DNA from: a virus
Length of the DNA stretch: 64,000 bases
IMG/VR virus record: IMGVR_UViG_3300028829_005098
Span: 1-64,000 of that record
Strand: one strand, 5' to 3'
In this document: positions 1 to 64,000 of the stretch, piece by piece
How positions within the stretch are numbered: the stretch's first letter is position 1
Layout: each line of letters opens with the position of its first letter
The notes under the pieces: model-generated
Seen by the model: only the letters and a program-made list of their open reading frames with translations
Database searches by the model: none
Told to the model about the DNA's origin: nothing
Translations under genes and position numbers: made by a program

Positions 1-740
1 CTTTTTCTTGCTTCTTGCCAAATGCCATCAAATATTCCGTCAATAGAATCATCAAAAGTATTTAGATAACAACTACTCAACTGACTATGAGTTGTTCCAC
101 TATTAAACAAAGTTGGTGTGGAACTTACTACGTCAAACTGACTAAGTGTTTCATAAAACTTAATTGCATACTCTTGACGTTCTTCAGGTTTCTCGTTCAA
201 CGCAAGACCCATAGCAATACGCATCCACATTGCTTGTGGAGTTTCCATTCTACGACCTTCTATGTGCAGTAAATACCGATCATATATAGTTTGAATACCA
301 AGATACTTCCAATCTTTTTCTCGTTCAATATTCAATATACTACTAAGTTCACGTAAATCAAAACACTCAAGAAGTTGTTCGTCCAAAATTTCTTCACGGA
401 CTAATCTACGCATATTCGTAATAAAACTTTTCCGATACTGAAGTTCAAATGCATCACTATCCACTCCTTCACCGAATACTTCTTTGTAAATTGTATTAAG
501 AAGCATTCTTGCAGCCATATAAGCATAATTCGGTTCAAATTCAATTTTTGACCTAGCACTCATAATAAGAGATTTATCAATATCCATAGTTGTTACCTTA
601 TCAAACAACTTAATTTTTGCGTCAATTAGAACCTCACTAGCACTGACATTATCTAAATTCTTTGCAGCTCGTTCTGCACATTTGTTGATTTTATCAACAT
701 TAAAATTTTCTAGTCTACCGTTGCGTTTTTTTACTTTCAC
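1..740 (-). CDS. nrdA: Ribonucleotide reductase class Ia alpha subunit, 5' part (runs off window start; absent from ORF track)
   Basis: Manual translation from GTG at 740: VKVKKRNGRLENFNVDKIN (ATP cone) ... YDRYLL ... ETPQAMWMRIAMGLA ... STPTLFNSGTTHSQLSSCYL; frame open to the window edge. Confidence 0.93.
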   Translation of the reverse strand, partial: MKVKKRNGRLENFNVDKINKCAERAAKNLDNVSASEVLIDAKIKLFDKVTTMDIDKSLIMSARSKIEFEPNYAYMAARMLLNTIYKEVFGEGVDSDAFELQYRKSFITNMRRLVREEILDEQLLECFDLRELSSILNIEREKDWKYLGIQTIYDRYLLHIEGRRMETPQAMWMRIAMGLALNEKPEERQEYAIKFYETLSQFDVVSSTPTLFNSGTTHSQLSSCYLNTFDDSIDGIFDGIWQEARK

Positions 741-787
741 TTGTAACCTTTGTTTTGAATTTTATAGAAACATTATAATTTAATTAT

Positions 788-795
788 ATAAATAT
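788..795 (-). promoter_or_regulatory. ATATTTAT putative late-promoter motif upstream of nrdA
   Basis: Same octamer recurs in about 16 upstream regions in this window. Confidence 0.5.
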
Positions 796-843
796 ATTTT
801 ACGAAATGCATCGTAAAAATACATACTATATATACGAAATTTT

Positions 844-2259
844 TTATCCAATATCTGCCACATCTTCGTTATTATATGAATTTTTATTGTTCATTTGATC
901 GTACTTTGATTTTAAAATATTCTTTGTCCCATTCTCAGAATCATTCATTTCAACCATTATTTCCGCACCTTTTGTACTTTTTTCATCATATATTTCAATA
1001 ACACCAGAAGATGTGTCTACTCTACTTGGAAAAGTCATGCCATCTGCACCGAACCTATTTTTAATGACATGAAATCTACCTGTATTACTGACTTTGTCGG
1101 TTGCCTTTCTCGACAAACTTATAACAAAATCTGCCGTCATTATTTTACGATAACTATCAGCGACTTTTTGTGCTTCAATAATATTATCATCTAATGACGA
1201 ACGACTTGCTTGAGATGCCGTCCATACAGGTACTTGAAGTTCTCCTGCCAATCCTCGGAGATCTTCATAAATACCACCTTGCTCTACATATGTATTTGCA
1301 TTATTACCAACTCTTCCTGGTGATAAGATGTCCGCATAATCTATAACCACCATGTCAACAGGATAACCCATTGTTTTTGCTAAATTTGCATGAGCAAGAA
1401 TTGTACTAACTCCTACTCCTTTTGTTGGGTACTCTTTAATAAGAAGTTGTCCTTTGATATTTGAAATAATATTTTTCACCTTTTCTTTTTCTTCCACAAT
1501 ATCTTGAAAAGGTACTCCTGTAAAGCAACTATCGTAACGAAGTCCAACATAACACTCATTAAGTTCAAGGGTATAGTGTAAAACATTTTTACCACTAAGC
1601 ATAGCAGATTTACCGAGTGATGCTAAACACCAACTCTTACCTCCACCAGCACTACTGATAATCACACCGAGTTCACCGGGTCCTAATCCACCGTTTGTTA
1701 AATCATCAATAACTTCCCATCCTGTGTTAATGGTGTCACGTGCAGTTTCAGACATTCTTAGTTCAACATCTTTAAGATAGTCATGTCCCATGTTTCTTTC
1801 GGTTCCTGCTTTTAAAGCATCATCTACAATTCTTTTAATAGAATCATATTGACCACCTTTAAGAAAATCAACACTTTGCATAATAGCATTTTTAAGTTTT
1901 TGATTTTTGCAGAAATTAAGAAATTCATTTTTAACAAACTCGGCATCGTTTGTGTCAGTTTGTGTGAATATAGTTCTTAGATTATCTACCACTTCTGCTC
2001 GCAATGAATCAATTGTAATATCACCACACTTTATTTTAAATACATCAAGTGTTGCAGTTCGTTTATACACATCATAATGTTTAAGAATTTCCGAGACAAT
2101 CCACTTGTTTGCCTCACTTTCCCAATACATAGTTTCTATTATATCGTGTGTTCTATCAAGAAATGATTTATCATCAATTAAAGCACGAATTGTTTTGCTT
2201 TGAAATGCAGTACCAAACTTTTGTAGGGTATCCACATCGTTATTATTAGTCTCCGTCAT
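844..2259 (-). CDS. gp41: Replicative DnaB-family helicase (T4 gp41-like)
   Basis: Walker A SSAGGGKS, HYTLEL, VVIDYAD, VWTASQ, KNRFG motifs of SF4 helicases. Confidence 0.93.
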   Translation of the reverse strand: MTETNNNDVDTLQKFGTAFQSKTIRALIDDKSFLDRTHDIIETMYWESEANKWIVSEILKHYDVYKRTATLDVFKIKCGDITIDSLRAEVVDNLRTIFTQTDTNDAEFVKNEFLNFCKNQKLKNAIMQSVDFLKGGQYDSIKRIVDDALKAGTERNMGHDYLKDVELRMSETARDTINTGWEVIDDLTNGGLGPGELGVIISSAGGGKSWCLASLGKSAMLSGKNVLHYTLELNECYVGLRYDSCFTGVPFQDIVEEKEKVKNIISNIKGQLLIKEYPTKGVGVSTILAHANLAKTMGYPVDMVVIDYADILSPGRVGNNANTYVEQGGIYEDLRGLAGELQVPVWTASQASRSSLDDNIIEAQKVADSYRKIMTADFVISLSRKATDKVSNTGRFHVIKNRFGADGMTFPSRVDTSSGVIEIYDEKSTKGAEIMVEMNDSENGTKNILKSKYDQMNNKNSYNNEDVADIG

Positions 2260-2270
2260 ATTATTTAATT

Positions 2271-2299
2271 AGATTATCAGAAGCATCGTCTGTAATCAA
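2271..2299 (-). promoter_or_regulatory. Sigma70-like promoter for helicase
   Basis: TTGATT-17 nt-TAATCT with TG upstream of the -10. Confidence 0.45.
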
Positions 2300-2316
2300 G
2301 GATTTTCTTAAAAAAA

Positions 2317-3396
2317 TTAAGATTGTGAAGAAGTTGCATAGTTATTCAGAACGGTCCATGTTTCCATGATCCAATTATGGTGGTTTGGAAAGGCGGCCCA
2401 TAATTGGTCTTCTGCAAACTTTTTGCTAAATTCAAACTTGTTTAAAACTGAAACAGATGAATCTACATGATCAAAAATCTTTGTTTGAATACTAGCAGGC
2501 ATTATGCTATCTGTTAATTGCATTAAGTCGTAGTTTCTTTTTAACAACTCTTGAGTTTCTTCTTTTAGAAAGTTTTTAAAAAAAGGCATTTCTTTTTTTC
2601 GTTGTTCACATATATTGATTAAGTTTTCAACATTTAGTTTTTCTTCGGTGGCAAACTCAGGAAATGCAGTTTTTAGTTTCTTTTCACCTACACCTTTTAT
2701 TCCTGCAATATTGTCTCCCCTGTCTCCGTCTATTGTTCTGTATAATAAAAAGTTATTTGGATGTATTCCGTATTCAAATAAAACTTTTTCCGCAGTATAA
2801 ACTGTTCGTTTCGTTGGACTATAAACAGTTACATCTTCATCTACAAGTTGAAGAAAGTCTTTATCGGTACTCATAATAGTACACTTTTTCCCAAGACCAC
2901 TAAAATGAGTTCTAGCAAGTAAGGCAATTACATCATCTGCTTCAACATTATCTATGCAGATTGTAGTTACAGGAAGCAAGTTTAAATATTCAATTAGTTT
3001 TACTATTTGATATTTCATTGAACTTGACTCTTCTGTTTGATCCATGTCCAAACTTAATGCACGATTTACACGAAAACGAACATTCTTTTTCATTTTATAG
3101 TCAGGAAATATTTTTCTTCTTCGTGTACTTCCACCTTTTCCATCAAAAACAATTACACAACGTGTTGGTTTACGTAAACGTATTGCGTGTCCTATGCTTT
3201 TTAGGAAACCTGTATATCCACCTATGTGATCTCCGTTTTCGTTTGTGGTTGGATACATACTCCAAACTCGCATGAAAGTATTCATGCCATCTATTAGAAG
3301 TGTATCTGAATTTAAATCTCTATCATGTTTAAGTTCTGTTTTCTGTTCCTCAGAAAACTCTTGAAATAAACTGAAGATTTTATTCTTATCACTCAT
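2317..3396 (-). CDS. 5'-3' exonuclease / flap endonuclease (T4 RNase H, PolI 5'-nuclease family)
   Basis: LLIDGMN, VFDG, EADDVIA, STDKDFLQL, GDRGDNIAGIKGVGEK (H3TH) motifs. Confidence 0.92.
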   Translation of the reverse strand: MSDKNKIFSLFQEFSEEQKTELKHDRDLNSDTLLIDGMNTFMRVWSMYPTTNENGDHIGGYTGFLKSIGHAIRLRKPTRCVIVFDGKGGSTRRRKIFPDYKMKKNVRFRVNRALSLDMDQTEESSSMKYQIVKLIEYLNLLPVTTICIDNVEADDVIALLARTHFSGLGKKCTIMSTDKDFLQLVDEDVTVYSPTKRTVYTAEKVLFEYGIHPNNFLLYRTIDGDRGDNIAGIKGVGEKKLKTAFPEFATEEKLNVENLINICEQRKKEMPFFKNFLKEETQELLKRNYDLMQLTDSIMPASIQTKIFDHVDSSVSVLNKFEFSKKFAEDQLWAAFPNHHNWIMETWTVLNNYATSSQS

Positions 3397-4549
3397 CAGA
3401 CACCGTTGCTAATTCTTGTTCAACAATTGTATCGTTATCTTCAAACTTAACATCTTCGTCAATGACACTATTTGCAGATTCATACTGCATAACAACTTTG
3501 TCGCATATGTGATTATATAATTCTTCTTTTAGTTCAGGATTTTCTGCTAACAAAGTTGGAAATTCTTTTGCCATAAACTTGTGTTCGTTTTCTTTAGAAT
3601 CAACATAGGTATAGTATGCACCACCTTGCTTAAATACTTTATGAGTTTTAAGTGTGGAAATCCAACTTCCCAAATCATCAATACCACGATTGAAATAAAT
3701 TTCAAAGGCTGCTTTTTTTTGAGGAGGACCCATACGATTCTTAACGATTGTTGCTTCGCATTTGTTTCCAATTACATCGGTTGTGGAACCCTGTTTAATT
3801 TGACCAAGATTCTTCAAACGAAGACGAACACTTGCGTGGAATGCTAATGCCTTACCACCACTTGTTGTCCACGGATCACCAAACATAACTCCCATCTTTT
3901 GACGAAGTTGGTTAGTGAATACTAAAGCAATTTTTTGACGTCCAATTGTTGAAGTCAACTTACGCATTGCTTTACTGATTAAAATTGCTTTGGTTGTTGC
4001 AAATCCGTCTTTACTATAATCTGCGGACATTTCTACTTTTGTGGATGCGGCTGCAACACTATCTGTAACAATAGTAACAAGTCTATCTTTGTTGCTTTTA
4101 CGAATTGTTGCAATGATATTATCTATGGTCGCAAAAATATCTTCTACTGTGTCTACATGAACATACAATAGTTTGCTTGTATCAACACCAATAGCAGTAA
4201 GATACTCAATACTAACACTTGTTTCCGTGTCAATATACACTGCAACACCTCCCTTCTTTTGAGTTTCTGCTAGAATGTGACCACACAACAAACTTTTACC
4301 ACTTTGTTCTAGTCCTGTTACTTCTGTGATTCTTCCAACAGGAATTCCACCATTCGGTCGATTTGAAATTGCTAAATCTAGTAAACTGCTACCCGTTGAA
4401 ATCCATTCTGAAATCAACGACGGATCGTCCCCCTCGTTTAAAAAGAAGGCAACCTTACCTTCATCTTTATATGCGGTATTTAAACTATTTGCTAATACCG
4501 ATGCCAAGTCCTCGGAACTTGTTTTGCTTGTTTCTTTTTTTCTTGCCAT
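3389..4549 (-). CDS. uvsX: RecA/UvsX recombinase
   Basis: GRITEVTGLEQSGKS Walker A, YIDTE, DSVAA, FTNQLR, TTSGGKALAFHASVRL. Confidence 0.95.
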   Translation of the reverse strand: MARKKETSKTSSEDLASVLANSLNTAYKDEGKVAFFLNEGDDPSLISEWISTGSSLLDLAISNRPNGGIPVGRITEVTGLEQSGKSLLCGHILAETQKKGGVAVYIDTETSVSIEYLTAIGVDTSKLLYVHVDTVEDIFATIDNIIATIRKSNKDRLVTIVTDSVAAASTKVEMSADYSKDGFATTKAILISKAMRKLTSTIGRQKIALVFTNQLRQKMGVMFGDPWTTSGGKALAFHASVRLRLKNLGQIKQGSTTDVIGNKCEATIVKNRMGPPQKKAAFEIYFNRGIDDLGSWISTLKTHKVFKQGGAYYTYVDSKENEHKFMAKEFPTLLAENPELKEELYNHICDKVVMQYESANSVIDEDVKFEDNDTIVEQELATVSDE

Positions 4550-4565
4550 AAATTTAAAAGTTTAT

Positions 4566-4594
4566 GGGAGTGGTTGGGATTTCCAACCACTCCC
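4566..4594 (-). terminator. 12-bp GC-rich hairpin between SSB and uvsX (terminator or processing/stabilising stem)
   Basis: GGGAGTGGTTGG-GATTT-CCAACCACTCCC perfect inverted repeat just after the SSB stop. Confidence 0.65.
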
Positions 4595-4602
4595 GTTTTT
4601 TG

Positions 4603-5433
4603 TTAAGACTTAAACAACTCTTCAAAAGCAGCCTCTACATCTTCAGTTGAAGTTGCATTTGGTTTGCTTTTTTCAGAAGTCGTGCTTTCTGCGGTTGGTG
4701 CTGAAGCAACGGTTTTTTCTGTCGATTCAACAACAACATCAGAATCTACTGACTCGGCAGGAGGAGCATCTTCTTCAGATTCCCCACTTACCCACTTTTC
4801 AAGTGCGTCTTTTAATTCATCGTAACCAAGTTCTTGATAAATATCTGTAATTTCAGGTTGATTGTTAGCAACATTCTCTACGATATTTTTATTATCTGAA
4901 ATAGGTGATGTATTTGGTTTCACACGGATGTTTGTCTTTGGAAAAGAACGACCTGCTTCTTCTGCTGAAAGAAATTCAATTGTGATATCTCTTCCATTAG
5001 TTGCATCGGTGATGTCTCCATAATCGGGATCAGCAATAACACTTAATAGTTCTTGATAAACTTCTTTACCAAATCCCCAAAAACGAACTCCTTCTGCTTC
5101 TTCATCACGAACGATGACAGGTACAAATGTACGCATCTTCGGCATAAGAGAACGACCCATGCGGTAATCATCTTTGTCACCACTACGAGTTAACTTTTCA
5201 GCAAACTCAACGATTGGGTCAGGACGACCAAACGACTTTGGTGATAAGTATGTTCTATTATTGATTCCATAATGAAAATACAACTCAATAAATGGATTAT
5301 CGGGTTGATGCTTGTATGGTACAATACGAACTTGTTGCTTACCAGGTTGAGGTTTCCATTGATAGTTTTTGCGATTATTTGTCTGAGACAAATTATTCAA
5401 CTTTGCTTTTATTTTATTTAGGTCAATTGCCAT
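4603..5433 (-). CDS. gp32: Single-stranded DNA-binding protein (T4 gp32-like)
   Basis: WKP..G...VRIVP, PFIELYFHY, FWGFGKEVY, DITDATNGRDI, acidic C-tail ending AFEELF; next to uvsX. Confidence 0.88.
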   Translation of the reverse strand: MAIDLNKIKAKLNNLSQTNNRKNYQWKPQPGKQQVRIVPYKHQPDNPFIELYFHYGINNRTYLSPKSFGRPDPIVEFAEKLTRSGDKDDYRMGRSLMPKMRTFVPVIVRDEEAEGVRFWGFGKEVYQELLSVIADPDYGDITDATNGRDITIEFLSAEEAGRSFPKTNIRVKPNTSPISDNKNIVENVANNQPEITDIYQELGYDELKDALEKWVSGESEEDAPPAESVDSDVVVESTEKTVASAPTAESTTSEKSKPNATSTEDVEAAFEELFKS

Positions 5434-5474
5434 TGTATATTCCTTAATTTGTATTTGTTATTATTATTCTTAAT

Positions 5475-5503
5475 ATAATACTATTCGTTTTGAGTTTCGT
5501 CAA
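5475..5503 (-). promoter_or_regulatory. Sigma70-like promoter for the SSB-uvsX-exonuclease genes
   Basis: TTGACG-17 nt-TATTAT, then an A-rich leader with AAGGA RBS. Confidence 0.7.
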
Positions 5504-5518
5504 TCAGAATTATATTAA

Positions 5519-5749
5519 TCAAGAGAATTTTCCGCCATTTTCAACGAAATTGTAAAAGTCAGAAGCAACTTCTAATACTTCATGTGTAGTTGGTAATGGT
5601 GGCATATCAGGAGAAACTTTTTCAAAATTTGCATAACTTTGCAATTCTTCTTTTTCCATGTGCCATCTTTCCCATACCATTTCTTTTGCACTTTTTAGCA
5701 CTTCCAATCGAATACCGAGATTGGTTAATTTATCAGATTCATTTGTCAT
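5519..5749 (-). CDS. Small hypothetical protein of a type seen in T4-like phages
   Basis: IRLEVLKSAKEM ... PTTHEVLEVASDFYNFV pattern; ATATTTAT motif upstream at 5798-5805. Confidence 0.6.
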   Translation of the reverse strand: MTNESDKLTNLGIRLEVLKSAKEMVWERWHMEKEELQSYANFEKVSPDMPPLPTTHEVLEVASDFYNFVENGGKFS

Positions 5750-5820
5750 TTTTTCAATTATTATTATTCAATTACATTAACGAATTAATGCGTGTATATA
5801 AATATATTTCAGACTATGTT

Positions 5821-6603
5821 TTATGTCAATTTCAAAGCATTTTTTTGAATATTTTTTTCAATTCTTTCGCATGAAATTTCAACTGCTTTTTTGTTAATAT
5901 CACATCCTATGTATCTACGATTTAAAGAATTAGCAACATCAAGTGTTGTTCCACTTCCGCAATAAAAATCTGCAACTAAATCTCCTTCATTGCTACTTGC
6001 TTTTATTATTCTTTCAAGTATCTTTGGATGTTTTTCTGAATAATAATCAGTTTGTTTTTTAACTTTTAGTCCAGATGGAATATCATCCCATACATTTGTT
6101 GGAATTGTTCCAAGTGCTAACTTTTCTGCGGTGATATTGGGACGATCTTGTTTTTTACTAATTACAGATTTGTATGGAACTCGGATATCTAAATCATTAA
6201 AAACAAAATCGTTTGATTTTGTATACACAATTATATAGTCATGTTTTTTTGCAAATTCTTTTTTTCCACGGCCACCTATATTAAATTTTACTACAATTTG
6301 GTTTCTGAAATTACTATAACCGAATATGTCATCCATAATATTTCGTATCCAGTGAACGATACGTAAATCCATTTGAAGGTATATTGTTCCTGCATCTTTT
6401 AATACACGATGCATTTCTGTTAAACGTGGAATATAGTGTTGTTCTATAACTTTTTTAGTTGGAACTAAATCTTCATAATCTTTGAATATCTTTCCAGTTC
6501 CATATAAAATGTCACAATAAATTAAATTTAATTCATTAGACTTTATATTATTTAATAATTTTATATTATCACAACAATAGATGTTGTTTTCTTTTATTAT
6601 CAC
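5821..6603 (-). CDS. DNA N6-adenine/N4-cytosine methyltransferase (beta-class motif order)
   Basis: LIYCDILY at motif IV position, FRNQIV, KHDYIIVYTK, HPKILERIIKASSNEGDLVADFYCGSGTT (motif I), YIGCDIN. Confidence 0.85.
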   Translation of the reverse strand: MIIKENNIYCCDNIKLLNNIKSNELNLIYCDILYGTGKIFKDYEDLVPTKKVIEQHYIPRLTEMHRVLKDAGTIYLQMDLRIVHWIRNIMDDIFGYSNFRNQIVVKFNIGGRGKKEFAKKHDYIIVYTKSNDFVFNDLDIRVPYKSVISKKQDRPNITAEKLALGTIPTNVWDDIPSGLKVKKQTDYYSEKHPKILERIIKASSNEGDLVADFYCGSGTTLDVANSLNRRYIGCDINKKAVEISCERIEKNIQKNALKLT

Positions 6604-6605
6604 TA

Positions 6606-8171
6606 TTAAACTTTTCCACCTTCGTATCGTTTCATCTCACCATTATTGTAACGATAACGAACCTCAACCTCCACACTTTCTTTTGCTTCACCATATCCTT
6701 CTTCAATTACATCATAAGTAAGAATATTAATTGGTTTTTTTATTATTTCGTGTAGATATGCCATAGTACCTGTTGCATACTTTATATCAAGTGGACGACC
6801 TTCAAAATCATGTCTTAACAAAATTTCTGTATTTTTATATTTCATATTTTCAAGATAAATTACAGGACGACCCATATTAATATGTCTGTCTATTAATTTC
6901 TTTTTAATACGTTTATAGTCTTTGCTAACTACAACATATTTGTTGGTTGACTTATCAAGTGCATATTCAAAATACTCGTGCTTCTCACAAAAATCTCTTG
7001 TAAAAAATTCATTTAAAAATGTAACATCATTATAGTTCTCACGAACTTCATATAGTTTTTCACGACCTAGATTTAAGTTTTTATTCCAGTGAAGTTTTTC
7101 AAAACCATCATCACAATTTTCATACTCTTTTCCGAATTTACCTTTATTCCATCGGTCTTCAATATCACGCAACAAAGTATTTCCAAGTTTGTATGGATTG
7201 TTCATGTTATATTTACCACCCAAAACTCCTGCGTGGTGTTTTGCATAATCAAAAATACCATCGTCACCTGCAAAATTGCAAGTTGCCATTATATAAGAAT
7301 CCCAATAACTTGCCCAACCTTCGTTTAATACTTTTGTCATCCCCTGTGGTTGGTAGTAAATTGACTCATCACGAATCATACTTAAAATATTTTGTTGCCA
7401 AGGTTCTAAACGACAATGGTTGATAATGAATAACATAATATCTCGTTCAGGATGCAATGGAAACTTACTTTCGGCAAGTTTAGTTCTTTCTTCTCGTTCA
7501 CGACGTTGCTTTTCGATATAATGAGACGGATTTACATACTTCTGCATATATTCTTTTGTATCCATTCTTGATACGTGTTCACGTGGACGTCGGTCTTCAA
7601 AATTAAACTTTGTTGCTTTCTTTAAACTACTTTCACGATAGCACAATGATGGATCAATTAAATCGTCAATAGCAAGAGCCGCATTTAAAAAGTCTTTTAC
7701 CTTTTTGCGACCAAACCTATCCATGTACATACGAATTTTATCACTATGGTTTGCCATAACATTCATCATGTTACGATTCGTATGTTTGAACATAATATTA
7801 TTTTTAAAGAAGTCACTATGTGCAGTTGCGTGGGCAACAACTGTTAAATTATCAACAATAGGGTTGTTTCTTTGTAGATACATATAAGTTGGATCTGTGT
7901 TTACAACCATTTCGTAAATCTTACCCATACCTGAATGGTATTGATAGTGGAGTTGTTCAAATTGTTGTCCAAAATTAAAATGAGGATAACGAACTGGGAA
8001 TCCACCATAGGCTGCAATCTCAACTATTTCGTCCGCATCAAATTCTTCAATTACGAGTGGATATGGATCAAGTCCATTGTCATAACAGGCCTGTAAGCAT
8101 TCAGGTATTAACTTTGCTAACTCAGGACTTACTCCTTCGTTTAAACTATCGATTTCCCATGCAATTCCCAT
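6606..8171 (-). CDS. spoVR: SpoVR/YcgB family protein
   Basis: AYGGFPVRYPHFNFG, KIYEMVVNTDP, VVAHATAHSDFFKNN, TKVLNEGWASYW, NPYKLG. Confidence 0.95.
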   Translation of the reverse strand: MGIAWEIDSLNEGVSPELAKLIPECLQACYDNGLDPYPLVIEEFDADEIVEIAAYGGFPVRYPHFNFGQQFEQLHYQYHSGMGKIYEMVVNTDPTYMYLQRNNPIVDNLTVVAHATAHSDFFKNNIMFKHTNRNMMNVMANHSDKIRMYMDRFGRKKVKDFLNAALAIDDLIDPSLCYRESSLKKATKFNFEDRRPREHVSRMDTKEYMQKYVNPSHYIEKQRREREERTKLAESKFPLHPERDIMLFIINHCRLEPWQQNILSMIRDESIYYQPQGMTKVLNEGWASYWDSYIMATCNFAGDDGIFDYAKHHAGVLGGKYNMNNPYKLGNTLLRDIEDRWNKGKFGKEYENCDDGFEKLHWNKNLNLGREKLYEVRENYNDVTFLNEFFTRDFCEKHEYFEYALDKSTNKYVVVSKDYKRIKKKLIDRHINMGRPVIYLENMKYKNTEILLRHDFEGRPLDIKYATGTMAYLHEIIKKPINILTYDVIEEGYGEAKESVEVEVRYRYNNGEMKRYEGGKV

Positions 8172-8175
8172 GATA

Positions 8176-9330
8176 TTAAAAAGGTACTTCTTCGTTGGAA
8201 GGTGTTAATAATTTTTTAAGAGTTTTGAATACATCACTTGCGTCTTGCATTGTAGCAGTTACAATTTTTTCAGAATCTAATGTTCCTGTTGATATTTCTT
8301 TTTCAATGTGAGGTAAAAATGTTGCCCAACTACGAACTGCTTTTACTTCGGTTATTCCAATTAAATTAGCATACTTTTGCATTGTTTTCAAATACTCTAC
8401 ACATAAATCATTATCAGAACCAAAATTTTCTCCGTCACTTAAATAAAATACGTAGATATTCCACTCGTTTAACGGAAATGCTTTTTCAATGATATCATTA
8501 ACCAAATGAAACGCACTACTAATTTGTGTTCCACCACCACTTTTATATTTGTAGAATTTTTCTTGGTCAACTTCCTGTGCATGGTGATCGTGAACGATAT
8601 ATTTTACTTGTGTTTCCTGATAGAATCGTTGTACCCAATTATCAATATACCAACACAACTCACGAATTAATGAACGTTTTTCATCGTCCATACTTGCTGA
8701 TATATCTGATACAAAAAATATGGCCGCATTGGTATCAGGTATTTCAACAGAACTCCAACTACGAAATTCTTTATCTTCTTTAATTGGATAAAAGTTAGAT
8801 AAATCGTCTTCGTTGTAATCACCTGATGAAATTAATCGTTTGAATGCGTTCTTTAATGTTTTTCGTTTATGAAGAAGTGAATTGTTTCCGACTTTGGCAA
8901 TACGATTCCATTTAATTTTTTCTTTAACCATTTCACCATTTTCTTTTGGAAGCAAGTTAGGCAGTTGGAGTTCTTCTCCTATCATATCAAAATAAGCATC
9001 CATGCTAATTCCAACATCCATTTCACGACCGTCTCCACTTCCTTCACCACCTTCACCAGGTTGGTTTCCACCTTGTCCTTGTTGTTGAGGTCCGTCACCC
9101 ACTTCGTCACCTTCACTTACTTCACCATTGCCGATACCACCACCGTCGGATGGTGATCCGTAACGGAAACTTGGGAGTTCAATTTGAGGAACACGAACTA
9201 CCACGAAGTCTTTTCCTCTTCGTGATATGCGTTGACCACTCTTGATGTGCTTTTTTAATTTATCGTCTACATTGTCATGTACAATGTCACGATATTCACG
9301 ATGGTCTTCTCTGATTCTACGAGATGGCAT
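8176..9330 (-). CDS. yeaH: YeaH/YhbH (DUF444) vWA-domain protein
   Basis: Gly-rich N-region, ELQLPNL, MIDAS DISASM, SGGGTQISSA, WNIYVFYLSDGEN; lies between prkA and spoVR. Confidence 0.93.
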   Translation of the reverse strand: MPSRRIREDHREYRDIVHDNVDDKLKKHIKSGQRISRRGKDFVVVRVPQIELPSFRYGSPSDGGGIGNGEVSEGDEVGDGPQQQGQGGNQPGEGGEGSGDGREMDVGISMDAYFDMIGEELQLPNLLPKENGEMVKEKIKWNRIAKVGNNSLLHKRKTLKNAFKRLISSGDYNEDDLSNFYPIKEDKEFRSWSSVEIPDTNAAIFFVSDISASMDDEKRSLIRELCWYIDNWVQRFYQETQVKYIVHDHHAQEVDQEKFYKYKSGGGTQISSAFHLVNDIIEKAFPLNEWNIYVFYLSDGENFGSDNDLCVEYLKTMQKYANLIGITEVKAVRSWATFLPHIEKEISTGTLDSEKIVTATMQDASDVFKTLKKLLTPSNEEVPF

Positions 9331-9350
9331 AATGATGATTTTGTTGACTA

Positions 9351-11453
9351 TTAATCTTCGTCTTCGTCTGCATCACCTCTTGCAAAAATACTACCTACAT
9401 ATGTAAGAACATCAGAAGCACTATCTGCATCGTATCCGAATGATGTAATAAGACGTTGCTTGAGTGCGTCAATCTTTTCAAGAAGTTCTTTGTCAACTAC
9501 GGTTGCAGTATCTTGTGCAAGAGCAGATAACTTAATGCTATCTTTAGTATCTTCAAACAATTTCTTTTCAAGTGCTTTGTAAAGTTGCTCGTTTGAGTCA
9601 TACTTAAATTCTTTGCCCTTAGCGGCAAGACCACCCATATAGTTCATAATTTCTCTACGGAAATCATCTTTCATACCATTAGAAATACCAATTTTTTCTT
9701 CGATGCTACGCATAAGTTGCTCGTTTGCAGTTTCTTCTTTTCCAGTTACAGGATTTGTAACTTTTTCATCTTGAATATAAGCAACGATATTATCAATGTA
9801 GTTTGTGCAAAGTGCTTTAATTGCTTCTTCACTACTGCTGAGTGCTTGTTGTACTTCACGTTTCACGATTCTGTCATATTCTTTTTCTACAAGTTCAAGA
9901 CGTTCAAACATAATCTTTTTGTTGTCTTCACTTTGAAATCCACTATAACTTTTAAGTCCTTCACGAATTTGTGCGAATAACATAAATGGATTTAAACTCT
10001 TTGCACCCATTCTTGGATTTACAATCGCATTAGAGAATTGATTCTGAATAAAACGAGCAGATACTCCACCGTATAATCCTTCTTTTGGAGATTCTTCTTG
10101 CATTTCCTTTACGTGTTCATCTGTGAAACCATGTACACTTTGTCCGTTGTAAAGTTTTGCTTTTTGAATGATGCTCATATCTTGCTTTGAACTTTCTTCT
10201 AAACGACTTACAACCGCAAACAACGCAGCTAAAAATGTTGTATGTGGTGCAATATGCTTATTTACAGTGCTTTTATTATAGAAGTGATCATAAATTTTCT
10301 TTTCTTCCGAAATCTTCAAAAGATACGGAATATCAATTTTAATAGTTCTATCACGAAGTGCTTCCATGAATTTATTGTTGGTTAACTTTTCAAACTCAGC
10401 ATTATTCGTATGACCAAGAATAACTTCATCAATAGGTACTTGGTTGAAACGACGTGGTTTAACACGATGTTCTTGGGTTGCACCAAGTAAATCATACAAG
10501 AATTCAGTTTGAAGTTTAAGAATTTCTTGAAACTCAATCAAACCACGATTAGATACCAAGAACTCTCCATCAAAATCAAATGCACGGGGATCACTTTCAC
10601 TTCCATATTCAGCAAGTTTTCTGTAATTAATGTCACCTGTAAGTTCTGTTGCATCTTGTGACTTTTCGTCTTTTGGTTGAAATGTTCCGATTCCGACACG
10701 ATTCTTCTCGGACAAAACAACACGTCTAACCACTACATGATCAAGAACTTTACGATAATCACCACCGTGCATTTCCATAAGTTGATTATAGTAAAACTCG
10801 TTTACAGGATTCAAAGAACCATCAAGTTTTAATTTATATTCATCTGCGGAAATTGTTTTATTTAAATTATTAATGATCTGAGAACGCACATCGTCAGGAA
10901 GAAGTTTGAGTGGTTCTTCGTTCATTGGACATGGAACTAATACATCATCACCATTTTTATCGGTTACTTTCCAACTAAATGAATATAAAGCACCTTCTTC
11001 AGTTTGAGTGTATTGTTCTAGTCCTTTCTTAAGAGCAGTAACAATAGTTGACTTACTACTTCCAACAGGACCATGTAAAAGAATAACACGACGTTCAGGA
11101 CCATAGTGACGACTTGCACTTTTAAGAATGTCCATAAATTCCATTAAATTCTCTTCAAGTCCATAAATAGATATGTCACCAAGGTTTTGGAAAAATTTAT
11201 ACTTAACATATTGTCTCTTGCAATACTTGAACTCGTCTGTTCCATGAGACATTACCATGTCGTATAATCTTTGGTAAGAATTTCTTGCTATCTTTGGATT
11301 GCTTTCCAATAGAGCAATGTAATCCCAGAAACTTCCTGACCAATTCAGTGACTTATATGTATCAATGGATTTGTTGTTTTCAGATTTGATTAAAGACTTT
11401 AGGTCACTTACAACCTTTTTTTCTTTTTTTTCGTGTCGTTTTTTATTTTCCAT
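9351..11453 (-). CDS. prkA: PrkA/YeaG AAA+ ATPase (annotated serine protein kinase); start re-called at ATG 11453
   Basis: RNSYQRLYDM, LHGPVGSSKS Walker A, CPMNEEPL, GIGTFQPKDEKSQDATELTG, SDPRAFDFDGE, NRGLIEF, EALRDR. Confidence 0.95.
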   Translation of the reverse strand: MENKKRHEKKEKKVVSDLKSLIKSENNKSIDTYKSLNWSGSFWDYIALLESNPKIARNSYQRLYDMVMSHGTDEFKYCKRQYVKYKFFQNLGDISIYGLEENLMEFMDILKSASRHYGPERRVILLHGPVGSSKSTIVTALKKGLEQYTQTEEGALYSFSWKVTDKNGDDVLVPCPMNEEPLKLLPDDVRSQIINNLNKTISADEYKLKLDGSLNPVNEFYYNQLMEMHGGDYRKVLDHVVVRRVVLSEKNRVGIGTFQPKDEKSQDATELTGDINYRKLAEYGSESDPRAFDFDGEFLVSNRGLIEFQEILKLQTEFLYDLLGATQEHRVKPRRFNQVPIDEVILGHTNNAEFEKLTNNKFMEALRDRTIKIDIPYLLKISEEKKIYDHFYNKSTVNKHIAPHTTFLAALFAVVSRLEESSKQDMSIIQKAKLYNGQSVHGFTDEHVKEMQEESPKEGLYGGVSARFIQNQFSNAIVNPRMGAKSLNPFMLFAQIREGLKSYSGFQSEDNKKIMFERLELVEKEYDRIVKREVQQALSSSEEAIKALCTNYIDNIVAYIQDEKVTNPVTGKEETANEQLMRSIEEKIGISNGMKDDFRREIMNYMGGLAAKGKEFKYDSNEQLYKALEKKLFEDTKDSIKLSALAQDTATVVDKELLEKIDALKQRLITSFGYDADSASDVLTYVGSIFARGDADEDED

Positions 11454-11460
11454 AACCATT

Positions 11461-11489
11461 ACCTTATATTTGTTTTGTTGATTCGTCAA
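11461..11489 (-). promoter_or_regulatory. Sigma70-like promoter for prkA-yeaH-spoVR-MTase
   Basis: TTGACG-17 nt-TAAGGT, -10 ends 7 nt before ATG 11453. Confidence 0.6.
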
Positions 11490-11497
11490 ATAATAAA

Positions 11498-11902
11498 TCA
11501 AATTTTTATTATTTTAAATAATTTTGTGGGTACTATCTTCAAAGCATCACTTGTTGTAGTGTCAGTTAAAAGAATTGAATTTGTATAATCATTCCAATTA
11601 ACCATGTAATTTTGATCAAGTATTCCGTTGTTTAGTGTTTTAATTAGTGCGTTCAATGAATTTATAGTATAGATTGTATTAGAATCTTTTTTTCTGTGAA
11701 CACTTATTGTGTTGGGAAAAAAAGAACTAGTATTTAATGTACTAGAATCTATGTTGTATGTCAATAGCAATTCGTTAACATTGTCTTTGTTTTGCAAAAC
11801 ATACACTTTGTTGAATAATATCTTATAAAAATTTTTGATATTCTCTATTGTATTAGAATATTCAGATATTTTTGAAAATGTACAAAGTAGTTGAGTTCTC
11901 AT
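11498..11902 (-). CDS. Hypothetical phage protein (134 aa; start re-called at MRTQLLCTF)
   Basis: AAGGTTA RBS-like element and ATATTTAT motif (11927-11934) precede ATG 11902; HRKKDSNTIYTINSLN core. Confidence 0.65.
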   Translation of the reverse strand: MRTQLLCTFSKISEYSNTIENIKNFYKILFNKVYVLQNKDNVNELLLTYNIDSSTLNTSSFFPNTISVHRKKDSNTIYTINSLNALIKTLNNGILDQNYMVNWNDYTNSILLTDTTTSDALKIVPTKLFKIIKI

Positions 11903-11946
11903 AATCAGTATAACCTTTAGGTAATAATAAATATGAATATATTTTC

Positions 11947-13248
11947 TCAAACCTTTAGTTCTTTTAGATTGCCATATGAATTACCAACATAAACTCGTAG
12001 TGGAAATTTATTATTGTCAGTAAGTTCTTTGATTATATCTTTAATTAAATAAAACTCATCTTTATGCATATCCAGCATAAAAGCATCATAATGATACAGA
12101 AACAATTTACTTCTGTGAGTTTCTAATCGTGAATTCAATTTTAATATCATATCACAATTTTGTTCCGTCTCTGCTGATTGAATTAAATAGTTAAATAACT
12201 TATATGGATTGAGTTGAGTAAAATACTCTTTACTTATTTTTCTACTATATTTCCAAGTAGTAACATAACCCTTGTTATTAAATTCACTCCACACAGAATC
12301 AACATAATCTGCCACACACTTCATGAATGGAATGTGTTTTTTAATATCTTCTGATATACCTCCATATATTAAATTAAATGTTACTTTTTTTGATAACTCA
12401 TATTCTTTTTCATTCAAATGCTCTTTATCGTGATAAAACTTTCCAAGATATTCGTGCAAAGAATATGAAGGTAATTCAAAATTTAAATAGTCACCGACTA
12501 ATCTTAAATGATAACTCTCATAATCAATCATTACAATACCACCCTCGTTTCCAAATCTACTTACAAATGAATCTCGTTCATTTTTCTTTTTATTAAGAGC
12601 CGCAAAGTTAATTTTAGCAAATCTATTACTTGGACGAGTTGTTGGTGTATAATAATTATATTGACTATACACATAATTGCTATCGTCTATTAATGATAAG
12701 TCACCTAGATTAAATGTATCTCGGTTTACATAAACTCCATTCGTTTCTATATCATAAAAACATTTACATAAATTATTTGATAATCTTGTATTATTATCAT
12801 CTTCAGTTCCGATATAAGAATTTAAAAGTTTCAAGGTATCGTCGAAACTTTTTTTTAGTATCATAATAGGTACAGATTTTATGTCGGAAAACCTTGGATA
12901 TTTATATGTTATTTGTTCAAGAGTAGTAACATAAACATCATACGATAAATCAATAAAATTATCTACATTTAAAAAATGATTTGCTTCTTTTTTATTTAAA
13001 ATATATTTTTTACATCTTGTATCAATTAACTTAGTTAAACATCTATTATCGAGTAATACTACATCAGGGTGACCAAATGATAATACATAATTTTCATTTG
13101 TTTCTCTGTGATGCACAAACAAAGCAATCAGTTCTGCTTTACTCGGATGTATTCGTTCATCATATATCAACTGAAAAAAACTATGTCCTGAATTAAGTTT
13201 ATTCAGCAACGAAACAAACTCATCATAAGTTTCTACAAAATTTAACAT
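11947..13248 (-). CDS. Miniature family-A DNA polymerase (degenerate 3'-5' exonuclease region, reduced thumb)
   Basis: YNYYTPTTRPSN (TGRLS-like), motif A IDYESYHLRL, motif B SKKVTFNLIYG, NYLIQSAE, motif C LYHYDAF. Confidence 0.8.
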   Translation of the reverse strand: MLNFVETYDEFVSLLNKLNSGHSFFQLIYDERIHPSKAELIALFVHHRETNENYVLSFGHPDVVLLDNRCLTKLIDTRCKKYILNKKEANHFLNVDNFIDLSYDVYVTTLEQITYKYPRFSDIKSVPIMILKKSFDDTLKLLNSYIGTEDDNNTRLSNNLCKCFYDIETNGVYVNRDTFNLGDLSLIDDSNYVYSQYNYYTPTTRPSNRFAKINFAALNKKKNERDSFVSRFGNEGGIVMIDYESYHLRLVGDYLNFELPSYSLHEYLGKFYHDKEHLNEKEYELSKKVTFNLIYGGISEDIKKHIPFMKCVADYVDSVWSEFNNKGYVTTWKYSRKISKEYFTQLNPYKLFNYLIQSAETEQNCDMILKLNSRLETHRSKLFLYHYDAFMLDMHKDEFYLIKDIIKELTDNNKFPLRVYVGNSYGNLKELKV

Positions 13249-13254
13249 CTAGGT

Positions 13255-13283
13255 ATATTACACCCAAAAATATAATAAGTCAA
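13255..13283 (-). promoter_or_regulatory. Sigma70-like promoter for the mini-PolA
   Basis: TTGACT-17 nt-TAATAT, 6 nt before ATG. Confidence 0.65.
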
Positions 13284-13290
13284 ATAGTTT

Positions 13291-13722
13291 TTATAAGACT
13301 TCTGCTGAATAGAACTCCGTTAGACTTCTTATTTTGAAACCTATATCAGGAATTATTTTTCTAATTGACTTAAATACTCGTTCGTTATTTTCAATTACAC
13401 CGATTTTTATTTTAACTCCGTTCTCGTCATAGGTATCTCGTAGAGGTCCTGCTATTTTCCATTTAATTTCTTGAACCTCGTAAAAAGGATTTTTCAATAA
13501 ACGATTATATTGTTCTCTATCTATTTCAAATACCGTGGATTTTGGATCACTTGATTTAACTGCAAAATATCTATACATAAACTCCACCTCATAATCTTCA
13601 TCTTCGGGTTCTGGTTTTATATCAATCGGTGATTCTTTAATAGACGATGTTTTTAATCGTCCATTATCAGTAAGCAATCTTTGATAAAGTATTTTACTTT
13701 CTATGTTATCTTGAATTTCCAT
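13291..13722 (-). CDS. Hypothetical protein, last gene of the baseplate cluster
   Basis: 143-aa ORF whose start overlaps the stop of the 975-aa gene. Confidence 0.55.
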   Translation of the reverse strand: MEIQDNIESKILYQRLLTDNGRLKTSSIKESPIDIKPEPEDEDYEVEFMYRYFAVKSSDPKSTVFEIDREQYNRLLKNPFYEVQEIKWKIAGPLRDTYDENGVKIKIGVIENNERVFKSIRKIIPDIGFKIRSLTEFYSAEVL

Positions 13723-16649
13723 TATGATGTTTTGGTACTTGGTATATATTCACCCGAAATATCTGTTAACCAATTATTATCCGATATTGTGTGTTTTACC
13801 GATTGTATTCTCCAATGTCCATTTATGAAATAATGTGTAGGAACTCCTGTACACGTAAATACATCTAGCAACCTTAGTCCTTCAATACCATCTAGTGTTA
13901 GTGAAATTTGACAACCATCAAGAGGCATATTATTTTTAACGCAATTTAATTTATTGTTATCAAACTTCATTGACTTAACCATTCGGTTTTTGTTAGGATC
14001 TACCATTTCAACATCACTTCCACCCCCATCAACAATAAATTTTTCTTCTGATTCTATATCTTCCTCTTCGTCTTCTTTTTTTCCATCGTTTCCACTAACT
14101 GCATCCTCCACAACCGGACGACTACACGCCTTTAATAATCTATCGTTACGACCACGTGCATAGAAAGTTGCTTGTGGATTGTTATCAAGGTCATCTTCAC
14201 TTTCATCTTGCCCTTCACCACGGGATGCTTGAAATAAAACCTGACCTGCAACTTCCTGTGGAACTGCAACGTCTAAACTAAGATTTTTAACGATACTATT
14301 TTTTGTATGTGATTTAAATCTAAATAATTGGTCTTCTTTTTGTATATCATATGCAGTTACTAATCCAGGATATCTTCTATCTATTAAATGAACACGATAA
14401 CTACAAGGTGCTCCTGTGTCTGCTTGTACTAAATCAAAATCCCAAATACCACCAGCTGCATCCGACACTTTTTTCATAATTTCTTTTATTATTTGTTTTA
14501 TATCAGAACCGTTTTCCACCGCATCTCTAATTACATTATAGTTTACAAATAAATCTTGTATTCTTCCACTATATCCCTGTGTGGGTTTATCGTTTATTTT
14601 CTTGAAATCTGGAAATGAATTTACGGCATCTTTAAATCCATTTTTTTCTGCTCTTTGTGATAAAATATCGTATAAGTCATCACGTGGAGAACTTTGCAAT
14701 GCTTGGTCTAATCCTGCCAACTTAGAACCTTTTCCTTTTTCGGCATTAATGATTTTTACAACAGACTCTGAATCCATGCTATTTGATAGCATGGATTTAA
14801 TTTCAGATAATGCTTTACTTGCTACACTACCACTTGCTTTACCGTTTCTTCTTGGTGACATTCTGTTCGGTATTAACAAAACTTTACCATCGGTGGATTT
14901 TATATTTGGGTGAGCAACACATCGTGAATTTGCTACACAAAACTTATATACTGGTATATTTGTTTCCTCTGAGGTCTTTGCGAAAAAGAAATTCACAATA
15001 TCAATAAAAAATCCAACTGTAATATAAACATCTTCGTGATCGGAGTGATAAGTTTCTTTTCCACTAATTGCTTGGTCAAACTGATAAAATCTGCCTCTTG
15101 CAAAAGATCCTGCGGAAATTTTTGTTGCATTTGCTCTGTTGTCGGTGAATAGATCGGTTATTTTATCCAAGAAGTCATTTGGATCATCTCCCTCTAATAT
15201 TTCATCTAACTTTGTGGATATAAATAATTTAAAATCTTTTTGTCTATCATCAGGTTTTGCAGGTGCGTCTTTTTTAACTTTTGTCGATTCGTTGTTTAAT
15301 CCTGTGGCCATTTGTGAAAATGTTGTAACTTTAATTTCACAATCGTATCCTCCGTCATCCCGAATACTATAACTATAATTTGAAACAGTCCCAGCCGCAA
15401 ACGAATAATTTCCTTTTCCTCTTTTAAGATGCTTTGATGCATAAACAGGATCCGTGAAAAGTCCTGCTAATCCTGTTCCACTTTCTGTACGATAATCGTT
15501 GGTTTCATCTATATCATCTCCACTTATAGGTCCTTTATCTTCATCTGCTTTTCTTAAATTGTTAATTGTTGCGGTGGAATTTTTTGCTTTTTTTCCTTTT
15601 ACTTCTCGCATAGGTTTTCCCATATCAGTTGGGTCTACGAGAACTCCTTCTCTTGGATACGTATTCCAACCCCACTCGACCAAACAAGTAGAACCAAGTT
15701 TAAAGAAATAATCATCGAGATAATCAAGTTGATTACGACTATGCACAAGAAATTTTATAGTTGTTTCACGAAAGTTTGCACCAGGTTGTTTGTCTTCTGA
15801 TGTAATTTCTGTGACACCAGGTGATGGTTTGTGTTTAAAATCTTCCTCTTTGATTGTGTGTCTTACTTCACCCGCACCCTTTTCACCACTATCCCACCCT
15901 TTACCAAGATAAGTTTCACCGTCTCCTTGTCCAGTTTTTGGATTGAATCCATATATCTCGTGAAAATCATTGAATCCTTGAAGTTCAAATCCATATATTT
16001 CTTTGTCAGTGTCAGGATGTTTTCCAATTGAATTGGATATAACACGCATCCATGCAGTTTTCGGACCACGATAAATAGTATCGTTATACGAAGCATCAAA
16101 TGTTGAACTATTTTGCATTACTTGATAAGCATCATCGGCAAATTCACCTGCTTGTGTATAATACATTCCAAAGTTTTGTTCTCTCCGTGTAAATTCATTT
16201 CTTACCCAAGCACGAATGTGAGTTGTACCAAATACACTCGACTCACCAACTGTACTTGCTTCATCCATAAATGTTCCCTTGGGTGGAGGTTCTGGTTCTT
16301 TAGAAAGCAAGTTTGCAGTAGCCGACTTTTTATTTTCAAATAGTTTTCTTGGTGTTCCTTTTGCACTTTCTTTTTTAGCAAACGGATTTTCTATTTTACC
16401 TGCTCCTCCGTCACCACCACCTAATAAACCATTAAGTGCTCCACCAAGACCACCACTTGAATCTCCACCCAGACCCAACTTGCTTCCAAGTTTATTTGCA
16501 ACAGCTCCAGCACCACCTCCTGATTTTCCTCCTAATAAATTATTAACTCCATTTTTGATAGAAGAACCGGCATCACCTTGTCCAGGATTATTCTTCTTCA
16601 GAGCATCCATTGCGGTGTCTTTTAATTGCCCTAATTTCTTGTCAAACAT
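13722..16649 (-). CDS. Putative baseplate hub protein (gp27/gp44-like) with Gly-rich N-terminus
   Basis: Follows LysM gene; LVEWGWN, YDCEIKV, C-terminal SLTLDGIEGLR..D.F...WRIQSVKHTISDNNWLTDISG typical of hub proteins. Confidence 0.55.
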   Translation of the reverse strand: MFDKKLGQLKDTAMDALKKNNPGQGDAGSSIKNGVNNLLGGKSGGGAGAVANKLGSKLGLGGDSSGGLGGALNGLLGGGDGGAGKIENPFAKKESAKGTPRKLFENKKSATANLLSKEPEPPPKGTFMDEASTVGESSVFGTTHIRAWVRNEFTRREQNFGMYYTQAGEFADDAYQVMQNSSTFDASYNDTIYRGPKTAWMRVISNSIGKHPDTDKEIYGFELQGFNDFHEIYGFNPKTGQGDGETYLGKGWDSGEKGAGEVRHTIKEEDFKHKPSPGVTEITSEDKQPGANFRETTIKFLVHSRNQLDYLDDYFFKLGSTCLVEWGWNTYPREGVLVDPTDMGKPMREVKGKKAKNSTATINNLRKADEDKGPISGDDIDETNDYRTESGTGLAGLFTDPVYASKHLKRGKGNYSFAAGTVSNYSYSIRDDGGYDCEIKVTTFSQMATGLNNESTKVKKDAPAKPDDRQKDFKLFISTKLDEILEGDDPNDFLDKITDLFTDNRANATKISAGSFARGRFYQFDQAISGKETYHSDHEDVYITVGFFIDIVNFFFAKTSEETNIPVYKFCVANSRCVAHPNIKSTDGKVLLIPNRMSPRRNGKASGSVASKALSEIKSMLSNSMDSESVVKIINAEKGKGSKLAGLDQALQSSPRDDLYDILSQRAEKNGFKDAVNSFPDFKKINDKPTQGYSGRIQDLFVNYNVIRDAVENGSDIKQIIKEIMKKVSDAAGGIWDFDLVQADTGAPCSYRVHLIDRRYPGLVTAYDIQKEDQLFRFKSHTKNSIVKNLSLDVAVPQEVAGQVLFQASRGEGQDESEDDLDNNPQATFYARGRNDRLLKACSRPVVEDAVSGNDGKKEDEEEDIESEEKFIVDGGGSDVEMVDPNKNRMVKSMKFDNNKLNCVKNNMPLDGCQISLTLDGIEGLRLLDVFTCTGVPTHYFINGHWRIQSVKHTISDNNWLTDISGEYIPSTKTS

Positions 16650-16658
16650 ATATCCACC

Positions 16659-16955
16659 TTATCCGTTTGAATTAACTTTAGAATGATCCGCAATTATTTC
16701 TTGAATATTGCGAGGTACTCTAAGTTGTGTTCCTGGTTCTACGTACATTGTTCCTCCGATTGAGTTGGCATTGGCAATTACCCACCAATAATTTGGATTA
16801 TCATAGAATTTATATGCAAGATGGTCAAGTCTTGTTCTTTCAACCATCATTATATAAACATCACTGCTTCTTTTTTTTATTCTACCCAATAAGGTCGTTT
16901 GGGTAATTTGCTTACCACCATCGTCTTCTTTTTTTGTTGTGAATGTGTATCTCAT
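16659..16955 (-). CDS. LysM-like baseplate protein (gp53/tail X-like)
   Basis: RLDHLAYKFYDNPNYWWVIANAN ... PGTQLRVP. Confidence 0.8.
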   Translation of the reverse strand: MRYTFTTKKEDDGGKQITQTTLLGRIKKRSSDVYIMMVERTRLDHLAYKFYDNPNYWWVIANANSIGGTMYVEPGTQLRVPRNIQEIIADHSKVNSNG

Positions 16956-19489
16956 TATACGGAACTTAATACTTGGTTAAACGCATTACTTTTATTATCA
17001 CCTGTTGAATTTACCTTTAAAGTACCAAAGTGATTTTGTTTCGTCTCAGGTGTTTGTTTTTCTAATGCAGTCATAGAAATTTGAAGTGTACACATCGTTG
17101 GATAACGAGCAACCTTAACATTTTCTTTATGAATTTCTCCATTTGCAAAATCGTATGTATTTTTGGCAGCTGCTCCGTTTGATCTATCGTTATTCAAAAG
17201 TTCCCATGTTGCTTCTGCTGGAATAGATGTACTTACACTTGTTATTAGCACAGGTTGGTTTCTGTATATGTCACCCAAATTGAATTTTACAAACGGAGGA
17301 ATTATAAATCCATTTTCAGAATATGATGCAGGTTTAGTTAATCCAACCATATAATTAATTCTTTGCCACATTGGTAATAATTCATCAACACTAAAAGCAA
17401 CTACATTAAAATCAACCGACATTGTACGAGTAAATCCCTTGTATACATAAACTTTATCTGCACGACCAAGGTACTGAGTATCTGTCCACTCTGCATCACT
17501 TTGATCAGACAATGAATCAATAAACGAACGAAACGGAATATATTTTTTGTTTACCAAATCGTGAAAATATAATGGAATAAAATCTTCTCGTGCCCAGTCT
17601 GGCATTGCTTCAAGTGTTGCATTCTCGGCATCTAGAATTCCTTGTTTATTATAATTGTCAATTCTTGTATTTTCATCTTTTCGTTCCGATACAATCATGT
17701 TTGCCATACCCGAATAGTCTGGTACTTTTTTACTTTTTAAATAATATGGATTGCTTACAAATCTTTGTTCGTATGTTGGGGTTGACGCACTTTCCCCAAC
17801 AGGTCGTTTTCCTTTTGGATTTAATCCTGCATCTGCAAGTTTACTTAATAAATCGTAGGTTTTTGTATCATTAAAATTCTCAGCATTTGATTTTACTCCA
17901 AGATTTTTAAGTGCAGTATTATAATCTGATTTAAAATCATCTGTTATTTGTTGAAATCTACCTGCCTCTCCACCTGCCTGTGCATTGCTTGTTTCTTTTG
18001 TATTTTTTGTATTAAGATTCCTAATTGAATGATGTGGAGTTGATTGTTTATCATCTTTTGGAAGTTGCTCGGTTGTTGTTAATATATCATCTGAGTGATA
18101 ACGATTTTTGTATCGTGTATCTATATCACTATTAGAATTGCTTCCTACCAATTCAGGAATTGTTTGAGCATTAATAGAATCTCCTAGATTTGTTCCTGAA
18201 CGATTCGCCCCTCCTCTTATATCACTTGTTGTATCTTTACGATTTTTAATTGGGTCGGCATTAATATCAACATCAAACTTAGCAGGAGCATGAACTATTA
18301 ATCTTCTATTTGAAAATGTTTTTTTGTAAGGTTGGTGTGGTGCAGATAATAACGGAGAAAGATCACTAGTTTGAAATTTAATAACACCACGACTTCCGTC
18401 TTTATTTGAAAATGATTCAAAACTCGCAGTAGTATCTTGTGATGTAGCAGCTTTCTTTTGATCTGGATCACCACCTACACCATCTTTTCCAAATGGTGAA
18501 GAAAATGTACCTGCTACATCTATATCCTCTGCTCGCAATCCACCCGATCTTAAAGAAGCATAATCTTTTGAATATGTATGAATTTTTGAGGACTTTTTAT
18601 CTATTCCATACGGAAGTGAACCACCCAACGGTCTTTCACCAGGTGCATCGTATGTAACACCAAATATATTAGGATTGTTAATGTATTTATTTAAATATAA
18701 ATCGGTTCCAGTATCAGTAGTGCTTGGAAGTTTTCGCCTTACAGGTGCCCGTGGAGTGTATTGCCAATCAGTTGGTGAATCGTATTTTGGAGTTTTATTT
18801 TGAGTATATGGTTCTGTTGATGTAGCTGCACCCCATTTTAGTTTTACTTCTTGTACATCAGCTGCATCGTTTGTTAAATCTCCCTCTGAATAAAGTATAT
18901 TGTTATTGGTGATAGACGCAACATTACCACTATCTAGATTCAAACCTTTATACAATTCACCATATCTATCAGTAGGCATTTTATCACGATAAAAACTAAA
19001 GTCTGCGGCCTCACCTACATTTCCTACACCATAGTCAGATTCTCCTAATTCTTGTTTAAATGTAGTAAAACCACCTATTTTTACTTTTCCCGTAGCATTT
19101 CCGTTTGTGTTTACTTGTGAAGAATTTCCGTCACTAAATCTGTTTACTTTAGTTTTATTTCCGTATCCAAAGAAGTTAACACCTTGTCCTGTACCAGGTA
19201 TTGTGTCGGACGCATTAACAGGTGGTATTTTGTTTGTAAGTTCATCTATACCAGGAGAACTGCCACTTATAGGAGCAGGCATTGATTTACGATAAAATGT
19301 TTTATTGTAAGATAATCTGGGTTCCATTCCTTTTCGTGAACGATCACTACCAGAACGAAACTCTACTTGTCCATCCTTTGCCTTGGTTCTTATAAATCCA
19401 TCCGAAGAACTAGAATTATTCCCACCCATTGTTGGAAACATATCCTTGAACATATCTCCCAGTCCACCAAATAAATTAGAGATTTTCAT
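16955..19489 (-). CDS. Baseplate/tail-tube initiator-like protein with long N-terminal extension (start re-called at 19489)
   Basis: C-terminal tube-fold segment IPFRSFIDSLSD..AEWTDTQYLGRADKVYVYKGFTRTMSVDF..PPFVKFNLGDIY; lies between tape measure and LysM genes. Confidence 0.6.
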   Translation of the reverse strand: MKISNLFGGLGDMFKDMFPTMGGNNSSSSDGFIRTKAKDGQVEFRSGSDRSRKGMEPRLSYNKTFYRKSMPAPISGSSPGIDELTNKIPPVNASDTIPGTGQGVNFFGYGNKTKVNRFSDGNSSQVNTNGNATGKVKIGGFTTFKQELGESDYGVGNVGEAADFSFYRDKMPTDRYGELYKGLNLDSGNVASITNNNILYSEGDLTNDAADVQEVKLKWGAATSTEPYTQNKTPKYDSPTDWQYTPRAPVRRKLPSTTDTGTDLYLNKYINNPNIFGVTYDAPGERPLGGSLPYGIDKKSSKIHTYSKDYASLRSGGLRAEDIDVAGTFSSPFGKDGVGGDPDQKKAATSQDTTASFESFSNKDGSRGVIKFQTSDLSPLLSAPHQPYKKTFSNRRLIVHAPAKFDVDINADPIKNRKDTTSDIRGGANRSGTNLGDSINAQTIPELVGSNSNSDIDTRYKNRYHSDDILTTTEQLPKDDKQSTPHHSIRNLNTKNTKETSNAQAGGEAGRFQQITDDFKSDYNTALKNLGVKSNAENFNDTKTYDLLSKLADAGLNPKGKRPVGESASTPTYEQRFVSNPYYLKSKKVPDYSGMANMIVSERKDENTRIDNYNKQGILDAENATLEAMPDWAREDFIPLYFHDLVNKKYIPFRSFIDSLSDQSDAEWTDTQYLGRADKVYVYKGFTRTMSVDFNVVAFSVDELLPMWQRINYMVGLTKPASYSENGFIIPPFVKFNLGDIYRNQPVLITSVSTSIPAEATWELLNNDRSNGAAAKNTYDFANGEIHKENVKVARYPTMCTLQISMTALEKQTPETKQNHFGTLKVNSTGDNKSNAFNQVLSSV
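19167..19186. repeat. 20-bp sequence identical to 61142-61161 (encodes QGVNFFG in two paralogous domains)
   Basis: CCAAAGAAGTTAACACCTTG present at both loci. Confidence 0.9.
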
Positions 19490-19527
19490 ATATTCATAAA
19501 TATACAAATATATTTTTTTTATATATA

Positions 19528-22500
19528 TTATGGAGATGCTTTTGCAAGTTGTGTGCTTACTTTCTTTCCATCCATATTTACTGCAATTCCACCACTCTTC
19601 ATTAAATTAATTAACTCATCAAGTTTTGCTTCCACACCTTTGTCGTCTGAACTTGTTTTTTGCATTGGTGCAGGAGGTGGTACACTTGCTACTTGTTGTA
19701 CTACATCAGGCATAGAAAGTGAAGGTGTACCTGCTCCTCCACTTGCCATTTCTTCGGACGAAACTCCTGTTGGAATATTTGTATTTGTTGATTCAAGTTC
19801 TGATTTCTCTTGCATTTGGTTATTTACATTCATAGAACCACTTGTTTCAAATGGTAATTGTTTACCTAAACTAAGTTTTCCACTTAAAGATTCTGTGACT
19901 ATTCCGTCATTTACACTCTTTGAATAATCCTGTGGTATTTGATTTTCTCGGGTAGACAAGTTTAAATCGAATCTACTACTTGCCATGTTTCGTGCAAAAG
20001 AAGAAGAACTTTTTGCAGTATTCTTTATATATTCATTTTTAAGTCCACGTTTACTACTTGTATATGCGTTACTCGTTTCACTCCGTCTTCTAAGTAACTC
20101 TTGGTATTTTTGGTTTTTATCTTCACCTTTGTATCCAACCGTTACATCTTCCATTATTCCAAACTCACCTTCTCTTTGTTCGGTTATTTTGGAGGATTCA
20201 TTTTCTGTTCTGAAAGCAGATAATTCTTTATTGGCAACTTCGTGTGCCTTCTTATTATCCATGTATTGATTAAATTTATCTTCACCCCCAACCTGTGACA
20301 TAAATATTTTATCAAAATGTTTCTGTGCATCATAGATACTCGGTTTTGCTTCCACCCCAACTGAAGTATTTTGTGCTACTTCTACATTCGTATTTTTTTG
20401 TAGTTGTTCACTTGGTGGTTCTTCACCTGTTGTTTGATTTACTACTTCCGTGGTTGGTTTTGGTATTCCTCCACCAGCAGTCATTATTCCCATTAATATT
20501 GTACCGAATGTACCAAGTTCTTCAAGTGCTTCAGTAAATTTTAAAATTGACTGAGTCATTGCATCTAATCCCGATACCGCAACTGCATATATATCTGGAT
20601 TACCAAGAAGAGTTAAAAGTTGTGACATAGGTGCAACACCTTTATCAAGTGCAGTCATTCCCTCACCAATACCTTTAAAACTTGTTCCTACTGAAACAAA
20701 TCGTGTGATTGCATCATCGTCTATATCTTCAATCTCATCAAATAAATCTTCAAATCCATCACCCAGATCATCAAGTATATCTTCCGCATCATTTTTACTC
20801 AATTCACTTATTGCTCCTGCTACATTTCTAAGAGAATCGGCACCTGTATTTATTTTCTCTGCGTTATCACCCAATCTTATATAAACAGAGAATGGATCGT
20901 CCGAAGCAAACATACTTAAGAATGCACCGATTCCTTGTCCTGCTCCAAGTGCTACCATGGCCGCACCAACCGCAGTAAGACCTCCAGCAACTCCAAGTAA
21001 TTTTACTCCATCAAGTTCTGCAAGTTTAGATAACCCTCCAAACATAGAATCAATTATACCACTTATCGCAGAACCCATTGAGTTTATAACTCCACCAAAT
21101 GCTTCTAATGCAGGAGTTGCTATATTTAAAGCATACGCAAGTGGAATCAAAGCAGCTCCTAGTAATGCTAAAACTCCTGCTCCAATAGCAACAGGAACTG
21201 CTATTAAACTTAAACCAAATGCAGCTGCGGTTAATACACCAAGTGCTACTGCTCCATAAATTACATCACCCCACGATACATCACCAAACATTTGAAATGC
21301 AAATGCGGCCGGAAGTAACGATGCACCAAGTAGTGCAATTGCAACTGCACCTTTTATTAAAGACGATCCTGCTTTATCTATAAACTTAGACATTGCCCAT
21401 AATCCACCAATCATAACTGCGAGACCAGTTGCTCCCTTTGCAACACCTGCCCAATCAACTTTACTAAATTGTTGAAATGCTTTTCCTGCAATATACAAAG
21501 CACCTGATAATATAGCAAGAGCAGCCGCACCTTTTAATACTTGTTTCATATCAATCTTGTTAAACGATTTAACAAATTTATCAAAACCACTTGCACCTTT
21601 CTTTCCACCCTTTGTTGATTTGGAAACATCTTTTGACTTATCAGATGCACCAACTTTTGTAGTATTTGCTTGCTCAGCTGCTTTTATTTTATTTTCTTTG
21701 AATCTCATGTCGGGAGTTCCATCTTTTTTCAACCCACGAACCGATGCAGGACCAAACATATCTTTTACCTTAGATGCCATTCCCTTGATTCCCCCACCTT
21801 CACCACCACCTTTAAATGCTCCTACAAGTGAATCTTTCAATCCCTTTGCACCTTTCATTCCAGAACTAAAGAAACCACTTAATGCACCAAATAACGATGA
21901 TAATGTTGCTCTTGGATTTTTAAAAGCATTTAACAAAGATTTTCCTAAAGTTTTTGAACCTTCTAATCCTGATGTAAATAATGTTGTTACCGATGACTTT
22001 AAAGTATTTATTGCCTTACCCGGTTCCTTAAATGCTCCTAGCAATGCACCACCTAACGATTTAATACCACCCATAGAATTACTTATAAAACTTGAAAAAC
22101 TAGGTCCTAGTTTTTTCAGTCCGTCAATTCCTTTTAAAAATCCGTCTTTTAGAAAAGGTCCTATTTTCTTGGCATTATTTGTAAATGTCATAAATATACC
22201 TTCCGTTCCATCGGATACTATTTCAGATGCCGACTTCATTACATTACCAAATGTTCCTGTTATATTTTTGAATAGTAAACCAAAACCTTTATCAATGAGT
22301 CCTGTTATTGGTTTGAATAAACCTGTTAGATTTGCGATCATTTGTTTGCCCACGGATGTGAAACTGAGTAGAATTCCACCAATTGCAAATAGAGATGCAC
22401 CGAGTCCGTCAAATTGACTTTTTAGTCCATCAAGAGAACCTTCCCACAATCCTGTAATACTTCCTATTGCACTTAAAGTATTAAAAATAAAAATAAATGG

Positions 22501-25500
22501 TTGCAACAAGAACTCAACTATCTTTATTAGATATCCAAACCCACTTATTAAATGGTCTAGTATTGGTATTAAAATATTCATTGAAGTTTCAACCACGGGC
22601 AACAATACACTTCCAAGTTCATCCAATAATCTATTAAATTGATTTGCTAATTTATTTCTTATATTTGCATTATCCTCTGCTTTCAATCGTTCCATTCCTT
22701 GTTCTGCCAAAGATTTTGTTTCTCCTTCTAATGCCATACGTCTTGCCTCATCGTATTTTGCGGCCATTTTTTGTTGTTCAACTGTACCATTACGCATTGC
22801 TTCGATTTGCTTCATATGTTGTTGTTGCTTCATCAAAGTTTTAACATCTTTACCAAGTGCTTCAGAAACTGCTTTTCTTTCGTAACTATTCATTTTAGTT
22901 AAATCACCAATTCCTTCTAGAATTTTTGATTCTTCTGCCATATACTTGACCATATCACCTTCATACGAAGCTCGTCTCAGTGAATCTAAATTAATATGAC
23001 GACCAAGCATAGTTGCCATTTTCATTTCTTTTGTAATACTTGATTCAAAATCTAACATAGATTCCATAGATCCTGCTATTTCTTCTATGTTTGTTCCAAG
23101 TCTTCTTGCTTCTACAGCGGCAACTGCAAGTTCTTTTCCTGATCCTCGCACAAACGCATACACAGAATCGGACGCACCTGCAATGTCTTCCATTACTCTA
23201 CCCAATGGAACTCCAGCCGCAGCTGCTAGTTCTGATGTAACATAACTTAAATTAGTCGCAATTTCACTTGAACCACCACTTATCAATTTAAATGTTTCAT
23301 ATACCTGTGCACCAGTGAGAGATGCAATGCCCATTCCGTTTTCCAACAATGCTACAAGTTTTATATTTTTCTCGGTAACCATAGCTGTGCTACCAAGTAT
23401 TTCTGTTAATGCTTTTGCTGAATCAAATGCTTCTTCTAAACTAACTCCGTATCCTGATAATGATCTTTGTACCTTTACGGTTTCTCGTTCAAGGTTTTTG
23501 GTTACTTTTGCGGACAAACCAAGTTCTTTTCTAAAGTCATGCGTCAGTTCTTCCACTTTAAAGAACCTACTTACTGCAGCTGCAAGTAAACCACCGATTA
23601 TAACTAAAGGTAAAGCAACCGTAAGTAACGCAGGACCAAATGCTTTTGCAAGTCCTATTGCCCCTTCTAGCATATTTTTGGCATTTGTCATTGCTTGACT
23701 AAATTGACCCGTAAATGCGTCCATTAATTTATCTACTTCTAGTTTATCTGGATCAAATGGGTTTAAAGACCCATCGACTGACACACCCATTTGTTCTGTT
23801 AATTCATCCAAAGCTGTTGTGAAACCTGTTTTAAAACCTCTCCTAAGTTCATCAAAAGCAGGACCAGTTACCGTTTTTAAAGAGGTTGCCAGTAAACTTC
23901 CTACAAATGGAACACTATCTAAAATTCCTTCAATTTTTTGTTCAACTACATCAAAAGTACCAATTAATCCATCGTAAAATCCTGATAGTTTGAAGTTATC
24001 CATTGTAATTAATAACGCTTTTTGTTCTTGGAGTTCACGTAATGTTGCATGAGATAATTCTTCTTCTTCTCTTAACAGATTTAATAGAATTTCTTTTTTT
24101 GCATTTAATTTTTCTTGAATAGAAACAGCCGATTCACCGGATTCTGCTAACTCTTTTGAATACATAACTAATTCCGTATATATTCGTTCTTGACTCATTA
24201 ATTCAGAATTGTATTTTAATAAGTCCACTTGTTGAGATTCGATTGATGGTATTCCACCACCACCACCACCACCACCACCAGGTGATCCAGGTGGAACTCC
24301 ACTTCCCCCAAAACCTCCACTTCCCCCAGAACCTCCACCACCTCCAGGAGCACCACCGTCAGCAAGCATTACAGGTCCACCATGATGCAATCCAAGGTGA
24401 CCTTTGCTATTTAAATGCTCAAGAAAACCTCGCCAGTTTTTGGCAACATCTGCACGAATCACAAATTCCCCGTCTGTTAACATAGCAGGAATTACATCTT
24501 TGCCCATAGGACCACTTACAAATCCACCAGTAGACATTTTAAGATTATTTAATTTTTCGGAATTTGTAATTGATGTTTGTAATTGTGATGCCATGTTTTG
24601 TTTGGCATTCATATTATTAGTCATATTATTGATTTTTTCTACAAGAGTCGTTGCATTTTGTTCTTCACTTCCGGTATTTGTTATACTGTTAACAAAACTA
24701 TCGAAAGTTTCTGTACCAAATGAATCAGTTTTTATATTCGATAAAAACGACATAGAGTCCATTGTAGAAGAATTCACTGCCTGTGCTTCTAGAATTTGTT
24801 TATCAAGTTCCTTGATTTGCTCTTTTAAATCAATATCAGAAAGTCCACCTTTTTTGAAAAGGTCATCTATTTTTTGTTTAGAATCTATTGTATAATCTGC
24901 GATAGCATCCATTGATGCTTTTATATTATCTCTTGTTAAATCAAAAGTTTCTTTTATTTTTTCAAAAACTTCTGATAAGTTATCTTTAACATCTCCACTT
25001 ACTTCTGAAAATTGCCCTTTGACTTTATCGAAAATAGAAGTTAGATAACTATCATCACGTGGATTGTTATTTTGATGTTCACCCAATACATCTTTCACAA
25101 AAACCTTCCCATCTTTATGAAGTTGGTGTGAGTTTGAAATGTTTTTTTCAAGTTGTTCAAAGAGAGATTCGGAAGTCATAGATTTGTCTCCTGTTCTACT
25201 TTGATCGTATACTGCCCTCAGTTGAGCATCACTCATACCTTCTGATCTTGGATCGTTTCTTAACTTGTCAAATTCTTTGGGATTTATTTCTTGTTCTATC
25301 ATCCTCGTTGTGACGTCACTACCGATATTTGGTCTTGCTAGCTTAAAGTTACCTGTTTCTAAAAAAGCAAGGCCTTTACTTTCTTCGACCTGATGTTTCG
25401 TGGTTTTTTCGTTTGCTAAATTGTTTTCATTAAAAGTTTGAAGTGAGGCTGCGGTTTTTGCATGATCTAATGTTACCATCGCATTGAATCTGGTGTTAAA

Positions 25501-26265
25501 TTTTTCAATCTCTTCAGATGCAATTTGATTTGATTTTGTTATTTCCTCTTGTTTTTGTTTTATTAGGGAAGGATCGATTATTTTATCTTTATTAGTTGGG
25601 TCCATTTGTTTGAATTTAAAATCAGTTCCAACTTTTAATGCTTCTATTATTTTTGCTAATCTGTTGTCATATTCTTTTGAGTAACCCAATGCAAGATCTT
25701 CTACTTTATCAGTATTTATTGCCGTAATTTCTCCTGCTTCGTTTTTTTCACCTATATCATCTATATGGTCTTCTATATTTGCTTCTATTCCACGCATCGC
25801 ATTCGGATTAAAAATAGCATTTGCTCTAATTTTATTTTGCTCTATGTCATCCTCCTCAGTATGAGAAGAACTCCAGGGTGGGTTAAAACCACTCAAAGTT
25901 TCCTGTCTTCCCGTGTCATAATCACTGTTACCTTGTAGTGATATTCGTCCTGTGGTTGAATCAACTCTTGCATTACCTCTAAATTTTTCTTGATTTGCAA
26001 GTTCCCGTTGAATTCTTTCCAAAATTGGTTTGGTCAAATCGTTGGATGTATCTACGGTACTTGCTTTATTATTTAATGATTGAGCATAGTCAGGATTTAG
26101 TCGTGCTTGGTCATAACGTACTTTCATGACAGCGTCTTTATAAATACCCTGCATACCATTCTCACTTGCTTCTTCTATCAAAGAATCAATATCTTCACCT
26201 TCTCTTAACCGCTTTCCATACGCACCTAAAAAATCCCGTACCTTTAATTCTTGGTCAAAATCCAT
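19528..26265 (-). CDS. Tail tape measure protein (2245 aa)
   Basis: Length; position after tail chaperones and before baseplate; helical Ala/Gly/Leu-rich repeats and hydrophobic segments; C-terminal IAVNMDGKKVS. Confidence 0.85.
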   Translation of the reverse strand: MDFDQELKVRDFLGAYGKRLREGEDIDSLIEEASENGMQGIYKDAVMKVRYDQARLNPDYAQSLNNKASTVDTSNDLTKPILERIQRELANQEKFRGNARVDSTTGRISLQGNSDYDTGRQETLSGFNPPWSSSHTEEDDIEQNKIRANAIFNPNAMRGIEANIEDHIDDIGEKNEAGEITAINTDKVEDLALGYSKEYDNRLAKIIEALKVGTDFKFKQMDPTNKDKIIDPSLIKQKQEEITKSNQIASEEIEKFNTRFNAMVTLDHAKTAASLQTFNENNLANEKTTKHQVEESKGLAFLETGNFKLARPNIGSDVTTRMIEQEINPKEFDKLRNDPRSEGMSDAQLRAVYDQSRTGDKSMTSESLFEQLEKNISNSHQLHKDGKVFVKDVLGEHQNNNPRDDSYLTSIFDKVKGQFSEVSGDVKDNLSEVFEKIKETFDLTRDNIKASMDAIADYTIDSKQKIDDLFKKGGLSDIDLKEQIKELDKQILEAQAVNSSTMDSMSFLSNIKTDSFGTETFDSFVNSITNTGSEEQNATTLVEKINNMTNNMNAKQNMASQLQTSITNSEKLNNLKMSTGGFVSGPMGKDVIPAMLTDGEFVIRADVAKNWRGFLEHLNSKGHLGLHHGGPVMLADGGAPGGGGGSGGSGGFGGSGVPPGSPGGGGGGGGGIPSIESQQVDLLKYNSELMSQERIYTELVMYSKELAESGESAVSIQEKLNAKKEILLNLLREEEELSHATLRELQEQKALLITMDNFKLSGFYDGLIGTFDVVEQKIEGILDSVPFVGSLLATSLKTVTGPAFDELRRGFKTGFTTALDELTEQMGVSVDGSLNPFDPDKLEVDKLMDAFTGQFSQAMTNAKNMLEGAIGLAKAFGPALLTVALPLVIIGGLLAAAVSRFFKVEELTHDFRKELGLSAKVTKNLERETVKVQRSLSGYGVSLEEAFDSAKALTEILGSTAMVTEKNIKLVALLENGMGIASLTGAQVYETFKLISGGSSEIATNLSYVTSELAAAAGVPLGRVMEDIAGASDSVYAFVRGSGKELAVAAVEARRLGTNIEEIAGSMESMLDFESSITKEMKMATMLGRHINLDSLRRASYEGDMVKYMAEESKILEGIGDLTKMNSYERKAVSEALGKDVKTLMKQQQHMKQIEAMRNGTVEQQKMAAKYDEARRMALEGETKSLAEQGMERLKAEDNANIRNKLANQFNRLLDELGSVLLPVVETSMNILIPILDHLISGFGYLIKIVEFLLQPFIFIFNTLSAIGSITGLWEGSLDGLKSQFDGLGASLFAIGGILLSFTSVGKQMIANLTGLFKPITGLIDKGFGLLFKNITGTFGNVMKSASEIVSDGTEGIFMTFTNNAKKIGPFLKDGFLKGIDGLKKLGPSFSSFISNSMGGIKSLGGALLGAFKEPGKAINTLKSSVTTLFTSGLEGSKTLGKSLLNAFKNPRATLSSLFGALSGFFSSGMKGAKGLKDSLVGAFKGGGEGGGIKGMASKVKDMFGPASVRGLKKDGTPDMRFKENKIKAAEQANTTKVGASDKSKDVSKSTKGGKKGASGFDKFVKSFNKIDMKQVLKGAAALAILSGALYIAGKAFQQFSKVDWAGVAKGATGLAVMIGGLWAMSKFIDKAGSSLIKGAVAIALLGASLLPAAFAFQMFGDVSWGDVIYGAVALGVLTAAAFGLSLIAVPVAIGAGVLALLGAALIPLAYALNIATPALEAFGGVINSMGSAISGIIDSMFGGLSKLAELDGVKLLGVAGGLTAVGAAMVALGAGQGIGAFLSMFASDDPFSVYIRLGDNAEKINTGADSLRNVAGAISELSKNDAEDILDDLGDGFEDLFDEIEDIDDDAITRFVSVGTSFKGIGEGMTALDKGVAPMSQLLTLLGNPDIYAVAVSGLDAMTQSILKFTEALEELGTFGTILMGIMTAGGGIPKPTTEVVNQTTGEEPPSEQLQKNTNVEVAQNTSVGVEAKPSIYDAQKHFDKIFMSQVGGEDKFNQYMDNKKAHEVANKELSAFRTENESSKITEQREGEFGIMEDVTVGYKGEDKNQKYQELLRRRSETSNAYTSSKRGLKNEYIKNTAKSSSSFARNMASSRFDLNLSTRENQIPQDYSKSVNDGIVTESLSGKLSLGKQLPFETSGSMNVNNQMQEKSELESTNTNIPTGVSSEEMASGGAGTPSLSMPDVVQQVASVPPPAPMQKTSSDDKGVEAKLDELINLMKSGGIAVNMDGKKVSTQLAKASP

Positions 26266-26298
26266 TTTCAGAAACTACTTTTTAATAAACCAAATTAA

Positions 26299-26601
26299 TT
26301 ATCTTAATTTACGGATTTCATTAAGACGAGTAGCAATATATTTATCTACACTCATTCCTAACATTTTTGCTTTTCGTTCTATTTCTTCTGGAGTACCACC
26401 GTATGTTCTTTGCAAATGCTTTAGCATCTGCATACGACTTTTTGCTACATCAACTGCAATGTCTTTCATCATTTTTTTGAATCTTGGGTCATGTTTTATG
26501 ATCGTAGATACCGAGTTTGTAGCACGATCAAACAATTTATTTACTACCCAACCCAATACTTCTTTTAATACTTGTTTATCTTGATTTTTGTTGTTTTTCA
26601 T
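26299..26601 (-). CDS. Hypothetical basic protein (100 aa)
   Basis: ORF between chaperone and tape measure; ATATTTAT at 26640-26647. Confidence 0.55.
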   Translation of the reverse strand: MKNNKNQDKQVLKEVLGWVVNKLFDRATNSVSTIIKHDPRFKKMMKDIAVDVAKSRMQMLKHLQRTYGGTPEEIERKAKMLGMSVDKYIATRLNEIRKLR

Positions 26602-26682
26602 GTTGTTTGCCTTTATAAAAAAAATTGCCGTATATATTGATAAATATACGACAATATAACTTTATTTGAAATTTATAGAAGT

Positions 26683-26941
26683 CTAACGATAACTTCGTTT
26701 ACCTGCACCTGTTGGTGGTCTTGCAGGTTTCTTACTACTAGATTTTGCTTCTTGTTGTGCCTTTTTTACATCTTCGTTTTCTTTGGTACGGACATCTACA
26801 AGTTTGCGTATATAGAATCTGCGAAGATATACTGGGAGATTATACACAACATCTTGCGTAAATGCTCCTTGACTGTAATAGCAGAGATTAAAAATCTCTT
26901 CGTGAAGTTGAATCTTATACTGAGGAGGAAGGGTAAAAAAA
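26683..26941 (-). CDS. Tail assembly chaperone C-terminal (T) part, probably reached by frameshift from the upstream chaperone
   Basis: LHEEIFNLCYYS...VYNLPVYLRRFYIRKL helical domain; no RBS-supported start; overlaps the upstream ORF at a T7 run. Confidence 0.65.
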
Positions 26942-27847
26942 GTCGACCCCAAGTGGGATCGTCATCCTTTCAGTATATCCTGTGTCCTCGGATTCAAAAT
27001 TAAATGTCATGTCTAAATCAGGTGTATTTTCCTTGATGTGTTCACGAAATGCCAAACTATCACGTGCTAGAAGTTCTTTATCAACAAAACTTTTGATTTT
27101 GTTTTTATCTTCATCACCATTGATTGCTTTAATTACATACTTTAAACGAGTTGTAACTTCTGAAGTTTCATTTTTATTTTTTGAAAACTTCTTTAATGCT
27201 TTCATTTCAGCATCAATGTTTTGTTCGTCTTGGTGTGTAAGTAAACTCCAATGAACTGTTTTCTTACTAAATGGTAGTTCATATGAAAACAAATTTCTTC
27301 CTTTTTCGTGATTATCGAAATTGAATTCTTTAGGTTCAACCAATGCCAAATCAATTGCATCTTCTACATCTTCGTTGTTGCTTGGATCTTTAAACTTAAT
27401 CTTATAGTCTTTACCATAAGCAAGAATACGAGCAGCTACAAAAATAGCATTTTTATCTCCAACGAGAATCTCATCAAGTTTTACTCCAGGAGTAACAATA
27501 AGTGCTTCTAGCAATTTATCTAACACAACACCTTTTTTAATTAGATTCTGACTTGTGAGAATATCTTCTTCACGTGCAGTCATGTATTTAATATCAATCT
27601 GACCACTTGCCAATGGTGAAGATGGATCATAAAACCAACCTTGACTTGGTAAATCAACAACCTCACTTGGAAATTCAAACTTCCTTGGTTGGTCACTTTG
27701 TTGTGTAAACACAGGTTCAGATTTAGTCTGTGTTTTAGGTTGTGTAGTAGCACTTTGAGTTGCTTCTTGAGTTTTAGCAGTTTGTGCGTCACGTTGAAGT
27801 GCTTTTTTCACTTCCTCGGGCATTTCTATATTATCGTTTGAGTCCAT
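26915..27847 (-). CDS. Tail assembly chaperone / T4 gp26-like baseplate hub assembly protein
   Basis: VDLPSQGWFY, IKYMTAREEDILT, GDKNAIFVAARILAYG, PDLDMTF; lies between tube and tape measure. Confidence 0.75.
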   Translation of the reverse strand: MDSNDNIEMPEEVKKALQRDAQTAKTQEATQSATTQPKTQTKSEPVFTQQSDQPRKFEFPSEVVDLPSQGWFYDPSSPLASGQIDIKYMTAREEDILTSQNLIKKGVVLDKLLEALIVTPGVKLDEILVGDKNAIFVAARILAYGKDYKIKFKDPSNNEDVEDAIDLALVEPKEFNFDNHEKGRNLFSYELPFSKKTVHWSLLTHQDEQNIDAEMKALKKFSKNKNETSEVTTRLKYVIKAINGDEDKNKIKSFVDKELLARDSLAFREHIKENTPDLDMTFNFESEDTGYTERMTIPLGVDFFYPSSSV

Positions 27848-27921
27848 AATTTTATAACCTTTTAATTTTTACTATCAATATAGTAGTCTAATATATATAT
27901 ATACAAGAAAAAAATTTTTTA

Positions 27922-28260
27922 TTAACCTGCAAGAGAAAATTTTAGAATTTCTTTGTGGTCATTATAATCAAAGAATGCTTTATCCTTTTTTCCTTTCCAT
28001 GTCTTAAAAGCAGTTACTCCGAGTTTACCATCATTGAATACTACTTTCTTACCACCCTTGGTAATAAATACCATTCTACCAGAGTTAGTATCAATATCAT
28101 AGTTTCTTTTAAACTTACCAATTTTTACTTGGCCTAACAAAAACTTTACCAAAGAAGAATATGCACTACCAAGTCCTTCAATTACTTGTTCTTCGTTATA
28201 CTCGGATTCAATCTCGTTTAATATAGATAATATTTCAGACTTTAGTTTTTCGTTTTTCAT
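27922..28260 (-). CDS. Hypothetical protein, candidate head-internal protein (start re-called at 28260)
   Basis: N-terminal KLKSEILSILNE helix, VIE|G site; TATTTAT 6 nt before ATG. Confidence 0.55.
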   Translation of the reverse strand: MKNEKLKSEILSILNEIESEYNEEQVIEGLGSAYSSLVKFLLGQVKIGKFKRNYDIDTNSGRMVFITKGGKKVVFNDGKLGVTAFKTWKGKKDKAFFDYNDHKEILKFSLAG

Positions 28261-28296
28261 ATAACAATAAATATATATTCCACGCAAAAAATAAAC

Positions 28297-28325
28297 AAAA
28301 AAAAACTTCCCGAGGGAAGTTTTTT
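28297..28325 (-). terminator. Rho-independent terminator after tail tube gene
   Basis: AAAAAACTTCC-CGAG-GGAAGTTTTTT hairpin with A/T tracts on both sides. Confidence 0.8.
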
Positions 28326-28353
28326 AAAATTAAACTGAGATTTTGAATACAAA

Positions 28354-28845
28354 TTAGAATTGCAAAATTGCGTAATCGTAGGAGATTGTCAATTCTACAG
28401 TCAACTTGTCACCAGTTTCCCAATCCAATGTTCCGAAGTTTGTATTGTTTACAAACGCACCTTTGATTGTCCACTCTTCAACGAGGTCACCAACAGGGCC
28501 GAGAACATTGATTACCAAGTCTTTCTTGTAGAAGTCTGCGTAACCATTACGACCTGTAACAGATTCGTGTGAGAGACGAACCCATTCCATAGCAGTTTGC
28601 GCCGCACTAGGAACAACCGGATCGTACATAGTAAGAGTGATATCTTGCCACTCTGCTTTACCAGCCCTCAACTTTCTCTTGATGTTGATGTGGTCCATTG
28701 TCTGAACATCTATAGTAAGATTTGGACGAGTTACTGATTTAATGAGGTATGCAGGTACTCCATCCATGTACATTATAAAACGATTTGAAGTTTTTGGTTC
28801 AAATGCCGTGAAAAACATTTCTTCGGTTGATATTACTTGTGCCAT
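28354..28845 (-). CDS. gp19: Tail tube protein (T4 gp19-like)
   Basis: FEPKTSNRF, AGKAEWQDITLTMYDP, YKKDL, GDLVEEWTIKGAF, LTISYDYA; GGAG RBS. Confidence 0.92.
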   Translation of the reverse strand: MAQVISTEEMFFTAFEPKTSNRFIMYMDGVPAYLIKSVTRPNLTIDVQTMDHINIKRKLRAGKAEWQDITLTMYDPVVPSAAQTAMEWVRLSHESVTGRNGYADFYKKDLVINVLGPVGDLVEEWTIKGAFVNNTNFGTLDWETGDKLTVELTISYDYAILQF

Positions 28846-28882
28846 TTTTTTTATTCTCCAGTTTAATAGTTTAACTTTTAGT

Positions 28883-28890
28883 ATAAATAT
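28883..28890 (-). promoter_or_regulatory. ATATTTAT putative late promoter of tail tube gene
   Basis: Recurrent motif, 37 nt upstream of ATG. Confidence 0.6.
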
Positions 28891-28963
28891 TGAACAAAAA
28901 TCCGAAACTTCATTTTTTCATTCAACAAATATAAATAGTTGATAAATTAAAAAATATATTTAT

Positions 28964-29668
28964 TTATGTTTTATCTTTTCTTAGTTTTTGTCCGATCAAT
29001 TTTGCCGAACCATATAATATTGCTCCAATAAATTGAACGTGTTGAGGACCAGGCCATGGGAATGTTAGTCCTAATACACCTGTCGCAAACAAAGTTAATA
29101 ATGCCATTCCTTCAGGACCAGCAAATAAAGTTGATAATGTAAATCCACCTCCTAATGCCATTATCATATCTCCCATATCAAAGTCATAATCTGCATTTCC
29201 TGTGAATGTCATATTTAACCAAATATAAATTAATATACCTGCTACTGCTAATCCTGCTATTCTTTTTGTTTTAGGATGCTTTGCTAAAAACGCATCTAAA
29301 TCTTTTAATTTATCTTCAGTCCATCGTCCTACCTTTGTACTTGAAATATATTCACCAATTGCTTTGATTACTTCTTTATATGCTTTGAATCCTTTTTTAA
29401 CTAACTTAAACAAATAGTCTAAACTAAATTTTATTTTTGCGAAAAATTTAAAAACAAGTTTATTTAAAAATAGTTTTACCATATCTACCATTTTAACTTT
29501 TATTATATCTTTTAGTTTTACAATAAAAGACCAAACTTTTTTGAGTTTACCTGGAATAGCAAATTCTTTTAATACGATAGTATCTTCATTTAGTTTATTT
29601 TCATATACAAAGTTACAGAATTCTTCATATTGAATTTCATAAACAATATCTGCAAGTGAGTTTTCCAT
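28964..29668 (-). CDS. Hypothetical membrane protein
   Basis: Hydrophobic segments IAGLAVAGILIYIWL, MALLTLFATGVLGL, FIGAILYG; TATTTAT 5 nt before ATG. Confidence 0.6.
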   Translation of the reverse strand: MENSLADIVYEIQYEEFCNFVYENKLNEDTIVLKEFAIPGKLKKVWSFIVKLKDIIKVKMVDMVKLFLNKLVFKFFAKIKFSLDYLFKLVKKGFKAYKEVIKAIGEYISSTKVGRWTEDKLKDLDAFLAKHPKTKRIAGLAVAGILIYIWLNMTFTGNADYDFDMGDMIMALGGGFTLSTLFAGPEGMALLTLFATGVLGLTFPWPGPQHVQFIGAILYGSAKLIGQKLRKDKT

Positions 29669-29691
29669 TGTAAATAAATATATATCAAAGC

Positions 29692-29724
29692 AAAAAAAAG
29701 ACCCCCACCGAAGTGGAGGTCTTT
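29692..29724 (-). terminator. Rho-independent terminator after tail sheath gene
   Basis: Minus strand AAAGACCTCCAC-TTCG-GTGGGGGTC followed by a T-run; UUCG tetraloop. Confidence 0.88.
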
Positions 29725-29747
29725 AATTTTTAAGTTTTTCTTATTGC

Positions 29748-32408
29748 TTATGCTTCAAAACTTGCACCAGTTGGTGTAAGATTGAAATCAAGAATAACAA
29801 ACTCTACTGCACGTGCAGGTTGTAAGAAGATTTGACCATATAGAATATTTCTATCAATCAAGTCTGGAGTATTATTGGACTCATCCATGATAACACGGAA
29901 AGCATACAAACCATGACGTTGTTGAACATTTTCCAAGAATGGATTTACAATGTTCAAGAATTTGTTTCTTGTAGCAGCCACATTTTGTTCGAAAAGCAAG
30001 AATCTTGCGGAACTTGCAATGAACTTCTTGAGGTTGATAAGCAAACGACGTACGTTAACTCTGTCTAATGCACTTGCACGACGTTGTAGGGTCTTTTGAC
30101 CAAAAGCAACAATACCTTGTCCTGGGAACGCAGCGATTGGATTAACCTTACCTTCATAAAGTGTATCTCTCTCTGCGAAGTTAAGACGATCCATAACAGT
30201 AACCGCAGCCTCAATTCCACCACGATTTAAACCAGCAGGAGCAAACCACTCAGCAGCTGTTTTATCGTTAGCTGCATAAACAGACATCATAAGTGATGAT
30301 GGTGGATATGGTTGCAATACGTTGGTTGCAGGATCAATAATCTTAACCCAAGGGTAATATGTAGCCGCATAGTTACTATCAATAGTAGATACTTGTTGAA
30401 CTGCATCGTCTACACGACCTGGTTGGTTGTGAGCACTTACACAATCTAAGATGTAGAAACAATCTTCACGACTTTCGCAAAGGTCTACACCACGATTGAT
30501 TACAGTTCTATGCAAATCTAAACTCAAACCAGGAGTTACTATCAAGTTAATATCAAACTCGTCTTGGTTACTAAGAGCTGCGAATGCACGGATATATCCT
30601 TTAGTTCCACTTGAGAAACGTTTACTACAATCAAGACCTTGTACATTACTTTCGTTAATATCCTTTCCTAAATAGATTGGATGTGTTGGAGCTCTTCCGT
30701 CAAAACCACCTTGGAAACCAACAAGGAATCTTCTAAGTTTTGCAGTAGCAATTTCTTCTACTTGTGGTGGGTTGGTTGGAATTGCATCAACTGCATATTC
30801 TGTTGTATCACCGTCAACTTCCTCAGTAACCATACCACCTTCATCCATGTAGTACCCGGAACCAGCGTCATCAGCACCATATGGTAATGGTTGAAATAAC
30901 TCAAGAGTGTTTCTCGCAGAACGAGGTTGCTCAAGAATTCCGTCGGGACTTCCTTGGTTAAATACAGCACCATTGAAATATCTTCCTGGTTGCCTTTCGT
31001 ATTGAGATGCGTGTGAGTATTTAGGTGTTCCAGTTTCTACACCTGCGATTGGTGAGAAATAAGATCCATGTCCATATGGCATAGCATTTGCAGGTGCTGT
31101 GCTATCAAATGGCATTTCAATGCGAATCCAATTACTTGAATTTACATAGTCACCATAGTCAACTAATTTACCTTTGTTATTAATTGTTGTAAAACGGTCA
31201 CCAATTACACGTGGAATATAACGAGGACTTAATGGATCAAGTGTTAATCCATCATAGTTTTCAATTACATTCTGACCACGATCATTATCGTTAAACGCAC
31301 GAACAATTAAACTAAATGTTCCATAATCTGTATCTTGGATAGAACCTGGAGTTCTAACATTATATATACCGATTTTGATTTCTCTGTTTGCACGAGTTCC
31401 TTGGTTGATAGTCCAAACCTTAAAAAGATTGAATCTTCTACCACTGATTTTTTGTGACTGAATCCAAGGTGTTTCTGCAGGACGGCAACTAAATGATACT
31501 GCACCTGGTTTCCACGGATCATCAAGAACTTGCTCGGTTGTTGGATCTTCGTATTCAAATACAAGTGCTTCACTTGAAGTTTCCACTTCAACTTTATACT
31601 TTGCACCATTCATTACATTATTAAAAACATCCTCTTGAGTGTTTTCAAAATATGAATAAAGATATGCAGGTTCAACATTTTTCTTTGGAGTTCTTCCGAA
31701 AATGTTTTGAATACTATCAGGTGCTTTTGGATCGATACTGAATACATAATCAGAGTCATAGTTTGATTTTAAACTCTGGATACTCTCAATAACGTCACCA
31801 CTATTTTCATCTACTGAACGCACTGTTCTTCTAAGATAAAGTGTTGTTTCAAAATTACCAACGATGACTTCGTTACCTTCTTCATCGATAACTTCACCAT
31901 CATAATACATTAATGCGGATTCGTTGTCGATCATAGAACCTTCAAATCCGTCATAGGTCGCATCCCTTGCAGGTTGACCATTGTCTGCCCACAATGTATT
32001 TGCGAGAACACCGATAACTGCTTCGTCACCAACTTGAAGTTCTGATTCTCCAGATCCACTTAATGTGCCACTCAATGTGCCACTGAAATCTGCTACGTCT
32101 TGTACGACTGCTTTAACGATAAGAGCATTCTCTTGTTTATATCCACCAAGGTCTCCTACACGAACAATAGTTACAACACCTTGGTGCTTTAAATATTCAC
32201 GTGCGGTGAATGGTTGATAATATTTTCCTTCAGGAATACCGAATAAATCTTCTAGTTCTGCAACAGTTCTTATGATTGTTGGTGAGTACGCAGGACCACG
32301 ACTAAATGGTCCAATGACTGCACCTCCAATCTCAGAAATGCCCTGAGATAGAAATGTATTATCGATTTCCTTTGTGAATACTGCTGGACTTACAATTCGT
32401 TCTGCCAT
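29748..32408 (-). CDS. gp18: Contractile tail sheath protein (T4 gp18-like)
   Basis: SPAVFTKEID, IGPFSRGP, YAATYYPWV, WFAPAGLNRG, FGQKTLQ..SALDRVNVRRLL, QPARAVEFVILDF; AGGAG RBS. Confidence 0.95.
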   Translation of the reverse strand: MAERIVSPAVFTKEIDNTFLSQGISEIGGAVIGPFSRGPAYSPTIIRTVAELEDLFGIPEGKYYQPFTAREYLKHQGVVTIVRVGDLGGYKQENALIVKAVVQDVADFSGTLSGTLSGSGESELQVGDEAVIGVLANTLWADNGQPARDATYDGFEGSMIDNESALMYYDGEVIDEEGNEVIVGNFETTLYLRRTVRSVDENSGDVIESIQSLKSNYDSDYVFSIDPKAPDSIQNIFGRTPKKNVEPAYLYSYFENTQEDVFNNVMNGAKYKVEVETSSEALVFEYEDPTTEQVLDDPWKPGAVSFSCRPAETPWIQSQKISGRRFNLFKVWTINQGTRANREIKIGIYNVRTPGSIQDTDYGTFSLIVRAFNDNDRGQNVIENYDGLTLDPLSPRYIPRVIGDRFTTINNKGKLVDYGDYVNSSNWIRIEMPFDSTAPANAMPYGHGSYFSPIAGVETGTPKYSHASQYERQPGRYFNGAVFNQGSPDGILEQPRSARNTLELFQPLPYGADDAGSGYYMDEGGMVTEEVDGDTTEYAVDAIPTNPPQVEEIATAKLRRFLVGFQGGFDGRAPTHPIYLGKDINESNVQGLDCSKRFSSGTKGYIRAFAALSNQDEFDINLIVTPGLSLDLHRTVINRGVDLCESREDCFYILDCVSAHNQPGRVDDAVQQVSTIDSNYAATYYPWVKIIDPATNVLQPYPPSSLMMSVYAANDKTAAEWFAPAGLNRGGIEAAVTVMDRLNFAERDTLYEGKVNPIAAFPGQGIVAFGQKTLQRRASALDRVNVRRLLINLKKFIASSARFLLFEQNVAATRNKFLNIVNPFLENVQQRHGLYAFRVIMDESNNTPDLIDRNILYGQIFLQPARAVEFVILDFNLTPTGASFEA

Positions 32409-32516
32409 CTGTTATGTCTCCTTTTTGGGTTATGGGTTGAAATTATGGATTTTTTATTAAACTTTATTGATAAATATGTTCTGAAAATTTGAAAAACATT
32501 ATATTTATCAAATAAA

Positions 32517-32792
32517 TTAACTTCTGATATAGAATCCAGACTCTAAGTCTATTTCCCCATCTCCGTATTTACGTACTATTCTTTCTTTGAAGTTCTTTTC
32601 TTTCTTTTCAACCTCTTCATATAACAGAGTATATTCTTGTTCAAAGTTTTCTATTTTTTTACGTTCTTGTTCAAGACGTTTTTTTTCTAAAGAAAGTTGT
32701 CCAAATTTTATTAAAACTTCTTGATACTCAGTATTAATCATTAGTATCTCAGATAGTTCATCTTTGGTTAATTTAGTTTCATTTTTTTTCAT
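32517..32792 (-). CDS. Small coiled-coil hypothetical protein
   Basis: Coiled coil ending KYGDGEIDLESG; preceded by TTGATT-17-TATTCT (32800-32828). Confidence 0.6.
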   Translation of the reverse strand: MKKNETKLTKDELSEILMINTEYQEVLIKFGQLSLEKKRLEQERKKIENFEQEYTLLYEEVEKKEKNFKERIVRKYGDGEIDLESGFYIRS

Positions 32793-32841
32793 TACCATTA
32801 GAATATCTTATATGGTAAAAAAAATCAAGAAATATATTTTA

Positions 32842-34080
32842 TTAAATATATTTTATTGTTATTATTTCTACTGATGATTCGTGTGTTGATATTCTTATAT
32901 TTTTATCATTTAGTGAGAGTGTATGTGATTCATCTGTTTTCATATAAACCTCAGTTTCACTTTCATAATCAAATATAAAATAATCCTCTTCATCTACTGC
33001 ATCAACCACAACTTTATATTCATTATCTTCTATTACTAATGTATATGAATCTTCGTCATTCCAAATTCTGATTTCAAATTCGTCACCAACATCACCGACC
33101 AAATATAATTCAGTATTTTTTCTATTGAAAATTAAATTCTTTTTAAAACCTGCATTTCTTATAGATTGAGGTCGTGATGACATACTCGGTGTATCGGAAA
33201 TAACTTCTGTTCCAAATAAAACCTTTCGGTTGGTTAGTTTTCTTTTGGTAGTTTTTGCGTTATCAAACATTTCAGGGATCAAATAAGCATTAACCGTAAG
33301 TGAAAATGTTGTATTCACGACTCTATCATCGTCCGATGGAACTTCTACACTATTTGAAAATGTATCTACACCTACACGGAATTTTAATCTTTCAGGGTCT
33401 CCCCAATAATCATTACTTGCCCAATTAATTGCCTCAACAAGTGTATTCATTTGTTGTACATATTCCGTTGTCATTGTAAAATCGTAATTCAATACTACAT
33501 GATCCGGAAAAGTTACATTATGAACTTCCATAACAGGTTTGCTTTGAGTTAATGCAGAAAATTTATCATACATATTCTTTTTATCAAACTTTTTTACAAA
33601 CGGAACACTTAAATGACGATTAAATGTAACAAACGAATCGTCCTTAGAAACACTTGTTCTTGTAAAAATAATCATGGGTTTTTGCACCTGTCCTTTAGAA
33701 TCACGGTAAACTCCATCCGCTTGAATTGCCCCCCATCGTTCAGGAGATGCATGGCGAACTGGAACCTGCAATAACTCACCATTTGCAGAATCAACTTGTG
33801 GATTAATAACATTTACAAAATATTCATATAGAATATTGTCAATATCCATAAGTGTTATTGAATATTTTTCAAACGAAGTATCTTCGGCAGTATCCATTCT
33901 AAGTTTATCAGAACGATTATCCGAGTATTCTGATTTATTTGACTTCTTTAAGTTAGACATATATTTGTTGTTACTTAAAGTTGGTGGACTTGTATTTAGT
34001 TTTGCTTTAAATGTTTTCTCGTCGGATCCAGAAAGTTTTCTTAAAGTAATAAATGGATTATTTACATTATCGTAATTCAT
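32842..34080 (-). CDS. Tail completion / sheath terminator (T4 gp15-like) with C-terminal extension
   Basis: QVPVRHASPERW, PDHVVLNYDF...YVQQMNTLVE, TFSLTVNAYLIP; lies between neck and sheath. Confidence 0.65.
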   Translation of the reverse strand: MNYDNVNNPFITLRKLSGSDEKTFKAKLNTSPPTLSNNKYMSNLKKSNKSEYSDNRSDKLRMDTAEDTSFEKYSITLMDIDNILYEYFVNVINPQVDSANGELLQVPVRHASPERWGAIQADGVYRDSKGQVQKPMIIFTRTSVSKDDSFVTFNRHLSVPFVKKFDKKNMYDKFSALTQSKPVMEVHNVTFPDHVVLNYDFTMTTEYVQQMNTLVEAINWASNDYWGDPERLKFRVGVDTFSNSVEVPSDDDRVVNTTFSLTVNAYLIPEMFDNAKTTKRKLTNRKVLFGTEVISDTPSMSSRPQSIRNAGFKKNLIFNRKNTELYLVGDVGDEFEIRIWNDEDSYTLVIEDNEYKVVVDAVDEEDYFIFDYESETEVYMKTDESHTLSLNDKNIRISTHESSVEIITIKYI

Positions 34081-34541
34081 TATATGTTTCTCTCGGTAAG
34101 ATTTATACGACTTTGTCTAGTTAAGTGTGCATTGCATACTAAACTATAATTCTTTTCTGGTTGACCACCTAAAAATTGATTTTCTATTACATTAGAAATT
34201 TCAAAATAAGCATTTTCCCACTCTACAATATCACCAACTTGTGGATAAATGTTTTTAAGTTCACATAATTTTTGATGGAATTTAAATATAGTTCCTTTTT
34301 TAACATCAGGACCAAATCCCTCGTATATTGTTGATTCAGGATCAGTTTCTACCAAACATCCTGTTTCTACACCAGGAAAATATATTTTATCAATTGCTTC
34401 TCCGTATACATTTGCTTGAGTTTCTTGAGCATTTATTTTAAATATTACAACAACTTGTTCTATTATATCACCTAACAATTCACCGTTCAGACTATTCATA
34501 AACCGAACATCACGTCTTGAAAAATACCTACCTCTTGACAT
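34080..34541 (-). CDS. Neck / head-closure protein (T4 gp14-like)
   Basis: NVYGEA..K, YPQVGDIVEWENAYFEI; follows the gp13-like gene. Confidence 0.65.
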   Translation of the reverse strand: MSRGRYFSRRDVRFMNSLNGELLGDIIEQVVVIFKINAQETQANVYGEAIDKIYFPGVETGCLVETDPESTIYEGFGPDVKKGTIFKFHQKLCELKNIYPQVGDIVEWENAYFEISNVIENQFLGGQPEKNYSLVCNAHLTRQSRINLTERNI

Positions 34542-34545
34542 CTCA

Positions 34546-35886
34546 TTATCCTATATATAAAAAGTTTGGGACCTTTCTTAAATTTTCTTGTAGATTATCT
34601 GATACTTGATTTAGTTGCTCACTCGTTGTACTGCGACTTGTTACTTCTAAATCCTCCCGTAACTCAGTTATCAATTGTTCTTTTTCTTGTTGTGCTTCTG
34701 CTCTTAATGCATCTCCGTCTAGAGATGTTTCACCACCTGGAATTGGAATGCTTTGATATTTTGCACGAATTGCTCCCAATAATTCTTTGCACAAAGATAA
34801 ATAGTATTTCATTATCCATCGTTTTCCTACATCGTTTATTCCAGAAAAAGTATGAAATTGATAAGGAACATTACTAAAGTCGGTAATTGTACTATCTTCT
34901 GTTGTATTTGATGAAGTAGATGTAGTTGTAGAAGATCCTGAATCTACACCTGTTTGTGTGTTATCAATTACAACGTGTTGGGTCGTTTCTTCAGTAACAC
35001 TTGTTTGTGTCTTTGGCATTGTATTAAACTCGTCTGCATCAACATAGTTTTGAACTGCAGCTATATCTCTTTCTCGTTTATAAACATAATCAAACCACAA
35101 TGTAAAATCTTTTTCAGGTACAGGAAATAACGTAAGTTTATTATTTACTATTTCAAATCCGTATGCACTTCTACGTATTTGTTCGTTAAACTCGATTGCC
35201 TGTAAACGCATTAAGTCTTCGTTTAGAGGACGAAGCAGAAATTGTGTTCCAACAGGAGACATTCCAGCCCAATTAAACTCACTTAACAGATTACTATGAC
35301 TCATACCAGAATTAGACATAGGATCATAGATTTTATTCAATGCAGGTGGTGGGTTATGAAATATTCTTTTTACCTCAATTTTTTCAGGTCTTTTTTCACC
35401 TGTTTTTGCATCTATATAATACTTGTCAAATAATCCTTGTAGGTCATAGGTTTGTACACCTTTTTTAACATTTAGTTTTTGCTTTCTCCAATCTACATTA
35501 CCACCAACACCCACTTCCGCACCATATGCTTCTGATAATTTTAAATAAAACGGAAGTGGTTGTGTGTTCATAACCGTAGTAGTTAAATTTACACTAGACG
35601 AAGTACCCTTTAAACTATATAAGTTTTGCTTAATAGAGAATTGATTGATTTGTCCTGAATATTCTGTTACTGCTTCTTCGTAACAAGCATAAAATTGCAT
35701 ATCAATCATTTCAACATCAACCACAGGGTACCCAAGTCTTCTAGCTGCCCAGTCGGCAGCCCTTGGTGCAAATGCTACAAAGTCCACATCATCATCAAAG
35801 AATCCAAATGGTGTTTTACCTACGGGTGATGTTACAACACCTTCCCATCTTATTCGTTCTAGTTCAGGGTTTTCGTTATTCTCCAT
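34546..35886 (-). CDS. Neck / head-tail adaptor protein (T4 gp13-like)
   Basis: RRLGYPVVDVE, WIMKYYLSLCKELLGAIRAKY..IPIPGGETSLDGDAL; directly after major capsid. Confidence 0.75.
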   Translation of the reverse strand: MENNENPELERIRWEGVVTSPVGKTPFGFFDDDVDFVAFAPRAADWAARRLGYPVVDVEMIDMQFYACYEEAVTEYSGQINQFSIKQNLYSLKGTSSSVNLTTTVMNTQPLPFYLKLSEAYGAEVGVGGNVDWRKQKLNVKKGVQTYDLQGLFDKYYIDAKTGEKRPEKIEVKRIFHNPPPALNKIYDPMSNSGMSHSNLLSEFNWAGMSPVGTQFLLRPLNEDLMRLQAIEFNEQIRRSAYGFEIVNNKLTLFPVPEKDFTLWFDYVYKRERDIAAVQNYVDADEFNTMPKTQTSVTEETTQHVVIDNTQTGVDSGSSTTTSTSSNTTEDSTITDFSNVPYQFHTFSGINDVGKRWIMKYYLSLCKELLGAIRAKYQSIPIPGGETSLDGDALRAEAQQEKEQLITELREDLEVTSRSTTSEQLNQVSDNLQENLRKVPNFLYIG

Positions 35887-35921
35887 GTGTATAAATATTA
35901 TGCTATATTCATAATCGTTAT

Positions 35922-35954
35922 AAAATAAAAGAGGGGTTCAAAAGAACCCCTCTT
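35922..35954 (-). terminator. Rho-independent terminator after major capsid gene
   Basis: AAGAGGGGTTC-AAAA-GAACCCCTCTT with T-tract on minus strand. Confidence 0.88.
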
Positions 35955-35979
35955 AAATTTTGTGTTATCCTTAACAGAA

Positions 35980-37485
35980 TTACAGAGAATCTGTACCTGT
36001 AACGGAGAGTTTTCCGTAGAATTCTGGACGAACCATCTTCTTAGCATAACGAGTCATTACTCCACGACGTGGTGTGAAGTTAACTGGATCGTATACCAAA
36101 GGAGTTTGGATCAACGGAATGTACGGAGCATAAACTGCACCTGTTTCAAGGAAGTTTGTTCCACGGAATCCAACAAGAACGTCACCACTTGTCATGTATG
36201 GGTTCTTGTAGACTTGGAAACGATTGTTCAATGCACCAACCTTGGTAACACCCATTGCGAACTGAGACTGATTTCCGTCTGTGTCAGCTGCATATCCTGG
36301 GATACTTTCAAGAACGGTAGCAACTTGTGGAGAACAAACCAAGAAGTTTGCACCACCACGAAGAGTCAATTGATGAATTGTGTTACTCACCTTTTGAATC
36401 TTTGTACCGAGTTTCTGAAAGAATGTTCCCTGGGTTTCACCACCAGTAAGAGCACCGTTTGCCTCAAATGTTCCACCGTCTGTGTGTGCGTTCACGATAA
36501 GCATATCAAGAATTTCCAAATCAATTTCCATTGAAACGTACTCAGAAAGAAGAGAAGTCAATTCTGCTTCTGCGTCAATACTATGATATGCGTTAAGGTC
36601 TTGTGCCAACTCAGGTGTCCAAACTGCTTTCAACTTACGTGTCTTTGCAACGATTGGTTCACTTTTGAGTTCCAAGTTTACTTCAGGAATACCGATGTCT
36701 TTTTGAAGACCTGTATCAGCTGCGTCAGTAGAGTTACCGAGATTATCTTCAAAGTCACCACGTGTGATGTCGGTTGTTTGTGCATGATAGTCAATATTTG
36801 TATTTCCTGTTGCGTCTGCAGCGACAGAAAGATTCACGGTTACATCACCACTTGCTTCGACATTAATTCCTGTGATGCTACCAACTGAAGATTTCCATGC
36901 TCTCCAACCATCAACATCAGCATTCAATGCTTTACCTAGAGTTGTGGTAGCAGTTGTTGTTGCTTCCCCTTCTCCTGCACTTTCAACTGTCATTGCTACA
37001 GTTGCTTGTTTGTCATTGATTGAGTAACCATGACGTCCTGCTCCGTAAAGACCACCTGTTGCTTGGTCGGTTGAACCGAGTTTTGCGTCTGATGTTCCAC
37101 CGAAAAGACTCTCACTTGATCCTTGAAGTGACTGATTTGTTCCATACTTAAAGTCTAAGTAGAAAATCAATCCGGATGGAAGATTCATTGGTTGAACGGA
37201 AACGAATTCCTTTGATGCGATTTCTGCGAATACACGACGAACGAGAGGAAGTGCTACTCCACTCCATTCTTCTGATCCAGAAGATGTTCCTGTGCGTGAT
37301 GCTTCATCGATCAACTGCTTTGCTTGGTTTTCTAAAAGAATGGACATACCACTCTTTTCTGTGTCTGTTGTAATACCTTCAAGAAGTCCTGTTTTTTCCC
37401 ATTTTGTTACCAAACCACGGGTTTCTGCCATAAGACGTGCTTGAGGATTACTACTTTCTTTTAATAATTTACTGATTTCACTCAT
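35980..37485 (-). CDS. gp23: Major capsid protein (T4 gp23-like)
   Basis: LPLVRRVF, VSVQPMNLPSGLIFYL, AKTRKLKAVWTPELAQDLNAYHSIDAEAEL, YAPYIPL, FTPRRGVMTRYA. Confidence 0.97.
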   Translation of the reverse strand: MSEISKLLKESSNPQARLMAETRGLVTKWEKTGLLEGITTDTEKSGMSILLENQAKQLIDEASRTGTSSGSEEWSGVALPLVRRVFAEIASKEFVSVQPMNLPSGLIFYLDFKYGTNQSLQGSSESLFGGTSDAKLGSTDQATGGLYGAGRHGYSINDKQATVAMTVESAGEGEATTTATTTLGKALNADVDGWRAWKSSVGSITGINVEASGDVTVNLSVAADATGNTNIDYHAQTTDITRGDFEDNLGNSTDAADTGLQKDIGIPEVNLELKSEPIVAKTRKLKAVWTPELAQDLNAYHSIDAEAELTSLLSEYVSMEIDLEILDMLIVNAHTDGGTFEANGALTGGETQGTFFQKLGTKIQKVSNTIHQLTLRGGANFLVCSPQVATVLESIPGYAADTDGNQSQFAMGVTKVGALNNRFQVYKNPYMTSGDVLVGFRGTNFLETGAVYAPYIPLIQTPLVYDPVNFTPRRGVMTRYAKKMVRPEFYGKLSVTGTDSL

Positions 37486-37515
37486 TTTGAGATTTCCTCT
37501 TTTTAGATTGTTTTA

Positions 37516-38829
37516 TTATGATTTAATACCTGCAAGTTTCTTGAATCTGTTAGCCATTTCATCGCCTTCAGATAAAATTCTCTTGGAGGGTTTTGTTGAT
37601 TTTATTGCCTTGGATGCAATTCCTTCGGTCAAAGGATTCTTTTCAGTTTTTTCCTTTTTAACTGTGTGTGTGTTTTTAACAGACTCAGTACGAGAACCGA
37701 ATGATTCACCCAATGTTGCATATACTAATTTTGCTTCACGAACATTCTTTGTGAGATCAAAACTTTCTACAACTTTTATTTTTTGTTCTTCATTTAATCC
37801 AAATTTCTTAAACAACTTATTTGTATAAAGCAATTTTGCATTAAGAAGATTTACTTCATTTAACTTACCTCGCAAAAATTTATAAACCTTGCGGTATTCA
37901 TCATTTTCTTTTTGAAGCTTTTCGTTTTCAGTTTTAAGTTCAGAAATTTCTGAATCACCTTCTGCTTCTTCAATTTTGGTTTCTTCTTCAAGTTCCTTGA
38001 GGATTTCTTCAAGATTGATTTCTTCATCGTCTGATTCATCGGATTCTTCTTCTGCATCTTCTTCTTCGGATTCTTCTTCAGATTCTTCAGATTCTTCTAC
38101 AATTTCTAAATCTATTTCTTCATCAATTTCAGCAACTTTTTCGCAGTTGTCATCTTCGTTTCCAACTTCAGCACTCTGTTTCTTGGTTTCTGGTGGTAAT
38201 TCTTCATCGTCACTATCTGCGATATTTACGTGTTCGTCTCCACCTTTGCCAAGTTCACTTGAACTTGATTGTTCTTCGATTTCTTCTGCTTCTTCTTCTT
38301 CTGACTCATCGTCTTCGGAACATGATGATTCTTCAATTGTCTCTTCCTCTTCTTCAGACTCTTCGTCTGCATCTGCGGATTCTTCAATTGCTTCTTCTTC
38401 TTCTTCGTCTTCTACATCAAGTTCTTGTTCAAGTTCTTTGATGATAGATTCCAAATCAAATGAATCTTCTTCAATATCTTCCTCTTCTTCTTCGTCAGAA
38501 AGATCAAGTTCTGGTTCTTCAGATGCTACTTCTTCTTCATCGGCAACTTCTACTTCATCAGATACTTCAACTTCATCTTCTGCTGGAATTTCTTCCTCTG
38601 CTTCACCTTCGTCGTCTTCGGAGTATGAACCCTCTTCAACTTCATCAGAAACTTCTACTTCTTCTGATTCTTCGTCTTCAAGATCAAGTTCTTCTTCTTT
38701 CAACTTCTTGGTAAGCATACTCTGTAAACGTGGTGCGAAAGCTTCTTCAAGAGCAAGTCTTGCATTTGCAAGAGCTGTCTCACGAACTGCCTTAGCGTCC
38801 ACCATAGCTTCTTTAAGTAATTTACTCAT
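37516..38829 (-). CDS. Prohead core scaffolding protein (very acidic)
   Basis: Directly upstream of capsid gene; Glu/Asp-rich centre, C-terminal coiled coil LNEVNLLNAKLLY, ends RFKKLAGI. Confidence 0.8.
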   Translation of the reverse strand: MSKLLKEAMVDAKAVRETALANARLALEEAFAPRLQSMLTKKLKEEELDLEDEESEEVEVSDEVEEGSYSEDDEGEAEEEIPAEDEVEVSDEVEVADEEEVASEEPELDLSDEEEEEDIEEDSFDLESIIKELEQELDVEDEEEEEAIEESADADEESEEEEETIEESSCSEDDESEEEEAEEIEEQSSSSELGKGGDEHVNIADSDDEELPPETKKQSAEVGNEDDNCEKVAEIDEEIDLEIVEESEESEEESEEEDAEEESDESDDEEINLEEILKELEEETKIEEAEGDSEISELKTENEKLQKENDEYRKVYKFLRGKLNEVNLLNAKLLYTNKLFKKFGLNEEQKIKVVESFDLTKNVREAKLVYATLGESFGSRTESVKNTHTVKKEKTEKNPLTEGIASKAIKSTKPSKRILSEGDEMANRFKKLAGIKS

Positions 38830-38981
38830 GGTTAATTATCCTTAATATTGTGTGTTGGTAAAGTCATTTTATGGGACTTCAAATAATTAAAACCTTTATA
38901 TTGTGTTTTTAATGGGTAAAAACATTTTAAAAATAAATATATACTTATATTCGAAAATATCTAAAAATATATAAAAATATT

Positions 38982-39012
38982 AAAAAAAGGGAAGATTACT
39001 TCTTTTTTTTTT
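38982..39012 (-). terminator. Weak bidirectional terminator-like hairpin
   Basis: AAAAAAAGGGAAG-ATTA-CTTCTTTTTTT after the 200-aa gene. Confidence 0.4.
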
Positions 39013-39039
39013 GTTAATTAAGTGTTTTTGTGTGAAAAT

Positions 39040-39642
39040 TTAAAGAATTTTCTTATTTCCAAGCATTCTATTGAGTTTCTCTGCCAAAGTAATCTTTGTC
39101 CAATTCTCACGAACCTTGTAAGTTTTTCCGTCAACTTCAAATTCAGTATCACCATCTTCACGTGCTTTTTTAACAGCCGCACCAAATGCGTTACCTTCTT
39201 CTACATCGTCTTCGTCTTCGTCTTCACCAGTAAATTCTTCAGTATCTTCTACATCTTCATTTACTTCTTTCTTTTCTTTTAATTTATATTTCTTTCCACC
39301 TACTTCAAATTCCTTTTCTCCGTTCTCACGGGCTGCTTTTACAGCTGCACCAAAAGCATTTCCTTCGTCTATTTTTTCGTCTTCGTCGGAATCATCTGAT
39401 TTTCCTTGTTTTTTAAGAATTGCTTTCTTAAGTGGTTCAGGAAGTTTTTCTTGTGCCTTTGTAAGACCTTCTTCAACATCTTCCTTATCGTCGGAGTCTT
39501 CGGAATTACCTTGCTTTTTAAGAATTGCCTTCTTAAGTGGTTCAGGAAGTTTTTCTTGTGCCTTTGTAAGACCTTCTAAAAGACCCATTTCGTTTGCTAC
39601 TTCTTCTACTAATTCTTTAAGTTCTTTTCTTGTAATTTTCAT
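39040..39642 (-). CDS. Putative head-internal protein built of duplicated peptide modules
   Basis: EGLTKAQEKLPEPLKKAILKKQG x2 and EGNAFGAAVK.ARE.G..EFEV.GK.YK x2 separated by acidic spacers. Confidence 0.7.
   Translation of the reverse strand: MKITRKELKELVEEVANEMGLLEGLTKAQEKLPEPLKKAILKKQGNSEDSDDKEDVEEGLTKAQEKLPEPLKKAILKKQGKSDDSDEDEKIDEGNAFGAAVKAARENGEKEFEVGGKKYKLKEKKEVNEDVEDTEEFTGEDEDEDDVEEGNAFGAAVKKAREDGDTEFEVDGKTYKVRENWTKITLAEKLNRMLGNKKIL
39404..39577. repeat. 69-bp direct repeat (39404-39472 and 39509-39577)
   Basis: 67/69 identical; both differences are synonymous Lys codons. Confidence 0.9.
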
Positions 39643-39655
39643 AATCGGTGTTTCC

Positions 39656-40366
39656 TCATAAGAACATATTGTGTCCTGTTGAAATTCTTTTCATATTTTC
39701 AAATGCAGTTCCTGATGTAAAGGATTTCTTACCGCAGTTTGTTTGTGGTTTTATAGTTGTTTCTTCTTTTACTACATTATCAAAAAATCTTTTTGATAAT
39801 AATCGTGTTGTGTAATTTAAATCTATGTCGTTCTCAGAAAGAATACTTGCTTGTTTTACAAGATATTCAAATAATCCACTGAAAGATGTTTTATCATATA
39901 ACTTGTTTTCAACAATATTGTTAATATGCTCAAAAACCAATTCACTAAAATTCTCTTTAAAGTCCTGATCTTCATAGATATAATCTATCAATTTCTCGGA
40001 ATTATGTGCATCTACTTCTGTTAAAATATGACTTCCATCTCCACATATTCTAGAAAGTTGTTCACGGGTAGACATATTTGCTTCCATTAACTCACCATAA
40101 AAATCAGGATCTGCATGAAATTCATATGAAGTCATTTCATTTGTATAATGACCACCAAAATAAGAATCACTTTCATGTTTATATTCTAATTTGTTTTCAA
40201 TCGCAAATGTATTCGCATTTTCAATTGTACCTTCACAAACTACATCACGTGCAATACCACTAAAACTAATTGTCTTTTTTACTAACTTACCTGTAATTCT
40301 AGGTGATTCGTTTAATCTTTCAAGTAAAACTTTACGTACAAACTTTTTTAATTCATTTTTATTCAT
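39656..40366 (-). CDS. Hypothetical head-region protein (start re-called at MNKNELKK)
   Basis: GGAGA RBS, start overlaps upstream stop; N-terminal ELKKFVRKVLLERLNE helix. Confidence 0.6.
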   Translation of the reverse strand: MNKNELKKFVRKVLLERLNESPRITGKLVKKTISFSGIARDVVCEGTIENANTFAIENKLEYKHESDSYFGGHYTNEMTSYEFHADPDFYGELMEANMSTREQLSRICGDGSHILTEVDAHNSEKLIDYIYEDQDFKENFSELVFEHINNIVENKLYDKTSFSGLFEYLVKQASILSENDIDLNYTTRLLSKRFFDNVVKEETTIKPQTNCGKKSFTSGTAFENMKRISTGHNMFL

Positions 40367-40817
40367 GTGGTTCTTCTCCGTGAATTTCAAAATATCTATT
40401 TAATATGTTTCCCATATCTTCGTATAAACTCTGCATTCTTTGTGTATAAACTTGTCGTTCTTTTGCAGTTCTATAAAAATCTTTTGCAAGTGTTTTTATT
40501 TCTTTTAAATTTCTTTTTACACTTATTCCATCGAACCAATCTTCCGTTTCGTTTAAAATACAGGTAGACGCATTTTCTACTATATTACATATATCCTCGG
40601 CAACATCCATGTCTTTTGCCTCAAGTGCTATGTATCTTTGATATTTTCCAAATTTAGAAATCTTCTCAGATGCTAATTTTTTTTGTTCATGTGAAAGACC
40701 CTCATCGGAAAATCTTTCTGTTTTTGGATCATATTCATTGAGTTGTTGCTTTTCTTGTTCTTCTTTAAGAACTTCAAGAATTGTACTTTTTATTAACGAT
40801 ACGGTTTCTTTGTTCAT
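40359..40817 (-). CDS. Hypothetical head-region protein
   Basis: LIKSTILEVLKEE N-helix; DWFDGISVKRNLKE, LYEDMGNILNRYFEI. Confidence 0.6.
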   Translation of the reverse strand: MNKETVSLIKSTILEVLKEEQEKQQLNEYDPKTERFSDEGLSHEQKKLASEKISKFGKYQRYIALEAKDMDVAEDICNIVENASTCILNETEDWFDGISVKRNLKEIKTLAKDFYRTAKERQVYTQRMQSLYEDMGNILNRYFEIHGEEPHE

Positions 40818-40819
40818 TA

Positions 40820-41449
40820 TTATTCTCCAAATTCTCCAAGAATATCGTGAATGATTGATTCCACCTTACAATATTTTGTACAAACACGTCCATCTGTTAC
40901 TACTTTACTTTCATTTATATTAACCGACTCACTAAGGTTAACAGGTTCCAAGAAAGCACCACGTGTAGATGGATTGCTTACAAAATCAAATGCTACTAAT
41001 TCAAAATCATCATTTACAATTGTTTTACCTTCAGACTCACGAGTTGTTCCCATACCACGTGAACTTATACCAAGTGTAATACCTGATTTAAACAATTCTT
41101 TTAGAATATTTCCAGACGGAGTGCTAAGAACTTCCACTTCACCGACTAGGTTATTGTCTTCCCACCACATCTTAGTTACATTGTGACTTACATTTTGTAG
41201 ATTAACAACACTACTCTCTGGGTGATCTAATTCCCCAAGTGCACGTCTATCATCGATAAGTTCCTTGTATTTTGATGATTCTCTTTCAAGAAGACTGCGT
41301 GAATATACACGACCATTCTGATTCTGTTCAGATGCTTTTTGTAAAATCCCCCGCACCAATAGTCTACCAGAGTTTTTTTCTATACTTTCACTTATTTGTT
41401 CACGTGTGAACTCAAAGGGCATTGTGGATACTATTATATTCTTTGCCAT
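40820..41449 (-). CDS. gp21: Prohead core protease (T4 gp21-like)
   Basis: NQNGRVYS, ALGELDHP, NVSH, LGISSRGMG (catalytic Ser), FDFVSNPST. Confidence 0.95.
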   Translation of the reverse strand: MAKNIIVSTMPFEFTREQISESIEKNSGRLLVRGILQKASEQNQNGRVYSRSLLERESSKYKELIDDRRALGELDHPESSVVNLQNVSHNVTKMWWEDNNLVGEVEVLSTPSGNILKELFKSGITLGISSRGMGTTRESEGKTIVNDDFELVAFDFVSNPSTRGAFLEPVNLSESVNINESKVVTDGRVCTKYCKVESIIHDILGEFGE

Positions 41450-41523
41450 ATCAATAAATAAGTATATACATATCCATATTTATTTACTTTTTTTAACAAA
41501 GAATTTTATATACTATTTTATAG

Positions 41524-42393
41524 TTAAGAATTTCTTATTCTAAAAAAGGTATTAACGACTTCATATAAATCGTTAGTATTTCCTAGTAATTCACCTTTAT
41601 TATTTTTTACTAAATAAAAATTATCACTATATAAAATCTCATTTAAACGCACGTCGTTTTTGGTAATTTCAAATTTATATGTATTATTTTCAGTCAATGT
41701 ATAAGTAAAGTTACACTCGTTTTCTTGTAATAAAATTCTAAAATGATTTAAAGTATCCTCACTCAAACTTTCACTTGGAACTTTTTCTGGTAAATCATCA
41801 TGTTTTGTTTTTGCCATTTTCTTTGCGTCATCGTCACCGATATCATTAGCAAGTTTTTTAATCTTAGAATATAAATCAGCATCTATATCAGATTTTTTTA
41901 ATTCACCTGAATTATATGCGTGAACCATTCCAAATAATCTTTGTTGTGATTTAGAGACGGACTTTTCTGAGATACTTTCATTTGCTTCATCTTTCTCTTC
42001 GTCTTCATCTTCCTCTTCTTCGTCTGAGTCGGGATCGTCTGTTGGTGGTTCTTCAGTTTTTGATGCTCCATCTCTAGGACCACCCTCTCCTTTCTCACCT
42101 GCGGGGGTGGGTTTTACTTTGTCAATTTCTGAATCGTGTGTATCATGAATTTCATTTTCATCATCAATACCAAGTTCCATCATGGCAACACCTAGTTTTA
42201 CTTTCTTTAGTAATTTTACTACATCTCTCCAATAATCACCGGATAGTTTTTTTCCTTCCTCTGTTTTATGAACAGACGAAATTGACTGACTGAGTTTTTT
42301 AAGCAGGTGTTTGTATTCTTCTATATATGGATCAGCAGACTCTTTAATTTCAGAGTCTGTCGTATCGCAGGTGCCACATCCACATTCGCACAT
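41524..42393 (-). CDS. Modular hypothetical protein containing a DUF3008-like peptide
   Basis: MCECGCGTC start, acidic linker, KSVSKSQQRLFGMVHAY...AKTKHDDLPEKV module. Confidence 0.55.
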   Translation of the reverse strand: MCECGCGTCDTTDSEIKESADPYIEEYKHLLKKLSQSISSVHKTEEGKKLSGDYWRDVVKLLKKVKLGVAMMELGIDDENEIHDTHDSEIDKVKPTPAGEKGEGGPRDGASKTEEPPTDDPDSDEEEEDEDEEKDEANESISEKSVSKSQQRLFGMVHAYNSGELKKSDIDADLYSKIKKLANDIGDDDAKKMAKTKHDDLPEKVPSESLSEDTLNHFRILLQENECNFTYTLTENNTYKFEITKNDVRLNEILYSDNFYLVKNNKGELLGNTNDLYEVVNTFFRIRNS

Positions 42394-42395
42394 AA

Positions 42396-42782
42396 TTAGT
42401 TGCTCAGTTTATTACCCAAATCTGCTACACTTTTTACAATAGATACAAGATGGTCACTTATATTTTGCTTTGTTATATGTACATCGTTGTTTGTATTTTT
42501 TGCACAAGCACTTGTATTAAAATTAAAATTATAGGAATACTCGTGTGTCTTTTCATTTTTTTGAACTTTTACTGACACTTCAATATCATCAACTTTAGTT
42601 GATAACGAAATAGAATTACCCGTTGCAGTCCAATTATCACCAAACTTTTTTTGTAAAGCATTTCCCTTTCCGGCAGAAACTATTTTTTTCTGTTTGCTTT
42701 TTCTTGCTCTTGCAGCCTCCATTGCTTCTGAGATTTTAATTGAATTTCCAGATACTACATCTAATTTTACACAATCTTTCAT
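42396..42782 (-). CDS. Hypothetical protein
   Basis: 128-aa ORF tightly packed in the head cluster. Confidence 0.5.
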   Translation of the reverse strand: MKDCVKLDVVSGNSIKISEAMEAARARKSKQKKIVSAGKGNALQKKFGDNWTATGNSISLSTKVDDIEVSVKVQKNEKTHEYSYNFNFNTSACAKNTNNDVHITKQNISDHLVSIVKSVADLGNKLSN

Positions 42783-42789
42783 AATTTTT

Positions 42790-43269
42790 TTACCTTAGTT
42801 CTTTTATTTTTCTTGAGATGTTTTTTAATTTTTCATCAATCTTTAGCAAATGCTTACTTGTTGTTTTCCACATTTTACTAGTATGTACTTTTGATTCACC
42901 TTTATACCTAGACGATACATTCAAAAGTTTATCTATTTCAGATACTAATTTTCTAATTTCTCGCACTGCAACACCAACCTTTTGCTCGGGTAGTAAATCA
43001 GGATGATCACGAAATATATGATATAAACTTTTTCCTTCGTTTAATTTTATAGTATTTGATTTTTCATTTTCAGTTGTTTTATAGTCAAATACTTCTGCTC
43101 TTTTTTTCTCTCTATCTTTATGAGATTTGTTCTTTTTACTAAAAGCATGAGGTGTTGAATAACCTTGAACGTTTGCAGTTACATTTATCTCTGAAATTTC
43201 GTCTTCATCAAGACACTCTTCGAATATAGACTTTATTAAATCTTTTAACTCACTTTTCTTTATTTGCAT
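42790..43269 (-). CDS. Hypothetical head-region protein
   Basis: ELKDLIKSIFEE N-helix, ISE|INVTANVQGYSTPHAF, C-terminal coiled coil. Confidence 0.6.
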   Translation of the reverse strand: MQIKKSELKDLIKSIFEECLDEDEISEINVTANVQGYSTPHAFSKKNKSHKDREKKRAEVFDYKTTENEKSNTIKLNEGKSLYHIFRDHPDLLPEQKVGVAVREIRKLVSEIDKLLNVSSRYKGESKVHTSKMWKTTSKHLLKIDEKLKNISRKIKELR

Positions 43270-44119
43270 GACTCTTTAACTCCTTCAACAATTCATAACT
43301 CATTAGCAAGGTTGTTACTTGTGAATCTCTTACAACTTTTCCTTCAGTTGTTTTATCAAGTTGTGTTATTACTTCTTTCAACTTAATTTTTACCACATCG
43401 TCACTTACTATTTCTATGAACTTTTCGATTTCTTCTTTTATCAAAGGAACTTGTTTATTAACATATTCACGCAAACTATTTGTATTTGAAATATTATTTA
43501 TATAATTCTTTAAAAGTGTTTGTTGAGCATCGTCTAAATTACTATACTTTTTATTAAAAGAGTCTACCAACAAACGATATGTAATTAATCTTAAATCTTC
43601 GTTTTGCTTTTCATACTCATTTACCGCAACCACTTCATTTTTATCATTAGAGTGAGAAACTAAATTTTGAATTATTGTATTTTTTGACTCGTATATTTCT
43701 TTTGGATCGCAATATACCAAAGGATTGCGACTTTCAAATAACTTAAAAATACTAGCATAAGTTTTATAGTTTTTAATTTTTGCACGAAACAAATCGTTAA
43801 TTGAATAAGTTTCTTTTATATCTTTTACTAAATCATACCGTGCCTCGGCAAGTTTCTTAGCAGATAATTTTTGATGGTTTGTTTTTACAACATCAAGTAA
43901 TGACTCTGCTTTAGTTGAATCTGTTACTGATTCTTCAATCAACAACTGATATAATCTTTGTTCTTTGCCAAGACAAGTGTTTTCACAAAAATGCTTTTTT
44001 AGAAGTTTGTTTGCAGGTGTATCTTGTTTACCATCAAGTACATCAGCAGTAATCTGCCTAACCAGCAACTCGAATAATATTCCAGTATTTTTGTATTTTG
44101 TGTGTTTTAGTTTTTTCAC
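43250..44119 (-). CDS. Head-cluster protein (putative prohead core component)
   Basis: KHTKYKNTGILFELLVRQIT, FNKKYSNL..QQTLLKNYI; directly downstream of portal; tandem ATATTTAT at 44150-44163. Confidence 0.6.
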   Translation of the reverse strand: MKKLKHTKYKNTGILFELLVRQITADVLDGKQDTPANKLLKKHFCENTCLGKEQRLYQLLIEESVTDSTKAESLLDVVKTNHQKLSAKKLAEARYDLVKDIKETYSINDLFRAKIKNYKTYASIFKLFESRNPLVYCDPKEIYESKNTIIQNLVSHSNDKNEVVAVNEYEKQNEDLRLITYRLLVDSFNKKYSNLDDAQQTLLKNYINNISNTNSLREYVNKQVPLIKEEIEKFIEIVSDDVVKIKLKEVITQLDKTTEGKVVRDSQVTTLLMSYELLKELKSHANKEK

Positions 44120-44186
44120 ATCGATGCCTAAATTATCATATATATGAGTATAAATATAAATATAAAAGAGATTTTAATAAAATATT

Positions 44187-46025
44187 TTAATTTTGTTTGT
44201 TATTGGTTGTAGATTCCGTTATATGTTTCTCATCAGAATCTTTGTTTTCTTCACACAATAACTTTGACATTTCATTATCAGTTTTGCGTTTTTTTCCAAG
44301 AAAATCATCTAGTTTCTTTAAATCAGATTCTAATTTTAATGGAGAATCACCCCAATCACGACCATCAACTCTTCTTTCGTCTGCACCTAGTCTATCACGA
44401 CCCATTGGTTTTTCATCAGGATGATCGTACTTTTTATTCGCATTTTTTCGTTTCTTTTCTTCTTTTTTTCTATCTTTGATTCTTTGTTGATGCTCTTCAT
44501 CTGTTTCGTTTTCAAACTTACCAAATCCCCAACTTTCATCATCACCTAGTTCTTCACCATCTTCCTGTGAGGGATTTGCGGGATCATTTCCTTCGTTTTG
44601 AATACTTTCTAATCTAAAGAACTCTTTGGCATCATCTACAAAGTTATTTCGTATTTCATTAACTTCATCTTCAGGTAATCCAAATATTTTATCATAAACC
44701 CATTCTTTAGAGAACATTTTAGCATCTATCATATCACGTGCAGTATTTAATTTTTCGGAAAGAATTCTAACTCGTTCTTCTTCAAATATAGTAGATGGAT
44801 TTGTTAATTGTAAACTAAAATCAACCAACTTAGCATCAGTATAACCTTGTGAATATAAATGAACAACTGCGATCTTGGTTAATTCACTTATCATTATTCT
44901 TTGTAATCTTTCAATAGTTCTAGCAAATCTAATATCTTCGGCTGCGAGTGTTGCTTTACCTGTTATACTTTCATCATATCCAAGAAATGCTTTAGGAACT
45001 TTAAGTGCGGCCATCATTTTGTTTTTAACATACTCAATATCCTCAGTTCCATCGTAAGTCATTGCACCAAGATTTTCAATACGAGTACCACTATCTCCAC
45101 CACGAACAGGCATGAAGAAATCTTCAGTCATGTTTTGTAGATTGAATTTAAGATTATAGTCCCCTGTTTTTTCATCTACAAACGGAACTTTTTTCATTTT
45201 AGTCATAACTTTTTGCATAAAGTTATCAACCTCATTCGGTGGAATATTACCAATATCAATATAAAACATTCTTTTTTCAGGTGCTCGCATGATTCTGTGA
45301 ATAAGCATAGCATCTTCCATCAGTTGAAGTTGTTTCCATGTTCTGCGGGCAGGTTCTATCATACTTTTCCCATATGGAAGATAATTGGTATCACCAAGCA
45401 TTCTAAAGTGAGCAATTTCATAGTTTTCGTATTGTGCTTTAGTAGAACCTTCTTGTTTGAATACAACTAGATTAGGATTTGCAGGATCCATATCTTCTAT
45501 ACGAATCATTTCGTATGTCGAAACGGGTTTTACATTTAATACACCGTACTCTGGTTCAATTTCTAAATGTAAATAGAAATCTCCATATTTACACATATTG
45601 CGAGTCCATCCCCACAAATTAAACTCTACATTTAATATATCGTAAAATAAATTCTCTAGTATTTTTTTTACATTTGAATCTTTACTTTTAATTTGTAGTA
45701 TTTCTCCAAATTCACTTCGTGTAGTAGATTCATCGGCATAAATATCTAATGCACTTGATATAATTGGATCAGTATCCATTATTTCATAGTCACTAAATAA
45801 TTCAAGTCGTGCAGTTTGAAATCCTAAATTATTAAATCCACTTGCATAATCACTAAATAGTGTATGCATTCTGTCGTATTTATCTCTTGTTTTCTTAGAG
45901 TATTGTAAACGATCTGTATCTACTACTTTAGACTTTTTTCCACCAATATTTCTAACAACTACACCTGTTGAAAATAGTTTCTTTAAACCACTAAATAGTT
46001 TTTGTGTTCTGTTTTGTTCTGCCAT
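44187..46025 (-). CDS. gp20: Portal protein (T4 gp20-like)
   Basis: IISSALDIYADE, LMEDAMLIHRIMRAPEKRMFYIDIGNIP, EDFFMPVRGG, ALKVPKAFL, EDIRFARTIERLQ. Confidence 0.96.
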   Translation of the reverse strand: MAEQNRTQKLFSGLKKLFSTGVVVRNIGGKKSKVVDTDRLQYSKKTRDKYDRMHTLFSDYASGFNNLGFQTARLELFSDYEIMDTDPIISSALDIYADESTTRSEFGEILQIKSKDSNVKKILENLFYDILNVEFNLWGWTRNMCKYGDFYLHLEIEPEYGVLNVKPVSTYEMIRIEDMDPANPNLVVFKQEGSTKAQYENYEIAHFRMLGDTNYLPYGKSMIEPARRTWKQLQLMEDAMLIHRIMRAPEKRMFYIDIGNIPPNEVDNFMQKVMTKMKKVPFVDEKTGDYNLKFNLQNMTEDFFMPVRGGDSGTRIENLGAMTYDGTEDIEYVKNKMMAALKVPKAFLGYDESITGKATLAAEDIRFARTIERLQRIMISELTKIAVVHLYSQGYTDAKLVDFSLQLTNPSTIFEEERVRILSEKLNTARDMIDAKMFSKEWVYDKIFGLPEDEVNEIRNNFVDDAKEFFRLESIQNEGNDPANPSQEDGEELGDDESWGFGKFENETDEEHQQRIKDRKKEEKKRKNANKKYDHPDEKPMGRDRLGADERRVDGRDWGDSPLKLESDLKKLDDFLGKKRKTDNEMSKLLCEENKDSDEKHITESTTNNKQN

Positions 46026-46083
46026 TGTTTAACCTTTTTAATATGCCAATTTACATTAAATAATATTTAGTAATATATGTCAA

Positions 46084-46689
46084 TTAAAAATCCGCATCAC
46101 TGGCAGCATTAATTAAATCACCCCCATCAAAGCTTTGAAGGGGTCCTAATGGATTTCTTTGCTTTTCTAATTTATCTATATTTTTTTCACCTGAATATAA
46201 AACATACTCCACCACATCATCTACAATCATAATTAAGCACGAAAACTTCCATCCTGTGATGTGTGTATCTTTTCTGAAATTTAATGCATCTAATAGATAA
46301 CTTCCCTCTCGTTGTTTTACAATTCTTTCAAGATTAACTTCATATGCTTTTAACTTTTCACGTGCAGCCAAACTTGTTATAACTCCCTCAGGTAAATCAA
46401 TATTATTAAATAATGTGTATCGTGAGGGACTATCTAATTTAAACTTTGACATAATATCAAGATAAGTTAATTTTTTTACATTTGCCATATTTTCTAAATC
46501 TATCCCCATATCCAATAAATCTTTATTTGTAGTTTTTCCTAGTTCAATTTTACCTATATCGTTTTCTATTGTATCAAAACTCATATATTTTGATTCAGTA
46601 TAAGTCACAGAACTTGGAAGTAATCTTTTATTATTACATCCACATAAAAGTAAAGCACACAAACAAATTGTTATATTTAATATTTTCAT
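46084..46689 (-). CDS. Predicted lipoprotein
   Basis: Signal peptide with lipobox LLLCG-C; GGAG RBS; C-terminal RNPLGPLQ. Confidence 0.7.
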   Translation of the reverse strand: MKILNITICLCALLLCGCNNKRLLPSSVTYTESKYMSFDTIENDIGKIELGKTTNKDLLDMGIDLENMANVKKLTYLDIMSKFKLDSPSRYTLFNNIDLPEGVITSLAAREKLKAYEVNLERIVKQREGSYLLDALNFRKDTHITGWKFSCLIMIVDDVVEYVLYSGEKNIDKLEKQRNPLGPLQSFDGGDLINAASDADF

Positions 46690-46699
46690 TTTTAATCTC

Positions 46700-48295
46700 C
46701 TATTGTAATAACCAATCTAAACTCTCAGTTCCTCCGTGTGGATTTCTCATTTCATATGGATTACTTGCTAAACCAGAGTTGTGATAGTTTTTTCCTACGT
46801 TCATGTTTGTTGTACTTCCCATATAATCAAATAAACTTTTTTGAGTTTGGACATTTTCATTTCTAAATCTAAGTGCAGTATCACGAACCCACAGAGATAT
46901 ACACAAACTCATTACCAAATCATCATTATATCCTTGCATTGCTTCTGCTCGTTGTCCGTTCCATATAAAAGTAAATAATTCATCCGTTGTTCGTTCTGAT
47001 AAAATGTTAACTTCCTTTTCACGAATATATTGTTCCATTTTACTAATAATAAGTGGACGTGTTTTAATAGATGTTGTGAAACCAGGAACTTGTTTCTTTT
47101 CCATACGATTTAGTTTATTGGTATGTTGTGAAAATTCATCTATATACTGATAATCACGTTGTGTATAATATAAATTGTTGTATCCTTTATCTATAATTTG
47201 TTGCAATACTGCCCAACCTATATTGGCATTTTCCACAACTAATAATGCTCCGTTGAATTCACTTGCCACCGCAACCAAAAGGTTTCCAAAGTCTTTAGTT
47301 TCAATTTCACCTTTAAATTCAGCAACTTGCTTTACATTTTCTACATCAAATACATGAAATGCACTTTTGTCACGTCCATCTCCACGTGCAACATCGGCTG
47401 CTACTACATAATCTTTGTTATGATTGGGATATTCCCATATCCAATATTCTTTATTTGCACCTCGTTTTTCAACAGGTTCTTGTACCATATTTTCTTTATA
47501 CCATTCTAACAAACTTGCATCTACAACAGAACGACCACTGCTAATAAAGTCACAATCACATTCTTGCGCCGCATCTTTTTCACCAAGAACTTTTGTTTGT
47601 AAATCTCTCCACTTTTGATCTCTATCAGGATGCAATGACCAATGCAAATTGATTGGATTAAAGTCATTTGATCCGTCCATAGTACCAACCCAAGTTTTGT
47701 GGAAAAAATTACCGATACCATTTGGAGTAGATAATAGAATAGAACGACCACCCGTTGTAATTGTAGATTGCGATGCAGTCCATATGTCTTCCATGTTTGT
47801 AATAAACGCACACTCGTCCACGATAAGTAAACTCAATGATGACGAACGAGAAGCATCTACACTACTTGAAGCCGCACGAATATTACTTCCGTTTTTAAAA
47901 CGCATACTAAGTTTGTTTTTTTCTGTACACTCATTTCTCAACCAACTTGGTAAATGTTCGGACATATGGGTTACTTTAGTAACAATATTTTTTGCAGTTT
48001 CTTGGTTAATAGCAATACACAAAATAGATTTATCTGTAAAAAAGGTCATTAACCACAATGCATAACCAGATACAAGTGTAGATATACCCATTTGTCTTGC
48101 TTTTAATACAATATTAAATTGTTCGTCACGAAAACTTTCAAGGGTTTTTGATTGAAAATCGTATAATGCAAATGGAATAGTACCCAGTGTAGGGTGTTGA
48201 ATTTTGCAGTATTTTTTCATAAAGTATGAAGGTGACTTCAAACACTCAGCATACTCTTCTTTGATTATTTCTCTTAATGGTTTATTAGTTGCCAT
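46700..48295 (-). CDS. gp17: Terminase large subunit (T4 gp17-like)
   Basis: LYDFQ, KARQMGIST, LLIVDECAF, LSTPNG, QECDCDF, ADVARGDGRD, VVENAN, DDLVMS. Confidence 0.96.
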   Translation of the reverse strand: MATNKPLREIIKEEYAECLKSPSYFMKKYCKIQHPTLGTIPFALYDFQSKTLESFRDEQFNIVLKARQMGISTLVSGYALWLMTFFTDKSILCIAINQETAKNIVTKVTHMSEHLPSWLRNECTEKNKLSMRFKNGSNIRAASSSVDASRSSSLSLLIVDECAFITNMEDIWTASQSTITTGGRSILLSTPNGIGNFFHKTWVGTMDGSNDFNPINLHWSLHPDRDQKWRDLQTKVLGEKDAAQECDCDFISSGRSVVDASLLEWYKENMVQEPVEKRGANKEYWIWEYPNHNKDYVVAADVARGDGRDKSAFHVFDVENVKQVAEFKGEIETKDFGNLLVAVASEFNGALLVVENANIGWAVLQQIIDKGYNNLYYTQRDYQYIDEFSQHTNKLNRMEKKQVPGFTTSIKTRPLIISKMEQYIREKEVNILSERTTDELFTFIWNGQRAEAMQGYNDDLVMSLCISLWVRDTALRFRNENVQTQKSLFDYMGSTTNMNVGKNYHNSGLASNPYEMRNPHGGTESLDWLLQ

Positions 48296-48300
48296 CGAGA

Positions 48301-48308
48301 ATAAATAT
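48301..48308 (-). promoter_or_regulatory. ATATTTAT putative late promoter 5 nt upstream of terminase ATG
   Basis: Recurrent motif; no RBS between it and the start codon. Confidence 0.6.
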
Positions 48309-48354
48309 ATATGTATTTAATTTTCTATAATATAAAAAAGTTTAGAGGTATCGT

Positions 48355-48981
48355 CTAAAATTTTATATTTTCATACTCTAGTAGATCAGTTTCTACTTCA
48401 CGTAATCTTTTTTCAAGTTCTTCTAAATCATTCTCTAGGTCATTTATGACTTTAGATTTATCAGGAAGAGTCCATTGTTCTAATGTACCATTTTCATTTA
48501 AGAACTCAGGATCATCGTTTATATACTTTTTAGATTCGACAAGTTTTGTACGTGTTTCAAATAAAAAACTTCGTTCGTTTTCAAGCATAGTCTTTTTTTC
48601 ATATGCTTCGTATTTACCTTCATCTTTTAATTTTTGTTCATATTCATAAACACAATCAAAACACATACCTTTTTTTGCAAGCATTTTTTTATCAAGATAT
48701 TTGCTTGGGTCACAGGTACAAACCTCTTTAGGACAATTTGGTGCTTCTCGTAGACTTTTACGAACTTTATCAAAAAGAGTTTCAGTTCTTACTTTTGTAT
48801 TATCTCCGATTTGCTTCCACTCTTTACCATCGGAGTCTGTCCAAATTTCACCGATTTCTTTTTTTTCGTATTTATTGTTTTCTCCTTCGTATCCATGTAC
48901 TTTAGGAATTTCTTCACCTTTAAATAATTTACGAGAACGTTTAATAACGTACTTCAGATCGTCTTTATCCATTTTTGCCAT
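48355..48981 (-). CDS. Hypothetical protein with Cys cluster
   Basis: GEIWTDSDGKEW, CPKEVCTC..GMCFDC; TTGACA-17-TTTAAT promoter at 48988-49016. Confidence 0.6.
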   Translation of the reverse strand: MAKMDKDDLKYVIKRSRKLFKGEEIPKVHGYEGENNKYEKKEIGEIWTDSDGKEWKQIGDNTKVRTETLFDKVRKSLREAPNCPKEVCTCDPSKYLDKKMLAKKGMCFDCVYEYEQKLKDEGKYEAYEKKTMLENERSFLFETRTKLVESKKYINDDPEFLNENGTLEQWTLPDKSKVINDLENDLEELEKRLREVETDLLEYENIKF

Positions 48982-49004
48982 GAGTTTATTAAAACACTAT
49001 TATA

Positions 49005-49412
49005 CTATTTTGTCAAAAGGAAATTAAACTTTTTTATGGATTCTTTTAAAAAACAATTTATCAAAAAGTTATGATATTGTTTTCTGTATTTTTCTTTTTG
49101 TTTTTCTGTAATATCTCTTTTTAAAAATGATAGTTCGTTTGAGCATATTTCTTCATCGTAAATATCATATTCTAATATTGAAAATATTTGTTTCAACGAC
49201 AGATGAGTTTCGTAGTAGTTATATGAATTTCGTATTATTAACTGAATATACTTTGAACGTTCTCGTATTTCTTCTATAAATTCTCTGTCAAGATAGGGAA
49301 TTTTTTGTGGAAGAGTTGCACGATGTGATGTATTAAATAATACAATAACTTCATTTAATACGTCATAAACTTCTTGTGCAGTTAAATAAAGATTTCCATT
49401 TAATTTAATCAT
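49005..49412 (-). CDS. Hypothetical protein
   Basis: 135-aa ORF overlapping the upstream stop. Confidence 0.45.
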   Translation of the reverse strand: MIKLNGNLYLTAQEVYDVLNEVIVLFNTSHRATLPQKIPYLDREFIEEIRERSKYIQLIIRNSYNYYETHLSLKQIFSILEYDIYDEEICSNELSFLKRDITEKQKEKYRKQYHNFLINCFLKESIKKFNFLLTK

Positions 49413-50649
49413 TATTGTTTTTAAACTTTTTTCTATCGTAGACTTTTTTACTTTTCATAGGTCTACTACTAGGAAGTGTAGGTTTGCGAATCTTTTTATA
49501 TGCATCCATTTTTGATATAAGTTTATTTCTTTTAGATTCCGACAATTTTTTAATTTTGTGAACAAGCATTTTTATATACTCCTTTTTGCTTCCTCTTCCT
49601 TTGAAGTATGAACTTTTATCACTTAACATTTTTGCAATATCAAGCATTCCTTGTAAGTCTTTTAAATTATCTTCTTTTTCTTTATCTTCCATTTTTAAAT
49701 CCTCGTCAATAGGTCCGTCTATTTTGGTAAATTCTACATAATAATTTCCATCACTATCTTGTATTATTTTACCACCAACTTCTTTTGAATGCTTTTTAGC
49801 ATCTTCTTTATTTTTAAATTTCAAAGGTTCTATATTACCATTTTTATTTGTACCAGATAAATTTGCTTCACCACCACCTACATTATGTTTACTTATATTA
49901 AACTCTTCGGTAAAAAATCTATTTTTATTTAGTGGTGATAAAGCCGCACTCGTTCCAATAGTAACTAAACGATTATATCTTATAAGTTGATCTATAATAG
50001 AAACAATGTTATTCATAAAAGGTTTTTTTTCAAGTTCAGGTATTTCTTTTTCTATATTACGAATTGTTTGTTGTAAATGACCTTTACCGAATTTTTCGTC
50101 TTTTATCATTTTTAGTATACCCGGATACTTTCGCTTTATTAGTTCGTATGTTTTCTTGACATTAAATTTTGTTTCACGTGAGTTAAACTTATCATGTACC
50201 ACTTTTGCAAGAGTTGTAGTTATCCCCACCACACCACCAACTGCAGCCACAATAGACGCAATCGTTAATGGATCAACCGATTCATTTATATTTACTTCTT
50301 TATCCGAACTGTTTCTTATTTTTGCTACCCTTGCTTTTTCCTTCTTCTTAACTGCGGGTAGCATTCGTTTTGCTAATTTAGCAACTAAACCTTTTTTATT
50401 TGCAAGTTTCTTATCGATCAATTCTTTCTGACCTACACTTAAATCTTTATAGGACTTTCCACCTGCCATCTTTTTTACTATTAGTGTTTTGGCAGCCTTC
50501 TCAGCAGATGCTTTTAACTTTGCAGGACTTTTCATTCTTTTGGCAAATAACTTTTTCTTGGCTGCTCGTTTTTTTGCAGTTCTTCTTGCGGCCTGAGAAA
50601 GTTTGCGTCTTGCGATTCTTGATAATTTTCTTTCTGCTTGGTCTTCCAT
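49405..50649 (-). CDS. Modular hypothetical protein with highly basic N-terminus (weak resemblance to T4 gp68-type core proteins)
   Basis: Lys/Arg/Ala-rich first 110 aa, hydrophobic segment after INE|S, further modules split by FTEE, IDE, LSE. Confidence 0.55.
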   Translation of the reverse strand: MEDQAERKLSRIARRKLSQAARRTAKKRAAKKKLFAKRMKSPAKLKASAEKAAKTLIVKKMAGGKSYKDLSVGQKELIDKKLANKKGLVAKLAKRMLPAVKKKEKARVAKIRNSSDKEVNINESVDPLTIASIVAAVGGVVGITTTLAKVVHDKFNSRETKFNVKKTYELIKRKYPGILKMIKDEKFGKGHLQQTIRNIEKEIPELEKKPFMNNIVSIIDQLIRYNRLVTIGTSAALSPLNKNRFFTEEFNISKHNVGGGEANLSGTNKNGNIEPLKFKNKEDAKKHSKEVGGKIIQDSDGNYYVEFTKIDGPIDEDLKMEDKEKEDNLKDLQGMLDIAKMLSDKSSYFKGRGSKKEYIKMLVHKIKKLSESKRNKLISKMDAYKKIRKPTLPSSRPMKSKKVYDRKKFKNNND

Positions 50650-50650
50650 A

Positions 50651-53158
50651 TCAGAATCTCATTATACCCATGATTTGGTTAATGGGAGCAAATGTTCCTG
50701 TAAGTTTATATGTTCCACCTTTGTATTGAAATACAACACCTTCTGTTGGTGCGATTGACTTGCTTCCTCCGATAGCATTTAAACGAGCAAGATTTTTATT
50801 TAGTTTCTCCATGTCTTTTTTAAACTTATCAGGAGATTCCACCGAACTTAGTTTCTTGCCTTCAAGTGTTTTAACATGAGCATCAAGTGCTTTTGCTATA
50901 TCATCACTTCCACCAGCCGCAACGAATCCTTTTACGTTCTGAAGAACTTCCGCACCTAATTTCAAAAAGATAAATTGAAATGGCCACATATTTTCTTCAA
51001 ATTGTTTTACTAAATCTTCTTTATCAAATTTATTAACCCATGCTTTTAATTTAGGTTGTTTTTCTAAATCCATACGAATTGTGGTAATTTTATTTGATTT
51101 GTCATTATATGCCCAACGACCTATCAATGCTTCAAATACTTTTGGTGGAAACGTTTCTTTTGATTTATTTTGTTGTTTATTTAATAAATCTCTCCACCAA
51201 GCATCGTGATACTTCATCACTTTATCGTTGTCTTTTAATTTAAATTTCTTTTTTAGTTTATCAAGCATTGCAGAATATTTTGAAAACGAATCACCAAAAC
51301 TTTTACTTTTAGGAAGTTCCACCACAATCGGTGCATTTAATGAATATCTTTTTTGAACATCTGCATTTACTTGCTTTAACATACCTTTAAGCATTCTAGC
51401 AGAGTCTTTTAATTCTGCGGTAATATCGTTTCCATCGGAATCTTCACTTACTGCTTTTCCTGCGGAATTGTATGCCTGTGTTCCGTGAAATACCAACATA
51501 TCTACATTCTGAGGAATAACATTTTGAGTTGCGGGTGTCATTACCTCTATATTCATAAAACGTTCACCTTCTTTGAATACCTTACTTCGTTGTTTTTCAC
51601 TCAACTTGGATATAGCAGATTCTAAATCAGTAACTGCACTCACGAACGCATCACGAATGTTTTCGGGACGATCAGCAAATATACTTTCAAATTCTTTTAC
51701 ATTAGGAGCGGCTGCACCTGCGTTTTTTAAATGCCCTTGATTTCTTGCAGCCACTAATTGTCCATCTTTCCAAGAAAACATTAAATTTTGACCATCTAGT
51801 TTTTCAGTTACTTCTTTTTCAACATTTAATTCACCAGACAACGACCTGCGAATCATTTCTTTTAAATCAGCAAATGTTAAATCCCGATCATCGAAAGGAT
51901 GACTCATATGACCAGCCGCACCTCCTTCTGTTAATAATACTTCGTTGATAGCATGACCTTCTACACCTTTATCTATTTCTTCATCATCTTCTGCTTTGTC
52001 GGTATCTATGGTATTTGTTCCTGATCTTAGATCTTCATCTCCTTGTTCATCTTTCTTACGAATTGATTTTTCAGAACCAAGAAAATCTACAAGTTTATAT
52101 CCTGCAGTTTCTGCAACACCATTTATGAAATTGACCCACTGAGTGTGTGCTGATTGTGATTTCTCAAAATCTATTTGATTCATTGGAGTATTTGCATCTA
52201 TATCTCCTGCAGGATAAAAACTTACCGCAGGAACTGGTCCTGCATATTTTCCCCATTCACGATAATCTGCATTACGACCTAATCCATGTTTTCCTACTAC
52301 ATAGTCAAGTAAATCATAACCTAATTGTTGTGCTCGTTTACTTGTATTTCCTTCGTATGATTGTCCAGGGTAAAACATACTTGGTCCATCGTCAACCATT
52401 GTTTTTCCAAGAGCAGAAATTGAACTTATTTCATTAAGAAGTGTCGGTATACTATTCACGAACTTCTTAAATTTTGGATATTCTTTTAAAAATCCTTCAA
52501 ATATTTCTTCATTTTCAAATAAAGTTGCAAACTTTTTTGTTAGATAGTCATAGATCTTTTCATCATACCAACCAAATAATTCTTTGAATGCTTGTTTTCT
52601 TTGTTCATCGGAATACTTTGGACTTCCAAGCAAGTCACGAATTCTTGTTCCACTTACTTCCCCACCGAGAACTTTAATGCTTACATGAGGAGCAACGATA
52701 AAGTATCCATGTTCTGCATATGGTTTTAATTTACCTTTATTTTTAACATATGACTGATAATAAGCAGGTGAACCATCTGCTTTCGTGGTTTTTAATCTAC
52801 CTGCATCTTTTTCTCCAAATATATAAATAACCGCAGTTGTGTTTGGATCATATTTTTTAAGTATCTCTTCACATACATATGGGTTTTTTACTTGAACTAC
52901 ATTTTTTACTTTGTGCTTTGTCCATATCATTTTCTTTTCTTTAAAGTTCAATGGACTTTTAGAAGAGTCGGTTTTATTGCTAGTTGCTACATATGCTTTA
53001 TCAAATTTTCCGTCCAACCATTTATAGGTTTTATAGTGATGCACACCCGCGGGTTGAAATCTACCTGGATAAATTCCAATTATTTTTCGTATTTTACCTT
53101 CGTTTAGTAGATTGTCTACAAGAAACTCAGATAATTTATCTGTGAAATCATCATTCAT
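50651..53158 (-). CDS. Fusion of HIGH-superfamily (cytidylyltransferase-like) nucleotidyltransferase and a ligase-fold (KxDG) domain
   Basis: IYPGRFQPAGVHH, SPLNFKEK, VSGTRIR; later GGAAGHMSHPFD, TEKLDGQN (motif I), FMNIEV, TEGVVF (motif IV), YKLTG (motif V). Confidence 0.7.
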   Translation of the reverse strand: MNDDFTDKLSEFLVDNLLNEGKIRKIIGIYPGRFQPAGVHHYKTYKWLDGKFDKAYVATSNKTDSSKSPLNFKEKKMIWTKHKVKNVVQVKNPYVCEEILKKYDPNTTAVIYIFGEKDAGRLKTTKADGSPAYYQSYVKNKGKLKPYAEHGYFIVAPHVSIKVLGGEVSGTRIRDLLGSPKYSDEQRKQAFKELFGWYDEKIYDYLTKKFATLFENEEIFEGFLKEYPKFKKFVNSIPTLLNEISSISALGKTMVDDGPSMFYPGQSYEGNTSKRAQQLGYDLLDYVVGKHGLGRNADYREWGKYAGPVPAVSFYPAGDIDANTPMNQIDFEKSQSAHTQWVNFINGVAETAGYKLVDFLGSEKSIRKKDEQGDEDLRSGTNTIDTDKAEDDEEIDKGVEGHAINEVLLTEGGAAGHMSHPFDDRDLTFADLKEMIRRSLSGELNVEKEVTEKLDGQNLMFSWKDGQLVAARNQGHLKNAGAAAPNVKEFESIFADRPENIRDAFVSAVTDLESAISKLSEKQRSKVFKEGERFMNIEVMTPATQNVIPQNVDMLVFHGTQAYNSAGKAVSEDSDGNDITAELKDSARMLKGMLKQVNADVQKRYSLNAPIVVELPKSKSFGDSFSKYSAMLDKLKKKFKLKDNDKVMKYHDAWWRDLLNKQQNKSKETFPPKVFEALIGRWAYNDKSNKITTIRMDLEKQPKLKAWVNKFDKEDLVKQFEENMWPFQFIFLKLGAEVLQNVKGFVAAGGSDDIAKALDAHVKTLEGKKLSSVESPDKFKKDMEKLNKNLARLNAIGGSKSIAPTEGVVFQYKGGTYKLTGTFAPINQIMGIMRF

Positions 53159-53673
53159 TTAGATTTCAAAACTTCAGATAAAATTGTTCTTATTTGTACT
53201 CGTAGCTTTTCTTCGTAAACTTTTCTTTCTACAAACTTATTGAATTCACCCTTTGACATATCAGATACATAATCTGCCATATCCTCAAATCCTTTTCGTT
53301 CTAACCAAGAAATAACTTTATCTTTTGCTTTTAATACACTTGAATGTAATCCTGACATAAAACTTATTGCTTTTTTATATTCTGGACTCGTTAACTTTAT
53401 TTCATTTACTTCTTTCATTTTTGTTTCCTCATATAGTGACATATAAAAATCTTCGTCAGAACTTGCGGATTGAAAATCACGATATGCTTGTTCTGCTTCT
53501 TTTCCCACGAGTATTACTTTGCCCCTTGGGAAGTATAATATTTCATCTCCTTTTTTAAATTTCACTCCTCCTTTTCTTAGTCTTCTTTGTACAGGTAATC
53601 TTTGTTCACCAGAAACTCCGTCATATTTTGACTTCATCCAAACTGGATCATCTTTATATCTTGCTTCGTTCAT
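53155..53673 (-). CDS. Hypothetical protein (start re-called at MNEARY)
   Basis: ATG directly after upstream stop; YKDDPVWM...KKGDEILYFP module; C-terminal KLRVQIRTILSEVL helix. Confidence 0.55.
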   Translation of the reverse strand: MNEARYKDDPVWMKSKYDGVSGEQRLPVQRRLRKGGVKFKKGDEILYFPRGKVILVGKEAEQAYRDFQSASSDEDFYMSLYEETKMKEVNEIKLTSPEYKKAISFMSGLHSSVLKAKDKVISWLERKGFEDMADYVSDMSKGEFNKFVERKVYEEKLRVQIRTILSEVLKSK

Positions 53674-53674
53674 A

Positions 53675-54028
53675 TCAGTCTTCAAAGTATTCAATTACTT
53701 TTCCTGTTTTAATATTATTTTTGCAGGCTTTTCGTTTATCACGATGTAGATGTGGTGCTTTATCAAGATACTCTGTGGTACAATGAAATATATAACCATC
53801 CACCACAGGACCTTCTGTTGTTTCTCCTTCACTATATACTCCGATAAATTTAAAGTCATCTTTTTCTTTTTTAACAAATTTGCTTGCAAGAGACTTTGCC
53901 CAATTTTCATTTCCTGCTTTTTTTGAAGAATAACTATATCTAGAATGATTTGGTGCTAGTTCAAGTCTCCAAGTTTCTCCAAGTTTTTCTTCTTGAATTA
54001 ATTCATCTAATATTTTTTCAAAATTCAT
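53675..54028 (-). CDS. Hypothetical protein
   Basis: ATGA-coupled to the kinase gene; N-terminal FEKILDELIQEE helix. Confidence 0.55.
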   Translation of the reverse strand: MNFEKILDELIQEEKLGETWRLELAPNHSRYSYSSKKAGNENWAKSLASKFVKKEKDDFKFIGVYSEGETTEGPVVDGYIFHCTTEYLDKAPHLHRDKRKACKNNIKTGKVIEYFED

Positions 54029-55068
54029 TTTTCACCCTTAAACTTTAATGAACGAATTTGGTGAAAGTATTTTACGATCTGATTCCTTGATAAATTCAGA
54101 CTTTCTACCAATCTCGATAATACCGCAAGATTTCTTCGTTCGTTTAATTTAAATTTTCTAATTACATAAATAGACCTACTCAAATGTCTTTCTAAATCCA
54201 TAGGAAGAACGACATCTTCCATAGAAACTATATCTAATTCCTCATTCACACGATTTCGTTTATCACCACTCTTAGTCATTTTATCATGTGCCATCATCAT
54301 TTGTATCCACTTTTTACCAATTGGATTTCGTATGGGTTTTGCAACAAATCGTGCAGTTGCTTTTAAAACGTGTGGAACTAAATCTAGTCTTCCTGGTTTC
54401 TTTTTACTACGAGTATCTTCAGAGTTATCTACAATAACAAAGTTTTTTCCAAATGAACCTTGAAACTTACCAAGATTTTTTTGTACATCGGTCCAAATAT
54501 CTTTTACTATTTTTCTTGGAAGTTTTCTTTTACGCATTGCGTTTCTTTGTTGTGCAACTTCAAGTGTTGTGTTAACAAACACCATATAACAATCGTATCC
54601 AAGTTTTTCTAGTTCTTTCTTTTGCTTAGATATTTTGTTATAGTTATCACCAGTTCCATCAACAATAACACCAAGACGATTATTTTTAAACATTTCAAAT
54701 TGTCTTAACATAATTTTCTTTGCACGGGAACGAATACTATTTGGATCACCACTTGTCACTTTGCTAAATGTTTCATCGTCCATTTTGGATAAATTTAAAT
54801 CGTATCCTGCTTTCTTTAGAAGTATTTCAAACGCAGGATCACTATTAACTATCTTTAACCCACTTGGAGACAAATTAGTTGCTTCGGGTGGAAAATCAAA
54901 TATTGTATCAACGGTAGCAGATTTACCAGATCCAGGACCTCCCGCTAAAAATACTGCTTTTAGAATACCAGGATCATACACACCCTCTACAAGTGTAAAA
55001 TATCCTTTACGCAATCCTGCTTTAATCAGGGTTTCTTTGACTTCTTGGTTTTTTTCGGAATCTTCCAT
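54025..55068 (-). CDS. P-loop kinase of the zeta-toxin / polynucleotide-kinase-like group
   Basis: KAVFLAGGPGSGKS, IVNSD..FE, VIVDGTG, VFVNTTLEVAQQRNAMRKR (lid), IVDNS. Confidence 0.75.
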   Translation of the reverse strand: MEDSEKNQEVKETLIKAGLRKGYFTLVEGVYDPGILKAVFLAGGPGSGKSATVDTIFDFPPEATNLSPSGLKIVNSDPAFEILLKKAGYDLNLSKMDDETFSKVTSGDPNSIRSRAKKIMLRQFEMFKNNRLGVIVDGTGDNYNKISKQKKELEKLGYDCYMVFVNTTLEVAQQRNAMRKRKLPRKIVKDIWTDVQKNLGKFQGSFGKNFVIVDNSEDTRSKKKPGRLDLVPHVLKATARFVAKPIRNPIGKKWIQMMMAHDKMTKSGDKRNRVNEELDIVSMEDVVLPMDLERHLSRSIYVIRKFKLNERRNLAVLSRLVESLNLSRNQIVKYFHQIRSLKFKGEK

Positions 55069-55088
55069 AAATACAATTCAGGTACATA

Positions 55089-55096
55089 ATAAATAT
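55089..55096 (-). promoter_or_regulatory. ATATTTAT putative late promoter heading the kinase-to-135aa gene run
   Basis: Recurrent motif, 20 nt upstream of ATG 55068. Confidence 0.55.
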
Positions 55097-55111
55097 ATAT
55101 CTAAATATGTT

Positions 55112-57712
55112 TTATACTCCGTATTTTATCTTACTAAAAGAACCTTCTTTTTGAATTTCTATAATCTCGTCCACCATATCTCTCATTACATCCAAATGAC
55201 TGATGACCATTATGAACTCAAACTGCCCCTTTAAATAGGTAAACAGATTAAATACACTACTTATGTTGTCTCCATCCAAAGAACCCCACCCTTCGTCAAT
55301 AACAAGGAAATTAGAACGTGGCAAACTACTTACATTAATAAGTGCTACTCGCATTGCGATACTGCTAATGAAACGTTCCATGCCACTACACATTTCAAGT
55401 GGCCAATGACGATCTTCATATGTAATCTTTGAGTAAATATGCTTTCCGTCCATCTCAAGTTGCATACCAAAGTCAACAATTTGAGAAAGAATATTATTAA
55501 CTTCACTTTCAATGCTTGGAATTGTTTTGGAAATAAGTTCATATGAAATACCATCTCGTTTTACTGCATCAAGATATAGTTCGTATCCTCGTTTCTTTCT
55601 TTCATACCCCTTTGCCTCTTCAATAGATTCTAAAACATCTTTATGTTCTTTTTCTACAATTTTAACTTCACCAAACAAACCTTGTAATTTCATTGTTTCG
55701 TTTGATACTATTTCGTCTACTTTTTTTAATTTTTCTTTTACTAAATCTGCATCTACTTGTAGTTTTTTATTGAATAGAATAATATCTTTACACTCATAAT
55801 ATTCTTCAATGCTTTTATCGTTTAATAGTATATCTTTTTCAAGTGACTCAAGTATACTTGAAAGTGCAAGAATTTTAGAATCTACGTCACTTATTTCATA
55901 CGACATTTGATTTAGTTTGGTTCTATCTTCAATTAGTTTTTTATGTTGTTCTTCTATATCACCAAATTTATCTAATGTTTTAGTAAGTTCAGTTTTAGTC
56001 TTAACTAGTTCATCGGCATCTGCTTTATCTTTATCAAGTTCTTTTTTAGTAATAGCCGCACTATCAATCAAATTCTTGGAATTCTTTACACAAAACTCAC
56101 ACTTAGGATCATATTCATGACTATCATAGTGTTTAAGTTTATCTAATTTAGCATTAACAGATGTTCTTAAAACTGCTAAGTCTTTATCTACTGACATTAG
56201 TTCTTCTTTTATTTTTAATGACTCGATAAAATTATCTTCTATATGTTTTCTTTTGCCCAACGACTTGGTTAGTTCAGACTTTTCGTTTGCTAATTGTTTT
56301 TTTCTGTCGGATTCTTTTTTTCTATTATCGTTTGCTATTTCAAGTCTATCTCTTAAATTTCTTTTATTATACTCAAGTTTATCTATATCTACATTTTCTT
56401 CATCAAACGAACAATTTTTAAATTGAGAATTAATTTCAGCAAGACTATTATTTAATATTTTTTGTTCAGCAAGTGCTATATCAGTTTTTTCGTTTTGTTC
56501 GTTATATCTTAAATTAACATCGTTAAGTTTTTCTTGTACATTCAATAAAAGTTCATCGAAGTTTTCACGATTAAATCTTTTAAGTAAAGCATTTATTTCT
56601 TTTATATCTTCAGATGCAGTTGAATGCAAATTATCAAATACATCAATACCCATAAATTGTGCAAGTAAATCTTTACGTTCACTTTGACTTTTATCTATAA
56701 AGATTGCATTGTTGTTTTGCAAACTTAATGCAGTTAAAACAAAATCTTCATACGAACCCACATGATCACGAATATTTGCATTTGTACCTGTTCGTTGTTC
56801 TCCGTTCAAAGATACTTTTTGTCCAGTAGAATCGTTTTTCCAAAAATCTACTACCACAGTAACATCTCCATTCTTTTTAGTAGAAGCATTTCTTTCAATA
56901 AAGTAATCTACACCAGAAATCTCAAAGTTTAACTTACAATAAAAACTATCAGTCTGTGTATTTAGTACATGGGCAGCCTTGAATGCTCTGTCACACTTAT
57001 CATATAAACAAAAACTTAATGCACTCATTACACTACTTTTACCACTTGCATTTGAGGCAAATAAACCCATAACACTTTTCATATTTGAAAAGTCTACAAT
57101 GTTTGAGTCTCCGTAACTAAACATATTGCCGAATTCAAACTTTTTAGGTTTCCATATGCAATTTCTAAGAATTTCCTTTACAACAAGTTTATCATTTATT
57201 TCTTTGTTGATATCGAGTGCAGTTTTGATTTGTTCATCATCTACTACGAAATTTCTTCTAAGATAATCTTCTATTAAATCATTTTGAACATGAACCTTTG
57301 TAATATCACCAAAGTCAAATTTATTATCACGATCAAACTTTTTTGCTTCAGAAATAGCATCACACCTTGTTACATTTAAATCAGATATACTAGTTTTCTT
57401 ACGAATCTCCGCAAGAATTTCTTTAGTTTCAGTTGCAGTTGTGTTATATACTTTTACACGAAGTCTTGCCTTTTTTGGCAATTGACTTAAATCACTTACA
57501 CATTTACCATCACGAACCTCTACCGTATAATAACCATAATCGTTATGCACTTCGTGGTGTGTGTGTTTTCTATTTTTAATATCCCAAAAAACATAACCAT
57601 GACCCTTTGGTTTTTCTCCATGATTTTGTTGAATCATGCTACCCGAGTATACCACAACAGGTTTCTCACCGTTGTGTCTTTTTATTTTTACATATGTTTT
57701 TGGTTCATCCAT
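55112..57712 (-). CDS. Rad50/SbcC (gp46-like) ATPase fused to the C-terminal part of Mre11/SbcD
   Basis: N-terminal VVYSGSMIQQNHGE..GHGYVFWD (SbcD end); Walker A ASNASGKSS, zinc hook CEFC, signature CSGMERF, Walker B LVIDEGWGSLD, ISH. Confidence 0.9.
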   Translation of the reverse strand: MDEPKTYVKIKRHNGEKPVVVYSGSMIQQNHGEKPKGHGYVFWDIKNRKHTHHEVHNDYGYYTVEVRDGKCVSDLSQLPKKARLRVKVYNTTATETKEILAEIRKKTSISDLNVTRCDAISEAKKFDRDNKFDFGDITKVHVQNDLIEDYLRRNFVVDDEQIKTALDINKEINDKLVVKEILRNCIWKPKKFEFGNMFSYGDSNIVDFSNMKSVMGLFASNASGKSSVMSALSFCLYDKCDRAFKAAHVLNTQTDSFYCKLNFEISGVDYFIERNASTKKNGDVTVVVDFWKNDSTGQKVSLNGEQRTGTNANIRDHVGSYEDFVLTALSLQNNNAIFIDKSQSERKDLLAQFMGIDVFDNLHSTASEDIKEINALLKRFNRENFDELLLNVQEKLNDVNLRYNEQNEKTDIALAEQKILNNSLAEINSQFKNCSFDEENVDIDKLEYNKRNLRDRLEIANDNRKKESDRKKQLANEKSELTKSLGKRKHIEDNFIESLKIKEELMSVDKDLAVLRTSVNAKLDKLKHYDSHEYDPKCEFCVKNSKNLIDSAAITKKELDKDKADADELVKTKTELTKTLDKFGDIEEQHKKLIEDRTKLNQMSYEISDVDSKILALSSILESLEKDILLNDKSIEEYYECKDIILFNKKLQVDADLVKEKLKKVDEIVSNETMKLQGLFGEVKIVEKEHKDVLESIEEAKGYERKKRGYELYLDAVKRDGISYELISKTIPSIESEVNNILSQIVDFGMQLEMDGKHIYSKITYEDRHWPLEMCSGMERFISSIAMRVALINVSSLPRSNFLVIDEGWGSLDGDNISSVFNLFTYLKGQFEFIMVISHLDVMRDMVDEIIEIQKEGSFSKIKYGV

Positions 57713-58634
57713 TGGTTATAATATTTAAAATTTCTTCTCCTAATTCTGAATCAGTTAAGTAAGGACTTAAGTGATGGTGACCTTGGAGTGGGAAATAGCA
57801 ACATGGTCCTAAAAAAGGAGAACGATTCTCAGTTACATCGACGTTCTTACGATGTTGTTGCCAATGAATACCTTTTGGTCCGAACATTTGGTGTATGTAA
57901 TCAGTAGATATAATAGTTGGTACTCTAAGTGCAGATGATATATTTGTAATACATCCCTCTGCACCAATTACATAATTGCAATTTTTAATCAACGATGCAG
58001 TGAATGTAAATTTGCTTGTGGAATTTATTGTAGGAAATCGTTTAGATATTTTATCTTCAAGACCAAGTGCAAATAAAATTATCTTAGGGTGCGTTTCCAA
58101 ACAATTAATTATTTCAAATGTATCTCTTTTTCCAGAACCATATCCATTTCCTGTTTCACCACCCTCCGCACGATTATATTCTTCTTCTGTAAAAAGAAAA
58201 CTTTTATTGTGCCAATCCATTTGGTATCCAACTTTGATAACATCAGTTTGCCAATGATTTATAGCAACAAGCTCTTCCATACTTTTACTTACACCATAAT
58301 CAAGTGCAGAAGAAGTAAAAATTTCAAAGGTATCGTCGAAAGCTTTTATATCACACATTCGTTGAAACTGAGATACTGCCGATTCGTATGGATTTAAGGT
58401 AGCACCATCTTCTATTAAATTGTATACATGAGAATAATCGTTTCTTGAATCTTTGAAATGTACTCTATTGATATAAGGATTATTATTTAGCAATTCTATT
58501 GGTTGTAGATAATCAATATCATAATCAACTTCACAATCTATATGTTCTTCTTTTAATTTTTTTGCTACACTACTTGCAAACAGAATATCACCAATATGAA
58601 TGTTTCTACACTTAATTAAAAATCTTTTAATCAT
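57705..58634 (-). CDS. GT-B fold glycosyltransferase, GT9 (heptosyltransferase)-like; start re-called at MIKRF
   Basis: HIGDILFASSVAKKLK...ELLNNNPYINRV and ASLIKNCNYVIGAEGCITNISSALRVPTI match the N- and C-terminal GT9 patterns. Confidence 0.7.
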   Translation of the reverse strand: MIKRFLIKCRNIHIGDILFASSVAKKLKEEHIDCEVDYDIDYLQPIELLNNNPYINRVHFKDSRNDYSHVYNLIEDGATLNPYESAVSQFQRMCDIKAFDDTFEIFTSSALDYGVSKSMEELVAINHWQTDVIKVGYQMDWHNKSFLFTEEEYNRAEGGETGNGYGSGKRDTFEIINCLETHPKIILFALGLEDKISKRFPTINSTSKFTFTASLIKNCNYVIGAEGCITNISSALRVPTIISTDYIHQMFGPKGIHWQQHRKNVDVTENRSPFLGPCCYFPLQGHHHLSPYLTDSELGEEILNIITNG

Positions 58635-59331
58635 TACAAACCTCCCATCCATCGAGTTTATATTTCTCTAGTGTGTTTTCCGACACAAATCTATGCTCAG
58701 TTTTGTATTCCTGTAATACTTGGTATTTGTGAATATCTCCGAGCATTACAATATCATATCCATTGAATTGTGGTAATTCAACATCACCACCCATAACAAC
58801 ATACCCAACATCAGTCATACTTCGTTTTACTGCTCCGTGGTAAACTGCTATTTTAGTTGTTATACTCTCATCTGTAATATCAGAACCCACTATATAATTT
58901 TGTGGATCATCAAATATTCCAAATACACTAATTGCTATATCACCGATTTTATATACACCTGTATCTCTTAAATAATACAGATTAGGTTGGTCCATCATTC
59001 CAACTATGGGTGATAGAACATCCAACCTATCTGGATTATTTAGATTGCAATCATGATTGCCTGCTATAACTACAGTGGGGTGTAGTTTAGCACATTCTGA
59101 TAAAAAAGTTGCTATTTGTTTTATGAGTTCTGGACTCATTTCTGTTTTAGCATGAGCAATATCTCCACCAATAAAAATTAAGCAGTTATCGTAATTGTCT
59201 TCTTTAACTTGATTGTAAAAGTTTTCAAATACACCTGTATACTCGGAATGCCTTTTGATATTTCTAATATGAATATCTGCTAAATGGTAAACTTTATCAA
59301 TATTTTTTATCTGTGAATCTAACTCAAGCAT
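58627..59331 (-). CDS. Mre11/SbcD (gp47-like) metallophosphoesterase, N-terminal part only
   Basis: HLADIH, GGDIAH, IAGNHD, YHG, LGDIH motifs; the YxGS motif is missing here and present in ORF 55112-57712. Confidence 0.88.
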   Translation of the reverse strand: MLELDSQIKNIDKVYHLADIHIRNIKRHSEYTGVFENFYNQVKEDNYDNCLIFIGGDIAHAKTEMSPELIKQIATFLSECAKLHPTVVIAGNHDCNLNNPDRLDVLSPIVGMMDQPNLYYLRDTGVYKIGDIAISVFGIFDDPQNYIVGSDITDESITTKIAVYHGAVKRSMTDVGYVVMGGDVELPQFNGYDIVMLGDIHKYQVLQEYKTEHRFVSENTLEKYKLDGWEVCND

Positions 59332-60248
59332 AACCTCTGTTTCATTAATTCAGAAAAGTCTAGTTGTCCGCAACTTTTTATTTTCTTTGTAATTTGTTCA
59401 AACCCCAAATCGGCTGCATCTTGTTCTTCCACTTTAACTAACTTAACCGAAATCCCCTTGTTTAACAATTGCTCGGATATTTTAAGTGCATTTTTATATG
59501 CATCTTTATCAAGAACTATTGTTACATTATTAACATGATGCTCAACCAATTTCATTTTAAGTTTATCAGGAATGTTTTTACCTAACATCGGTATAGCATT
59601 TCTACGAATTGCGATTGCATCAAAAACTCCTTCGCACAATATAATTGGTTCAGAAAAATCAACTTGATTTTCAAACACAACCACATCTTTACTAACTTTT
59701 GGATTTTTATATCTTAAATAAGCATTTCCTATAAAATCACGAGCAATAAAGTAATTTAATTGATTATCCGAATCGTAAGACGGAACAATGATTCTATTTT
59801 CATATTCCCCTTCCTCACAATATCCTATATTATATCGTTCTATATCATAAGAAAATATATTTCTTTTTTTTAGATAATTTATAGCAATATTATGATTACG
59901 AGATTTGGTGGAAGAATGTAATAAAGATTTAAACTCAAACGGAAGATGAATTTTGTTTTCTACTTCTTTTTCAAGTTTTATATTCTTTGGTAATTTTACT
60001 ATTGTAGATAATTCTTGAAAATAATCAGGAGACACTTGCATTTTCTTGAATAAACTAAATATGCTTCTTCCTTTAGAATTGGTGTCAATCCAACTCTGCC
60101 ATCTTTGAGTTGTTAAGTTAACTGCAAGTTTTGGTTTTCTGTGGTTGGAGAACGGGCACATAAACATAGCTTCGTCTTTGGAAACTATTTTACCAGTTCC
60201 CAAAACTTTTTGAAGTAAATTCAAAAGTTTTTGTTCAAATATGCCCAC
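59319..60248 (-). CDS. DNA primase (DnaG/gp61-like TOPRIM)
   Basis: YLKKRNI, NRIIVPSY, YFIAR, YKNP, LCEGVFDAIA, LDKDA, DAAD. Confidence 0.88.
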   Translation of the reverse strand: MGIFEQKLLNLLQKVLGTGKIVSKDEAMFMCPFSNHRKPKLAVNLTTQRWQSWIDTNSKGRSIFSLFKKMQVSPDYFQELSTIVKLPKNIKLEKEVENKIHLPFEFKSLLHSSTKSRNHNIAINYLKKRNIFSYDIERYNIGYCEEGEYENRIIVPSYDSDNQLNYFIARDFIGNAYLRYKNPKVSKDVVVFENQVDFSEPIILCEGVFDAIAIRRNAIPMLGKNIPDKLKMKLVEHHVNNVTIVLDKDAYKNALKISEQLLNKGISVKLVKVEEQDAADLGFEQITKKIKSCGQLDFSELMKQRLCLS

Positions 60249-60252
60249 TATA

Positions 60253-60777
60253 CTATTCAGAATACCAATGATACAATGATGCTACTACCGCATCAAGCAT
60301 ATCATAATTTTTTTTATCATAATTTTTCTTAGTATTATAGTGAGTAAATTCAGATAAATCAAGCATATTATCTAAGTTGTTCTTAACAAATGTTTTGCTA
60401 TCTACACCAGATTCTCTTGATTTTCCAAAAACTGCTTTTCGCATTGTAGACACATTAATATGCTCTACTTCTATATTATACATCTCTTCTACTACATAAC
60501 TTATTATAGCATTACACTTTGCTAACTTTACAATAGTTTGTTGACTAGTTCTTCCTCCACCAAAACCACTTAACGAGTCTTCTACAATTATAAAGCAAGG
60601 TTGCAGTCGAGTATTTTTTAACTCATCTGCAACCTTGTGTGCTTTTTTCTTTATGGAGTTTTCTTTATTAACAGAAACAAATCCTGCGTGGATTATGTTT
60701 TCTTGGGAAGATGAAAAACAATAGCCTATTGTAGTTGAACTTATATCAAGTCCGAGAGATATTGGGTTATTTGACAT
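60253..60777 (-). CDS. RuvC-like Holliday junction resolvase
   Basis: LGLDISSTTIG, IIVED, MRKAVFG, YDMLDAVV. Confidence 0.8.
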   Translation of the reverse strand: MSNNPISLGLDISSTTIGYCFSSSQENIIHAGFVSVNKENSIKKKAHKVADELKNTRLQPCFIIVEDSLSGFGGGRTSQQTIVKLAKCNAIISYVVEEMYNIEVEHINVSTMRKAVFGKSRESGVDSKTFVKNNLDNMLDLSEFTHYNTKKNYDKKNYDMLDAVVASLYHWYSE

Positions 60778-60782
60778 ACCAA

Positions 60783-60811
60783 ATGATATGTCAAAAATTT
60801 TTAAAGGTCAA
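60783..60811 (-). promoter_or_regulatory. Sigma70-like promoter for resolvase-primase-sbcD-GT-sbcC genes
   Basis: TTGACC-17 nt-TATCAT, 5 nt before ATG 60777. Confidence 0.6.
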
Positions 60812-60813
60812 TG

Positions 60814-61404
60814 TTATTCAACACCTGAACGTGAGTTTCCGAGAACACTTGATCCGGATGACATTGCACCTGAACCTTGAGTTGCTACAAGTGACGTCAT
60901 CCATTCTTGGTATCTTTCGGTATCAAAACTTGTTCCACCACCTGAACGATAAAAACTACCTTTAGCAGCTGCTTCAGGACTACCTCCTCCGTAATCACTA
61001 TAAGTTGACATACCACGACTTATTTTGGTTGTGAATCCTGATATTGTTGATGATCCACCAAAACTATCGTTCATAGCTGCATCTACATCAGAGTTACCTC
61101 TATAAATGCCCTGTTCAGATGATTTAATTGCCTGTCCATAACCAAAGAAGTTAACACCTTGACCACGACCTGTTGCATTTGCAAATGAATTAAGTTGTGG
61201 TGCAGCCCCCGCTATTGGTGATGGCATAGATTCTCTGTAAAATGTTCCTTTGAGTTTTCCAGGTACTCCGTTTCCTCCGAAACGACCTTCAATACCACCA
61301 CGACGTCTTGAAAATCCACTTTGAAAGTCAACAAGACCTTTCCCACTGTCTAAACTATTTGCTTTAGTTGCTCCAGTTCCCATTCTTTTATCTTCGCCTG
61401 CCAT
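60814..61404 (-). CDS. Gly/Ser-rich putative virion protein, paralog of the N-terminal domain of ORF 16955-19489
   Basis: Shared FYR.SMP.PI.G, GQGVNFFGYG, GFTT, SDYG, SFYR motifs; AGGAG RBS; ATATTTAT at 61448-61455. Confidence 0.7.
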   Translation of the reverse strand: MAGEDKRMGTGATKANSLDSGKGLVDFQSGFSRRRGGIEGRFGGNGVPGKLKGTFYRESMPSPIAGAAPQLNSFANATGRGQGVNFFGYGQAIKSSEQGIYRGNSDVDAAMNDSFGGSSTISGFTTKISRGMSTYSDYGGGSPEAAAKGSFYRSGGGTSFDTERYQEWMTSLVATQGSGAMSSGSSVLGNSRSGVE

Positions 61405-61467
61405 AATATTTGTCTCCTTTTTTATTTTTTAGTTAAATAAGTTTAATATAAATATACCACTATAATC

Positions 61468-64000
61468 TCAAACGTCATATTTTATCAAAAAATTTATTGG
61501 GTAATTTGGAATAATTTTCACAGGTTTAGCAAGTTTAGCAGTCATAACTAAATCAGGACCATCATATAAACCTACGGTTGTAGCATATGGTGCTAAATAA
61601 CTACCCTTTTTATCCTGCTTGTTTTTCTCTTCATAATCCAAGAAATTGTTTAATATTTTACGACCATTGTATTTTCCTGTTTTTTGATCTAAATATTCTA
61701 TAATTTGATAAGCATTGGGTCTTTTTATATTTCTATAAAACGGACTTACTAATCCATCGGTGAGTGCTTTTCCTGTTCTTCCGACAAAATATCTTGCAAG
61801 AAGTTTTGCGTCCGATGCACCAACCACACCGTCACCGTCAATATCAAGACCATTCATACCTAAAAGTCTTAATGCATCTAGTCTATCTAGTATTTTTAAA
61901 TCTTCTTCTTTTGAATTATTATTATTTACAGTAAGGTTATTTAAAATATTCATAATAATAACATCATCTGCTTCACTAATAATAACATCATCATTTGGCC
62001 ATTTGGCATCTTGCTCAAGCACTAAACTATTATCCACTTCAGCTGATGTGTCTTCTGTTTCACTTACTCGTTTAAATGAACCTAGAATATAACGATATAT
62101 ATAAGATAAATCAACTATATCAAATTTTCCGTCATCTGTTACATCAAAGTCAATATCTTCAATTTCTACCGAACTTGGATTTGTACTAACATTAAACTCA
62201 TGTGGATTGACTTTACATACCACTTCATTTTCATATATAGAATTTATTCCATCAAATGAAATTTCATATCCACGCCTACCACCGAGTGAAAGCATATTGC
62301 TAAAATACTCAGTAAGTTCAGTAATAACTGCGATACCATTTTTATAAAATACATTTCCAACATAAACTCTATCTCCGTCACGAATAGTTTTTACGTCATA
62401 TGATATAACCGATCCTTCAACTTGTAATTCGTTATGTTCTAAATTTCCCCAAATAATATCACCACGTTGAGAAAATACATGAGAACAATTATCAAACGAC
62501 ACAATGTTATCATCACCGAAACTTGATATTTGATCTATTGGCCAATCACCAAGAACGGGATTTCCAACATAAATTCGTGTTGAACTTAAAGAAACACTTT
62601 CTCCATATTGAGTTTTGACATTGTTTTTTTCTTTAACACTAACAATTTCTTTTATTGTATAAAGATTATCAGCATCGTCTATTCTATAATATTTTGCACA
62701 ACCTTGTATACTATTTCGTTTAATATTATATATAAATTCTATTTCCTCGGTTGGATCAAACAAATGTCCAATCGTTTTTACAAAGAAACAAATCTTACTA
62801 TTTTCAAATTTGGTTTTATCACGATATACACCACGTGTAAGTGTTCCGTTTCCGTCTGTATCTATATAGTTTTTTTCGGAATAAATAAATGATGCTCGTA
62901 TTTCAAAGTCAGAGATAGTTTCTAAGTCAATATCTGTAATTGATTTTGTATCAATGCATATCATCATGTCTACTTGATTCAAACCTAGATATTCATATTC
63001 AAAAGATGTAAATAAACTTTGGACAACTGTATAAAATTCTTCCGAATTATTTTCTACTCCAAGTTTATAATCAGGAATTTTAAATTCTTTGCCTTCGTTT
63101 AATATCTGTATTCTACTTTGGTCTGTACATGGTGATCCAATTAATAAATCATTTCCTATTAACGATACATCACAACCGAATTTATTATTGTATCTCCGTT
63201 CAACATCATCGTCTTCGTATATCTTTCTTATATAATTTAATGTATTATCTTCAATCTTATACATCCACACAGATCCTGCTGAGAAAGAAATTCCCTGCGT
63301 TAACTCTACATCCGTGTCTACATATTTCCTATCATTTGAATCTCCGATGAATATATACTTTCCATTAGTTTCAAGTGATGTACCAAAGTTACTATATTTA
63401 TTTTCAAAATATTTATATGGATATTTTACCATATCTTTTCTAGATTCTACATTTACTATCTTTGGATTTATTGAAAAACTAATTACAGATGGTGTTCCCA
63501 CTAAAAATGATCCCAAATATCTGCCTATATATATATTATGGTCTCCTGCGTCAATATCATCAAATTTAATTGTAAATTTGTTTGAACTATCTATAACATT
63601 TCCATTGTGTAAAATTCTACTATTATACTTATCCGTTCCTTCACCGAATAGTTTATCTATTCTATATATAAATCCTTTACCGGTGGATTCTGCAACCTGC
63701 TTTGTTTCCACTTCAATAGTTATTGAATCATCATTAACTTCATACTTTATTTTATTAAAATAGTCTTGAGATAAAATTAACTTACTTGAATCGTAGTTGT
63801 AAATTTCATTCTTATAAAATGACTGAATATGTTTCCAAATATCGCAACTTCCTGTTTCAGATGGTCTTTTTCTAAATAAATATGCTTTTTTGTCATCGGT
63901 GTCAGGTGTAGTAGATAATAAAACATCACCAAACAGTTTTACCTTTTGTCCGAGTTTCTGTGACCCACTTGCTCTTACAATTGAAACAAGTTCCCATGTA
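61468..64000 (-). CDS. Large virion protein (partial; frame open to window end) with FG-GAP-like propeller repeats and dockerin-like Ca-binding repeats
   Basis: No in-frame stop from 63711 to 64000; FGTSL..GKYIFIG, FGCDVSL.GNDLLIGSP, YGESVSL..RIYVG; DVTDDGKFDIVD and DIDGDGVVGASD; C-terminal PYATTVGLYD..LVMTAKLAKP. Confidence 0.75.
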   Translation of the reverse strand, partial: TWELVSIVRASGSQKLGQKVKLFGDVLLSTTPDTDDKKAYLFRKRPSETGSCDIWKHIQSFYKNEIYNYDSSKLILSQDYFNKIKYEVNDDSITIEVETKQVAESTGKGFIYRIDKLFGEGTDKYNSRILHNGNVIDSSNKFTIKFDDIDAGDHNIYIGRYLGSFLVGTPSVISFSINPKIVNVESRKDMVKYPYKYFENKYSNFGTSLETNGKYIFIGDSNDRKYVDTDVELTQGISFSAGSVWMYKIEDNTLNYIRKIYEDDDVERRYNNKFGCDVSLIGNDLLIGSPCTDQSRIQILNEGKEFKIPDYKLGVENNSEEFYTVVQSLFTSFEYEYLGLNQVDMMICIDTKSITDIDLETISDFEIRASFIYSEKNYIDTDGNGTLTRGVYRDKTKFENSKICFFVKTIGHLFDPTEEIEFIYNIKRNSIQGCAKYYRIDDADNLYTIKEIVSVKEKNNVKTQYGESVSLSSTRIYVGNPVLGDWPIDQISSFGDDNIVSFDNCSHVFSQRGDIIWGNLEHNELQVEGSVISYDVKTIRDGDRVYVGNVFYKNGIAVITELTEYFSNMLSLGGRRGYEISFDGINSIYENEVVCKVNPHEFNVSTNPSSVEIEDIDFDVTDDGKFDIVDLSYIYRYILGSFKRVSETEDTSAEVDNSLVLEQDAKWPNDDVIISEADDVIIMNILNNLTVNNNNSKEEDLKILDRLDALRLLGMNGLDIDGDGVVGASDAKLLARYFVGRTGKALTDGLVSPFYRNIKRPNAYQIIEYLDQKTGKYNGRKILNNFLDYEEKNKQDKKGSYLAPYATTVGLYDGPDLVMTAKLAKPVKIIPNYPINFLIKYDV

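Follow-up and report, generated by a model that had tools for sequence, protein, structure and literature searches.

Why does a virus carry a complete copy of a bacterial stress module amid its replication genes? Of the bacterial gene trios whose biochemistry is unsettled, that encoding PrkA/YeaG-YeaH-SpoVR is among the most widespread, and the module was just linked in E. coli to a global proteolysis under starvation (PMC13684143). The copy analyzed here lies in a 64,000-nt stretch of DNA (hereafter, the window) from an uncultured T4-like phage with a genome of ~200 kb. It consists of three adjacent, co-directional, full-length ORFs on the minus strand, arranged in operon order: a prkA/yeaG homolog of the long type, encoding an AAA+ ATPase with a kinase-like C-terminal domain (9351..11459), a DUF444/YeaH/YhbH homolog (8176..9330) and a SpoVR/YcgB homolog (6606..8171). 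The genes are separated by gaps of 20 nt (prkA/duf444) and 4 nt (duf444/spoVR), and a minus-strand gene for an N6/N4 DNA methyltransferase (5821..6603; Pfam N6_N4_Mtase, 7.8e-42), syntenic in all related loci, starts 2 nt past spoVR. Upstream of the trio is a PolA-like ORF of 433 aa, while genes for a gp32-like SSB, UvsX/RecA, a 5'-3' exonuclease and DnaB lie downstream; a small minus-strand ORF recognized by synteny, g76 (5519..5749), sits between the methyltransferase and SSB genes. The GC content of the trio (0.33-0.38) matches that of the rest of the window. The original prediction had described a complete trio, its genes 20 and 4 nt apart and its Walker A, MIDAS and SpoVR motifs intact, AT-rich like its neighbors and set between a polymerase region and SSB/uvsX, and the ORFs, Pfam matches, key residues, GC content and flanks all agreed with this description. 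Its upstream boundary needed correction. The prkA ORF spans 9351-11501 (minus strand) and position 11489, taken earlier as the operon's end, is a TTG; alignment of 24 unique relatives placed the conserved start at the ATG at 11459 or 11453, with an AAGG before it.

The PrkA protein matched both domains of its family over essentially their full lengths, namely AAA_PrkA (PF08298, 3.5e-85, profile positions 2-357 of 358) and the PrkA C-terminal domain (PF06798, 4.4e-70, positions 1-255 of 255). Its ATPase site was judged by the Walker A lysine (the equivalent of B. subtilis K108), an acidic Walker B region and a sensor Asn plus Arg. The protein has the Walker A sequence GPVGSSKS (G140-P-V-G143, K146, S147) together with E319, E322, N362 and R381, and these residues were invariant in comparison with PrkA of E. 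coli, Haliangium, phiYS40 and RsoM2USA. Homologs in the databases are 702-703 aa long, and the phage copies bear a Lys/Glu-rich N-terminal extension, unlike the nearest cellular copies. The closest solved structures, PDB 9xip, 9xiq and 9xir (692 aa), are of the same long subtype and presumably represent a cellular protein; 9xip, annotated as 'Serine protein kinase', aligned to residues 39-704 with an E value of 2e-212. PrkA was also considered as an AAA+ protease of the Lon/FtsH type; Pfam identified no fused, recognizable protease domain of that type, only the AAA_PrkA and PrkA C-terminal domains. A likeness of PrkA to Lon has been claimed from sequence alignment only (PMC9512850).

The two partner proteins are equally complete. 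DUF444 (PF04285, 3.8e-66) covers nearly the full profile and comprises a conserved N-terminal segment and a vWA domain with an intact MIDAS, whose residues (D209-x-S211-x-S213, T268 and D299) were invariant in sets of 6 and 35 sequences. SpoVR (PF04293, 4.5e-107) is likewise near full-length against its profile, and no match to the SpoVR_C model was found in it by Pfam; the predicted model (pLDDT 88.3) consists of an N-terminal domain (~2-420) and a C-terminal alpha/beta domain. The conserved residues H64, E87, H114, H118, E284 and N325-P-Y are present, and E87, H114, H118, E284-G-x-A and N325-P-Y were invariant across 39 diverse SpoVR sequences. The top 50 structural neighbors of the model (VIA) were nearly all zincin peptidases or their uncharacterized relatives, at Z scores of 11.2-5.7 (DUF885, 11.2; M1, 9.9; M30, 9.6; LTA4H, 9.3; thermolysin, 7.8) over alignments of 160-210 residues, values that helical models also reach by chance. 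A Foldseek search with the model returned nothing at E <= 1e-3, and a profile search of SpoVR against PDB sequences yielded nothing significant. The catalytic Glu of the zincin HExxH motif is absent; the SpoVR motif is H-(A/V)-x-x-H, with Ala or Val at position +1 in 39/39 sequences, and the two histidines of E. coli YcgB have a spacing of 5, unlike H114-x3-H118. Approximately 170 residues downstream of the His pair is an invariant N-E284-G-W-A, which we take to resemble the third-ligand motif of M1 peptidases (N-E-G-F-A). We infer from the model that the N-terminal domain of SpoVR may be zincin-like. Inteins in SpoVR homologs occur at residues ~90, 110-118 and 287/288, adjoining the invariant motifs.

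Structure prediction also pointed to a contact between SpoVR and DUF444. Complex prediction, which covered this pair, scored 0.79 as opposed to 0.00 for the best of 3 controls, the score being a model confidence and no measurement; that mark was reached by 58 out of 80 solved complexes, compared with 2 out of 110 mismatched pairs. Three runs shared at least 73% of contacts, with partner pLDDT of at least 70, and residues 1-16 and 42-80 at the N-terminus of DUF444 were predicted to dock on SpoVR. Searches by sequence found solved relatives for neither DUF444 nor SpoVR, and no partner chains in 9xip, 9xiq or 9xir; because neither protein has such a relative, the result does not reflect memory of a solved complex. 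Among the cellular copies, to which the known cofitness is confined, yeaG, yeaH and ycgB show mutual cofitness in six bacteria (10.1101/072470). Leads for a view of the trio as a single machine are the zincin-like fold of SpoVR, the inteins at its invariant motifs and the predicted interface with YeaH.

Could the locus be a chimeric assembly, host contamination, or a recent, functionless moron in decay? Synteny of the trio was identical in ~30 independently assembled viral contigs, with the same junctions on both sides, which rules against a chimera. Median dN/dS values of 0.064 (prkA), 0.053 (duf444) and 0.049 (spoVR) were similar to those of SSB (0.053), UvsX (0.077) and the exonuclease (0.060), while genes upstream ranged from 0.25 to 0.55; relaxed selection, another condition under which the original prediction would have failed, is therefore not indicated. 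Since selection on the trio is as strong as on replication proteins, the genes would be expected to provide a direct fitness gain during infection. In the PrkA tree, the viral copies formed a clade of their own (SH-aLRT 100, stem length 0.88); viral and metagenomic copies were 72-99% identical, whereas the nearest cellular PrkA proteins among 185,579 species genomes were 52-56% identical, with no cellular copy above 56%. Frameshifts in DUF444 and SpoVR of one related contig (L025) would be consistent with decay, but neighboring genes of that contig are broken too, which fits an indel-prone assembly. Considering the repeated junctions, dN/dS of ~0.05, a GC content matching the phage and the identity gap, an artifact or passenger is extremely improbable.

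The nearest cultured relative of the phage backbone, Flavobacterium phage vB_FspM_immuto (Immutovirus), helps to define how the trio is embedded. Its PolA-gp002-(x)-SSB-RecA-exonuclease-DnaB genes are collinear with those of the window, RNR genes follow further on, and the major capsid proteins are 55% identical. However, immuto lacks PrkA and SpoVR, and at the corresponding place, where the methyltransferase is missing as well, a single 171-aa ORF replaces prkA-duf444-spoVR-MTase-g76. Therefore, the trio, the methyltransferase and the small ORF g76 (dN/dS 0.36) constitute an inserted cassette. The gene heading the transcription unit, g134 (11498..11902, minus strand), belongs to the backbone and is not specific to the trio: its product is 53% identical to gp002 of immuto (E 5e-43), its start, M-(K/R/N)-T-(Q/K)-LLCTF, is conserved in 23 relatives, and its dN/dS is 0.25. 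No match to g134 was found in Pfam, PHROG or Atlas. Taken together, we regard it as almost certain that this is a functional phage copy of a cellular module, captured long ago as a cassette between g134 and SSB in an Immutovirus-like, T4-type myovirus and inherited vertically since.

Upstream signals did not support an early, host-driven cassette. The trio had been credited with its own sigma70-like promoter and with early expression, but the window held 46 sigma70 promoter-like sites compared to 46.2 +/- 7.8 in shuffles, i.e., no excess. By comparison, a promoter-like motif, ATATTTAT, had 28 copies in the window where 11.1 +/- 3.5 were expected, and 15 of its 21 minus-strand copies fell within -25..+80 nt of an ORF start, zones that make up 8.9% of the window. 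One copy (11927..11934, minus strand) lies at the junction between PolA and g134, 25 nt before the ATG of g134, and the motif is present at this junction in 20/21 unique related loci and in immuto. It also precedes virion, terminase and RNR genes, including that of the RNR large subunit, and replication-side g76, which has its own ATATTTAT at 5798-5805 together with a TTGACA-17-TATATT site at 5829-5801. Directly upstream of prkA, a TTGAC-N15-TATAAGG element (11462..11489, minus strand) occurs once in the window against 0.06 expected; its TTGAC and ATAAGGTAAT are kept in 24 unique relatives, in contrast to the variable spacer and g134 end. With its non-canonical 15-nt spacing, the element is possibly a cassette promoter or an RBS region, a candidate on sequence grounds. 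Since upstream conservation is limited to a motif of the phage itself, ATATTTAT, and this non-canonical element, 'early' is unsupported; the cassette is probably transcribed with g134 from a phage ATATTTAT-type promoter and not from a host sigma70 early promoter. Thus, of the original interpretation, a complete, phage-resident trio under selection stands, while early expression and an own sigma70 promoter lack support.

The closest cellular counterparts are the long-type prkA-yeaH-spoVR operons of Myxococcota (Kofleriaceae, Haliangium), Planctomycetota, Bdellovibrionota and Calditrichota. These have the same gene order on one strand (both partners were in the flank at 54 of the 80 nearest loci), a long PrkA of 680-700 aa and a short DUF444 without the E. 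coli insert. However, identities to the phage proteins are 52-56% (PrkA), 41-45% (SpoVR) and 29-37% (DUF444), and the phage copies, located within a replication module of 33% GC, branch apart as a clade with a long stem. Genetic data (cofitness, starvation proteolysis, sporulation) exist only for E. coli YeaG (SpdA)-YeaH-YcgB and B. subtilis PrkA-YhbH-SpoVR, which share with the phage trio the three Pfam families and the invariant Walker A, MIDAS and SpoVR motifs. Identity to the E. coli proteins is 27% (PrkA), 23% (YeaH) and 27% (YcgB), and the E. coli genes are split over two loci; regulation of the E. coli and B. subtilis genes lies with RpoS, NtrC or sigma E, in contrast to the phage genes, which are preceded by a phage motif.

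What might the phage gain from the trio? In E. coli, YeaG is needed for the non-specific degradation of cytoplasmic protein induced by starvation, a source of amino acids and ATP (PMC13684143), while a role of YeaH and YcgB in this degradation is not reported in that study, which has 0 mentions of either. By analogy with YeaG/SpdA, we tentatively favor a reading of the phage trio as a machine for host-protein turnover, which we hold to be plausible but short of probable. PrkA would act as the AAA+ motor, YeaH as a vWA/MIDAS adaptor docked through its N-terminal segment on SpoVR, and SpoVR as a zincin-like, metal-dependent subunit. Such a self-contained, ATP-driven machine would degrade or remodel bulk cytoplasmic host protein during infection, and the amino acids and energy freed would support phage protein synthesis in nutrient-poor cells. 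In E. coli, degradation that depends on YeaG proceeds at a few percent per hour, which a phage latent period may be too short to accommodate. Whether the cellular module is a kinase, protease or chaperone is contested: B. subtilis PrkA degrades casein in a manner dependent on ATP and Walker A (PMC9512850), the protease and kinase activities of B. anthracis PrkA were negligible in vitro (PMC13001217), and kinase activity has been reported for E. coli YeaG, as cited in 10.1101/072470 and PMC9512850. More speculatively, and doubtful at present, the trio could be a previously unrecognized split AAA+ metalloprotease, in which an AAA+ unfoldase and a vWA adaptor with its N-terminus plugged into SpoVR would serve a non-canonical, zincin-like and hydrolytic SpoVR, captured repeatedly by large phages as a means of converting the host proteome into amino acids and energy for building virions. 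If true, this would be the protein counterpart of phage-driven degradation of host DNA. FtsH and other AAA+ proteases, functional analogs only, offer a parallel for the proposed combination of an AAA+ motor with a zincin-type metal site. However, FtsH holds both parts in one chain with a canonical HExxH, whereas the phage trio has separate genes bridged by a vWA protein and a SpoVR HxxxH without the Glu.

That missing Glu would suit a chaperone. AAA+ proteins paired with vWA/MIDAS proteins are the hallmark of MoxR-type chaperone systems, and a pair of this type with SpoVR as metal-binding partner, in which the MIDAS and ATPase residues are invariant, could mature a large virion, replication or host complex without bulk degradation. 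This would parallel the morphogenetic role of prkA/spoVR in spore cortex and coat formation; indeed, B. anthracis PrkA is required for the spore integument yet lacks protease activity (PMC13001217). The upstream ATATTTAT is common to virion-gene operons, but it is also present before the RNR large-subunit gene and g76 and so does not link the trio to morphogenesis. In addition, immuto and Mel-JY01, both close relatives in their backbone, build similar virions (MCP 52-55% identical) with no PrkA match, and the trio is found in phages with unrelated structural modules; we thus consider an assembly factor unlikely. A takeover of host signaling, as originally proposed, strikes us as no more probable. 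PrkA would then be a Ser/Thr kinase or kinase regulator that, with YeaH and SpoVR, reprograms host control of stationary phase, nitrogen starvation or dormancy such that starved cells stay productive; the trio might override or mimic dormancy control, although nothing observed at the locus specifically favors this. The kinase-like C-terminal domain is kept, and autophosphorylation of YeaG, as well as its phosphorylation of casein and AceA, has been reported (cited in 10.1101/072470 and PMC9512850). The work that described the cofitness of yeaG, yeaH and ycgB put forward a signaling pathway (10.1101/072470), and the phenotypes of mutants relate to lag time and to the use of nitrogen and carbon sources (10.1101/072470; PMC13684143). 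However, Bacillus PrkA was without kinase activity in two independent studies (PMC9512850; PMC13001217), and the newest genetics ascribes the YeaG phenotype to bulk proteolysis rather than signaling (PMC13684143). Signaling would also need host-specific targets, yet close trios span contigs of GC 0.30-0.60 with very different neighborhoods, and carriage of all three genes suggests a self-sufficient machine, not an input to a host pathway. Because the three genes travel together, the module probably works without host-specific partners. Proteolysis of host factors by phage-encoded or phage-hijacked AAA+ proteins is a known strategy, and the trio might selectively remove defense systems, hibernation factors or regulators in place of bulk recycling. 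B. subtilis PrkA does act in a regulatory pathway leading to ScoC and sigma K (PMC9512850). No PADLOC defense or anti-defense model matched the trio at E <= 0.01 except a chance-level REase in SpoVR (E 0.0077, 13.8 bits), and the very strong conservation without diversifying selection (maximum pairwise dN/dS 0.09-0.13) is unlike that of arms-race genes, making such a targeted role improbable.

The trio is not confined to this phage group. A search for prkA with DUF444 and SpoVR downstream recovered 63 IMG/VR contigs (GC 0.30-0.60, up to 572 kb), and trios are on record in Thermus phages phiYS40, TMA, YS40_Isch, phiLo, MN1 and Lalka, Ralstonia jumbo phage RsoM2USA, megaphages LR756511, LR745206, LR756502 and LR756504, and the trio has PHROG families (22605, 19072 and 35217). 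These phages have large genomes with all three genes, and RsoM2USA and LR756511 keep the PrkA-DUF444-SpoVR order. The phage studied here is therefore a further, well-supported case of a system whose kind was already known. The earlier remark that no characterized phage version was known holds for function, since no functional studies of these trios were found in the literature, but not for annotation, as annotated copies already exist (Thermus phiYS40/TMA/MN1, RsoM2USA, megaphages, PHROGs). The recorded trios appear to be independent acquisitions: RsoM2USA clusters with YeaG of E. coli, the Thermus phages occupy their own long branch with the permuted order DUF444-SpoVR-x-PrkA, and the megaphage copy is 49% identical. 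From the tree, several phage groups thus appear to have acquired the trio separately. The phage copies offer compact, self-contained versions for reconstitution and structural work, and the cultivable carriers among Thermus and Ralstonia phages provide a genetic route to the question of host-protein recycling by viruses. In a second phage lineage (L032), the trio lies among genes for the two RNR subunits, a trypsin-like peptidase and a GMP reductase-like protein, neighbors that we infer to be resource-mobilizing.

Every long ORF of the window lies on the minus strand, and three adjoining ones match Pfam families over near-complete profile length: PrkA (9351-11501; AAA_PrkA and the PrkA C-terminal domain), DUF444 (8176-9330) and SpoVR (6606-8171). 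The ORF coordinates and Pfam matches bear out the trio, with its gaps of 20 nt and 4 nt, so that the observation in the original prediction is confirmed, while its interpretation is supported in part. A DNA methyltransferase gene starts 2 nt after spoVR. The location among replication genes also holds: gp32-like SSB, UvsX/RecA, a 5'-3' exonuclease and DnaB follow on the 3' side, and a 134-aa ORF (g134) and a 433-aa PolA-like ORF lie on the 5' side. g134 had no Pfam or PHROG match, the protein Atlas returned only the identical sequence, and its AlphaFold model reached a pLDDT of just 61. The source record is an IMG/VR virus of 115,415 bp with a CheckV completeness of 58%, which implies a whole genome of ~200 kb. 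The record has genes for a T4-type portal, large terminase, major capsid protein, tail sheath and baseplate hub, as well as for a Rad50-like protein and the large subunit of ribonucleotide reductase (RNR). No integrase was found in this 58% complete, 115-kb record, and no tRNA genes were found within the window. A 2245-aa ORF (19528-26265) gave tape-measure-like PHROG matches, all of them weak.

A PrkA search of IMG/VR yielded 32 contigs with 78-99% identity, and 31 of these share the window's neighbourhood within the limits of each contig, in the order g850-g98-g975-g143-PolA-g134-prkA-duf444-spoVR-MTase-g76-SSB-UvsX-exonuclease-DnaB (g-names give ORF lengths in aa; MTase, the methyltransferase). 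Since this gene order is common to 31/32 contigs, the cassette junctions are not the product of a chimeric assembly. Identity of the trio proteins across related contigs was 77-99%, comparable to that of SSB, UvsX and DnaB, and the upstream genes showed 26-68% identity except in one near-identical contig (L005). Selection on the trio is not relaxed: median pairwise dN/dS (NG86; pairs with 0.05 < dS < 1.5) was 0.049-0.064 for the trio (prkA, 0.064; duf444, 0.053; spoVR, 0.049) versus 0.053-0.077 for SSB (0.053), UvsX (0.077) and the exonuclease (0.060). Values for g134 and the PolA-like ORF were 0.25 and 0.36, respectively. The large ORFs g975 (13722-16649) and g850 (16955-19507) match no family and are fast-evolving, with only ~32-60% identity to most relatives and a dN/dS of 0.44 for g975. 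In an 80-kb related contig (L025, 10157-12869), duf444 (~aa 323) and spoVR (~aa 160 and 468) carry frameshifts. Because the methyltransferase, g76 and helicase matches of that contig are likewise fragmented, gene decay was rejected, and an indel-prone assembly is the more likely cause.

We compared window positions 1-13248 with the genome start of Flavobacterium phage immuto (NC_055915.1, 1-8744), the nearest cultured relative (major capsid protein, 55% identical). Neither PrkA nor SpoVR was found in immuto or in two further relatives by major capsid protein, Microcystis phage Mel-JY01 (52%) and Rhodothermus phage RM378 (45%). The immuto genome begins PolA-gp002-gp003-SSB-RecA-exonuclease-DnaB, with RNR genes later, and is collinear with the window; g134 is 53% identical to gp002, and prkA-duf444-spoVR-MTase-g76 stands where immuto carries a single 171-aa ORF. 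Therefore, within a replication module that is otherwise conserved, these five genes take the place of one small ORF. A DNA-level search of the phage collection gave only short matches, to g134 and to the methyltransferase, the latter in Cellulophaga and Polaribacter phages. Together with the immuto link and a GC content of 33%, the methyltransferase matches hint at a host in Flavobacteriia, which we offer only as a lead.

The window's PrkA was also searched against 5.8 billion database proteins. A first block of matches (72-92% identity) consisted of metagenomic proteins, one from Tara Oceans, on contigs of up to 290 kb, and a second block began at 56% identity with Haliangium, Kofleriaceae and Planctomycetota. 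When 185,579 prokaryote species were scanned through one genome each, no cellular PrkA exceeded 56% identity. The nearest cellular operons keep the order PrkA-DUF444-SpoVR in 54 of 80 loci. Maximum-likelihood analysis of 63 PrkAs recovered a phage-specific clade: the 18 viral and metagenomic sequences grouped together (SH-aLRT 100; stem 0.88), adjoining the cellular long-type group. The PrkAs of Thermus phages formed a separate long branch, that of Ralstonia jumbo phage RsoM2USA clustered with E. coli YeaG, and a megaphage copy took no settled position. The separate positions of phage PrkAs in the tree suggest more than one uptake of the module by phages. A second viral sub-clade (PrkA ~77% identical) has neighbours very unlike those of the window; the context of the 72-78% metagenomic PrkA clade was judged only from nine IMG/VR loci (L032, L037 and L149-L155). 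At L032 (1662-13874), genes for the RNR large subunit, a trypsin-like serine peptidase, the RNR small subunit and a 346-aa ORF precede the trio, which is followed by an IMPDH/GMP reductase-like gene, and at L037 the trio's neighbour encodes GTP cyclohydrolase I.

Co-located trios were found in viral databases. A profile-based scan of IMG/VR returned 63 contigs with a long-type PrkA, most with DUF444 downstream and, where the 3-kb flank reaches, SpoVR beyond it; 26 of the 63 had PrkAs of 41-51% identity, on contigs of up to 572 kb with GC of 0.30-0.60. PHROGs holds families for all three proteins. PrkA is encoded by Thermus phages phiYS40, TMA, YS40_Isch, phiLo, MN1 and Lalka, by RsoM2USA and by four megaphages, and SpoVR was matched in all of these except the Lalka phages; in the phages checked (phiYS40, MN1 and RsoM2USA), Pfam confirmed DUF444. 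The report on RsoM2USA names SpoVR and PrkA and tests neither (PMC8504454). The phage-borne trio is thus of a kind already known, without functional study, and the value of the present locus lies in lineage-level evidence that the phage cannot do without the module, and in leads on its mode of action that can be tested.

One such lead concerns SpoVR. Its AlphaFold model (pLDDT 88.3, pTM 0.85) had zincin metallopeptidases as nearly all of its best 50 structural neighbours (DUF885, M1, M30, M32, M3, M4, M9 and ACE), over residues ~2-420 with Z of 11.2-5.7, which is middling for a helical model. A Foldseek search against the PDB gave nothing at E <= 1e-3, its weak top rows being anthrax lethal factor, itself a zincin. 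By sequence, no PDB relatives of DUF444 or SpoVR were found, the SpoVR profile giving only a chance match to clathrin light chain, and our literature search returned no paper that joins SpoVR with a zincin or metallopeptidase. All 39 diverse SpoVRs compared have invariant Y-E87, H114-x3-H118-x-D-F-F, N-E284-G-W-A and N-P-Y327 and lack the catalytic Glu of HExxH. We take the His pair and the NEGWA motif to resemble gluzincin metal ligands. Many SpoVR homologues of 650-1350 aa (within P0124-P0149 and P0212-P0265) contain inteins, mostly with LAGLIDADG homing endonucleases, and P0132 and P0136 contain two each. Inteins typically occupy functionally critical sites; in SpoVR their hot spots (residues ~90, 110-118 and 287/288, window numbering) adjoin the invariant motifs. 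In at least 25 cluster representatives (P0150-P0263), the loop that follows residue 355 (~355-366) is enlarged by an additional insertion of ~130-170 residues.

A SpoVR-DUF444 complex was predicted with a score of 0.79, versus 0.00 for the best of three controls; 58 of 80 solved complexes reach the mark for this score, as do 2 of 110 mismatched pairs. Three runs shared at least 73% of contacts, with partner pLDDT of at least 70. In the predicted interface, residues 1-16 and 42-80 of DUF444, from its conserved N-terminal segment, meet residues 47-76 of SpoVR, which include invariant H64, and residues 434-472 in the SpoVR C-terminal domain. The vWA/MIDAS domain of DUF444 stays free in this prediction. 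The prediction supports binding of SpoVR to DUF444 and does not show it.

As for function, in six bacteria the strongest cofitness of yeaG, yeaH and ycgB is with one another (10.1101/072470). Casein breakdown by B. subtilis PrkA depends on ATP and on Walker A (PMC9512850). Both protease and kinase activity of B. anthracis PrkA were negligible in vitro (PMC13001217). E. coli YeaG, renamed SpdA, is needed for non-specific, starvation-induced degradation of cytoplasmic proteins, a source of amino acids and ATP (PMC13684143). The likeliest reading, which we hold tentatively, is that the trio would act as a self-contained, ATP-driven machine that turns over or remodels host proteins during infection. 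A kinase-type takeover of host signalling appears unlikely, and an assembly chaperone of the MoxR/vWA-like type is likewise a doubtful alternative. Targeted counter-defence is quite improbable, PADLOC having returned no defence-family match, and that a trio so regularly placed in related contigs is an artefact is scarcely credible. A long-type PrkA structure is available in the PDB (9xip, E 2e-212), for which our literature search found no descriptive paper.

The signals upstream of prkA differ from those originally proposed. Position 11489, given as the start, is a TTG; the start conserved in 24 unique relatives is ATG 11459 or 11453, preceded by AAGG, and database homologues of PrkA are 702-703 aa long. 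The cassette had been credited with its own sigma70-like promoter. Since the consensus scan found 46 sites versus 46.2 ± 7.8 in shuffles, this claim is rejected. The element TTGAC-N15-TATAAGG adjoins the 5' side of prkA, is kept in 24/24 unique relatives and has a single occurrence in the window versus 0.06 expected; its spacing is non-canonical, and as a promoter it would leave nearly no leader. By eye, no exact match to the Bacteroidota-type consensus TAnnTTTG was found upstream of prkA. A different motif, ATATTTAT, stands 25 nt 5' of the true start of g134 (ATG 11902). It is enriched in the window (28 copies versus 11.1 ± 3.5 expected), and 15 of 21 coding-strand copies lie near ORF starts (-25 to +80 nt), zones amounting to 8.9% of the window. 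Examples occur at 788-795, 5798-5805, 11927-11934, 29674-29681, 32470-32477, 35891-35898, 48301-48308 and 55089-55096, and the genes behind the motif include those for the sheath, adaptor, terminase and other virion proteins, the RNR large subunit and g76. Considering its enrichment, position, conservation and downstream genes, ATATTTAT probably serves the phage as a general promoter element of its own. Of 21 unique relatives, 20 retain it where PolA meets g134, as does immuto at the equivalent junction; g134 and the ATATTTAT motif are backbone, outside the cassette. The motif does not fix timing, and the proposed early expression is unsupported. Elsewhere, the SSB-UvsX spacer (4550-4602, minus strand) contains a perfect 12-bp GC-rich stem-loop (GGGAGTGGTTGG, a 5-nt loop and CCAACCACTCCC), and comparable GC-rich hairpins, with T-runs after them, precede the ORFs at 27922-28287, 28964-29668 and 34546-35886.

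Follow-up and report, generated by a model that had tools for sequence, protein, structure and literature searches.

T4-type capsid-targeting and maturation leaders as the probable explanation of a terminal helix shared by unrelated proteins of a Far-T4 myovirus

Why should unrelated proteins, encoded mostly between the portal and capsid genes of a phage, start with an amphipathic helix of 12-18 residues that closes with the same short motif, PHI-PHI-x-E (PHI being a hydrophobic residue throughout)? Such proteins were observed in the window, a stretch of 64,000 nucleotides from the start of the 115-kb sequence of an uncultured marine "Far-T4" myovirus, where two further proteins bear the helix at their C-terminal end instead. 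The head genes of this phage include those for a gp23 capsid protein, a gp20 portal and an S77 (gp21-type) prohead protease. Two cultured relatives, Flavobacterium phage immuto and Microcystis phage Mel-JY01, share this gene layout and have such leaders as well. No virion proteome was found in the literature for this Far-T4 clade. The helices are probably best explained as T4-type capsid-targeting and maturation leaders, carried by an enlarged and modular set of cargo proteins. All features described below lie on the minus strand.

The phage encodes a prohead protease of 209 aa (40820..41449), assigned to the T4 gp21 / Peptidase S77 type by Pfam, PDB and catalytic motifs. It matches Pfam PF03420 with 96.5 bits (cut-off 27), phrog_207 with an E-value of 3.9e-53, and the PDB entry of T4 gp21, 5jbl, with an E-value of 8.6e-17. 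His76 (GELDHP) aligns with T4 His85 (GELNHP), and Ser129 (SSRG) with T4 Ser140 (SSRG), the two catalytic residues of T4 gp21. GEL.HP and SSRG are present in all 64 distinct relatives, and about 990 stretches stored in IMG/VR are estimated to match it. Near its C-terminal end the protein carries an amphipathic helix, KVESIIHDILGE (40832-40867), seen in all 52 distinct C-termini; the ILGE ending is restricted to a close group, distant relatives keeping the helix and lacking the terminal Glu.

The preliminary description had listed ten helix strings recurring at protein termini, and all ten were located, in minus-strand ORFs, where it had placed them. Six fall within the first 25 residues of the products of genes ending at 39642, 40390, 40817, 43269, 28287 and 54028; two are C-terminal, at residue 163 of 179 (53155-53694) and at residue 195 of the 209 of the protease; the remaining two are internal to the scaffold protein. 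When the helices are aligned on their last Glu, hydrophobic residues are common to them at -10, -7/-6, -3 and -2. In the non-scaffold helices, including the leader of p835 (see below), both -6 and -3 are hydrophobic in 9 out of 9 cases, and -2 is hydrophobic or Ala. The leaders of the six N-terminal proteins and of p835 end in PHI-PHI-x-E inside the first 25 residues; the exception is p200, which has Ala rather than Leu/Ile at -2 of the last Glu, and which also contains LVEE at E14. The DNA coding for the leaders is not common to the leader genes (mean nucleotide identity 48%), and the leader proteins of this genome sort into separate BLAST families.

In T4, according to PMC9026906, gp21 cuts after L/I-x-E, and the capsid-targeting sequence (CTS) consists of the first 10 residues of IPIII, residues 4 and 7 serving targeting and residues 8 and 10 processing. 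The T4 sequences of ipII, ipIII, alt and gene 24 show PHI..PHI-PHI.E ending at residue 10. Counted from the Glu, CTS residues 4, 7, 8 and 10 are -6, -3, -2 and 0, a register matching that of the window helices.

Five proteins encoded in the slot, defined as the ORFs between the portal and capsid genes, are firm members of the leader set. In p159 (42790..43269), the leader helix ELKDLIKSIFEE (43216-43251) is followed by an acidic linker, a cut-like site, EISE↓INVT (the arrow follows the Glu; E27, codon 43189-43191), and a basic mature part (pI 10.0). E27 does not vary among the 33 sequences aligned, and relatives show variable inserts between the site and the kept helix, the two lying up to about 30 residues apart. 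In the AF2 model, residues 5-19 are helical, 20-81 disordered and 94-158 form a helical hairpin; as modelled, the leader is a separate helix preceding a disordered linker. No match to Pfam or PHROG was obtained for p159; homologues are encoded in 70 of 81 loci, with the gene in a constant position next to its portal-side neighbour, p289.

The N-terminal leader of p152 (40359..40817), LIKSTILEVLKE followed by E (40761-40796), is kept in close relatives, while distant members begin with MSKKIKLKDLLEE instead. That of p244 (39656..40390), ELKKFVRKVLLE followed by R (40319-40354), recurs in each of the 11 distinct N-termini listed, which represent 16 loci; since relatives begin with MNKSELKKF, the true start of p244 is probably the ATG at 40366. 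In p200 (39040..39642) the leader, ELKELVEEVANE (39589-39624), precedes four repeat units, each of which directly follows PHI-x-E↓G (E23, E58, E93 and E149). Among 15 distinct members of this family, PHI-x-E precedes 65 of 65 repeat units, and the acidic p200 (pI 4.7) probably gives rise to small internal peptides. The fifth protein, p289 (41524..42393), has a Cys-rich acidic N-terminal extension, ending with ESISE↓KSVSK (E143, codon 41965-41967), and then a DUF3008-like domain. The DUF3008 match is below the Pfam cut-off, and several PHROGs match residues 131-207. The domain starts at residue 5 in 6 distinct relatives and is internal in 11, this phage's own included; 9 of these 11 have PHI-x-E just ahead of it.

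An acidic scaffold of 437 aa (37516..38829; 29% Glu), with MSKLLKE↓A (E7) at its N-terminus, is encoded between the small genes on the protease side and the capsid gene. The idea that the leaders resemble a scaffold helix agrees with two look-alike islands, DLESIIKELEQE (38422-38457) and NLEEILKELEEE (37981-38016), kept within this otherwise unconserved chain: all 24 distinct scaffolds retain both, the acidic stretches being variable. A PSSM derived from distant p159 leaders gave its top score in the genome, 16.5, to the second island, the next scores being 14.1 and 5.6. Homology of the scaffold to T4 gp22 and of p159 to T4 gp68 was considered, and is unsupported by hhalign (probabilities of 0.3% for the scaffold, and 0.07% for the p159 family); the parallel is therefore one of position and motif alone, and the proteins are positional analogues only.

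The major capsid protein (35980..37485; gp23 family, 501 aa) matches Pfam Gp23 with an E-value of 4.6e-84, from residue 72 on. Its propeptide is predicted to be cut at QLIDE↓ASRT (E61, codon 37303-37305); a second motif, MSEISKLLKE↓S, ends at E10. The 16 IMG/VR relatives listed retain ENQA(K/R)QLIDE↓(A/S/G), immuto has QIVSE↓A, and in T4 gp23 a site of this kind lies at residue 65.

The motif was also found in enzyme genes upstream of the terminase. The p347 product (54025..55068) is a P-loop kinase of the Zeta-toxin/AAA_33 type (Pfam Zeta_toxin, E-value 1.4e-11), whose domain begins after the Glu of FTLVE↓GVYDPG (E28, codon 54985-54987); all 5 close relatives share the junction, and polyproteins contain it internally, in the forms NINE↓GVNDPG and SVNE↓GINDPG. 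In p835 (50651..53158) the leader LSEFLVDNLLNE, followed by GK (53099-53134; site 1, E20), is succeeded by a HIGH-motif nucleotidyltransferase-like domain, IPTLLNE↓ISS (site 2, E243), a middle domain, EVLLTE↓GGAAGH (site 3, E411) and a ligase-like domain with KxDG. Within the family alignment, PHI-PHI-x-E is present at site 2 in 20 of 20 sequences and at site 3 in 18 of 20, and PHI-x-E at site 1 in 17 of 19. Eight distinct full N-termini of the p835/polyprotein family were available: two match the motif, two end with TLGE, and four look truncated. The domain names are based on sub-threshold Pfam matches and on the K-x-D-G of motif I, which is invariant in 25 family sequences. For the C-terminal domain, the Pfam matches below cut-off are to DNA_ligase_aden and RNA_ligase; its AF2 model has a pLDDT of 66, the best Foldseek match is a tRNA ligase adenylyltransferase domain, with an E-value of 0.08, and VIA aligns ligases to it at Z 4.3-4.7, a range inside the noise.

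Two small neighbours carry the helix at opposite ends. In p117 (53675..54028) the leader is NFEKILDELIQE, followed by E (53990-54025), and all 5 orthologues, taken from longer relatives, retain it; p179 (53155..53694) has a C-terminal helix, KLRVQIRTILSE followed by VLKSK (53173-53208), and in 5 of 5 orthologues this helix has IL(S/T)E and 4-5 further residues. The kinase p347, p835, p117 and p179 are probable members of the leader set. The membership of p121 (27922..28287) is uncertain, because its gene sits between those for the tail tube and the baseplate hub; its leader, KLKSEILSILNE followed by I (28213-28248), recurs in all 3 orthologues, each of them likewise in the tail module, and its start is likely the ATG at 28260.

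The preliminary description had also proposed that recognizable domains begin right after such a Glu. These starts proved real and conserved for ISE↓KSVSK in p289, LIDE↓ASRT in the capsid protein, and LLNE↓GK and LLTE↓GGAAGH in p835. The same holds for LVE↓GVYDPG in the kinase, where the amphipathic helix expected ahead of the site is absent or unclear. Its list of helices needs two reservations, p121 belonging to a tail module and the Glu of the protease tail not being conserved. Across the alignments, PHI-x-E marks conserved junctions, both between repeat units and between domains. Identical domains occur free, N-terminally extended or fused among relatives, which supports the view that relatives shuffle and fuse modules having PHI-x-E junctions.

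By analogy with T4, the helix would bind the assembling scaffold core, so that the protein is incorporated in the prohead; the protease would then cut after the Glu and so detach mature proteins or peptides from the core, and the same cutting would fragment the scaffold and the multi-module precursors. Small fragments would exit the head, basic or folded pieces would stay with the DNA, and some might reach the host. Packaging, cleavage and injection of these proteins are thus inferred steps. A general system of loading, cleavage and injection had been postulated for this locus; protease, motif, register, slot and modules all fit it, but the mechanism is the known T4 one rather than a new one. 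A T4 review already suggests the CTS as a general protein-loading route in T4-like phages (PMC9026906).

For the enzymes, a more tentative extension may be considered. In relatives the kinase, nucleotidyltransferase and ligase set is fused, with variable inserts, into one chain of 1000-1300 aa, and is divided over neighbouring genes here. It is possible, though doubtful, that a precursor of the P-loop (PNK/Zeta-like) kinase, the HIGH-motif nucleotidyltransferase, the middle and the ligase-like domains is loaded by its leader, cut at PHI-PHI-x-E, and enters the cell with the DNA. As part of this tentative reading, the injected enzymes could, for instance, repair cut tRNAs or restore a nucleotide cofactor before phage gene expression.

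A much less probable alternative is that the slot leader proteins are scaffold or core blocks, like T4 gp67, gp68 and gp22, which are cut and expelled rather than retained or injected, the helix being an element of core self-assembly; effector delivery would then drop out of the interpretation. The near-universal presence and fixed place of p159 look more typical of a structural core gene than of a variable cargo; p200 is acidic and repetitive, and would yield short pieces; the scaffold contains look-alike islands; and T4 gp22, gp67 and gp68 each yield several cleavage fragments, most of which leave the head (PMC9026906). On the other hand, the slot also houses many variable, unrelated small leader families (11), the pattern of a T4 internal-protein locus, the mature p159 is basic, as are DNA-associated internal proteins, and the same junctions are borne by folded kinase, nucleotidyltransferase-like and ligase-like domains, which have no obvious scaffolding role.

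It is very unlikely that the helices are a by-product of composition, Lys/Glu/Ile/Leu-rich N-termini of an AT-rich genome chancing on PHI-x-E, with no role in targeting or cleavage. Total numbers would agree with such an origin: genome-wide, two versions of an 11-residue pattern were no more frequent than in shuffled proteins (6 versus a mean of 4.9, and 9 versus 8.7). Their position would not. Ending in the first 30 residues, 4 strict and 6 loose matches were found, numbers reached in 0 out of 300 shuffles (shuffle means 0.41 and 0.61); the placement of the pattern is non-random, its total number unremarkable. At the N-terminus, it was found in 4 of the 7 slot proteins of this genome and in none of the 56 'rest' proteins. 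This pattern had been built from the very instances being tested, and therefore a second one was taken solely from known T4 sites. In the same genome, the T4-derived motif was found in 4 of 7 ORFs of the portal-to-scaffold slot versus 4 of 56 'rest' ORFs (Fisher 0.0035). A genome scan for the motif, suggested earlier as a check, showed an enrichment among head-slot genes but not a restriction to them: of the 99 proteins of this phage, 18 have the short motif, among them the terminase and the products of four genes that lie outside the structural blocks. In T4 it is found at the N-terminus of 13 of 60 genes examined, 5 of them encoding gp21 substrates and 8 encoding proteins not known to be such substrates. 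The short motif is, by itself, unspecific.

Placement was further evaluated on 80 related contigs, the ORFs upstream of the portal and downstream of the capsid gene serving as flanks of equal composition. The T4-derived N-terminal motif was present in 172 of 447 slot ORFs, as opposed to 11 of 271 flanking ones (7 of 193 upstream, 4 of 78 downstream), and in at least half of the members of 11 of 38 slot families, versus 0 of 27 flank families. The helix is shared, as had been claimed for about a dozen proteins, by unrelated families concentrated in the head-gene slot. The 11-residue pattern was N-terminal in 58 of 447 slot ORFs, in 1 of 271 in both flanks, and in 0 of 346 core ORFs. More distant relatives use a 10-residue leader, M(I)KLKxLLxE, found in 9 families, with 70 N-terminal versus 6 internal occurrences of its 8-residue core. 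The junction Glu is, moreover, invariant within poorly conserved linkers, and the counts so far oppose an equal frequency of the motif at the N-termini of early or replication genes.

Equally improbable is that helix and PHI-x-E are a mere protease-recognition or inhibitory propeptide, loading being due to other parts of the protein: SPN3US packages 42 uncut head proteins (PMC10052503), so that loading may do without a cleaved leader, and the conserved internal junctions show the motif at work in places other than the termini. Against this, the first 10 T4 residues suffice to package foreign proteins, with differing targeting and processing residues (PMC9026906), the p159 helix is kept though up to about 30 residues from the cut site, pointing to a role beyond the cut, and in distant relatives the tail of the protease keeps its helix but has no cut site.

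Read as T4-type leaders, these helices would extend the "address tag plus clip" mechanism of T4 to uncultured marine Far-T4 phages, and provide a sequence rule for predicting which of their dark-matter genes code for internal head proteins, with exact predicted neo-N-termini. If enzyme precursors are indeed loaded and cut, the DNA of these phages would arrive together with a set of kinase, nucleotidyltransferase and ligase, and pre-made cargo of this kind would be new. Loading of foreign proteins into the capsids of phages not infecting E. coli is another use to which the tags might be put.

Among known systems, the closest is the T4 CTS (propeptides of IPI-III, Alt and gp24; protease gp21), which shares the S77 protease, the cut (predicted here) after Glu in L/I-x-E, the N-terminal position, the register of hydrophobic residues and the occurrence on unrelated proteins. 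C-terminal processing of the T4 protease and of one cargo has a parallel in the protease tail and p179. Unlike the 10-residue T4 leaders, those of this genome have 12-18 residues, the 10-residue form being used by distant relatives; more families are tagged, a linker may lie between helix and cut site, and multi-domain enzymes and repeat precursors have the motif at internal junctions. The scaffold and p159 of the present phage lack detectable gp22/gp68 homology. The giant phages phiKZ, 201phi2-1 and SPN3US resemble the system predicted here in having a diverged gp21-type protease, cutting after Glu, many processed head proteins, several sites per propeptide, and a large internal load thought to be ejected (PMC9026906, PMC10052503). 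They differ in the motif, S/A-x-E with few other determinants, and a shared helical leader is not described in the passages used; for SPN3US the reported cuts yield N-terminal propeptides only (PMC10052503). The present phage is also much smaller, with a T4-like gene order. The C-terminal tail of the HK97 prohead protease and the cargo-loading peptides of encapsulins are likewise short peptides at a protein end that guide their carrier into an HK97-fold shell during assembly; these tags bind the shell protein itself, and a Glu-specific cut does not follow. The conserved C-terminal helix of the present protease fits this idea of terminal targeting.

The IMG/VR record of which the window forms the first 64 kb is 115,415 bases long, with an estimated completeness of 58%, and nearly all the genes lie on the minus strand. 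A T4-type head and tail core was recognised by using Pfam and PHROGs: a large terminase (46700-48295), a gp20-type portal (44187-46025), a prohead protease of the Peptidase_S77 family (40820-41449, minus strand), a major capsid protein of the gp23 family (35980-37485), and the sheath and gp19-type tube proteins. The closest named phages, by capsid protein, are Flavobacterium phage immuto (54.7%), Microcystis phage Mel-JY01 (51.7%) and Rhodothermus phage RM378 (45%), and the phage was therefore assigned to the "Far-T4" group. Between the terminase and portal genes, a predicted lipoprotein of 201 residues (46084-46689, minus strand), with a signal-like, Cys-containing N-terminus, is conserved in 18 loci. 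A 2245-residue ORF (19528-26265, minus strand) occupies the expected position of the tape-measure protein; a second very long ORF, of 3386 residues, lies in the record beyond the window (G000:C1:69525-79685, minus strand).

The preliminary description had listed ten strings of one amphipathic helix, and all ten were found where it placed them. Six lie within 25 residues of the N-terminus of small proteins (p200, p244, p152, p159, p121 and p117, named here, as elsewhere, by their length in residues), two at the C-ends of p179 and of the protease, and two inside the scaffold. Counted from the last Glu, the consensus reads PHI(-10)..PHI(-7)PHI(-6)..PHI(-3)PHI(-2).E, where PHI is a hydrophobic residue; N-terminal helices of this kind, ending in PHI-x-E, are called leaders below. 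An 11-residue pattern, written from the window's own helices, was compared with 300 shuffles of the proteins. Genome-wide, it shows no excess over the shuffled proteins (strict form, 6 matches against a mean of 4.9; loose form, 9 against 8.7). When matches ending in the first 30 residues are counted, 4 strict and 6 loose ones are found against shuffle means of 0.41 and 0.61, values reached in 0 of 300 shuffles, in a placement test that is partly circular because the pattern was derived from the same instances. The gene of p121 is always located between the tube and hub genes, and p121 may be unrelated to the leader set. Among baseplate genes outside the window (G000:C1:83985-84383, minus strand), a 132-residue protein starts with MKKQELIKIIREAVKLELKATLPNILSE, another leader-like helix, in which PHI-PHI-x-E occurs at both E12 and E28.

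In a family-weighted position histogram, the N-terminal excess of the own-derived pattern is only about fourfold, since it misses the leader variants of the relatives. A PSSM from the distant p159 leaders alone was discarded as too family-specific: other leaders were missed, and strong matches were limited to one island of the scaffold and a coiled segment of the 2245-residue protein. The second-best score of the latter with the leader PSSM is probably due to its coiled-coil composition. No shared leader-coding DNA cassette was found, the mean identity being 48% and the maximum, between the two scaffold islands, 75%. The T4 late-promoter word TATAAATA gave no useful information: it has 9 minus-strand matches, none of them upstream of a leader gene.

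A shorter pattern, [LIVMFY]..[LIVMF][LIVMF].E, was taken solely from T4 sites. In the genome under study, 21 matches, distributed over 18 of 99 proteins, have their end among residues 1-30, where 4.1 are predicted from the internal rate. This pattern is not specific: it is N-terminal in 13 of 60 genes of two T4 slices, only 5 of the 13 being classed here as gp21 substrates, and in the present genome its matches include the terminase and four genes that lie outside the structural blocks. What is informative, therefore, is how the gene classes differ. The short pattern is found in 4 of 7 ORFs from portal to scaffold, but in 4 of 56 ORFs of the 'rest' class (Fisher 0.0035); for the long pattern, the corresponding figures are 4 of 7 and 0 of 56.

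Relatives were represented by 80 IMG/VR loci, found with the protease at 60-89% identity, about 990 matching stretches being estimated in total. The T4-derived motif is N-terminal in 172 of 447 ORFs of the slot, the genes between portal and capsid, as opposed to 7 of 193 upstream of the portal and 4 of 78 downstream of the capsid gene, and 35 of 346 conserved core genes; ORFs starting less than 100 bases from a locus edge were left out of the counts. Families, established by BLAST, with the motif in at least half of their members are 11 of 38 in the slot versus 0 of 27 in the flanks (Fisher 0.0017). In more distant relatives, many small unrelated proteins begin with a 10-residue M(I)KLKxLLxE, a pattern composed after inspection of the data; in 346,937 residues its 8-residue core has 70 N-terminal and 6 internal occurrences, spread over 9 families. 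The cultured phages immuto and Mel-JY01 show the same gene layout and similar leaders.

In the slot of the more distant relatives, between protease and scaffold, a small gene resembling ribosomal protein S21, absent from the window, was also observed (L024 9142-9330, L029 7419-7604, 16 further loci, and Mel-JY01, L094 6188-6415, annotated as RpsU). A mimic of the scaffold tail (RFKKLAGI-type) as N-terminal leader was rejected for the clade of the phage itself, in which 25 of 25 occurrences lie at the C-end of a scaffold; one is present in immuto (NC_055915; L002 4777-5241), in a 154-residue protein starting with MKKQILSEQFRRMQKLAGIITE, a copy of the C-terminal tail of the immuto scaffold (…SEQVSRWQKLAGIIK), which suggests a second, scaffold-tail type of leader.

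Cut-like sites of the head-slot proteins are conserved. In a 33-sequence alignment of the p159 family, Glu27 is invariant, in the context (I/L)-x-E followed by (I/A/V)(N/S)(V/T)T; the helix is retained upstream of it, with up to about 30 variable acidic residues inserted between the two in close relatives. In the AF2 model of p159, residues 5-19 form a helix, residues 20-81 are disordered, and residues 94-158 fold with confidence into a helical hairpin. In p200, the leader is followed by four repeat units, each immediately preceded by PHI-x-E|G, at E23, E58, E93 and E149, and in 15 distinct members of the family PHI-x-E precedes 65 of 65 units; judged from the sequences, this layout would be characteristic of a precursor that is cleaved into small peptides. 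In the main alternative, the conserved proteins of the slot, chiefly p159 and p200, would be building blocks of the core, degraded and expelled, rather than delivered cargo.

The capsid protein retains QLIDE|A(S), with the Glu at residue 61, eleven residues ahead of the start of the Pfam Gp23 domain. The scaffold, 29% Glu, is poorly conserved; the exceptions are both of its ends and the one or two DLDLE(E/S)I(L/I)KELE islands present in 24 of 24 distinct scaffolds. All 52 distinct C-termini of the protease carry the tail CKVE(S/G)II(H/N)(D/E)I(L/M), whereas the final ILGE is confined to the close group, so that the tail has more the look of a targeting helix than of a cut site. A similar C-terminal helix of p179 is conserved in 5 of 5 orthologues. 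Two Cys clusters, the N-terminal MCECGCGTC of p289 (41524-42393, minus strand) and the C-x3-C in GRVCTKYCKVE, located just ahead of the tail helix of the protease and kept across the clade, are possible metal or disulfide sites.

In p835, three junctions were found: at E20, before a HIGH-motif nucleotidyltransferase-like domain, at E243, after it, and at E411, before a ligase-like domain starting with GGA(Y/A)GH. At the first, 17 of 19 sequences have PHI-x-E; in a 20-sequence alignment, PHI-PHI-x-E is found at the second in 20 and at the third in 18. Of the 8 distinct full N-termini of the family, only 2 fit the motif; another two end in TLGE, and the other four seem truncated. The domain names are weakly assigned: the cytidylyltransferase-like and ligase Pfam matches are below cut-off, an NCBIfam search gave nothing above cut-off for the ligase-like domain, and its fold gives weak ligase matches (model pLDDT 66); its K-x-D-G is invariant in 25 sequences. 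The predicted kinase is soundly assigned (Zeta_toxin/AAA_33, E 1.4e-11), and its junction has no preceding helix. These enzymes, encoded upstream of the terminase, probably belong to the leader set, with less certainty than the slot members.

In relatives, kinase, p835 homologue and further modules are fused into single chains of 1000-1300 residues, in which the middle and ligase-like domains can be separated by insertions as long as about 400 residues. A homologue (38% identity, E about 2e-25) of one such module, inserted in the enzyme polyproteins of L076 and L077, is encoded in the window at 28964-29668 (minus strand), between the sheath and tube genes, as a 234-residue protein with hydrophobic segments. 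This module thus stands alone in the tail region of the present phage and belongs to a putative cargo precursor in those relatives. A DUF3008-like domain starts at residue 5 in 6 distinct relatives and follows a 125-200-residue extension in 11 others, including p289, with PHI-x-E just before the domain in 9 of the 11. In a 414-residue protein (49405-50649, minus strand; overall pI 10.1), the N-terminal third is very basic and a hydrophobic segment is present; in L018 and L020, a fusion joins its YVEFTK(L/I)DGPI(T/N)E stretch directly to the DUF3008-like domain known here from p289.

The preliminary description had proposed that the helix loads modular polyproteins into the prohead, to be cleaved after Glu and injected with the DNA. 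The protease family, the identity, register, placement and conservation of the motif, and the modular gene architecture are established; core binding, cleavage, head retention and injection are what we infer. The T4 mechanism is the most likely one for the leaders and PHI-x-E sites: the helix would recruit the protein into the scaffold core during assembly, and cleavage after Glu by the S77 protease would follow, freeing mature proteins and peptides and dismantling the scaffold. The boldest reading, that the capsid delivers a kit of enzymes processed by the protease, seems rather unlikely.

The protease carries the catalytic motifs of T4 gp21, its His76 and Ser129 corresponding to T4 His85 and Ser140; both motifs are present in 64 of 64 distinct relatives, and comparison with the solved gp21 structure 5jbl gave an E of 8.6e-17. 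By profile comparison, no homology was detectable between the scaffold and T4 gp22, or between p159 and gp68. In full-text literature searches, such leaders were not found described for Far-T4 or uncultured phages, and the terms 'protease', 'internal protein' and 'scaffold' are absent from the main text of the Far-T4 paper (PMC4360716). In the retrieved T4 genes, PHI..PHI-PHI.E ends at residue 10 in all of ipII, ipIII, alt and gene 24, and is also found at residue 65 in gp23 and 21 in gp68. According to the review PMC9026906, gp21 cleaves after L/I-X-E, the capsid targeting sequence (CTS) comprises the first 10 residues of IPIII, with residues 4 and 7 serving mainly for targeting and 8 and 10 for processing, C-end processing also occurs in gp21 and Alt, and the CTS is possibly a general protein-loading route of T4-like phages. 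Those four residues correspond to -6, -3, -2 and 0 from the Glu, the same positions filled in the window's helices, and the M(I)KLKxLLxE leader of distant relatives has the length of the T4 CTS. The T4 CTS with gp21 processing is the closest known system, followed by the propeptide systems of the giant phages phiKZ and SPN3US.

Follow-up and report, generated by a model that had tools for sequence, protein, structure and literature searches.

A Split SbcD–SbcC Gene in a Large Marine Phage with a GT9-like Gene in the Gap: Evidence for a Probable Non-Covalent Reassembly

Introduction

According to Dassa, London, Stoddard, Schueler-Furman and Pietrokovski (NAR 2009, PMC2677866), a fractured gene consists of two adjacent host ORFs on the same strand with a free-standing gene, a homing endonuclease, between them. 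Their split-intein fractured genes, which are DNA-metabolism genes of marine phages, have Vsr-like or GIY-YIG endonucleases in this host-N, free-standing gene, host-C order. The same study described an intein-less 'SbcD-like' fractured gene from GOS Lake Gatun, known from one partial locus, in which the fracture is flanked by residues that unbroken SbcD lacks, 25 at the C terminus of the first half and 9 at the N terminus of the second, while a Vsr-like homing endonuclease occupies the gap and the middle gene shares an overlap with the ORF downstream (PMC2677866). In Aeromonas phage Aeh1, where mobE splits NrdA, activity depends on the tails that the insertion created on both fragments; this route differs from splicing at the RNA or protein level (Friedrich et al. 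2007; Crona et al. NAR 2011, PMC3045599). Crona et al. suggested that tail-mediated non-covalent repair of endonuclease-broken genes might be general.

The locus presented here was found in a stretch of 64,000 nucleotides (hereafter, the window) that comes from a large marine phage, a myovirus. As in Lake Gatun (PMC2677866), SbcD is encoded in two ORFs, one for each half, there is no intein, and the tail of the N half is also 25 aa long; unlike Lake Gatun, the gap holds a gene resembling glycosyltransferase (GT) family GT9 and no endonuclease. The window thus has the fractured-gene layout of two same-strand host ORFs and a free-standing gene, but lacks the intervening homing endonuclease, which relatives do carry. 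The endonucleases of the relatives belong to the same superfamily as the I-Bth0305I family (PMC3239194). The basic split has been known since 2009, and the GT in the gap is a variant of it; beyond what Lake Gatun showed, the present comparison adds the fusion to SbcC, the predicted fold of the clasp formed by the extra residues, alleles that are unbroken or have been re-fused, the joint mobility of clasp and endonuclease, and further kinds of cargo.

The initial annotation of the window had cited Aeh1 as a precedent, and the parallel is apt: an essential phage enzyme is fragmented, and the extra tails seem to derive from a mobile element, judging from 265 unbroken genes and from two split loci (L305 and L320) discussed below. 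The enzyme, the endonuclease family (HNH in Aeh1) and the tails are different, however, and the element considered here is widespread, with its endonuclease apparently replaced in the window. Moreover, the Aeh1 tails serve higher-order assembly and not heterodimer formation, whereas the prediction for the present tails is that together they form a single mini-domain (PMC3045599).

Organization of the Locus

Three ORFs, all on the minus strand, occupy positions 55112–59331 of the window, and the ORF listing agrees with the initial annotation on their coordinates. Chain 1 (58627–59331; 234 aa plus stop) is the N-terminal part of SbcD/Mre11 and contains phosphoesterase motifs I–V with all of the metal ligands: DIH (residues 19–21), GD (56–57), GNHD (91–94), H165 and GDIH (198–201). 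It matches Pfam Metallophos (6.2 × 10−8; model positions 2–191 of 191), phrog_100 SbcD (1.1 × 10−13), and the PDB profiles of Mre11/SbcD (E-value, 6 × 10−10). The C-terminal end of chain 1 reads QEYKTEHRFVSENTLEKYKLDGWEVCND, and its last 25 aa (58630–58704) form an acidic tail, KTEHRFVSENTLEKYKLDGWEVCND. The stop codon of chain 1 shares an 8-nt overlap, ATGATTAA (58627–58634), with the start of the GT gene (57705–58634; 309 aa), and a GGAGG located 6 nt upstream of the GT ATG is made by the G-W-E codons of chain 1. A second 8-nt overlap, ATGGATGA (57705–57712), between the GT stop and the chain-2 start suggests translational coupling.

Chain 2 (ORF 55112–57712; 866 aa) opens with MDEPKTYVKIKRHNGEKPVVVYSGSMIQQNHGE..GYVFWD and continues into a full SbcC/Rad50. 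Its basic head, MDEPKTYVKIKRHNGE (57665–57712), is followed by the remaining part of SbcD (approximately residues 17–190; 57143–57664), which comprises two core sandwich strands (VVVYSGS and GYVFWD), the capping domain and a linker; unbroken relatives align across the break point. The rest (approximately residues 191–866 plus stop; 55112–57142) is the SbcC/Rad50 ATPase with a coiled coil and a CxxC zinc hook. Walker A (GKSS), the hook (CEFC), the signature (SGMERF), Walker B/D-loop (VIDEGWG) and the H-loop (SHLD) are all present in the translation, with the coiled coil separating the ATPase motifs, and their columns are invariant in the alignment. Chain 2 matches phrog_77 (1.1 × 10−41), and Pfam SMC_N and SbcC_Walker_B as well, although both under the curated cut-offs. 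By homology, the two chains are the halves of a naturally split SbcD, the second of which is fused to Rad50. The folds and motifs are those of the canonical two-gene SbcD/SbcC, Mre11/Rad50 and T4 gp47/gp46 pairs; in these pairs, however, Mre11 and Rad50 are separate genes, whereas the window has the two fused, with the gene boundary falling instead inside the Mre11 phosphoesterase domain, after motif V. The division of Mre11/SbcD into two chains around a 309-aa gene, as proposed in the initial annotation, is therefore borne out by the ORFs, Pfam and PHROG. The dN/dS values of chain 1, the GT and the whole of chain 2 are 0.08, 0.15 and 0.09, respectively (approximate, as dS is nearly saturated at 1.2–1.6), values that indicate purifying selection on each of the three.

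Unbroken, Split and Re-Fused Relatives

Of the 279 related IMG/VR loci among the matches listed, 271 have SbcD-SbcC as a single unbroken fusion, and the gene is also unbroken in Microcystis phage Mel-JY01. In the unbroken IMG/VR genes (270 among the matches listed), the loop after GDIH is 11–18 aa long in 265, 34 aa in one, and 44–50 aa in four. Alignment with these contiguous relatives demonstrated that the tail and head are absent from the 265 genes with the short loop, while all sampled split alleles carry the extra mini-domain made of an acidic chain-1 tail and a basic chain-2 head. A locus search seeded with chain 1 of the window as a single protein returned no loci, and nearly all matches listed by locus scans seeded with alignments or proteins were unbroken genes. 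Split alleles were recovered with a tail-specific degenerate DNA pattern; the sampling of deep lineages is thus biased to tail-bearing alleles, and since the pattern requires a tail, it says nothing about the ancestral state or about split alleles devoid of a clasp. The split proteins P0058–P0117 are protein-database entries only.

In the tree of the nuclease core, split and unbroken alleles are interleaved, with 20 parsimony changes, at least six of which are forced by well-supported branches, and split/unbroken pairs are up to 97% identical. Rare re-fused alleles exist, so the split is reversible: L293 equals L328 minus 154 nt between 8-nt GAAGAAAT repeats, which results in an in-frame fusion, and L058 is a scar allele.

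At the same break point, the content of the gap varies, a question that the initial annotation had raised. In 23 ORFs from diverse lineages, a Vsr/DUF559/TnsA-like endonuclease is found (DUF559, 28.3 bits; TnsA-like N, 27.2 bits), and in other relatives the gap is taken up by a second Vsr-like family, by a PLP enzyme or by a fragment of a DNA methylase, or is empty, the gap size across split loci ranging from −16 to 3663 nt. When the L305 and L320 loci are compared at the DNA level, identity within the cassette reaches 98–100% in the tail, 95–100% in the endonuclease and 93% in the head, but falls to 60–82% (mostly 60–75%) in chain 1 and to 57–74% after the head. Because the cassette is near-identical while its flanks have diverged, the clasp travels with the endonuclease. 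The fracture thus appears to be a homing-endonuclease site, and the clasp a part of the mobile cassette.

Predicted Fold of the Clasp and Co-Folding of the Two Chains

The pattern E-[IV]-D-E..L..Y-L..G-W-E in the tail and K-I-K-[IV]-[KR]-[KR] in the head can be recognized in some 160 split alleles, even at identities as low as 32%. In the AF2 model of L083, an unbroken allele that has the insert, strand 207–214, helix 215–223 and strand 227–228 are followed by a lower-confidence loop and strand 237–244. The acidic tail would accordingly supply the strand-helix-strand part of the clasp, which is missing from the ordinary unbroken relatives, and the basic head its last strand. The model of L083 and the co-fold support the view, already held in the initial annotation, that the extra residues flanking the break make up one small strand-helix-strand-strand domain, completed by chain 2. 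Across 45 split loci, the mean net charge is −5.4 for the tail and +4.8 for the head; the values of the window itself (−2 and +2) are weak.

Co-folding of the two chains gave an ipSAE of 0.88, compared with 0.00 for the best control; the runs shared at least 94% of contacts, and the partner pLDDT was at least 75. Of 80 solved complexes, 58 reach the mark applied, as do two of 110 mismatched pairs. Such a result is expected of two halves of one fold for which Mre11 structures have been solved, and it therefore indicates resemblance, not binding. In the co-fold, tail residues 227–234 lie against head residues 5–27, and, in the core, residues 13–16 and 194–197 of chain 1 pair with residues 40–43 and 19–22 of chain 2, respectively, which completes the phosphoesterase sheet. 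Foldseek matched the model of an unbroken relative to the nuclease and capping domains of Mre11/SbcD (3qg5, 4hd0, 7dog and 6s6v), and in the models a complete beta-sandwich with capping domain is formed only by both chains combined. The two chains probably reassemble through the small acidic/basic clasp. A requirement of the tail and head for activity is indirectly supported by their conservation, charge complementarity and predicted contacts.

The GT9-like Passenger Gene

The GT is 315 aa long when read from its first ATG (58652) and 309 aa from the Met that matches the starts of its homologues; with the latter, conserved start, both junctions are 8-nt overlaps, in agreement with the initial annotation. 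No Pfam match at E ≤ 0.01, Glyco_transf_9 included, and no PHROG match was obtained for this protein, and neither resource revealed a nuclease domain in it. Its AF2 model (pLDDT, 88) has the best Foldseek matches to GT9 heptosyltransferases (3tov, 6.6 × 10−10; 1psw, 4rap and 2h1f; TM about 0.5), with TibC and WaaC also among them. Predicted structure alone therefore bears out the GT9-like assignment made earlier, the fold being a GT-B fold of two Rossmann domains that is closest to GT9.

Around 150 homologues of the GT were found, and the precomputed Pfam field is empty in all 120 of those listed. The distant ones are located in glycan-synthesis clusters, among GT4, GT2, GT7-like and acetyltransferase genes. 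Comparison of the relatives' gaps revealed that the GT is restricted to the clade of the window and is present in every member of it. Within this clade, it diverges faster than its flanks (51–68% versus 76–79% amino acid identity) and bears no transfer signature. It is likely that the GT arrived later, in one clade, and has been inherited vertically as cargo. No intermediate with both the endonuclease and the GT was found among the sampled loci, and it is from the distribution of the passengers alone that we infer a replacement of the endonuclease by the GT.

Proposed Mechanism and Alternative Explanations

The explanation we consider likely is that an endonuclease cassette fractured SbcD-SbcC, that the chains reassemble non-covalently via the clasp, and that a GT9-like gene took the place of the endonuclease. 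A homing-endonuclease cassette would have interrupted an ancestral single gene in the surface loop that follows phosphoesterase motif V, with one end of the cassette encoding the acidic strand-helix-strand tail and a stop, and the other a start and the basic strand. All metal ligands would then stay in chain 1, and the other core strands would reside in chain 2 along with the capping domain and Rad50. The chains would be translated separately, coupled via the 8-nt overlaps, and their non-covalent reassembly would complete the phosphoesterase beta-sandwich and close the clasp. In the clade of the window, the endonuclease gene would have been swapped for the GT9-like gene, and the split may now be fixed. 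Gene anatomy, homology, cassette mobility in relatives, passenger turnover and purifying selection are observed directly; that the chains physically rejoin, that the clasp is needed, and how the GT came in are what we infer.

The initial annotation had interpreted the locus as a natural split with a strand-completed domain, which stands, and had regarded the GT as what split the gene, which the comparison does not support; a locking of the GT into an essential gene is speculative. It is true that the GT fills the gap exactly, with overlaps at both ends, and occurs in all members of its clade, as would be expected if it had caused the split or maintained it as a selfish, 'addictive' passenger of an essential gene. 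However, the same break and clasp occur across a much wider range of lineages, whose gaps contain endonucleases or other genes or are empty, and the mobility of the L305/L320 cassette ties the clasp to the endonuclease. The faster divergence of the GT, its lack of a transfer signature and the ordinary glycan-cluster membership of its distant homologues also speak against such a role, which is unlikely. Besides, natural re-fusion by deletion (L293/L328) is possible, so the split site does not lock its content. It is similarly improbable that the split inactivated the nuclease and that the pieces are decaying, or that the Rad50 part and/or chain 1 function separately without reassembly. As every metal ligand is in chain 1, this chain alone could retain some residual activity, and the association of the chains is a prediction from models. 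Nevertheless, the low dN/dS of both chains, the retention of the chain-2 core strands and capping domain throughout the roughly 160 split alleles, the co-variation of tail and head charge, and the coexistence of near-identical split and fused alleles argue against inactivation; moreover, chain 1 by itself lacks the two sandwich strands that pair with its motif-I strand in the co-fold.

Restoration of a single polypeptide by RNA splicing, protein splicing or translational bypass is very improbable, even though split inteins serve other fractured phage genes (Dassa et al. 2009, PMC2677866). An Rfam scan of positions 54000–61000 yielded no intron family above chance (two chance-level matches), and a Hint/intein domain is absent from both chains according to Pfam; RNA searches found no tRNAs. 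The tail (25 aa) and head (about 16 aa) have no junction nucleophile, and what fills the 915-nt gap is a conserved protein-coding gene on which purifying selection acts. Since there are no intein halves at the locus, rejoining must be non-covalent. An atypical split intein was considered as well, given that a 25-aa N-piece is about the size of short natural N-inteins, but was ruled out by the C-side extra of only about 16 aa and by the missing Hint domain and junction nucleophiles. The window is a metagenomic viral contig with an estimated completeness of 58%, which leaves room in principle for a chimeric contig or a false frameshift. The three-gene order recurs, however, on more than 15 independent IMG/VR contigs (68–82% identity) and the split arrangement in many protein clusters from independent sources; it is therefore not an assembly artefact, the chance of which, or of a sequencing error, we regard as negligible.

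Implications

The locus supports the generality of the tail-mediated non-covalent repair suggested by Crona et al. (2011), and in marine phages it points to a widespread, evolving system whose states (unbroken, endonuclease-broken, broken and empty, broken with cargo, and re-fused) are all visible. The cargo slot is a concrete case of an essential DNA-metabolism operon of a phage gaining new genes. What is known of Mre11-Rad50 chemistry is unchanged by the finding. As modeled, the clasp may be a compact pair of natural origin for split-protein complementation, with partners of about 25 and 10 residues, and a candidate tool for protein engineering. More tentatively, and with slightly more doubt than conviction, the clasp could be regarded as a portable 'fracture-healing' module at the cassette ends, the slot left after decay of the endonuclease recruiting unrelated cargo and being re-sealable by deletion. 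If so, it would represent a third way, beside introns and inteins, of rendering a selfish insertion in an essential gene harmless, and the slot would be a translationally coupled one, with a GT9-like gene here and the PLP enzyme and methylase fragment elsewhere.

As to the origin of the tail, MAFFT and tblastn aligned it with the QQNHGE..GY.LW segment after the break, as a degenerate duplicate might be; such an origin is ruled out by the unbroken alleles L083, L163 and L293, which hold both segments in series.

Organization of the SbcD-SbcC Locus

Three tightly packed genes are found at positions 55112-59331 on the minus strand: an N-terminal SbcD/Mre11 part (chain 1; 58627-59331, minus strand, 234 aa), a nested glycosyltransferase-like gene (the passenger), and the C-terminal part of SbcD fused to SbcC/Rad50 (chain 2; 55112-57712, minus strand, 866 aa). 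Chain 1 carries phosphoesterase motifs I-V (DIH at residues 19-21, GD at 56-57, GNHD at 91-94, H165 and GDIH at 198-201) and matches the full-length Pfam Metallophos model and phrog_100 ("SbcD-like"); a profile of its family also found solved Mre11/SbcD chains. Its C-terminus consists of 25 extra residues, KTEHRFVSENTLEKYKLDGWEVCND (the tail). Chain 2 starts with MDEPKTYVKIKRHNGE (the head), followed by KPVVVYSGSMIQQNHGE..GYVFWD and a complete SbcC/Rad50, in which Walker A, the CxxC hook, the signature, Walker B and the H-loop are all present; it matches phrog_77 at 1e-41.

Counted from the Met that aligns with the start of its homologues, the passenger is 309 aa long, and with this start it overlaps its neighbors by 8 nt at both junctions (ATGATTAA and ATGGATGA). 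The nested arrangement described in the initial annotation was confirmed in the ORFs of the window. A GGAGG Shine-Dalgarno sequence formed by the conserved G-W-E codons of the tail (GGATGGGAGG; 58635-58650) lies 6 nt upstream of the passenger ATG. In the clade of the window, part of the tail coding sequence may thus also serve in ribosome binding for translation of the gap gene. In the huge phage LR756508, the spacing differs from that in the window.

The IMG/VR record is a 115-kb contig, estimated to be 58% complete, of a large myovirus with genes for terminase, portal, major head and sheath proteins, a DnaB-like helicase, primase and RuvC-like proteins. In the region, intron families scored no better than chance, and Pfam revealed no intein domain. 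The order primase, SbcD-SbcC is conserved and common to the window, Microcystis phage Mel-JY01 and LR756508. In the window, the region 59319-60777 encodes a DnaG/Toprim primase (309 aa, phrog_47), the gene of which shares 13 nt with the start of chain 1 and follows that of a RuvC-like resolvase. The region 50651-55068, immediately 3' of the Rad50 gene, encodes a P-loop kinase of the Zeta-toxin/AAA_33-like type (347 aa; Pfam, 1.4e-11) and a protein of 835 aa that weakly matches the NAD-ligase adenylation domain.

Unbroken Relatives and Split Alleles

Among the matches listed, 279 related IMG/VR loci were classified by state: 271 contain one unbroken SbcD-SbcC ORF, two are cut by a contig end, and six are split, each of these being closely related to the window and sharing its passenger. 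The normal state of SbcD-SbcC among relatives is a single gene. In Mel-JY01, it encodes 1066 aa, is annotated as "AAA domain containing protein", and lies directly 3' of the primase, a synteny shared with the window. Alignment with such contiguous relatives, as the initial annotation had suggested, showed that the unbroken gene reads across the break with a loop of 11-18 aa: shorter database relatives of chain 1 that extend past GDIH have the form ...GDIHKxQ..-(11-18 aa)-..Y.GS..QQNHGE.. and continue into the Rad50 N-terminus. The AF2 model of an unbroken relative matches Mre11/SbcD nuclease-plus-capping structures.

The fracture is widespread. In the protein database, well over 100 entries are of chain-1 size (about 220-245 aa) and 44-99% identical to it, and all of them have the C-terminal pattern E-[IV]-D-E..L..Y-L..G-W-E. 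An IMG/VR scan with the degenerate DNA pattern GDIH...Y...GWE, which requires the tail for a match, recovered 73 stretches, nearly all of them chain-1 homologues, down to 32% identity, and the position of the fracture in LR756508.1 coincides with that in the window. Chain 2 of the split alleles always starts with a short basic strand, e.g., M(S)KKIKIKRK.P. Averaged across 45 distinct split loci, the net charge is -5.4 for the tail and +4.8 for the head; the respective values in the window are -2 and +2.

Both pieces occur in series within four unbroken genes (L083, L163, L293 and L353), where the loop measures 44-50 aa versus the usual 11-18 aa. AF2 modelled them in L083 as a strand (207-214), a helix (215-223), a second strand (227-228), a loop and a third strand (237-244), bearing out the strand-helix-strand-strand mini-domain proposed in the initial annotation. 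The loop, in which the natural breaks of the split alleles fall, is of lower confidence (pLDDT about 76). This predicted fold of the tail and head (together, the clasp) in unbroken forms is described here for the first time.

Evidence for a Functional Two-Chain Enzyme

Within the clade of the window, dN/dS was 0.08 for chain 1, 0.15 for the passenger and 0.09 for chain 2, values that are approximate, with dS close to saturation. A co-fold of chain 1 and chain-2 residues 1-190, run on custom alignments beside three controls, gave an ipSAE of 0.88 versus 0.00 for the best control; contacts agreed by at least 94% between runs, and the partner pLDDT was at least 75. In calibration, 58 of 80 solved complexes scored at or above this mark, as did 2 of 110 mismatched pairs. 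The predicted interface pairs residues 13-16 (motif I) and 194-197 of chain 1 with residues 40-43 and 19-22 of chain 2, respectively, and extends to residues 227-234 of the tail and 5-27 of the head. Such a result is expected for halves of one fold because Mre11 structures have been solved; the model shows that the pieces fit the known Mre11 fold, not that they bind.

The split is reversible. Split L328 (133-nt gap) and L293, an unbroken gene with the mini-domain, are 93% identical in DNA; a clean indel of 154 nt, with the direct repeat GAAGAAAT at its ends, distinguishes them and in L293 joins ...GWEIVEE in frame to NKIRKAQ.... In L058, an unbroken "scar" allele, the mini-domain is reduced to its first strand and its basic strand, in a 34-aa loop, and the nuclease core of this allele is 90% identical to that of split L318. 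Core identity between split and unbroken alleles reaches 90-97%. As judged from these sequences, one-chain and two-chain versions replace each other in near-identical backgrounds, which argues that the two-chain form is functional. These natural re-fusion events are newly described.

Contents of the Gap and Mobility of the Clasp

The gap between the chain-1 stop and the chain-2 start ranges from -16 to 3663 nt. Clustering of the gap ORFs revealed a main endonuclease family (23 ORFs of 280-350 aa, in many lineages) with Zn-ribbon-like CxxC repeats, whose C-terminal nuclease domain matches TnsA-like N (27.2 bits; cut-off, 26.5), DUF559/Vsr-like (28.3 bits; cut-off, 20.6) and phrog_1271. A second Vsr-like family is found in L330 and L349. 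Larger gaps hold, beside endonucleases, a PLP-dependent enzyme (PALP, 222 bits) or a DNA-methylase fragment, and several gaps are empty or nearly so (-16, -14, 3 and 82-233 nt). Other passengers do occupy the same site, as the initial annotation had proposed to check, and this diversity at the fracture is new.

The 3663-nt gap of L283 (8535-12208) contains a DUF559/Vsr-like endonuclease, the PALP enzyme (222 bits), a protein of 256 aa with repeats and a small ORF of membrane-like character, and the 2272-nt gap of L295 (2280-4556) endonuclease pieces and part of an N6/N4 DNA methylase. The gap of 335 nt in L318 (12059-12393) still contains, outside any long ORF, the C-terminal portion of a Vsr/DUF559-like nuclease of the second family (..FDFGIESKKILIEIDGDYWH..); this remnant is a decaying endonuclease.

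Comparison of two loci, L305 and L320, links the clasp to the endonuclease. Their nuclease cores are 71.5% identical in protein, their endonucleases 97%, and their tails are identical. At the DNA level, identity is 60-82% (mostly 60-75%) in the body of chain 1, 98-100% in its last ~100 nt (tail), 95-100% in the endonuclease gene, 93% in the first ~60 nt of chain 2 (head) and 57-74% in the rest of chain 2. This profile is the signature of a cassette, with the tail and head coding segments at its ends, that was recently transferred laterally. The clasp belongs to the mobile element, and such direct evidence of its moving with the endonuclease is new. Tails of different host lineages (..QEYSEE.IE.DE..L.EYLKKGWEI) are more alike than the host-specific loops that they replace. 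On a nuclease-core tree of 94 representatives, with trait columns excluded, presence of the mini-domain required 20 parsimony changes, at least six of them forced by well-supported branches; the deep lineages were sampled by the tail-requiring pattern, and therefore no ancestral state was inferred.

Origin of the Passenger Glycosyltransferase

Pfam and PHROG searches of the passenger gave no match. Its AlphaFold model (28 homologues; pLDDT 88) has a GT-B fold, with GT9 heptosyltransferases as the best PDB matches (3tov, 6.6e-10, then 1psw, TibC and WaaC). In the gap, this GT9-like family occurs only in the clade of the window (15 loci and the window). Since its distant homologues (34-38% identity) are not near SbcCD and sit in glycan clusters, the passenger family is an ordinary viral glycosyltransferase family recruited into the gap by one clade. 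The glycan-building cluster at L356:1150-10293 also encodes two GT4 enzymes, a GT2, a GT7-like enzyme, a hexapeptide acyltransferase/acetyltransferase, KAS III and a PhyH dioxygenase.

The initial annotation envisaged a split enzyme rejoined by strand complementation and took the glycosyltransferase to have caused the split. The former is probably right. The latter had to be abandoned: the gaps of relatives hold endonucleases, the clasp moves with the endonuclease in L305 and L320, and the glycosyltransferase is confined to one clade. The locus is a fractured SbcD-SbcC gene, in which what is likely an endonuclease slot is now occupied by a GT9-like cargo gene.

A fractured SbcD-like gene without an intein has been known since Dassa et al. 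(NAR 2009, PMC2677866), who reported 25 extra C-terminal and 9 extra N-terminal residues at the fracture, and literature searches found no later treatment of this case; new relative to the earlier literature is the GT9-like cargo in the slot. In Aeh1 nrdA, tails resulting from the mobE insertion are essential, and such tails were proposed as a general way of neutralising gene fragmentation (Crona et al., NAR 2011, PMC3045599).

In one deep clade (L336, ~2600-7900, minus strand; L289, L344, L320, L288, L310, L315, L335, L345, L347 and L354), SbcD-SbcC is in at least three pieces, with an additional fracture point some 70 residues beyond the first. Downstream of chain 1 (about 229 aa) lies an endonuclease or nothing, and next a 72-94-aa ORF limited to the basic head and the YSGS..QQN.GE strands. 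One or two small ORFs of unknown type (74-133 aa) come after it, and the last piece is a protein of about 780-940 aa with SbcC at its end.
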